A stretch of DNA of 23,285 bases from Chlamydiia bacterium (GCA_038257035.1 JBBSJT010000026.1:1-23285); one strand, 5' to 3'. Counted from the stretch's first letter, positions 1 to 23,285 are shown. A program made the numbers and translations. Notes: generated from the sequence alone by a model not told the origin.

Positions 1-597
1 CTACGATCTACTATGTGGATTGACAAAACAACGTAATGAAATGGATACATCATAAAATATAGATAGCGGCGCTCTTAAGTGTATAAGGGCTAATTCGTTA
101 ATTTTTTGCTCTGTCCCACAAATCAAAAGGGAAGATGCAACTAAAGGAATCGCAATTATAGTGTCAGCAATTCTTGCAATTACCCCAACCGGGATTCCGG
201 CTCCGATCAGCAATCTTGAAGCAATTTCTCGTTTGGCAAAACTTGGACTATTTTTTAGTTCAGTAAATTTCTCGTCAATTTGGATGATAATTCTAGAGTA
301 AAAAGCTTGTTGTTTTATATCGGTACATTTAGCATTTGGATTAATGATACTCAAAACTCTATTAAAAATCAGGGGTAAAATATATTTTGCCGAAATTGTT
401 TTATCTGCTAGGTCATTGAGTTTTTTTATTTTACCACATGTAATTGCTGAAAAAGGGGTAGCAATCACACCAACTATCGCTTCTGCTGCAAACTTCAAAC
501 AATAACGACCTGTAGGGATTATACACAGTATATTATTTGTGCGGTTTTTTTTTTCTTCTGGGACAGTTGAAATTACTTTATTATTTACTGGATTCAT
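1..597 (-). CDS. Hydrophobic hypothetical protein, paralogue 1 of a five-gene tandem array (198 aa)
   Basis: Complete ORF with AAGGAG RBS. Shares ATPFSAxTCGK..LN, ILPxIF..INP and C-terminal LRxxxNP motifs with the four neighbouring ORFs. Confidence 0.9.
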   Translation of the reverse strand: MNPVNNKVISTVPEEKKNRTNNILCIIPTGRYCLKFAAEAIVGVIATPFSAITCGKIKKLNDLADKTISAKYILPLIFNRVLSIINPNAKCTDIKQQAFYSRIIIQIDEKFTELKNSPSFAKREIASRLLIGAGIPVGVIARIADTIIAIPLVASSLLICGTEQKINELALIHLRAPLSIFYDVSISLRCFVNPHSRS

Positions 598-642
598 TAT
601 AAAACTCCTTTTTTATTTTTTATTAAATCAATTTATAATTTA

Positions 643-725
643 GGGTCAGGCTTTACAATATTACAGTTTTCGTCAATTTTTATACGATTTATAAGCGAAA
701 CTGTCATATTGTCAATTAGAGACCC
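643..725. repeat. Imperfect GGGTC-bounded inverted repeat (REP-like hairpin)
   Basis: gggtc...acaatattacagttttcg pairs with cgaaactgtcatattgt...gaccc in the gap between paralogues 2 and 1. Confidence 0.6.
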
Positions 726-764
726 CATTGGCGTTCCTTTTTTAACGCAAAACATAAAGCTATA

Positions 765-1358
765 TTAAAAGGCGTTTGGGTTTACGGCAAAACGTAAATG
801 ACGCGAAATATCTAAAATTAAGAAACCGGCGCTTCTAAGCTGTATTGTTGCAAATTTGTTAACTTTAGGTTCGGTTCCACCAGTCAACACAGAAAATGCA
901 ACAGCAGGAATAGCCAATAGACCATCTGCACATCTTGTAATAACTAAAACCGGAATTGCGGCAGCATGGACTGCTCTTAGAGTTACCTGTTTGTTAAAAT
1001 TAGTTTGTCCTTTTGCAGAAAGATTCATTACTTTTGTTTGAATTTTTTTCGTAATTGATTCTGAAAAACGTCCTAGATTATAAAAATCTGGGTTTACCAT
1101 TCTACATGAAGGATTTATAATTTTCATGATTCTAAAGAAAATATTTGGTAAAATATGTGCTGCTCTTACAGTATTTTCAGCCCAATTGTTAAGTTTTGGG
1201 TATTTACCGCAAGTTACTGCAGAAAAAGGAGTGGCAATAATACCGACTAAAGTTGTTCCAAGCCCTTTAAGAGTATCGATTGTGCAAGAACCAATTTTTT
1301 TGAGTTCAGGAATACGACGTGTGATTTCATAGTCGATGTTATTAAATACATTATTCAT
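765..1358 (-). CDS. Hydrophobic hypothetical protein, paralogue 2 (197 aa)
   Basis: Family motifs GIIATPFSAVTCGK, ADGLLAIPAVA and LRFAVNP; AAGG RBS. Confidence 0.9.
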   Translation of the reverse strand: MNNVFNNIDYEITRRIPELKKIGSCTIDTLKGLGTTLVGIIATPFSAVTCGKYPKLNNWAENTVRAAHILPNIFFRIMKIINPSCRMVNPDFYNLGRFSESITKKIQTKVMNLSAKGQTNFNKQVTLRAVHAAAIPVLVITRCADGLLAIPAVAFSVLTGGTEPKVNKFATIQLRSAGFLILDISRHLRFAVNPNAF

Positions 1359-1388
1359 TATTTATTACCTTTTTTTTGATTTTGATTG

Positions 1389-2006
1389 TTAAGTATTAAT
1401 TGATTTACCAATGATGCTAACCGAGGAAGGGTTAAATGCTCCGCGCAAATGGATTGAAGCATCTGAAAATATGCGGCTAAAACTTTTAATGTGAGTGGTT
1501 GCAACGGCATTGATATCAGGTTTTGATCCCAAACATAAGATTACTGATGCAATTAATGGGATTGCAAATGCACCATCGCAAAGTCTTGTAGTTGTTAGAA
1601 CCGGGATTGCGGCAATATGTACTGCTCTTAGAGTAATATGTCTCTGAAACCAAGTATGGCACCCAAGTCTAAGAATTTTTGTATTGATCTTTTCTTTGAT
1701 GGAATCTGTGAAGATATTTTTTCCCAATCCAAATTCTTCAGTGTAAGATGGGTTAAAAACCTTCATGGATGCTTTAAAAAGTTTTGGTAAAATTTCATTT
1801 CCATTAGAAGTAAGCTCGGACAATTGATTGAGTGTCTTAAATTTACCGCATGTGACGGCAGAAAATGGAGTTGCCATAATTCCAACTGTTGCTTTCAATG
1901 TATCTTTGAAACATTCAATAGCGCATGGGATGAAGGCTTTAACGGGTTTCTTACGGATGGAAACTTGGAGTGAGATAGATGAAATTACAGCAGTTATATG
2001 ATTCAT
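1389..2006 (-). CDS. Hydrophobic hypothetical protein, paralogue 3 (205 aa)
   Basis: Same family motifs; AAGGA RBS; N-terminus nearly identical to paralogue 4. Confidence 0.9.
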   Translation of the reverse strand: MNHITAVISSISLQVSIRKKPVKAFIPCAIECFKDTLKATVGIMATPFSAVTCGKFKTLNQLSELTSNGNEILPKLFKASMKVFNPSYTEEFGLGKNIFTDSIKEKINTKILRLGCHTWFQRHITLRAVHIAAIPVLTTTRLCDGAFAIPLIASVILCLGSKPDINAVATTHIKSFSRIFSDASIHLRGAFNPSSVSIIGKSINT

Positions 2007-2031
2007 TATATATTTCCTTTTTTTGTTTTAG

Positions 2032-2652
2032 TTATTCAACAGATTTACCATAGATGTTAATCGCTGAAGGATTAAATGCTGCCCGTAAATTGCTTGAAAC
2101 ATCAGAAAATATAGATCCAAAACTTGCTAGCTGATTGGATGCAAATCCGTTTATTTCTGGATAATTCCCTGAAGTTAGTACGGAAACTGCAACTGCCGGA
2201 AGAGCTAATAGTCCATCTGCAGTTCTTGTAAGAGTTAGAACCGGAATGGAGAAAACCTTTAGAGCTCTTAAAGTAATATTATTATTAAACCAAATACCAC
2301 TGTATTTCAGTTTATAACTAGTTAAATTAATCTTCTTTGAAACAGGTTCTGCAAAAAGACCATCCTCTATTATCAAATTTTGAAAGTAAAGCGGATTAAC
2401 GATAGTCATAGCTACTTTGAAAATGTTTGGTAAAATTTCTTGTCCCTTAGAAGTTAGATCCGACCATTGATTCAGAGTCTTAAATTTACCACATGTAATG
2501 GCAGAAAATGGTGTCGCGATAATTCCACCAGTTGCTTTGAGTGTATCTTTGACACATTCTATAGCGCATGGGATTAAGGCTTTAACGGGTTTCTTACGGA
2601 TGGAAACTTGGATTGAGATAGATGAAATTACATTAGATATAATATTATACAT
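2032..2652 (-). CDS. Hydrophobic hypothetical protein, paralogue 4 (206 aa)
   Basis: Family motifs ATPFSAITCGK, ADGLLALPAVA and LRAAFNP. Confidence 0.9.
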   Translation of the reverse strand: MYNIISNVISSISIQVSIRKKPVKALIPCAIECVKDTLKATGGIIATPFSAITCGKFKTLNQWSDLTSKGQEILPNIFKVAMTIVNPLYFQNLIIEDGLFAEPVSKKINLTSYKLKYSGIWFNNNITLRALKVFSIPVLTLTRTADGLLALPAVAVSVLTSGNYPEINGFASNQLASFGSIFSDVSSNLRAAFNPSAINIYGKSVE

Positions 2653-2744
2653 TTTTAATTCTTTTTTTTGTTGTTTTTACTATTAGGTCCGTTTTTTTTC
2701 AGCGGCAGCTCTTACGCATTAACCTAAAGAAAAGCAATTATAAA

Positions 2745-2825
2745 GCAGGCCTACAGCCTGCAATCCCATTTACCATCCACCTAGGGCGATGCCCTAGGCT
2801 ATTATATATCAGGCCTTCAGCCTGA
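2745..2825. repeat. Three-hairpin REP-like element
   Basis: gcaggc-ctaca-gcctgc (2745-2761), cctagggc-gat-gccctagg (2780-2798) and tcaggc-cttca-gcctga (2809-2825); GC-rich island in AT-rich intergenic DNA. Confidence 0.75.
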
Positions 2826-2844
2826 ACTAGACCTCACACAGTTA

Positions 2845-3468
2845 TTAATTTCTTTTTTGGTTTGTAGGGAGGGCTATATGCGGGTTAATTGTTAAACGTA
2901 AACCAAAAGAAATGTGTGCCGGTATTGAACTGAAACTTTTTAGATTATCATACGCAAACTGATTGACTTTAGGGATGCATCCAAATGTTAGAACAGAAGC
3001 TGCAACAGCGGGTAGGGCTAAAATACCATCAGCAACTTTTACAACGACGAGTGTAGGAATCATCGTTGCTACAAATAATCTAGAGCATATTTCTTTTTTA
3101 AAGAAAGTGTTACTACACTTAATTAGATCCACAATTTTTGCATCAACTTTTGATGCGACCATTTTTTGAAAATATCCCTCTTGCTTGTCATGAAGAGAAA
3201 TCTTGCAATTTGGATTTAGGATTTTCATTGCAACATTGAAAATCTTTGGTAAAATTAATGTTGTTGTACCTGAAAATTTAGCTAAAATATTCAATACTTC
3301 AACTTTACCACAAGTGAGTGCGGCAAAGGGCGTCGCAGCTAAGCCAACTGCAGTCGCTGGTATAGATAGGATTGCTGCTAAAGCGCAAGGAATAATATTG
3401 ACCGCATTTTTAACACGAGAAACTATTCCATTGCCTACAATTGAGGCTACATTAGATACTGAATTCAT
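2845..3468 (-). CDS. Hydrophobic hypothetical protein, paralogue 5, first gene of the array (207 aa)
   Basis: Family motifs ATPFAALTCGK, ADGILALPAVA and LRLTINP; AAGGT RBS. Confidence 0.9.
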   Translation of the reverse strand: MNSVSNVASIVGNGIVSRVKNAVNIIPCALAAILSIPATAVGLAATPFAALTCGKVEVLNILAKFSGTTTLILPKIFNVAMKILNPNCKISLHDKQEGYFQKMVASKVDAKIVDLIKCSNTFFKKEICSRLFVATMIPTLVVVKVADGILALPAVAASVLTFGCIPKVNQFAYDNLKSFSSIPAHISFGLRLTINPHIALPTNQKRN

Positions 3469-3661
3469 AATAATTGACCTTTTTTATTTTTTAAAAACCT
3501 TAAAACAATACAATTTAAAGCATTGTAATATTAATATAATCCCAAACTTTATCAAGAATTTGTTAAGATATTATAAAGATAATAAATAAAAACTGATTTT
3601 TATTCAATGGAAAGATTTTAGGGACATAAGGGATTAAAAGAAGGATTGAAGAAGAGATTAG

Positions 3662-3839
3662 AAGAGGGATTTTAAAGGACAAAAAGGACACAAAGGACTA
3701 AAGGGACAATTCCACCGTCTAGAAAGTACTTCAGGGGCAAATTAGTTATGAAGTTTTTTACAAGACGGTGGAGATGTCCTTTTAGTCCTTTGTGTCCTTG
3801 CTGTCCTTTTTGTCCTTTTTGTCCTTTAAAATCCCTCTT
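3662..3839. repeat. Long palindromic element, family A (9-bp AAAGGACnn units)
   Basis: Left arm aagagggattttaaaggac...tccaccgtct has 4 units and pairs with agacggtgga...gtcctttaaaatccctctt, which has 6 units. Second copy at 19385-19507. Confidence 0.92.
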
Positions 3840-3866
3840 AGAACTTTCCCATATCGAGCGCCCTTC

Positions 3867-4661
3867 TCAAACAATCGTTGAAACACACCCACCATCGACG
3901 CGAAGGGCGGCACCATTTGTAGCAGAGGATGCCTCACTAGCAACATAGACAATCAAATTGGCAACTTCTACAGGTTCAATGAAACGTTTTATTAGTGAAG
4001 AGGGACGAGTCTCTTGGAAAAACTTTTCTTTTACATCGTCCAATGTGCTTTTTGTTTTTTCAGCAATATCAGTCATAAAATCATGAACCCCGGTTGTGAT
4101 TGTTGGGCCGACAAGAATACTGTTCGAAGTGACGTTTGTGCCTTTTGTCAATTCAGCTAACCCCCTTGAAACGGCAATTTGTGCAGTTTTCGTGACGCCG
4201 TAGTGAATCATATCCTTTGGAATCTGGACCCCCGACTCACTGCTAATAAAAATTAAACGGCCCCAGCCTTTTTTTAACATTTTTGGTAGGTAATATCGCG
4301 AAAGTCTAATACCGCTCATCACATTGACTTGCCAAATGTGCATCCAATCTTCATCCGAAATTTGCTCGAAAGGTTTTAATTCATAAAAACCCAAATTATT
4401 TATTAAAATATCACAGGAAGGCAATGCTTTAATAAGTGCGTCAACTCCATCAGCAGTTCCTAAATCTGCAGCTATTATTTTTAAAGAGGCTTTTGGAAAT
4501 TTTTTTCTTAAATCAACTGCAATTTTTTCAAGTTTAGTTTCATTCCTTCCATTAATCACAACCTCTGCCCCTTCCTCCAACAATAATTCTACAGTGGCAA
4601 ACCCTATGCCTTCACTTGAACCTGTTACAAGAGCTGTTTTACCGGAAAAATTAAATTTCAT
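3867..4661 (-). CDS. Short-chain dehydrogenase/reductase (SDR), YvrD-like
   Basis: TGSSEGIG Rossmann motif, NNLG, catalytic YGVTK (YxxxK), C-terminal VDGG. Confidence 0.93.
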   Translation of the reverse strand: MKFNFSGKTALVTGSSEGIGFATVELLLEEGAEVVINGRNETKLEKIAVDLRKKFPKASLKIIAADLGTADGVDALIKALPSCDILINNLGFYELKPFEQISDEDWMHIWQVNVMSGIRLSRYYLPKMLKKGWGRLIFISSESGVQIPKDMIHYGVTKTAQIAVSRGLAELTKGTNVTSNSILVGPTITTGVHDFMTDIAEKTKSTLDDVKEKFFQETRPSSLIKRFIEPVEVANLIVYVASEASSATNGAALRVDGGCVSTIV

Positions 4662-4795
4662 TGTTCACCTTCCTTTAAAAATTCGCTATAATTATTTCTC
4701 TATTTAATCCATAAAGTTATTAATTACAATCTTATTGTCTTTATAAAACGTGTCTGCTAAGATTTTTGAAAACTAACTTAAAATGAGGTTAACAT

Positions 4796-5143
4796 ATGAG
4801 TCCTATTTTTGCTTTAAATCTAGATAGCAACGGTACAGCTGTTAATATAATCAATATAGAAACTTCAAAGACGATTCCGGAACAGCAGGAAGCTGCAGCT
4901 TGTAAAACTCACAAAGAAGTGCTAGTTTTTTTAAAAAAATTACAATCCTCTGAAATAAAAGAATGCATTACGTTTCATCATGCGCATAACATAAATTATG
5001 AGGATCATGACGGAAATACAATTCCTAAAGGAAAAACGCATGAATGTTCGCTTAAAAACCAAATAAATTTTGTTAAATTAAAAATTTCAGAAGAGAATCA
5101 AGGAATCAGACCACTTGAAAATGATTGGTGCATTCTCCAGTAG
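4796..5143 (+). CDS. Hypothetical protein (115 aa)
   Basis: ATG with GAGG RBS; fills the gap between genes and is followed by a hairpin. Confidence 0.7.
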   Translation: MSPIFALNLDSNGTAVNIINIETSKTIPEQQEAAACKTHKEVLVFLKKLQSSEIKECITFHHAHNINYEDHDGNTIPKGKTHECSLKNQINFVKLKISEENQGIRPLENDWCILQ

Positions 5144-5149
5144 TAAAAA

Positions 5150-5185
5150 AATTCATTCAGGAGTGTTATCACTCCTGAATGAATT
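5150..5185. terminator. Intrinsic terminator between convergent genes
   Basis: Perfect 16-bp stem aattcattcaggagtg/cactcctgaatgaatt with a 4-nt loop; U-tract follows on the minus strand. Confidence 0.8.
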
Positions 5186-5190
5186 AAACA

Positions 5191-5712
5191 TTAGCTTAGA
5201 CTTGATGATGTAATATCATGTGCGCCTTCTTTTTTCAAGATGGCTTCAGCTCTTGTTATCTGCTCAGATGTATCAGCATGAACACTGATTAGAATGTTAC
5301 CTTCACGAAGCCCTTTTTCATATTTTTTGGCTTCAAACTCAGGAATACCTGATCCAACGAGTGCTCCGATTAGTAGGCCTATGCCTCCACCTAATCCAGA
5401 ACCGCTTAAAGCTGCAACAATAGGACCTGCAGCAATAAATGGACCAACTCCAGGGATTGCCAAAGCACCGAGGCCTGCCAATAATCCTAATGATCCACCT
5501 AAAATTCCGCCAGCTGTTCCACCGGCTGCTGCACCCTCAGAAGCTTTTGAGTGTTTTTCAACTCCAAGACTTCCTTTTTCTCTTTCGGATGCATGAAGAT
5601 CCGGAGAAAGAATCGAAATGTCTGCATTTGTAAATCCTGAAGATAATAATCTATCTACGATATGCTGAGCTTGTTCTTCATTATGGCATAAGCCAAAAAC
5701 TGCTTTTTTCAT
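5191..5712 (-). CDS. General stress protein 17M-like / glycine-zipper membrane protein
   Basis: N-terminal VFGL...A..L...GF...DISIL, long Gly/Ala hydrophobic core with AIPGVGPFIAAGP, C-terminal GIPEFEAKKYE...GNILISVH; AGGAG RBS. Confidence 0.85.
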   Translation of the reverse strand: MKKAVFGLCHNEEQAQHIVDRLLSSGFTNADISILSPDLHASEREKGSLGVEKHSKASEGAAAGGTAGGILGGSLGLLAGLGALAIPGVGPFIAAGPIVAALSGSGLGGGIGLLIGALVGSGIPEFEAKKYEKGLREGNILISVHADTSEQITRAEAILKKEGAHDITSSSLS

Positions 5713-5739
5713 ATAAACTCCTAAATTGGTTGGTTAATA

Positions 5740-6300
5740 TTATTTCTTAAGGATTTCAAGTTGATTATCAACTCTTACAACACCTTGGACATCACTAATT
5801 TTTCTTAAAACAGAATCTATTTCCTGCTGGTTTGCAACCGGCCCACGCAATACAACAACACCATTTATCGTGATGATTTTGATGTTTTGTGCATTCGTTG
5901 ACAAAGCATCATCGGCTACAACAGCTTTACGTATTTTTTGTGTGATTGTTCGATCAGCTTCACTTTCTGATTGATCGAGTGGAGTGATGGCTGCAGAATC
6001 GCGATCACGAACATTTTTCCCGGTATTATCATTATCAATACGCCCGTTGTAATCGTTACCTACACGGCGACCAGTTGTATCGTAATCAGCACGAGCATTG
6101 ACATCGCTATTTACACGACGACCAGTTGTATCGTAATCTGCACGAGCATTGACATCGCTATTTACACGACTGTTATTGACATGATCTACACGACCATTTT
6201 TATCATTATCCATGTGAGTTGATGAAGTGGTTGTTCTATCTTGAGAACTACAAGCTACCAATGTTAATGAAAGCATTACCATTGAAAAATATTTTATCAT
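5740..6300 (-). CDS. BON-domain (OsmY-like) lipoprotein
   Basis: Lipobox LVAC. C-terminal BON domain DRTITQKIRKAVVADDALSTNAQNIKIITINGVVVLRGPV...GVVRVDNQL. Confidence 0.9.
   Translation of the reverse strand: MIKYFSMVMLSLTLVACSSQDRTTTSSTHMDNDKNGRVDHVNNSRVNSDVNARADYDTTGRRVNSDVNARADYDTTGRRVGNDYNGRIDNDNTGKNVRDRDSAAITPLDQSESEADRTITQKIRKAVVADDALSTNAQNIKIITINGVVVLRGPVANQQEIDSVLRKISDVQGVVRVDNQLEILKK
6061..6170. repeat. In-frame 51-bp tandem repeat inside the BON gene
   Basis: 6061-6111 and 6112-6162 differ at 2 of 51 positions; encodes VNSDVNARADYDTTGRR twice. Confidence 0.95.
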
Positions 6301-6439
6301 AAAACCCCCTTGTTTTTATTAGCTACCTTAAATATAAACATCAAACATATAAAAATTAAAGTATACAAATACTTAAACTTTATAAATTTTTAACAATAGT
6401 TAGTTATTAAGTCAGATGTAAAAAATAGTTGAAAGTGTA

Positions 6440-6670
6440 CTAGAGTAAATCCTGGTCAGATAAATCACCCGCTTCTTTTCTCAATTTGGTTTCTTCAGGA
6501 CTTAAGAATTCTTCTTCTTCATAGTACTGATCATCCTCAGCATCACCTCTTTCTTCTTCAGTAGTCTGATAGGGCTTTTTAAGATGATCACTCGGACCTT
6601 TTTCTTCGTCGCGGTCAAAATTGACTTGTTTTGGATCGTCGGGATTGTCTTTCTTTTTCTTATGTGGCAT
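6440..6670 (-). CDS. Small acidic hydrophilic protein (76 aa, start revised to MPHKKK)
   Basis: GGAGGA RBS just upstream of the ATG at 6670; very D/E-rich and hydrophilin-like; sits in the stress cluster. Confidence 0.75.
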   Translation of the reverse strand: MPHKKKKDNPDDPKQVNFDRDEEKGPSDHLKKPYQTTEEERGDAEDDQYYEEEEFLSPEETKLRKEAGDLSDQDLL

Positions 6671-6859
6671 AAACTTCCTCCTTGAAACACGTCTATTTTG
6701 AGATATAGACCAGGACTTTGCAAATGTCAAGCTTGAATTTAAACTATAACATCAACCAATTTTTTTTTTACTATGGGGATAATAGCAGAATGACAAAAAA
6801 CAAAAGTTCTTAGGACAATAGGTTTTTAAGTCTGGAAGTAATTGAAAAAAAACAATAAA

Positions 6860-6900
6860 TTAAATTTCAATACCTACATTGTTTTAGGATTGAAATTTAA
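6860..6900. terminator. AT-rich hairpin downstream of the SDR gene, possible terminator
   Basis: ttaaatttcaat/attgaaatttaa 12-bp stem plus inner ccta/tagg. Confidence 0.35.
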
Positions 6901-6950
6901 ATTTTAAATGAGGGTTGACAATAGTACCTATCAATTAGATGACATGATTA

Positions 6951-7811
6951 CTAAGTATTAACAATTTCCCCTCCATTGGGATGCAATACTTGACCAGTCA
7001 TATAGGAAGAATTATCTGATGCTAAAAAAACATAACATGGTGAAACTTCCGACGGCTGACCCGGCCTTTTCATAGGTACATCAGATCCAAAAGTTTCAAC
7101 TTTTTGCTTTGGAAAAGTGGAGACTATTAAAGGTGTCCATATAGGTCCCGGCGCTACAGCATTCACGCGAATACCTTTATCAACAAGGGATAAGGCAAGG
7201 GATCTTGTAAAAGTAATGATTGCTCCTTTGGTTGAAGAATAGTCCAAAAGATTTTTACTTCCCCTGTAAGCTGTAACAGACGAAGAATTGATGATTGTAC
7301 CTTTAGTTTTTACTAAGTATGGCAAAGCTGCTTTGACCATGTAAAACATAGAGAAAATATTAGTGGAGAAAGTTTTTTGGAGTTGCTCTTTGGTAATATC
7401 TTCAATAGATTTTTGCGGATGTTGTTCTGCTGCGTTATTGACCAAAATATTTATTTTTTTAAATGTCTTAATGCTTTGTTTAATGACAGACCGGCAAAAT
7501 TTTTCGTCTCCAATATCACCTGAAATTAATAAGCAACGTCTGCCCTTTTCTTCTACCATTCTTTTTGTTTCTTTAGCATCATCGTTTTCTTTTAAGTAAA
7601 CAATTACGATATCTGCTCCTTCATTTGCAAAGTCAACTGCAACAGAGCGACCAATCCCACTATCTCCACCGGTAATTACTGCAACTTTATCAAGAAGTTG
7701 TGGTCCTGTTAACGTTTTTTCAACTTGTGGCAATGGTTTCATTTTTTTTTGAACACCTGGCGGATTTTGTGATTGTGCGGGTAATATTTTTTCAGGTTTT
7801 TTATATTTCAT
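6951..7811 (-). CDS. General-stress SDR oxidoreductase (YhdF/YdaD/YghA-like)
   Basis: N-terminal QxQxPPG extension, TGGDSGIG, NNAAEQH, YSSTK, VAPGPIWTPL, HPNGG; AGGAGG RBS. Confidence 0.93.
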   Translation of the reverse strand: MKYKKPEKILPAQSQNPPGVQKKMKPLPQVEKTLTGPQLLDKVAVITGGDSGIGRSVAVDFANEGADIVIVYLKENDDAKETKRMVEEKGRRCLLISGDIGDEKFCRSVIKQSIKTFKKINILVNNAAEQHPQKSIEDITKEQLQKTFSTNIFSMFYMVKAALPYLVKTKGTIINSSSVTAYRGSKNLLDYSSTKGAIITFTRSLALSLVDKGIRVNAVAPGPIWTPLIVSTFPKQKVETFGSDVPMKRPGQPSEVSPCYVFLASDNSSYMTGQVLHPNGGEIVNT

Positions 7812-7824
7812 ACACCTCCTAATA

Positions 7825-7855
7825 GAAACACCCCTACATGATGTAGGAGTGTTTC
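7825..7855. promoter_or_regulatory. Intercistronic hairpin between yciF and the SDR gene
   Basis: gaaacacccctacat-g-atgtaggagtgtttc, directly upstream of the SDR RBS on the minus strand. Confidence 0.55.
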
Positions 7856-7865
7856 AAGTCAATAT

Positions 7866-8396
7866 TTAGTTTCCTGAAACTGCTTCTTCGTTTATACCGT
7901 CAGTAAACATAGTTCCTTCGGCAATTTTTGTAAGCGCTTTATTAGCACCGCCTTCTTCATCTAAGGATTCTTGAAGAAGATCAACTATTTCGTCCTCTAA
8001 ATCTAAGTATGTTGCAAAGCTACGCAATGTGCCATAAGAAGCAATTTCGTAATGTTCAACCTTCTGAGCGCAACTAATAATAGCCGCATCTAAAGTAGCT
8101 GATTTTGTTTGACCTTCAAGCATTTCATCAGCTTCCTTGATAATCCCTTCCATCCCTTCGCAAAATTCCTCTTCGACGGGAAGACCTAATATTGAAAATA
8201 TTTTTTCTAGTCGCTTTACCTGATATTTTGTTTCTTTTAGATGGTTTGACAAACCGTCTTTTAGATCCTTAAATGAGGCTAGACTTATTAATTTAGGTAA
8301 CGATTCAACAATTTGATTTTCAGCACTATACATATCTTTAAGTTCAGTTAAGAACAAATCTTTGAGCGTTTTCATTTTTTTTGTTTTTGTAGCCAT
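7866..8396 (-). CDS. yciF: Ferritin-like DUF892 stress protein (YciF/YciE family); start revised to MATKTKK
   Basis: LKDMYSAENQ, HLKETKYQVKRL, CEGMEGII, AQKVEHYEIASYGTL, LDEE; GAGGAG RBS before the ATG at 8396. Confidence 0.9.
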   Translation of the reverse strand: MATKTKKMKTLKDLFLTELKDMYSAENQIVESLPKLISLASFKDLKDGLSNHLKETKYQVKRLEKIFSILGLPVEEEFCEGMEGIIKEADEMLEGQTKSATLDAAIISCAQKVEHYEIASYGTLRSFATYLDLEDEIVDLLQESLDEEGGANKALTKIAEGTMFTDGINEEAVSGN

Positions 8397-8747
8397 ACTT
8401 AACTCCTCTTTGGTATTAAATAAATTTTTTAGAATGTAAGCAATAAATCTATAGATTAGGTAATTAAACAAAGAACAAGGGGGTACAACTAAAAACAGTT
8501 ATTAACCCCTATAACATCACAATAGTTTATATTATTTTAAATAGATATAAATTTATTTAAATATTTTTAGTTAAAATTTAATTACCTACTTAAATAGCAT
8601 ATCCCATTCTCGCAGCAATAACACTTCTTTGTCAAAATTCCATTTGAAATAATATAAAGAAAAAATATTGAATAAAAAAAACTCGATTGATTATATGAAC
8701 GATGGAGGCAATGATATTTGCCAAAATTAAATATTAAGGAGTAAACA

Positions 8748-8903
8748 ATGGCAAATTCCAATAGACGACACTTAAGTCCTAGACTTAACAGTCTTTATAT
8801 AGAAAATTCCTCTATGTACCCTCTGATCGATTCCTTGCCTATTCAAATTTTTACTTCCTCGTTAAAACGTAAAACAACACCTCCTTGCCTTAAGAAAAAA
8901 TAA
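8748..8903 (+). CDS. Putative small basic protein (51 aa), not in the ORF track
   Basis: AAGGAG RBS ahead of the ATG; open frame MANSNRRHLSPRLNSLY...KRKTTPPCLKKK ending TAA at 8901-8903. Confidence 0.5.
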   Translation: MANSNRRHLSPRLNSLYIENSSMYPLIDSLPIQIFTSSLKRKTTPPCLKKK

Positions 8904-8964
8904 AGATCATTTACTTTTGTATTTTTTTTAGTACACTTAAATTAAAAATTTTAAGGTATCTTAA

Positions 8965-10161
8965 GTGTTACAAATAACTGCTTGCGCTTGTTCAATCCCC
9001 TGTTTCCCATCTTACAACATCAAAGAAATGAGCCTAGAAGAAAAAGTTGGCCAAATCATGATGGTTCATTTTCGTGGTGAAACCATTAACGATGAAGCTA
9101 AATCCTTAATCCAAGATATTAAGGTTGGAGGATTCATCTATTACAATTGGTCAAACGGATTAAGCTCCCCTAAACAAATTCAAACCCTAAGCATGGATCT
9201 TCAAGCTCTGGCCAGAATCCCACTTTTGATTGCCACCGATCAAGAAGGGGGAAGAGTTACAAGATTAAAAGATGGTTTTACCAAATTTCCGGGAAATGCT
9301 GCTTTGGGATTAACTGCTAATCCTATGCTGGCAATGGAGGCGGCAGTTGTTATGGGAGAAGAAATGCATGCCGTTGGTATTAATATGAATCTTGCACCGG
9401 TTGTAGATATCAATAGTAACATTAATAATCCGGTGATAGGTAATCGCGCATTTGGAGATTGTCCGAAAACCGTAGTTGATTTTGGTCTCCAAGCCTTAAA
9501 AGGTTTTAAAAAAGCCAATGTCATCACAACATTAAAACATTTCCCTGGTCATGGCGACACTGCTGAGGATTCACATGTATCTCTACCTATCAACAATAAA
9601 ACCATGCAACAGTTGGAAGAGATGGAATTGATTCCTTTTGCAACACTTGAATCAGATGCCATCATGACAGCACATATGCTCGTTCCTTCTTTTGACAAAG
9701 AAAATTGTTCAACCCTTTCTTTCAAAACCCTTAATTTTTTAAGACAGAATTTGGGTTTTAAAGGTGTTATTATCAGTGATTCTCTGGTGATGGAAGGTGT
9801 TTTAAAAAAATGTCTTAACATTGAAAATACTTCCCTGCAAGCATTGCAAGCCGGATGTGATATTCTCCTCTTAGGAGGGCATCAATTGAATGGAAATTCA
9901 AGCCTTGAACTTAAATTTAAAGACATTCAACGTATACATAAAAGCATCGTACAATCCGTAAAGAATGACAAAAATTTGGAATTAAGGCTAAATGGTGCAG
10001 TGGAAAGAATTCTTACACTCAAAGAAAAGTATTTATGCATTCAACATTATCAAAAAAGACAAGATTTAGGGCTCTTCGTCAATATCTTAGAGCATCAGGA
10101 GCTTGCCCTAAAAATCGAAATCCTCTCCAATAAATCCTCAATAGGTGCATACACCGGTTGA
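8965..10161 (+). CDS. nagZ: Beta-N-acetylhexosaminidase, GH3 (NagZ)
   Basis: DQEGGRV, LAPVVD, NagZ signature KHFPGHGxxxxDSH, IMTAH, GVIISDSLVM. Start uncertain (GTG 8965 or ATG 9028). Confidence 0.9.
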   Translation: MLQITACACSIPCFPSYNIKEMSLEEKVGQIMMVHFRGETINDEAKSLIQDIKVGGFIYYNWSNGLSSPKQIQTLSMDLQALARIPLLIATDQEGGRVTRLKDGFTKFPGNAALGLTANPMLAMEAAVVMGEEMHAVGINMNLAPVVDINSNINNPVIGNRAFGDCPKTVVDFGLQALKGFKKANVITTLKHFPGHGDTAEDSHVSLPINNKTMQQLEEMELIPFATLESDAIMTAHMLVPSFDKENCSTLSFKTLNFLRQNLGFKGVIISDSLVMEGVLKKCLNIENTSLQALQAGCDILLLGGHQLNGNSSLELKFKDIQRIHKSIVQSVKNDKNLELRLNGAVERILTLKEKYLCIQHYQKRQDLGLFVNILEHQELALKIEILSNKSSIGAYTG

Positions 10162-10228
10162 ACTTCAAAGTGATAAATTTTTTAAAAAATTAAGAGTATG
10201 CTTCTAAGAGACTTATTTAAACGTCTAT

Positions 10229-10401
10229 GATTTTTTCAACGCAGAGACGCAGAGACGCGGAGACGCAGAGAAGCGCGCCTAAGCGCGAAATTAGACAAAT
10301 TAAATTCTTTTCTAAGCCACGAAAAAACGATTTCTTTTTCTTATTCTTTTCGCGCTTTAGCGCGCTTCTCTGCGTCTCTGAGTCTCTGCGTTGAAAAAAT
10401 C
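10229..10401. repeat. Long palindromic element, family B (8-bp CGCAGAGA units)
   Basis: gattttttcaacgcagagac...aagcgcgaaa (10229-10290) pairs with 10348-10401; the left arm has one extra 8-bp unit. Confidence 0.93.
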
Positions 10402-10439
10402 TGAAACTTTTTACTTTCAGGCAGTACCAGCATATACAT

Positions 10440-12602
10440 TCAGGTGATGTGTATGGATTTTAAGGGTTGCTGCTTATCTTTCATATTAAGTCTTTTACCA
10501 TCCCCTGAAAGGGTTGATGGTTTTTTGTTCACAATATAATAAAGATGATCATTTTTATCGACATGTAAAAAAGAGGTTCCTCGACTGTAATTCAAATAGG
10601 TCATCAACTTTTTTGATTCAGCTGATATTTTCCATACGCTTTTAGATGCTTGATCGAAAACCCAAAGCTCACCAGTTAGAGGATTAATCATATGTTCCTC
10701 ATGAGAATAAAACTTGGTAGTACTATAAGTAACTTTTACATTTTCAGTGTCAGTCTCAAGATCTATAAAAATTGGGGAAGTATCAGAAATATTTTTTGAA
10801 AAGAGTACAATATGTTGCTTATCGTAAGAAATATTACCAAAAGTTATCTTTCTTATATTAATCGGGATTTTTGTTTCAATTGGTGAGATAACGTCTTTAT
10901 CGAGCTTTAAAGTTCTGATTGTTAATAATCTTCCTGATTTATTTAAAGGATCGTTTTCGATTGCAATAAGCTTATCATCCATAACATGAGCCTCGTTACA
11001 GCCCTCAATTGTTGCAAGATGACCTGTCGGTCCACAAACGAGCAATTTATCAAAACTTTGAAATCCACAGTGAGTTGAAAAAGGTCGTAAAAACCCATTT
11101 GGAGCTTTTAATTCAAAAGAAGGGATCCATTTATTTTTCTGAAGACGCCCACCAATTAATTTGCGGTGGGGACCATCATGCACCATTTGATAAATATTAC
11201 CCGTTGAACTGATATGCATGGATTCAAAATTATTTATAGAAGCCGCAGGTAACTTTAATTCAAATTCGAACTCACCTGTTTCTGCATTAATAAAATGCAG
11301 TTTTTTTTCCCTAATAAATTGAAATACCAGAAAATCTCCGACCTGTTTTATTTTAGGAAAATCATTTATCAAGGTATTTTTATCATCCCCCATAATTAAA
11401 GGAATAGTCCAAATGCGTTTTTCACTATGCATGTCATAGGCATTAAGATAGGTTAGATGTTTAAAAGTTTGCACCCCTATCATTAAAGATCCTTGAATAA
11501 ATACGCTCTTCATTCTTAAGCCATTGAAACTTAGCCTGATGCACGCTTCTTGACGGTTTGCTTTTCCATACTTAAATTCAAGCAGAGAGTGCTGAGAGAT
11601 TAATCTAAAAGCAAACTCATAAATATTCGGAAATCTCATCTTTAATGCTTCTAAATTAGGAATTACTTTTTTTAAAGATTTAGCATTAAAAACTTTATAA
11701 AGATAATGTCCCAAAGTTGCGGTGTCGTGATCAATACTTGAAATCATTGTCTTTAAAATGACCAACCTACTTTCATTTGTAAGAATTTCTAAAACATTCA
11801 TCAGAATATTTAATTTATTTGGCCACTGAAATATGGGGGTATTTTCAAATAAATCAGGGAGTAAATCGAAAAATAAAGGAAACGATTCTTCCAACAGCAC
11901 TTCTTCAAAAATAGATTTGCAAGCTTTTGATTCTCGATAAATCATGATTTCTACTACTTTTTCCCAGTTGGCTTTACAACCTTTATCTTCTAAGAACTGT
12001 GTGAGCACATCCGTGACGCTGGAATTATAAAAAAAACGCCTTCTTGGCATCTTGAAAGAGCATTCTCCATATCTATTAAATAGCCACAAAAAATAGTACC
12101 CTGCTCGGTTATCTGCATTTTTTTTATAAGTATGAAGAAGATAGAAACAACTTTTTACAACCTCGCCCACATCATTATCAATTTGAAAAGAAAAAAGTTT
12201 ATCCAATTCTTTTTCACTCATCCAGTGGCTTGTTCGTGTCATCATGTATGACAAAATTTTATCATCTTGACCTAAAACATACTTTAGAGAGTTTTCTGTA
12301 AGAATTTTATCTGAAGAAGATAGAAGACCTGTTTGACAAAAAATTTGAAAAGCTTCTGCATGATCTTGTACAAAAATTTTAATTTTATAAATTCTTTCAT
12401 CAAGCGATGAAGTGCTATTTGAAATTTTTTTATCTGATAATTTTCCTATATTTTGTCTTTCGATAAATTCAAGGGCAATTTTAGCAAATAAGGTAATGCC
12501 AACTTCCCAATCCTCGTCCTTGATAGGTAAAGATTTTTCGGTTTTATTCCAGCTTTCAAGTAACGTTTCCTGCACCAATTTATAATAAGTTACATCATTC
12601 AT
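10440..12602 (-). CDS. Large hypothetical protein: helical N-terminal half, beta-propeller-like C-terminal half
   Basis: Long ORF (to 12680 at most; ATG 12602 leaves room for divergent promoters). Blade-like motifs LNAYDMHSEKRIWTIPL, LHFINAETGE and INPLTGELWV. Confidence 0.75.
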   Translation of the reverse strand: MNDVTYYKLVQETLLESWNKTEKSLPIKDEDWEVGITLFAKIALEFIERQNIGKLSDKKISNSTSSLDERIYKIKIFVQDHAEAFQIFCQTGLLSSSDKILTENSLKYVLGQDDKILSYMMTRTSHWMSEKELDKLFSFQIDNDVGEVVKSCFYLLHTYKKNADNRAGYYFLWLFNRYGECSFKMPRRRFFYNSSVTDVLTQFLEDKGCKANWEKVVEIMIYRESKACKSIFEEVLLEESFPLFFDLLPDLFENTPIFQWPNKLNILMNVLEILTNESRLVILKTMISSIDHDTATLGHYLYKVFNAKSLKKVIPNLEALKMRFPNIYEFAFRLISQHSLLEFKYGKANRQEACIRLSFNGLRMKSVFIQGSLMIGVQTFKHLTYLNAYDMHSEKRIWTIPLIMGDDKNTLINDFPKIKQVGDFLVFQFIREKKLHFINAETGEFEFELKLPAASINNFESMHISSTGNIYQMVHDGPHRKLIGGRLQKNKWIPSFELKAPNGFLRPFSTHCGFQSFDKLLVCGPTGHLATIEGCNEAHVMDDKLIAIENDPLNKSGRLLTIRTLKLDKDVISPIETKIPINIRKITFGNISYDKQHIVLFSKNISDTSPIFIDLETDTENVKVTYSTTKFYSHEEHMINPLTGELWVFDQASKSVWKISAESKKLMTYLNYSRGTSFLHVDKNDHLYYIVNKKPSTLSGDGKRLNMKDKQQPLKSIHIT

Positions 12603-12712
12603 CTGATTCCGATGGTTTTCGAAGGTTGATATTTTATAGAAATCTATTTTGCACTTTTCTTCATAATAGTGCAAAGTCATGTTATCAAAAAAATGGAAGT
12701 GGAGCTCTTTTC

Positions 12713-13741
12713 TTGAAAATAGAACTTTTAAACTTGGCTGAATTTAATATCCCACTTAAGAGCAATCAACTGCGAAGAGGTGTACTAATTAACCTTTTTG
12801 ATGACAAAGGGGCTAACAGTTGGGCAGAGATTTCCCCACTCCCTAAATGGAGCCTTGAAACATTAGAAGACTCTATATTGCAATTAAAAGAAAAACAATA
12901 TGAAATTTTTAACATTAACTGGACAACTGATAACTTCTTTACTGAAATTTCAAAACTAGAATTATTGCCTTCAGTTACATTTGGACTTGAATCTGCTCTT
13001 TTATCGCTTTTAAATCCTCTGCAAAATCATACGGTAAAAACTAGTGCTCTACTCATGGGAACCTACGAAGAAATTTTGGAACAAGCAAAAATAAAAAAAC
13101 TCCAAGGATTTACTTCAGCAAAATTAAAGGTTTCCAATCTAACATTTGATGAGGCTTTTCTTGTAATCCATCAATTGAAGGATAATTTTTCTTTAAGAAT
13201 AGATGTCAATCGTGCATGGACAACTTCAGAATCAATTGCTTTTTTTGCACAATTCCCGTTGAATTCCTTTGATTATGTTGAAGAACCTTTTCAAAACCCA
13301 AATGATTTAGCAAAATTTTTACATCCTTTAGCAATAGATGAATCTTATCCAACAGATCTTGGACTAAGTCAGCTAGAGCTATTGCCTACATTAAAGGCGA
13401 TCATTTATAAGCCAACAATTCAAGGTGGGATACTGGGTTGTTTGGCATTACAGGATTTTGCAAAAAAACGAGGCCTTGAACTTGTTCTAAGTAGTAGTTT
13501 TGAAAGTGATGTAGGTCTTAGCTATATAGGGTCCATGGCACATCGGCTTTTACTCGATGCCCCAATTGGGATCGGCACTTATGATTATTTGAGTAAGACT
13601 CTTTGCGATAATGCTTTGCAATTTAGAGGGCCGGTTGTGTACATACCGGGTGTTGTTCTACCAAAGAGATTCACCACTAAGGGGGACCTTTTTACCGCGA
13701 AGGACGCGAAGAAAGACGCGAAGGCTCGCGAAGAAGCTTAG
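12713..13741 (+). CDS. menC: o-Succinylbenzoate synthase (enolase superfamily); start revised to TTG 12713
   Basis: EISPLP, KLKV, LRIDVNRAW, YVEEP, AIDES, KPTIQG, SSSFESDVGL; GGAG 8 nt before the TTG at 12713. Confidence 0.88.
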   Translation: MKIELLNLAEFNIPLKSNQLRRGVLINLFDDKGANSWAEISPLPKWSLETLEDSILQLKEKQYEIFNINWTTDNFFTEISKLELLPSVTFGLESALLSLLNPLQNHTVKTSALLMGTYEEILEQAKIKKLQGFTSAKLKVSNLTFDEAFLVIHQLKDNFSLRIDVNRAWTTSESIAFFAQFPLNSFDYVEEPFQNPNDLAKFLHPLAIDESYPTDLGLSQLELLPTLKAIIYKPTIQGGILGCLALQDFAKKRGLELVLSSSFESDVGLSYIGSMAHRLLLDAPIGIGTYDYLSKTLCDNALQFRGPVVYIPGVVLPKRFTTKGDLFTAKDAKKDAKAREEA

Positions 13742-13902
13742 CTGAAGCGCGAAAGACAAGGGAAGGTTGTTGATCTTTGCAAAGGCTGATGTGTTCTTCA
13801 AGTCGTTCTGCCCTCTTCCTTATCGCGCTTAAGCTAAGCTTCTTCGCGTGCCTTCGCGTCTTTCTTCGCGTCCTTCGCGGTAAAAAGGTCCTCCTTAGTG
13901 GT
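13673..13902. repeat. Long palindromic element, family C (CGCGAAG units), overlapping the menC 3' end
   Basis: 80-bp arms 13673-13752 and 13823-13902, complementary at 77 of 80 positions. Confidence 0.95.
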
Positions 13903-14001
13903 AGTGTCTTGGCGGAAAATCTCTTTATTGATTTTTATTGATTAAATACTTATGCAAGATTTATGATGCATCCCGTCACTACTACCTAAAAAGAAGGAAA
14001 T

Positions 14002-14232
14002 ATGAAAAAATTATTATTTTTAGCCTTGTTTGCTACTTCATTCATCACTTTTGATCTAAAAGCTCAATCGACAGAAACAGCACAAACGGAAGAAGCAAAG
14101 GCTACTGCTCCACAGCCAAAAAAGCAAAAAAAATATGCTAATATCAAATGCAAAAATGGTGGCTGCCTAAGACTAAAAGGTAAAGGAAAAGCAACTCCTT
14201 TTGTTCGAAGTAAAGCTAAAACGATAAACTAG
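14002..14232 (+). CDS. Small secreted Lys-rich protein (76 aa)
   Basis: AAGGA RBS; signal peptide MKKLLFLALFATSFITFDLKA; CKNGGC. Confidence 0.8.
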   Translation: MKKLLFLALFATSFITFDLKAQSTETAQTEEAKATAPQPKKQKKYANIKCKNGGCLRLKGKGKATPFVRSKAKTIN

Positions 14233-14329
14233 CTGAATTAAAGACCATCAGTTTTAATTGTAATTAATAATCTATTATATGTTAAAATTAAATTAGATTG
14301 CAATAAACAATTAATAATTGGTGGTTACT

Positions 14330-16753
14330 ATGGAGCCGGTAAATTTTAATAATGCTAAACCAGTCTCTAATGTTGAAAAAAAAGGTGAATCTGCTGAAAT
14401 AAAAAAAGCAGATCAGCTTGGTAAAAAGACACTTCATACTGAATCAAAAAAGAGTGTAAGTCAGATCCAAGGTGTCATATCAAGGAAAAAATTAAGAGCA
14501 TCGTCAAAAGAGGCATCATTATCAGCCTCTCATGTCGAAAAGGTAAAAATTAACCTTTCCACTAAACTTAAAAACCTTGACCCTCCCTCTATCGAAGAAC
14601 GAAAAAATAATGCCTCTAGTCAATTAAATAGTCCTGTGTCTGCCGGCAAAGAGAAGCTTCTTAAAAGCATCATCAAAGATCCTGAAAACACAGCATCAGA
14701 GATATTGGACTCTGATCGTTTGATAATTGGTGAAAAAATCATTCCAAGATCCCAGTTTTATACCAAAGACAAAGAGCTAATGAGCGAAAAATCTCTATAT
14801 CGCTTTATTTCAGACAGCATAGAAGCTTATGTCAAAGAAGCTTATACAAACGAAGAAATTTATTTTGATACTGATGAAATTATAAATTCCGCTCGCCAAG
14901 AATTTGCAAATGAAATTCCTTTAAAATACCCGAATACCATTTCCTACCCTTGGGCAAATGCAGGAAAAATTAACGAAACAAAATTTGATTTTGAAACAGA
15001 TGCTATCTCAAAAAATAGCGATATATTTGTCGTGTCAAAAACAGTGAAAAAAATATTTAAAAATTTAGATAATCCTCAAGAAAAGCCACGCCTCATCATT
15101 TACGAATCACATGTGAAACATCATTTAAAAACAGGGGATGTGGAACTTATTTACACTCTATATGCTGATGGAAAAAAAGAAACTTGGGATCCGGCAAAAA
15201 ATGCTGAAGTTCAAGTGATTGCTCTTTTATTAAAAAATTCAACATTTAGAACATTTAACGATTATGCAGATGTTTTAAAAAACGATCCTCAGTGGAAAAA
15301 TAAGGTAAATGAAGAAATAAAAATGTTAACAAAGGAACAAAAAGAGACTTTAGCCGATTTAGATTTATCAAATTTTAATGATTATGACCGCCAAGTGTTT
15401 CGTGAAATTTTACAAATGGTAAGAAATGAGGGTATTGAAAATGATAATTTAGAATCTAACATCCAAAAATTATTTACGAAAATTATCAATGTTGAAGAAA
15501 AGGAACCTTATTTTAAATATTTAGGGGGCGGTGCTGTAAACAAAGTCTACAGTGTGGATGATGGCACAAACCAGGGTGTTTTTAAGCCTGATCCCTCTGA
15601 AATCGATTTAGTCACTCAAATTAAAGAAAAAAATTTTGGTACAGCAAAAGCCTCAGGAATTCCGGAAGGTGATGATGCGCATTTAACAGCTCGCTCAGTC
15701 GCAAGTTTTGCTTTGGACAAATTACTCTATGGCGATGATAATCCAATTGGTGTTAAAACCGAATATGTGATTGTGAATGGCAAGCGTGGCATTTTAATGG
15801 AAACAGCAAAAGGAGGAAGCCCAGAGCCTCCTATAATGGTAACAGAAGAGCTAAATTTGACTTTTTTAAAAAAAATGAATGCAGCTCATCTTTTAGAAAA
15901 TGGAAAATTAGTTCCCGATGGAGAAAATCAACTTAAAAAGCTATTAGGTGTAGAAGAAATTATACATCAAGATAACAAAATTTTTGTTACTATCCCTGAA
16001 TTTCATATTAAAAAATCAATTGAAGTTAAAATTGACGAAAGTAGCTTTGAATACAAACACATAGAATTGTTTATCAGTAATAAAAAAGTTTTAAGTCCAA
16101 ATGAAGCCAATTTTATACGCTCGCAATTGCCGAATTTTAAAAAAATTAGAATCAGTAGACGTACGGACAATAAACTTGAAATTTTTGTGACAAAAGCCCA
16201 TACTCCAATTAAACTTGAAACCCCTGTGACTGTAGAGGGTTTATTAAAAATGCAGGTATTTGATTGGATTTCAGGGCAAGTAGATCGCCACCCCGGCAAT
16301 TATTATATAGATCCTAAAACATCAAAAGTTCAAGCAATCGATAACGATTGCTCGTTTGGAGTCAATGCCGTACCAAAAGATGTCGATGTACGCTTACAAA
16401 AACCTTTAGGCTTTGTGGTACCCAACAATGGATCTTTAATGCTCAGAATGCCAAATGTGGTCACAAAAGAGATTAAGGAAAACATTAACAATCTTTATTC
16501 TAATCAACAGCAATTAAAAGAAACTCTTAGACAATACATTTCAAATGCTGAAATTGAAGCTACAATAGAGCGTCTCCAAAAACTTGTTGATCATATAAAC
16601 AGCAAAGATTTTTTAGTTGTCGATAATGCAGAGGCTCTATTAAGCTCTGATGCCATGAAAGCCCAAGATTCAAATAACAGTTACTATTTTAGAGAAAGGG
16701 ATCGTTATCGAACCACATCCTGGAACGACCTTAGAATTTATAAAGCTATTTAA
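14330..16753 (+). CDS. Atypical kinase (PI3/PI4-kinase-like fold) with long N-terminal extension; candidate secreted effector
   Basis: Gly loop LGGGAVNKVY, GVFKP, RSVASFALDKLL, catalytic DRHPGN, metal-binding IDND; S/K-rich low-complexity N-terminus; GGTGG before the ATG at 14330. Confidence 0.8.
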   Translation: MEPVNFNNAKPVSNVEKKGESAEIKKADQLGKKTLHTESKKSVSQIQGVISRKKLRASSKEASLSASHVEKVKINLSTKLKNLDPPSIEERKNNASSQLNSPVSAGKEKLLKSIIKDPENTASEILDSDRLIIGEKIIPRSQFYTKDKELMSEKSLYRFISDSIEAYVKEAYTNEEIYFDTDEIINSARQEFANEIPLKYPNTISYPWANAGKINETKFDFETDAISKNSDIFVVSKTVKKIFKNLDNPQEKPRLIIYESHVKHHLKTGDVELIYTLYADGKKETWDPAKNAEVQVIALLLKNSTFRTFNDYADVLKNDPQWKNKVNEEIKMLTKEQKETLADLDLSNFNDYDRQVFREILQMVRNEGIENDNLESNIQKLFTKIINVEEKEPYFKYLGGGAVNKVYSVDDGTNQGVFKPDPSEIDLVTQIKEKNFGTAKASGIPEGDDAHLTARSVASFALDKLLYGDDNPIGVKTEYVIVNGKRGILMETAKGGSPEPPIMVTEELNLTFLKKMNAAHLLENGKLVPDGENQLKKLLGVEEIIHQDNKIFVTIPEFHIKKSIEVKIDESSFEYKHIELFISNKKVLSPNEANFIRSQLPNFKKIRISRRTDNKLEIFVTKAHTPIKLETPVTVEGLLKMQVFDWISGQVDRHPGNYYIDPKTSKVQAIDNDCSFGVNAVPKDVDVRLQKPLGFVVPNNGSLMLRMPNVVTKEIKENINNLYSNQQQLKETLRQYISNAEIEATIERLQKLVDHINSKDFLVVDNAEALLSSDAMKAQDSNNSYYFRERDRYRTTSWNDLRIYKAI

Positions 16754-16773
16754 CACATTAACAGGAAGATATT

Positions 16774-17346
16774 ATGAACCCACTCAATCCACAATCTTCT
16801 CTTGATGCCTTTGAAATTGCCGAGAATTATTTCAAGCGTGAAAATCTTGATTTTCCTTATGTCGCAAAAGCTGATGAAGATAAGTTTGTAAAAATCAGCG
16901 AGGATATCTTTGGAACTCTCGATTCTTTGCCAGCACATTTATATAACATTGAGGCCTATTTAAAAGAGGCCTTATCTTCCAATCAAGATTATGTGCTTTT
17001 TGGAATGGATAAACTTTCCACATTAGGGATGCATTACTATACTGTGAAAGAGCATGTGGCTATTTTTATTCAATTAAATGCGGACCCAAGACTTGAAGAC
17101 CTGCAAGACAGGATTAATGGCATATTTTACGGCGTTTCTTTAATTTTGGAAAAGATTGAGACTGCAAAAAACAATAATCTTATTCCAAAAGATAGCCGTC
17201 TATTTATTTTTGATAGCGATTTTTATGGTCACGGATGGGGATGGATTAAAGGCTGTCCAGGAGAAATTGACAAGAATTTATGGCATGTTGAAAATCCAAT
17301 CCTCATGTCTGCCTTAAACGACATCCCCCTCCCAAAAGAGAGCTAG
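16774..17346 (+). CDS. Acidic hypothetical protein (190 aa), probably co-transcribed with the kinase
   Basis: Starts 20 nt after the kinase stop; AGGAAG RBS. Confidence 0.85.
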   Translation: MNPLNPQSSLDAFEIAENYFKRENLDFPYVAKADEDKFVKISEDIFGTLDSLPAHLYNIEAYLKEALSSNQDYVLFGMDKLSTLGMHYYTVKEHVAIFIQLNADPRLEDLQDRINGIFYGVSLILEKIETAKNNNLIPKDSRLFIFDSDFYGHGWGWIKGCPGEIDKNLWHVENPILMSALNDIPLPKES

Positions 17347-17447
17347 CACTCAGTAATTTTTTACATGTGAGTTCTTAAGAACAATATATAATGCTACTTG
17401 AAAATGAAAAAGTTAAATCCCATTAAACCTATTAATTTAGCACCTTC

Positions 17448-17605
17448 GATTTTTTTTCAGGATATTCAGGATCGCTCCGCTTCGCTTCGCGGCAGGATCA
17501 GGCAGGATAATATCAATCCTTAGTATATCCGTAAGGTTGATATTATCCTGCCTGATCCTGCCGCGAAGCGAAGCGGAGCGATCCTGAATATCCTGAAAAA
17601 AAATC
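17448..17605. repeat. Long palindromic element, family D (CAGGAT units), perfect 69-bp stem
   Basis: 17448-17516 is the exact reverse complement of 17537-17605; 20-nt loop. Confidence 0.97.
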
Positions 17606-17699
17606 ATAAAAGTTATAGAAATGTAACCCTCTCAGCCCATTCAATTGTTTCTCTCTTGATCTCTCTTGCCCTCTGTTGTTAAGAAACCCACAATACTTG

Positions 17700-19337
17700 T
17701 TAGTTGCAAATAGGTTGTAAGGATGTTGATGATGTAGGTGAGGAAGCGTTTTTGAGTGCGGCCTTTAATTCTCGTTCAATATAATAAGCTTCCAAATCAC
17801 GGCCTTGGCCTTTTAAGCTAAGAAAGAGACCAGATAAAAGCCGTCCATTTCTTTGAAGATCTTTTAAGCCTTCATTAAATACAACTTCTGCCTCTTTAAA
17901 TTGCTTCTCTTTTAATAGAGCAAACCCAAGCGATAATCTTGCAGGCATAAAATGCGGAGGCGGCTCATCATAGGTGAGCTTATCTTCTGCAGCTACTGCT
18001 TTTTTCAAAGAATCGATGGCTTCCAATGGAAAGCCTGCCACATTGCTTATTGCGGCATCTAATAATAAATTGGTTAAACCAATGACATTTGCCGCAGGAT
18101 TATTTGAGACCTGTTCCCCTGTAAATTGACTTCTTACCTGAAGCATCCTTTCTTTTTCCTGTTTAGCAGAGCTGAGATTTCCGATATGCGCATAAGCCAT
18201 AGCACGTGCATAGTGCAAATAGGCAACTGCCGGCAGATAATCTGTTTCTAATTTAAAATTAAGAATCTCATTCCATTTATTAAAATAAAGGTACACTTCT
18301 AAAGGAGCAATCAAGTGATAGGCCATGGTTTGCATCGCATCGGCATCTTGTTTTATAAATTCTACAATTTCGAAAGCGGTGTTAATAGCATTACTCTCAT
18401 CTTCCATCAGCATATAAACCCGTTTAAGAACACTTAAATTGTGTGTAAGATAGTGCATCGGATATCTTCCACTTTTTAACCCAAGCTCCTCAATATAAAG
18501 AACATCTTGTGCAATCGCTCTTTTATTAGCCTTTAAAGCTCTTTCATAATCACCGACAATTAAAAATATATGGCTTGGCATATGCAATAAATGTCCTGAT
18601 TCTACAAGAAGATTTTCCAAACGATAGGCTGACATTAATGCCCTTTCAGGGTATTTGGATTCTTCCATTGCATGAATATAATAATGATTGGCCCCGATAT
18701 GATCCGGATTGCGCATTAAAACAAATTCAAGGGCATCTATAGCATCATATGTTCCGGGGTTTGCTTTTCCATCTTTTGTCCACCATTTCCATGGATCTAA
18801 ATCCAAAATACTTTCTGCATATAGAGTTCTGGCATCAAGGTCTTCAGGGTATTTTGCACTAAGCTTTTGCATCGCATTTTTGTAGGAATAACGTAAGGGA
18901 ATTAAGTCGGCTTCTATATCGTTTGTATAGCGTGTAGCTAAAGCTTGAATGTAATCTTGTTCCATTGGGGTGGCATTTTTTTTTAGTTGCAATGCTCTTT
19001 GTATATAATTATAAGCTCTTAGCTCATTTTCGGGTGTAACATCGGCATTGATATTTTGCCCAATAGCCAAAGCCATTCCCCAATAGGCCATTGCAAGGGA
19101 TGGGTCTAAATTGGCAGCATTTTCAAAAGATCTAAACGCGATATCATGGTTAAAGGCGAAAATGTAAGTGAGTCCGCGATCAAAGTTTTTTTGGGCTTCT
19201 TCATTATTTGTAGAAACCGGATGATAAATCTCATTCATGGGTGGAAATAGCTTAAATGCATTTGCGGGAATTTCTGCTTGAAGACCGTTTGCAATAAGAC
19301 ATAAAGAGACTTGAAACATCAGCTTGAAATTACCCAT
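17700..19337 (-). CDS. Secreted TPR-like helical repeat protein with conserved His motifs
   Basis: Signal-peptide-like N-terminus (LQA-EI); FNH..A...F..A..LDP..AMAYWG, HIGANHYYIH, GHLLHMPSHI; GAGGA RBS. Confidence 0.85.
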   Translation of the reverse strand: MGNFKLMFQVSLCLIANGLQAEIPANAFKLFPPMNEIYHPVSTNNEEAQKNFDRGLTYIFAFNHDIAFRSFENAANLDPSLAMAYWGMALAIGQNINADVTPENELRAYNYIQRALQLKKNATPMEQDYIQALATRYTNDIEADLIPLRYSYKNAMQKLSAKYPEDLDARTLYAESILDLDPWKWWTKDGKANPGTYDAIDALEFVLMRNPDHIGANHYYIHAMEESKYPERALMSAYRLENLLVESGHLLHMPSHIFLIVGDYERALKANKRAIAQDVLYIEELGLKSGRYPMHYLTHNLSVLKRVYMLMEDESNAINTAFEIVEFIKQDADAMQTMAYHLIAPLEVYLYFNKWNEILNFKLETDYLPAVAYLHYARAMAYAHIGNLSSAKQEKERMLQVRSQFTGEQVSNNPAANVIGLTNLLLDAAISNVAGFPLEAIDSLKKAVAAEDKLTYDEPPPHFMPARLSLGFALLKEKQFKEAEVVFNEGLKDLQRNGRLLSGLFLSLKGQGRDLEAYYIERELKAALKNASSPTSSTSLQPICN

Positions 19338-19384
19338 ATACGTTCCTCTTGAATTTCATCAATAATATTATTTTTAAGTTTATA

Positions 19385-19507
19385 AGGATTTTAAAGGACT
19401 AAAAGGACTACATTGACAAATCCAACGCCTTGAAGATACTTTCAAGACGGTTAAGTTGCCCTTTTAGTCCTTTTTTCCTTTATGTACTTTTTGTCCTTTA
19501 AAATCCT
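19385..19507. repeat. Long palindromic element, family A, degenerate second copy
   Basis: aggattttaaaggac.../...gtcctttaaaatcct; collinear with 3662-3839 but with a shorter loop. Confidence 0.88.
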
Positions 19508-19516
19508 CTAAAAAGT

Positions 19517-20287
19517 TTATGACAACTCATTGGCACGAACATAAGCGGCGAGGAAGGTGGCCTTAATGCCTTCGTTGACCCCTAGTTCTTCATACTTGTC
19601 CAGACCTGCCCGAGTGGTGCCGTTCGGTGTTGCGATTTGTTTGATTAACTCATCCGTGTCCTTGCCGCTTTTTTCCATCAAATGGACACTCCCCTTCACC
19701 ATTTGCAAAACTAGTTGTGTAGATTCTTGGTTTGTAAAACCCAATTCAACCCCTGCATCAATCATGGATTGGATCATGGAAAAAACAAAACCGGGCCCTG
19801 ATCCTGCAAGAGAGGTGAAGGCGTTCATCTTTTTTTCTTCAAGAAAATGCATTTTTCCAAGCGGTTTAATAAGCTCTACTAATTGTTCATTTTCAAAAGA
19901 ATTTAAAGGCTTATCAATAGATACCCCAAGAAGCCCCTCCCCATAAATCAAGGGAAGATTAGGCATCATGCGCACAATGGTTTGGTATGGAATTTTTTCT
20001 CTTAATTTTTCAATTGAAACTCCAGTCAGAATGCTGATCAGTATTTTATTTTCACAGGTTGTATTTTGAAATAGCTGGCTTGCTTCATCAAAGCTTTGAG
20101 GTTTAACAGCTAAAATAATGATATCGGATTGATTAATAGCCGCCTTTGCATCTTGGCAAGGCAGACCAAATTCTGACAAGGCGTTGCTTTTTTCAATAAA
20201 ATGATCGTAAAGAAAAAGTGTGTGACCTTTTAGACGTGTGGCAAAAGCTTTGCCCATATTGCCGCAGCCAACAATCGTAATCTTCAT
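19517..20287 (-). CDS. proC: Pyrroline-5-carboxylate reductase
   Basis: GCGNMG, LAVKPQ, VRMMPN, GSGPGF, ATPNGTT. Confidence 0.95.
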   Translation of the reverse strand: MKITIVGCGNMGKAFATRLKGHTLFLYDHFIEKSNALSEFGLPCQDAKAAINQSDIIILAVKPQSFDEASQLFQNTTCENKILISILTGVSIEKLREKIPYQTIVRMMPNLPLIYGEGLLGVSIDKPLNSFENEQLVELIKPLGKMHFLEEKKMNAFTSLAGSGPGFVFSMIQSMIDAGVELGFTNQESTQLVLQMVKGSVHLMEKSGKDTDELIKQIATPNGTTRAGLDKYEELGVNEGIKATFLAAYVRANELS

Positions 20288-20335
20288 ACACCCTCTTCTC
20301 TTTTTACTTAAATCGATTTGTAATTAACCTTACTG

Positions 20336-20455
20336 ATTTTTTTAACGCAAAGACGCAAAGGCGCAAAGAATTTAAAATTAAAGTCTTTGCCATCCTAAAA
20401 GTAATTTTATCTTTGCGCCTTTGCGTCTTTTGCAGCTTCTTTGCGTTAAAAAAAT
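20336..20455. repeat. Long palindromic element, family B variant (CGCAAAGA units)
   Basis: atttttttaacgcaaagacgcaaaggcgcaaaga pairs with tctttgcgcctttgcgtc...tctttgcgttaaaaaaat; lies between proA and proC. Confidence 0.9.
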
Positions 20456-20503
20456 TCTAATGTACTTCCAAAACAATCTTTGATACCTAGATGCACATCC
20501 TTG

Positions 20504-21760
20504 CTAACTTCTAGAAGCGTAATCGGCGCTGACTACCCATTTGTAGGATGTTAGCTCAGTTAAGCCCATAGGTCCTCGTGCATGGAGTTTTTGTGTGCTA
20601 ACAGCAATTTCTGCTCCTAAACCAAATTGTCCGCCATCGGTAAAACGGGTGGAAGCATTTACATACACTGCAGCAGAATCTACCGAGTTAACAAAGTGCT
20701 GTGCATTTTGTTGATTATCAGTAAGAATACCATCGCTATGCGCCGTACTGTATTTTCTAATGTGTGCAATTGCTAATTCCAAATCTTTAACAACTTTGAT
20801 GTTAAGCACAAGACTTAACCATTCGGTATCAAAATCTTTGGCCTTTGCAAGCTCATAGACTGCATCGCATTGATTTTTTTTTGCAATAGCATAGCTTTTT
20901 TTATCTAACTTGAAAGTAACTTTGAATTTTGCCAAAAGATTCATGATTTGAGGAATAAAAATTGAGGCATTTTTTTCATGAACGAGCAAAGTATCAAGGG
21001 CATTACACACTGTTGGACGCTGCACTTTTGCATTAAGAATCAGATCCATACTTTTCTCTAAATTGGCAAACTCATCGACAAATAGATGACAAACTCCCAT
21101 TCCACCTGACATCACAGGTATTCTGCTATTTTCAAGACACAAGCGATGTAAATTCGCTCCTCCTCTTGGAATGATCAAGTCGATGGTGTCTTTTAGCCGA
21201 ACCATTTTCTTTATTTCTGCACGATCTCGGCTTTTAATAAGTTGAACGGCAAAAACCGGCAATTTAGCTTTTAGAAGGGCCTCTTGAATCACTTCTGTCA
21301 ATAGAGTATTCGTTCGGAGTGCCTCAGAGCCTCCTCGTAAAAGAGCGCAATTTCCTGATTTGATTGAAAGGGCGGCACAATCTATGGTGACATTTGGACG
21401 AGATTCATAAATAATTCCCAAAACGCCAATAGGAGTTCGTATTTTTTTGATCTTTAATTTTAAATGAGTGCGCTCTTCAAACACAACACCTACAGGATTT
21501 TCTAACTTGATGATTTCTTCGATGCTTGAGCAAATAGCTTCCACACTGTTTTGGATTGACAAACGCTCAATCATCGGTTGGCTTAAAAAGGCTGCCTCAG
21601 CTTCTTGAATATCTTGTAAATTAGCATTTAAAATTTCGTTTTTTCGGCTTTTTAACAGTTCTACAATAAATTGAAGGGCTTGGTTTTTTTGATCGGTTGT
21701 GGCAACAGCCATTTCAAACGTTGCACTTTTAGCATTTTTTGCCAATTCTTTTGTTTCCAT
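20504..21760 (-). CDS. proA: Gamma-glutamyl phosphate reductase
   Basis: PIGVLGIIYESRPNVT, LRGGSEA, IPRGG, VCNALDTLL, NASTRFTDGGQFGLGAE, KLHARGPMGL. Confidence 0.97.
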   Translation of the reverse strand: METKELAKNAKSATFEMAVATTDQKNQALQFIVELLKSRKNEILNANLQDIQEAEAAFLSQPMIERLSIQNSVEAICSSIEEIIKLENPVGVVFEERTHLKLKIKKIRTPIGVLGIIYESRPNVTIDCAALSIKSGNCALLRGGSEALRTNTLLTEVIQEALLKAKLPVFAVQLIKSRDRAEIKKMVRLKDTIDLIIPRGGANLHRLCLENSRIPVMSGGMGVCHLFVDEFANLEKSMDLILNAKVQRPTVCNALDTLLVHEKNASIFIPQIMNLLAKFKVTFKLDKKSYAIAKKNQCDAVYELAKAKDFDTEWLSLVLNIKVVKDLELAIAHIRKYSTAHSDGILTDNQQNAQHFVNSVDSAAVYVNASTRFTDGGQFGLGAEIAVSTQKLHARGPMGLTELTSYKWVVSADYASRS

Positions 21761-22536
21761 TATCCCTTCTTAAATTTTGGTAAGAATGATGTTCCGATCT
21801 TTTTTCCATCGCAAATATCTATAAGAACATTTGGAATTGCAGATGATGCAATCACCGTTAAAGTTCCTGAATCTGTTGCAATTTTTGCAGCCTCAATTTT
21901 TGTGATCATGCCACCCGTTCCACAATGGGTTGAGGGGCCTTTTGCAAGAGAATAAATAGAATCATCAATGCAAGTCACAAGCGGAATTAAAACGGCATCA
22001 GGGTCGAGCCTTGGATCTGCCGTATATAGCCCTTGCTGATCTGTTAGTAAAATCAGTAGGTCTGAGCCTATTAAATCAACAACCAACGCTGCAAGATTAT
22101 CATTATCTCCGACTCGAATTTCTTCTGTGGAAACAGAATCATTTTCATTAATGATTGGAACTATTTTATGTTGAAGCAAACAATTTAACGTCTCTTTTGC
22201 GTTAAGACGTCCTTTCTCATCGGATAAATCAGCTTTGGTAAGAAGTATCTGCCCGACATGAACTTCATGGAGCAAAAATAATTTGGACCATATTTGCATA
22301 AGCTCGACCTGGCCAGTAGCAGCGAACATTTGTTTAAGGGGTAGTGATTGATCAACCGGCGTGAGTCCTAGTAATTCCCTTCCTGCAGCCATTGCCCCTG
22401 ATGAAACCAAAATGACTTCATGCCCAAGAGATTGAAGGAAAACAAGTTGCCTTGTTAGCTCAAGCATATATTTCTGAACAAGTTTTTTACCACCTTGCGT
22501 TAAGGTGCTTGTGCCAACTTTTAAAACAACTCTCAT
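21760..22536 (-). CDS. proB: Glutamate 5-kinase lacking the C-terminal PUA domain; start revised to MRVVLKVGT
   Basis: VLKVGTS, VSSGA, PIINEND, GDNDNLAA, GTGGMITK; TAATG overlap with proA and ATGA overlap with the upstream gene. Confidence 0.95.
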   Translation of the reverse strand: MRVVLKVGTSTLTQGGKKLVQKYMLELTRQLVFLQSLGHEVILVSSGAMAAGRELLGLTPVDQSLPLKQMFAATGQVELMQIWSKLFLLHEVHVGQILLTKADLSDEKGRLNAKETLNCLLQHKIVPIINENDSVSTEEIRVGDNDNLAALVVDLIGSDLLILLTDQQGLYTADPRLDPDAVLIPLVTCIDDSIYSLAKGPSTHCGTGGMITKIEAAKIATDSGTLTVIASSAIPNVLIDICDGKKIGTSFLPKFKKG

Positions 22537-23081
22537 TTTTCTACATATCCAAAAAATTTGCAAACATTTGCAGGTTCAAGCCTGAAATCCTTATGTATGG
22601 CAAAATATTCATGTTCCCTGACAAGATGTAAAGTAAATTCAGTAAAAGATAGAGACTGATCTGTTTTTTTATGAACGATCCGGTAAGTCATCTCTTTAAA
22701 TTCCCTCTTGCAGAATGGGCATGTCACATCCGACTGCTCCTCTATTCTTTCGTCAAGTTCTTTTTCAAGAGAAGTAGATAATTTAGGCACTTGATTATTA
22801 TTTTTCAGCACATAATTATACCAATCTTCATGATTTTCAATCTTTTCATCAACCAGTTGCTTTTTTACTATATGATGAAGCTTTTCTCCCAATTCTTTCG
22901 GGGTCGTATTAAACTTTTGCAAATACTCAGCATCTTCGCGAGCTGTTTTTCTTTTCAAATGCCACTCTGTTGCCACTGTGCTTTCTGAATATTTCTTTAA
23001 GGAATCGCTTCTCTTGTAAAAGTTTAAGCAAGCTTCATCATTCAACTGCAAAAAACTTCCTATGGCAGAATAATCGTTCAT
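22533..23081 (-). CDS. Hypothetical protein with CxxC...HxxxxH motif (182 aa), translationally coupled to proB
   Basis: AAGGGGA RBS; CPFC and HLVREH; its stop overlaps the proB start. Confidence 0.8.
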   Translation of the reverse strand: MNDYSAIGSFLQLNDEACLNFYKRSDSLKKYSESTVATEWHLKRKTAREDAEYLQKFNTTPKELGEKLHHIVKKQLVDEKIENHEDWYNYVLKNNNQVPKLSTSLEKELDERIEEQSDVTCPFCKREFKEMTYRIVHKKTDQSLSFTEFTLHLVREHEYFAIHKDFRLEPANVCKFFGYVEK

Positions 23082-23239
23082 AAATCCCCTTAAATTCTAT
23101 GATTTAGCCTAGTTTAGGAAAAAAAAGATTTAAGTAGTAGGGAATTCTAGACATTGCTCACCCTAAAGAAAGCTAAACATAATATTTCGATGCAACTTGA
23201 AAGTAAAAATTTAAACCCTCTAAAATCTATAACATCTTC

Positions 23240-23285
23240 GATTTTTTTTACAGGATATGCAGGATCGCTAACGCGGCAGGATCGC
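23240..23285. repeat. Left arm of a second family D element, truncated by the window edge
   Basis: gat(t)n-acaggatatgcaggatcgct...cgcggcaggatc matches the arm starting at 17448; the upstream flank is also homologous. Confidence 0.85.

Follow-up and report, generated by a model that had tools for sequence, protein, structure and literature searches.

REPINs and their RAYT partners, as described in the available text of the respective papers, are extragenic inverted doublets that fold into long hairpins and reach hundreds of copies (PMC3116915, PMC3337134; Bertels and Rainey). They fall into several families in each genome, their ends are asymmetric, and matching repeats occur at a small gene (PMC3116915, PMC3337134). 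All of these features recur in the hairpin elements that we describe here from a 23,285-nt stretch of a Chlamydiia bacterium genome (GCA_038257035.1, JBBSJT010000026.1:1-23285; hereafter the window), which are likewise inverted doublet hairpins in extragenic space. Unlike REPINs, however, their arms consist of tandem 7–10-nt units instead of short self-palindromic REPs, and no arm contains the GTAG- or CGTC-tagged self-palindrome of a REP (tags according to the text available of PMC3733652). Moreover, a PD-(D/E)XK or four-helix protein takes the place of the HUH Y1 transposase as partner, the gene is enclosed by one pair of arms, and the bounding tracts run T..A, whereas GI REPINs in their common configuration are described as flanked A..T (PMC3337134).

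Intergenic tandem arrays of short units near gene ends are also known, i.e. the GGGAATC heptamers of Xanthomonas, with 70 inverted pairs in Xcc (PMC4692102), and the TAACTGA arrays of Beggiatoaceae, for which a mobile origin or a binding protein has been speculated (PMC4679880). Their unit sequences differ from ours, and the portions available of both papers name neither a gene-carrying form nor a partner family. ORF-bearing 23S rRNA intervening sequences, as presented in the accessible part of the source, share with our elements a four-helix-bundle gene within a long stem (PF05635; PMC3936711). In contrast, the elements described here lie between protein genes (no rRNA match was found in the window), are mostly gene-less and in most families are associated with a nuclease gene. 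IS630-type MITEs resemble the shell found at three of the window elements, which has terminal repeats of ~25 nt and TA flanks, but the hairpins are the cargo of this shell, most copies (nearly all of families A, C and F) have none, and the hairpins do not show the fixed target duplication of a MITE. Homing endonucleases and other PD-(D/E)XK nucleases of mobile elements cut DNA, after which the element is copied by host repair. The route that we propose here is also one of cutting and copying by host repair, but it differs from homing in lacking introns, inteins and a single conserved target site, and in having a large following of empty copies. A literature search yielded no description of such hairpin cassettes, and our data point to a kind of bacterial selfish DNA without a found description, with a putative mover.

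All seven palindromic elements of the original prediction were located at the coordinates given for them (Table 1). Each of the six complete elements forms one long stem (RNA z-scores between -6.5 and -27.6, 60 dinucleotide shuffles each), and a strict inverted-repeat scan returned four elements in the window versus none in each of 20 shuffled windows; those at 19385 and 20336 were missed because they are weaker and fall below the score cut. By inspection, a T-tract and an A(A/C)C head precede the direct tandem units in the arms. As predicted, T-tracts stand 5′ and A-tracts 3′ of the stem, the inverse of an intrinsic terminator, and the two tracts base-pair with each other as the base of the stem. 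An A-tract follows the stem on both strands, whereas in a terminator a short GC stem is directly followed by a U-tract, and among the 17 hits of a terminator scan of the window no whole element was found, only small sub-hairpins at 13717, 13846 and 19426. Promoter-like sites occurred at chance level. Rfam gave nothing over the gathering score, only sub-threshold miRNA-like and snoRNA hits, i.e. there was no match there to an already described repeat family; such a match had been named beforehand as speaking against a new system.

Table 1. Hairpin elements, shells and the affected host gene in the window
Feature	Position	Strand	Remarks
Family A (AAAGGAC units) empty hairpin	3662..3839	.	27 nt past the stop of an SDR gene; degenerate units run on outward at the left side
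TA-flanked shell, ~25-nt terminal inverted repeats	10152..10432	.	Contains the B1 hairpin; provides the nagZ stop codon
Family B1 (CGCAGAGA units) empty hairpin	10229..10401	.	Between convergent genes
Host menC-like gene	12626..13741	+	Matched by o-succinylbenzoate synthase models
Family C (CGCGAAG units) insertion	13673..13926 (end approximate)	.	Palindrome 13673-13902 plus unpaired right tail of 21–24 nt
Decayed left end of TA-shell preceding D hairpin	17386..17447 (start approximate)	+	
Family D (CAGGAT units) empty hairpin	17448..17605	.	69-bp perfect stem; between convergent genes
Family A empty hairpin	19385..19507	.	10 nt past the proC stop
Family B2 (CGCAAAG units) empty hairpin	20335..20455	.	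proA-proC spacer
TA-shell left end preceding the last D arm	23185..23239	+	Same in the sister organism
Family-D hairpin left arm, truncated by the contig end	23240..23285	+	Common to the sister organism

Several structural details had to be refined. Unit number does differ between the two arms in four of the six complete elements (4/6, 4/3, 2/3 and 3/4) and is equal in the C and D elements. Purine-rich left arms, claimed for all families, do not extend to family D (0.43 purines), and the true extents are wider at 10229, where the hairpin sits within a TA-flanked shell, and at menC, where the insertion reaches beyond the palindrome. A stop codon is found no farther than about 100 nt from each of the six complete copies, and the C element is the only one that overlaps a stop. 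Finally, the proposed four separate families are not fully distinct, since B and C have the core CRCRRAG in common, as does a further family F.

The elements are gene-less relatives of small cassettes. On another contig of the source genome, family-C arms surround an intact GxxExxY gene (P0001, C7:925-1589), and a second such gene (P0002, contig C17) is flanked by the remnant of a B2 arm and a whole B2 element. The B1 unit surrounds a GxxExxY gene at locus L033, and D arms surround one of a separate clade in a relative (G005, L025). Own-flank inverted-repeat scores of at least 16 were obtained for 48 of 77 GxxExxY loci of other phyla, compared with 23/385 swapped and 0/385 shuffled flanks, and for 18 of 24 chlamydial loci; oriented CRCRRAG doublets enclose 54 of 101 GxxExxY loci. 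At least 11 doublet hits were present in all 23 chlamydial genomes with a full-length GxxExxY gene vs 3 of 18 without, and, when 16 genomes from 16 different families were compared, in 6/6 with the gene vs 0/10 without. Within the CRCRRAG class, the unit variants follow the protein tree weakly (38 changes vs 47 shuffled). The D-clade gene is absent from the source assembly, despite 135 D arms, and is found in 4 of 10 D-rich genomes. Eight plasmid records carry GxxExxY, while none was confirmed on viral contigs (queries P0001 and the alignment), which also lacked the family-C pattern, or in INPHARED phages; 80 repeat-selected viral loci (26 empty pairs, 50 solo arms and 4 longer) had no GxxExxY gene within 700 nt.

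Both GxxExxY proteins of the source genome score 138–141 bits on TIGR04256 and PF13366 (curated cut-offs 35 and 22). For PF13366, PMC3424549 gives the function as unknown and horizontal transfers as numerous. All 108/108 GxxExxY proteins retain the catalytic E, D and ExK, with the next Q kept in 105 and Y in 107. In a confident predicted model (pLDDT 91.6), the top fold matches are restriction-endonuclease-like nucleases, at middling Z scores of up to 7.9, all below 8; Foldseek with this model gave no hit at E<=0.001, and no solved structure of a relative was retrieved by sequence search.

The family-A unit instead surrounds four-helix-bundle+suffix genes in two relatives (G020 and G019), and the proteins inside these arms (L091 and L110) reach 27–29 bits on TIGR02436 (cut-off 24) and 77–79 bits on TIGR04258 (cut-off 40). 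No four-helix-suffix gene is present in the source assembly, despite 36 A arms, and four-helix proteins are not known to have a catalytic site. The families do not form a single system sharing one partner: four-helix genes accompany A and G, GxxExxY genes accompany B, C, D and F. The idea that the hairpins are empty forms of GxxExxY or four-helix cassettes was borne out, for GxxExxY in the source genome, relatives and other phyla, and for four-helix genes in relatives.

Comparison with a sister organism (~89 % identical) shows turnover. Its menC site is empty, and in the source genome the last five native codons and the stop of menC are displaced, so that the gene now ends within the family-C arm. 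The insertion is accompanied by neither a shell nor a direct repeat longer than 3 nt. At its junction, 9 host bases recur in inverted orientation, which suggested an inverted target duplication; this was rejected as a rule: such copies accompany 9/85 family-C elements vs 7 % in cross-element comparisons, i.e. no excess genome-wide, and direct repeats flanking the hairpins are not in excess either. The proA-proC spacer holds B2 in the source, a family-E hairpin in the sister and no insert in 7/7 other relatives. The sister also has no hairpin after proC (19385 site), where the block 14258-19518 is missing too. The proposed comparison of orthologous loci therefore revealed an empty site at menC and a swapped family at proA-proC, and the search for target duplications found none. 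Two genomes of the same genus (64–73 % identity) were too divergent for aligning junctions and had no arms at three loci, and the contigs of one DNA run showed no joint removing a whole element, the joints seen stemming from other copies. Of the original inference, i.e. one diversified family of mobile or RNA elements, the mobility stands in the form of presence/absence variation, whereas the single system does not, given several partners and partly passive spread.

Genome-wide, about 214 paired copies of seven families were counted in the 2.37-Mb chlamydial source genome, which has 622 arms, including 36 A, ~200 C, 135 D and 58 F; D-type sequence stands at 52 of 420 contig ends, and the shortest contig measures 1526 nt. 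According to a crude ORF caller, elements occupy 66/245 convergent, 86/1174 co-directional and 22/279 divergent gaps; placement at 3′ ends is a bias and no rule. Ten family-C elements seemingly within genes were rejected as such, the ORFs being formed by the stop-poor element itself and no protein being interrupted. A central segment is common to 23/83 C copies, whose flanks were unrelated on inspection, and to 16+9 of 29 D copies. Copy-specific matching between the two arms is slight, and no trace of the gene on C7 remains in the empty C copies. Six elements are nested, the inner one lying no more than 8 nt from the centre of the outer one in four. Head-like motifs in the same orientation were found 26–75 nt outside 103/199 C arms, vs 4 in the opposite orientation and 9 in shuffled sequence. 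Since they occur independently on the two sides (both 24, one 40, none 22), these motifs may represent older arms that have eroded rather than targets.

The elements spread in part passively, within TA-flanked shells and IS5. The genome has 102 ends of the TA-shell, which we take to be an IS630-type TA-targeting MITE; TA precedes 85 of them. Of all arms, 96/622 stand beside such an end, three of the seven window elements touch one, and the cargo comprises B1, B2, D and an unrelated hairpin family, with several B2 shells near-identical. In one genome (G035), GxxExxY cassettes lie at an IS5 end, and 67 matches in this genome were rejected as signs of self-mobility, as they were inside IS5 where examined (14 regions); one copy in another genome (G004) lies inside a 24-bp terminal repeat. 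Hairpins and genes might accordingly lack any mobility of their own, and spread solely as DDE-transposase cargo of MITEs or IS elements plus recombination between copies. We consider this rather unlikely as a full account, since few C (4/200) and no A (0/36) or F (0/58) arms are near a shell, the menC insertion came without shell or long direct repeat, no PF13358 (IS630-type DDE_3) match was found in the 96 %-complete source assembly, and the tight co-occurrence with GxxExxY would be left unexplained.

It is improbable that the elements are primarily RNA structures kept by host selection, in which the 5′ and 3′ arms of a cassette pair and mask the start region so as to keep a toxic nuclease in check, while empty copies stabilise mRNA 3′ ends or serve as RNase III processing sites. 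The very stable RNA folds would fit, as would the 3.5-fold enrichment in convergent gaps, the 61/83 co-directional copies closer to the upstream stop, and arms tight on the gene (in 58 cassettes, the right arm begins a median 8.5 nt past the stop and the left arm stops a median 24.5 nt ahead of the aligned gene start). The sites are unconserved, however, being empty or swapped in the sister and absent from the other proA-proC spacers, 22 copies lie between divergent genes, and this account offers no route of spread. An RNA role could nevertheless be compatible with copying by the nuclease, both acting together.

Distinctly improbable is mobilization in trans by RAYT-like Y1 transposases, with GxxExxY and four-helix genes as captured cargo. 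The source genome does have nine Y1 matches, several within palindromes of their own, the doublet layout and the asymmetric menC tail are REPIN-like according to the available text of PMC3116915, and Y1 genes co-occur with the repeats (22/27 vs 4/14); part of the GxxExxY signal may therefore reflect a general tolerance of mobile DNA. Against this, the tested arm patterns were within 300–400 nt of 0/36 Y1/RAYT loci (7 from the source genome), one genome (G031; 99 % complete, 6 contigs) combines 34 hits with a GxxExxY gene and gave no Y1 match, five genomes with Y1 have at most three hits, and the units are not self-palindromic REPs. Retro-mobility, i.e. reverse transcription of hairpin RNAs by an RT acting in trans, for which the four-helix protein would serve as Avd-like cofactor, is highly improbable: four-helix genes do lie inside A- and G-type arms, and Avd, the cofactor of the DGR reverse transcriptase, is described in the text available as resembling S23 proteins (10.1101/2023.10.23.563531), but the source assembly has neither an RVT_1 match nor a suffix-type four-helix gene, and the most numerous families are partnered by GxxExxY.

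Our data support the view that the hairpins are real and mobile, and represent small GxxExxY or four-helix cassettes without their gene. As to their mover, we tentatively favour non-autonomous copying in trans by the GxxExxY nuclease plus host repair. The route would start from the cassettes observed, with a purine arm ahead of the start and its complement just past the stop, surrounding a GxxExxY (B, C, D and F) or four-helix gene (A and G). The gene would then be lost by internal deletion while both arms stay, as seen in a relative, and gene-less copies would reach new sites, as seen in the present genomes. To this end, the nuclease may cut in trans at or near a unit-like motif or an extruded hairpin, and host recombination-repair would copy the donor element into the break, which would account for the missing target duplications, for elements nested concentrically and for a site at which one family has taken the place of another. 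A minority would be multiplied further by riding in TA-flanked shells or IS5, as observed. The T- and A-tracts would serve to close the stem and not as terminator tails, and tolerance downstream of stop codons is probably the main reason why copies accumulate there. What argues against the nuclease, whose activity is putative, as mover is that a protein of 125 aa has no evident strand-transfer function, that the source assembly contains no cognate gene for families A or D, that some arms ride in TA-flanked shells, and that the repeat-selected viral loci lacked the gene. More tentative still is the wider proposal of a class of mobile DNA, not described so far, that is mobilised by GxxExxY proteins, in which a PD-(D/E)XK nuclease of ~125 aa would read the tandem units, cut unit-like targets and drive the copying of its own cassette and of hundreds of empty hairpins, with four-helix cassettes of the same layout possibly taking the same route.

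For PF13366 and the orphan four-helix family, these data provide a sequence context and candidate DNA substrates, so that their function becomes testable with short oligonucleotides. With up to hundreds of arms per chlamydial genome, a rewritten end of menC and turnover between sister species, the elements shape genomes whatever their mover. Should the nuclease indeed move them, few known mobilising enzymes would be smaller, and the long-noted tandem-unit repeats of bacteria would have a cause.

The tandem-unit hairpins occur as cassettes, as deletion intermediates, as new insertions and under passive carriage. All seven elements of the window (contig C26 of a 2.37 Mb assembly with 210 contigs, 96 % complete) lie where the original prediction had placed them, and 20 shuffled windows contained no comparable inverted repeats. 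The polarity proposed for them is confirmed, T's preceding and A's following the stem, but the two tracts pair together as its base. Arm unit counts are unequal in four of the six complete elements and equal in the other two, and the left arm of family D is not purine-rich. An Rfam Acido-Lenti-1 match over the gathering score lies within a REP-like partial copy, suggesting that this motif is a REP-type repeat.

Repeat elements and neighbouring features of the window
Feature	Position	Remark
Five tandem paralogous genes (~200 aa)	1-3468	On the minus strand; no NCBIfam or Pfam match for the single copy scanned, 2845-3468
Palindromic repeat	640-725	Additional to the original prediction; similar to GGGGTCAGG family
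REP-like partial copy	2735-2835	Family members enclose a Y1 gene on contig C105
Acido-Lenti-1 match	2780-2824	
Family A element	from 3662	
Palindromic repeat	6855-6960	Additional to the original prediction
Family B1 element	from 10229	
Family C element	from 13673	menC insertion ~13673-13926, unpaired tail on right
Block of 5.2 kb	14258-19518	Absent from sister; contains D and A hairpins
811-aa ORF	14318-16753	Inside this block; weak PI3/PI4-kinase-like match, below cut-off
Family D element	from 17448	
Family A element	from 19385	
Family B2 element	from 20335	
Family D element	from 23240	Common to window and sister

An inverted-repeat scan of the whole assembly gave 367 matches, 349 of them no longer than 460 nt, i.e. 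237 tandem-unit repeats, 97 members of other REP-like palindrome families and 15 in no family. The tandem-unit repeats belonged to families C (84), D (49), E (40), B2 (23), B1 (18), A (16), F (4) and G (3), and a head-anchored count over the same assembly yielded 622 arms and 214 pairs. With genes called by a crude ORF caller, the gaps holding an element numbered 66 of 245 between convergent genes, 86 of 1174 between co-directional genes and 22 of 279 between divergent genes, so that the predicted location at gene 3' ends survives as a bias and not as a rule. Six RAYT-like Y1 loci (C29, C105, C119, C7, C25 and C68), three of them broken, each lie inside their own palindrome family. On contig C4 (32336-33828), an IS3-like element, labelled by inspection, has inserted into a family-A hairpin loop.

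The presence/absence variation expected of mobile elements was evident when the window was compared with two near-identical metagenome contigs (L237 and L238; 87-90 % identity), treated as one organism and here called the sister. There, menC has a normal end and no family-C element, and the comparison revealed no direct repeat of more than 3 nt at the window's insertion. The family is swapped in the proA-proC spacer, i.e. B2 in the window versus a family-E hairpin in the sister, within the remnant of a shell (a TA-flanked unit with terminal inverted repeats). In other relatives with linked proA-proC, 7/7 gaps measure 7-30 nt, and tandem-unit repeats of other kinds directly follow proC in 3 of 16 relatives. 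Empty copies themselves get copied, as 23 of 83 C elements at unrelated sites have a central segment in common, which could instead be a further nested element. This segment is AT-rich with a small inner hairpin, and some B1 and B2 loops contain a similar one; it is possibly another nested element.

The suggestion that the hairpins are empty cassettes was borne out by an intact GxxExxY gene (P0001) between family-C arms on contig C7 (925-1589) and by four-helix-bundle genes with a suffix domain inside family-A arms of two relatives (G020 and G019). Plain four-helix genes lie inside G-type arms in several relatives, and on contig C17 the GxxExxY gene P0002 is preceded by the decayed remains of a B2 arm and followed by a whole B2 element. 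Internal deletion is a route to empty forms, seen in cassettes of genome G035 that keep intact arms around the gene's 3' half alone. Two G035 loci, L104 and L105, are tandem arrays of three internally deleted, arm-bounded GxxExxY cassettes, at least the former within an IS5 remnant. The sole four-helix-bundle gene of our assembly is on a short contig (C166) with neighbours that are Bacteroidota-like by inspection, possibly a contaminant.

Across 77 GxxExxY loci, which span numerous bacterial phyla and include two archaea (three of 80 were dropped for short flanks), an own-flank inverted repeat score of at least 16 was reached at 48, versus 23/385 swapped and 0/385 shuffled pairs. Chlamydial loci did so in 18 of 24 cases (four dropped), at least two of the 18 owing their score to other repeats. 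By direct motif testing, correctly oriented arms enclosed 54 of 101 GxxExxY loci. A single core, CRCRRAG, appears in variant form in families B, C and F, and the quick tree of the corresponding proteins is poorly resolved and follows the unit variants weakly. D-like arms go with a separate, fully supported GxxExxY clade, and 21 nt of those in G005 recur in the last element of the window. Full-text searches of the open literature found no paper that ties these arms to GxxExxY or four-helix proteins; a description could exist in subscription journals.

Among 41 genomes, some of them related and thus not independent, all 23 in which GxxExxY was matched over its full length (E<=1e-30) had 11-305 CRCRRAG doublets, many of which may be cassette arms in G023 and G035; of the 18 others, three had 11-46 and fifteen at most three. 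For 16 genomes from 16 different families, 6/6 with the gene versus 0/10 without were repeat-rich, at a threshold (10 doublets) set after the data had been seen. The A pattern occurred in nine of the 41 genomes, six of which had a suffix-type four-helix gene (5/32 in the others). Some full GxxExxY gene was present in 18/18 genomes with the D pattern, and the D-clade gene in just four of ten D-rich genomes; our assembly yielded neither a D-clade GxxExxY nor a suffix-type four-helix gene. The arm-gene cognate pairing is loose. This assembly, in which the shortest contig is 1526 nt and D sequence is found at 52/420 contig ends, may lack short cassettes located between repeats.

A minority of copies are carried passively; that the hairpins at large are passengers of DDE elements appears unlikely. 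The 10229 element is contained in a TA-flanked shell with terminal repeats of ~25 nt, and such shells adjoin 60/135 D, 13/42 B1, 11/72 B2, 8/79 E and 4/200 C arms and none of families A and F; a profile search of the assembly gave no IS630-type DDE_3 match. Six elements are nested within other families, and a head-like motif in the same orientation lies just outside 103 of 199 C arms, occurring on either side of the elements independently. On viral contigs, two unit variants are nested concentrically (L324), a solo CACAGAG arm immediately precedes a start codon and in-frame arm copies lie within a terminase-like ORF, labelled by inspection (L249 and L293).

Host selection for an RNA function, as the reason for which the hairpins are kept, is clearly less credible. 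The six complete elements fold as single stems (z-scores -6.5 to -27.6); no whole element in the window scored as a terminator and none matched Rfam over threshold. Still more doubtful is a RAYT moving them in trans. The elements behave like REPINs, yet depart from them in two defining REPIN/RAYT tests, i.e. Y1-gene flanking and self-palindromic REP arms; the tested arms were near 0/36 Y1 loci, and the link of Y1 to the repeats was the weaker one (22/27 vs 4/14; across families 5/8 vs 1/8). Retro-mobility is highly improbable, and the profile search of the assembly found no RVT_1 match.

In PMC3424549, PF13366 is tabulated as 'Unknown'. The structure of P0001 is predicted confidently, and the model best matches nucleases of the restriction-endonuclease-like type, among them Cas4, AddAB, lambda exonuclease and Hjc (Z <8 throughout). 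All 108 relatives keep E, D and ExK, and nearly all keep QxxxY, a motif typical of RecB/Cas4-type nucleases. Several observations argue against GxxExxY acting in trans: the cognate genes for A and D are absent from the assembly, the second cargo, i.e. the four-helix proteins, has no known catalytic site, cassettes are carried by IS5 in G035, and no GxxExxY gene was found at 80 repeat-selected viral loci (the first 80 of at least 141; positive control run). The best reading, tentative and a little short of probable, is that the GxxExxY nuclease would cut in trans and host repair would then copy the element into the break, thereby moving the hairpins.
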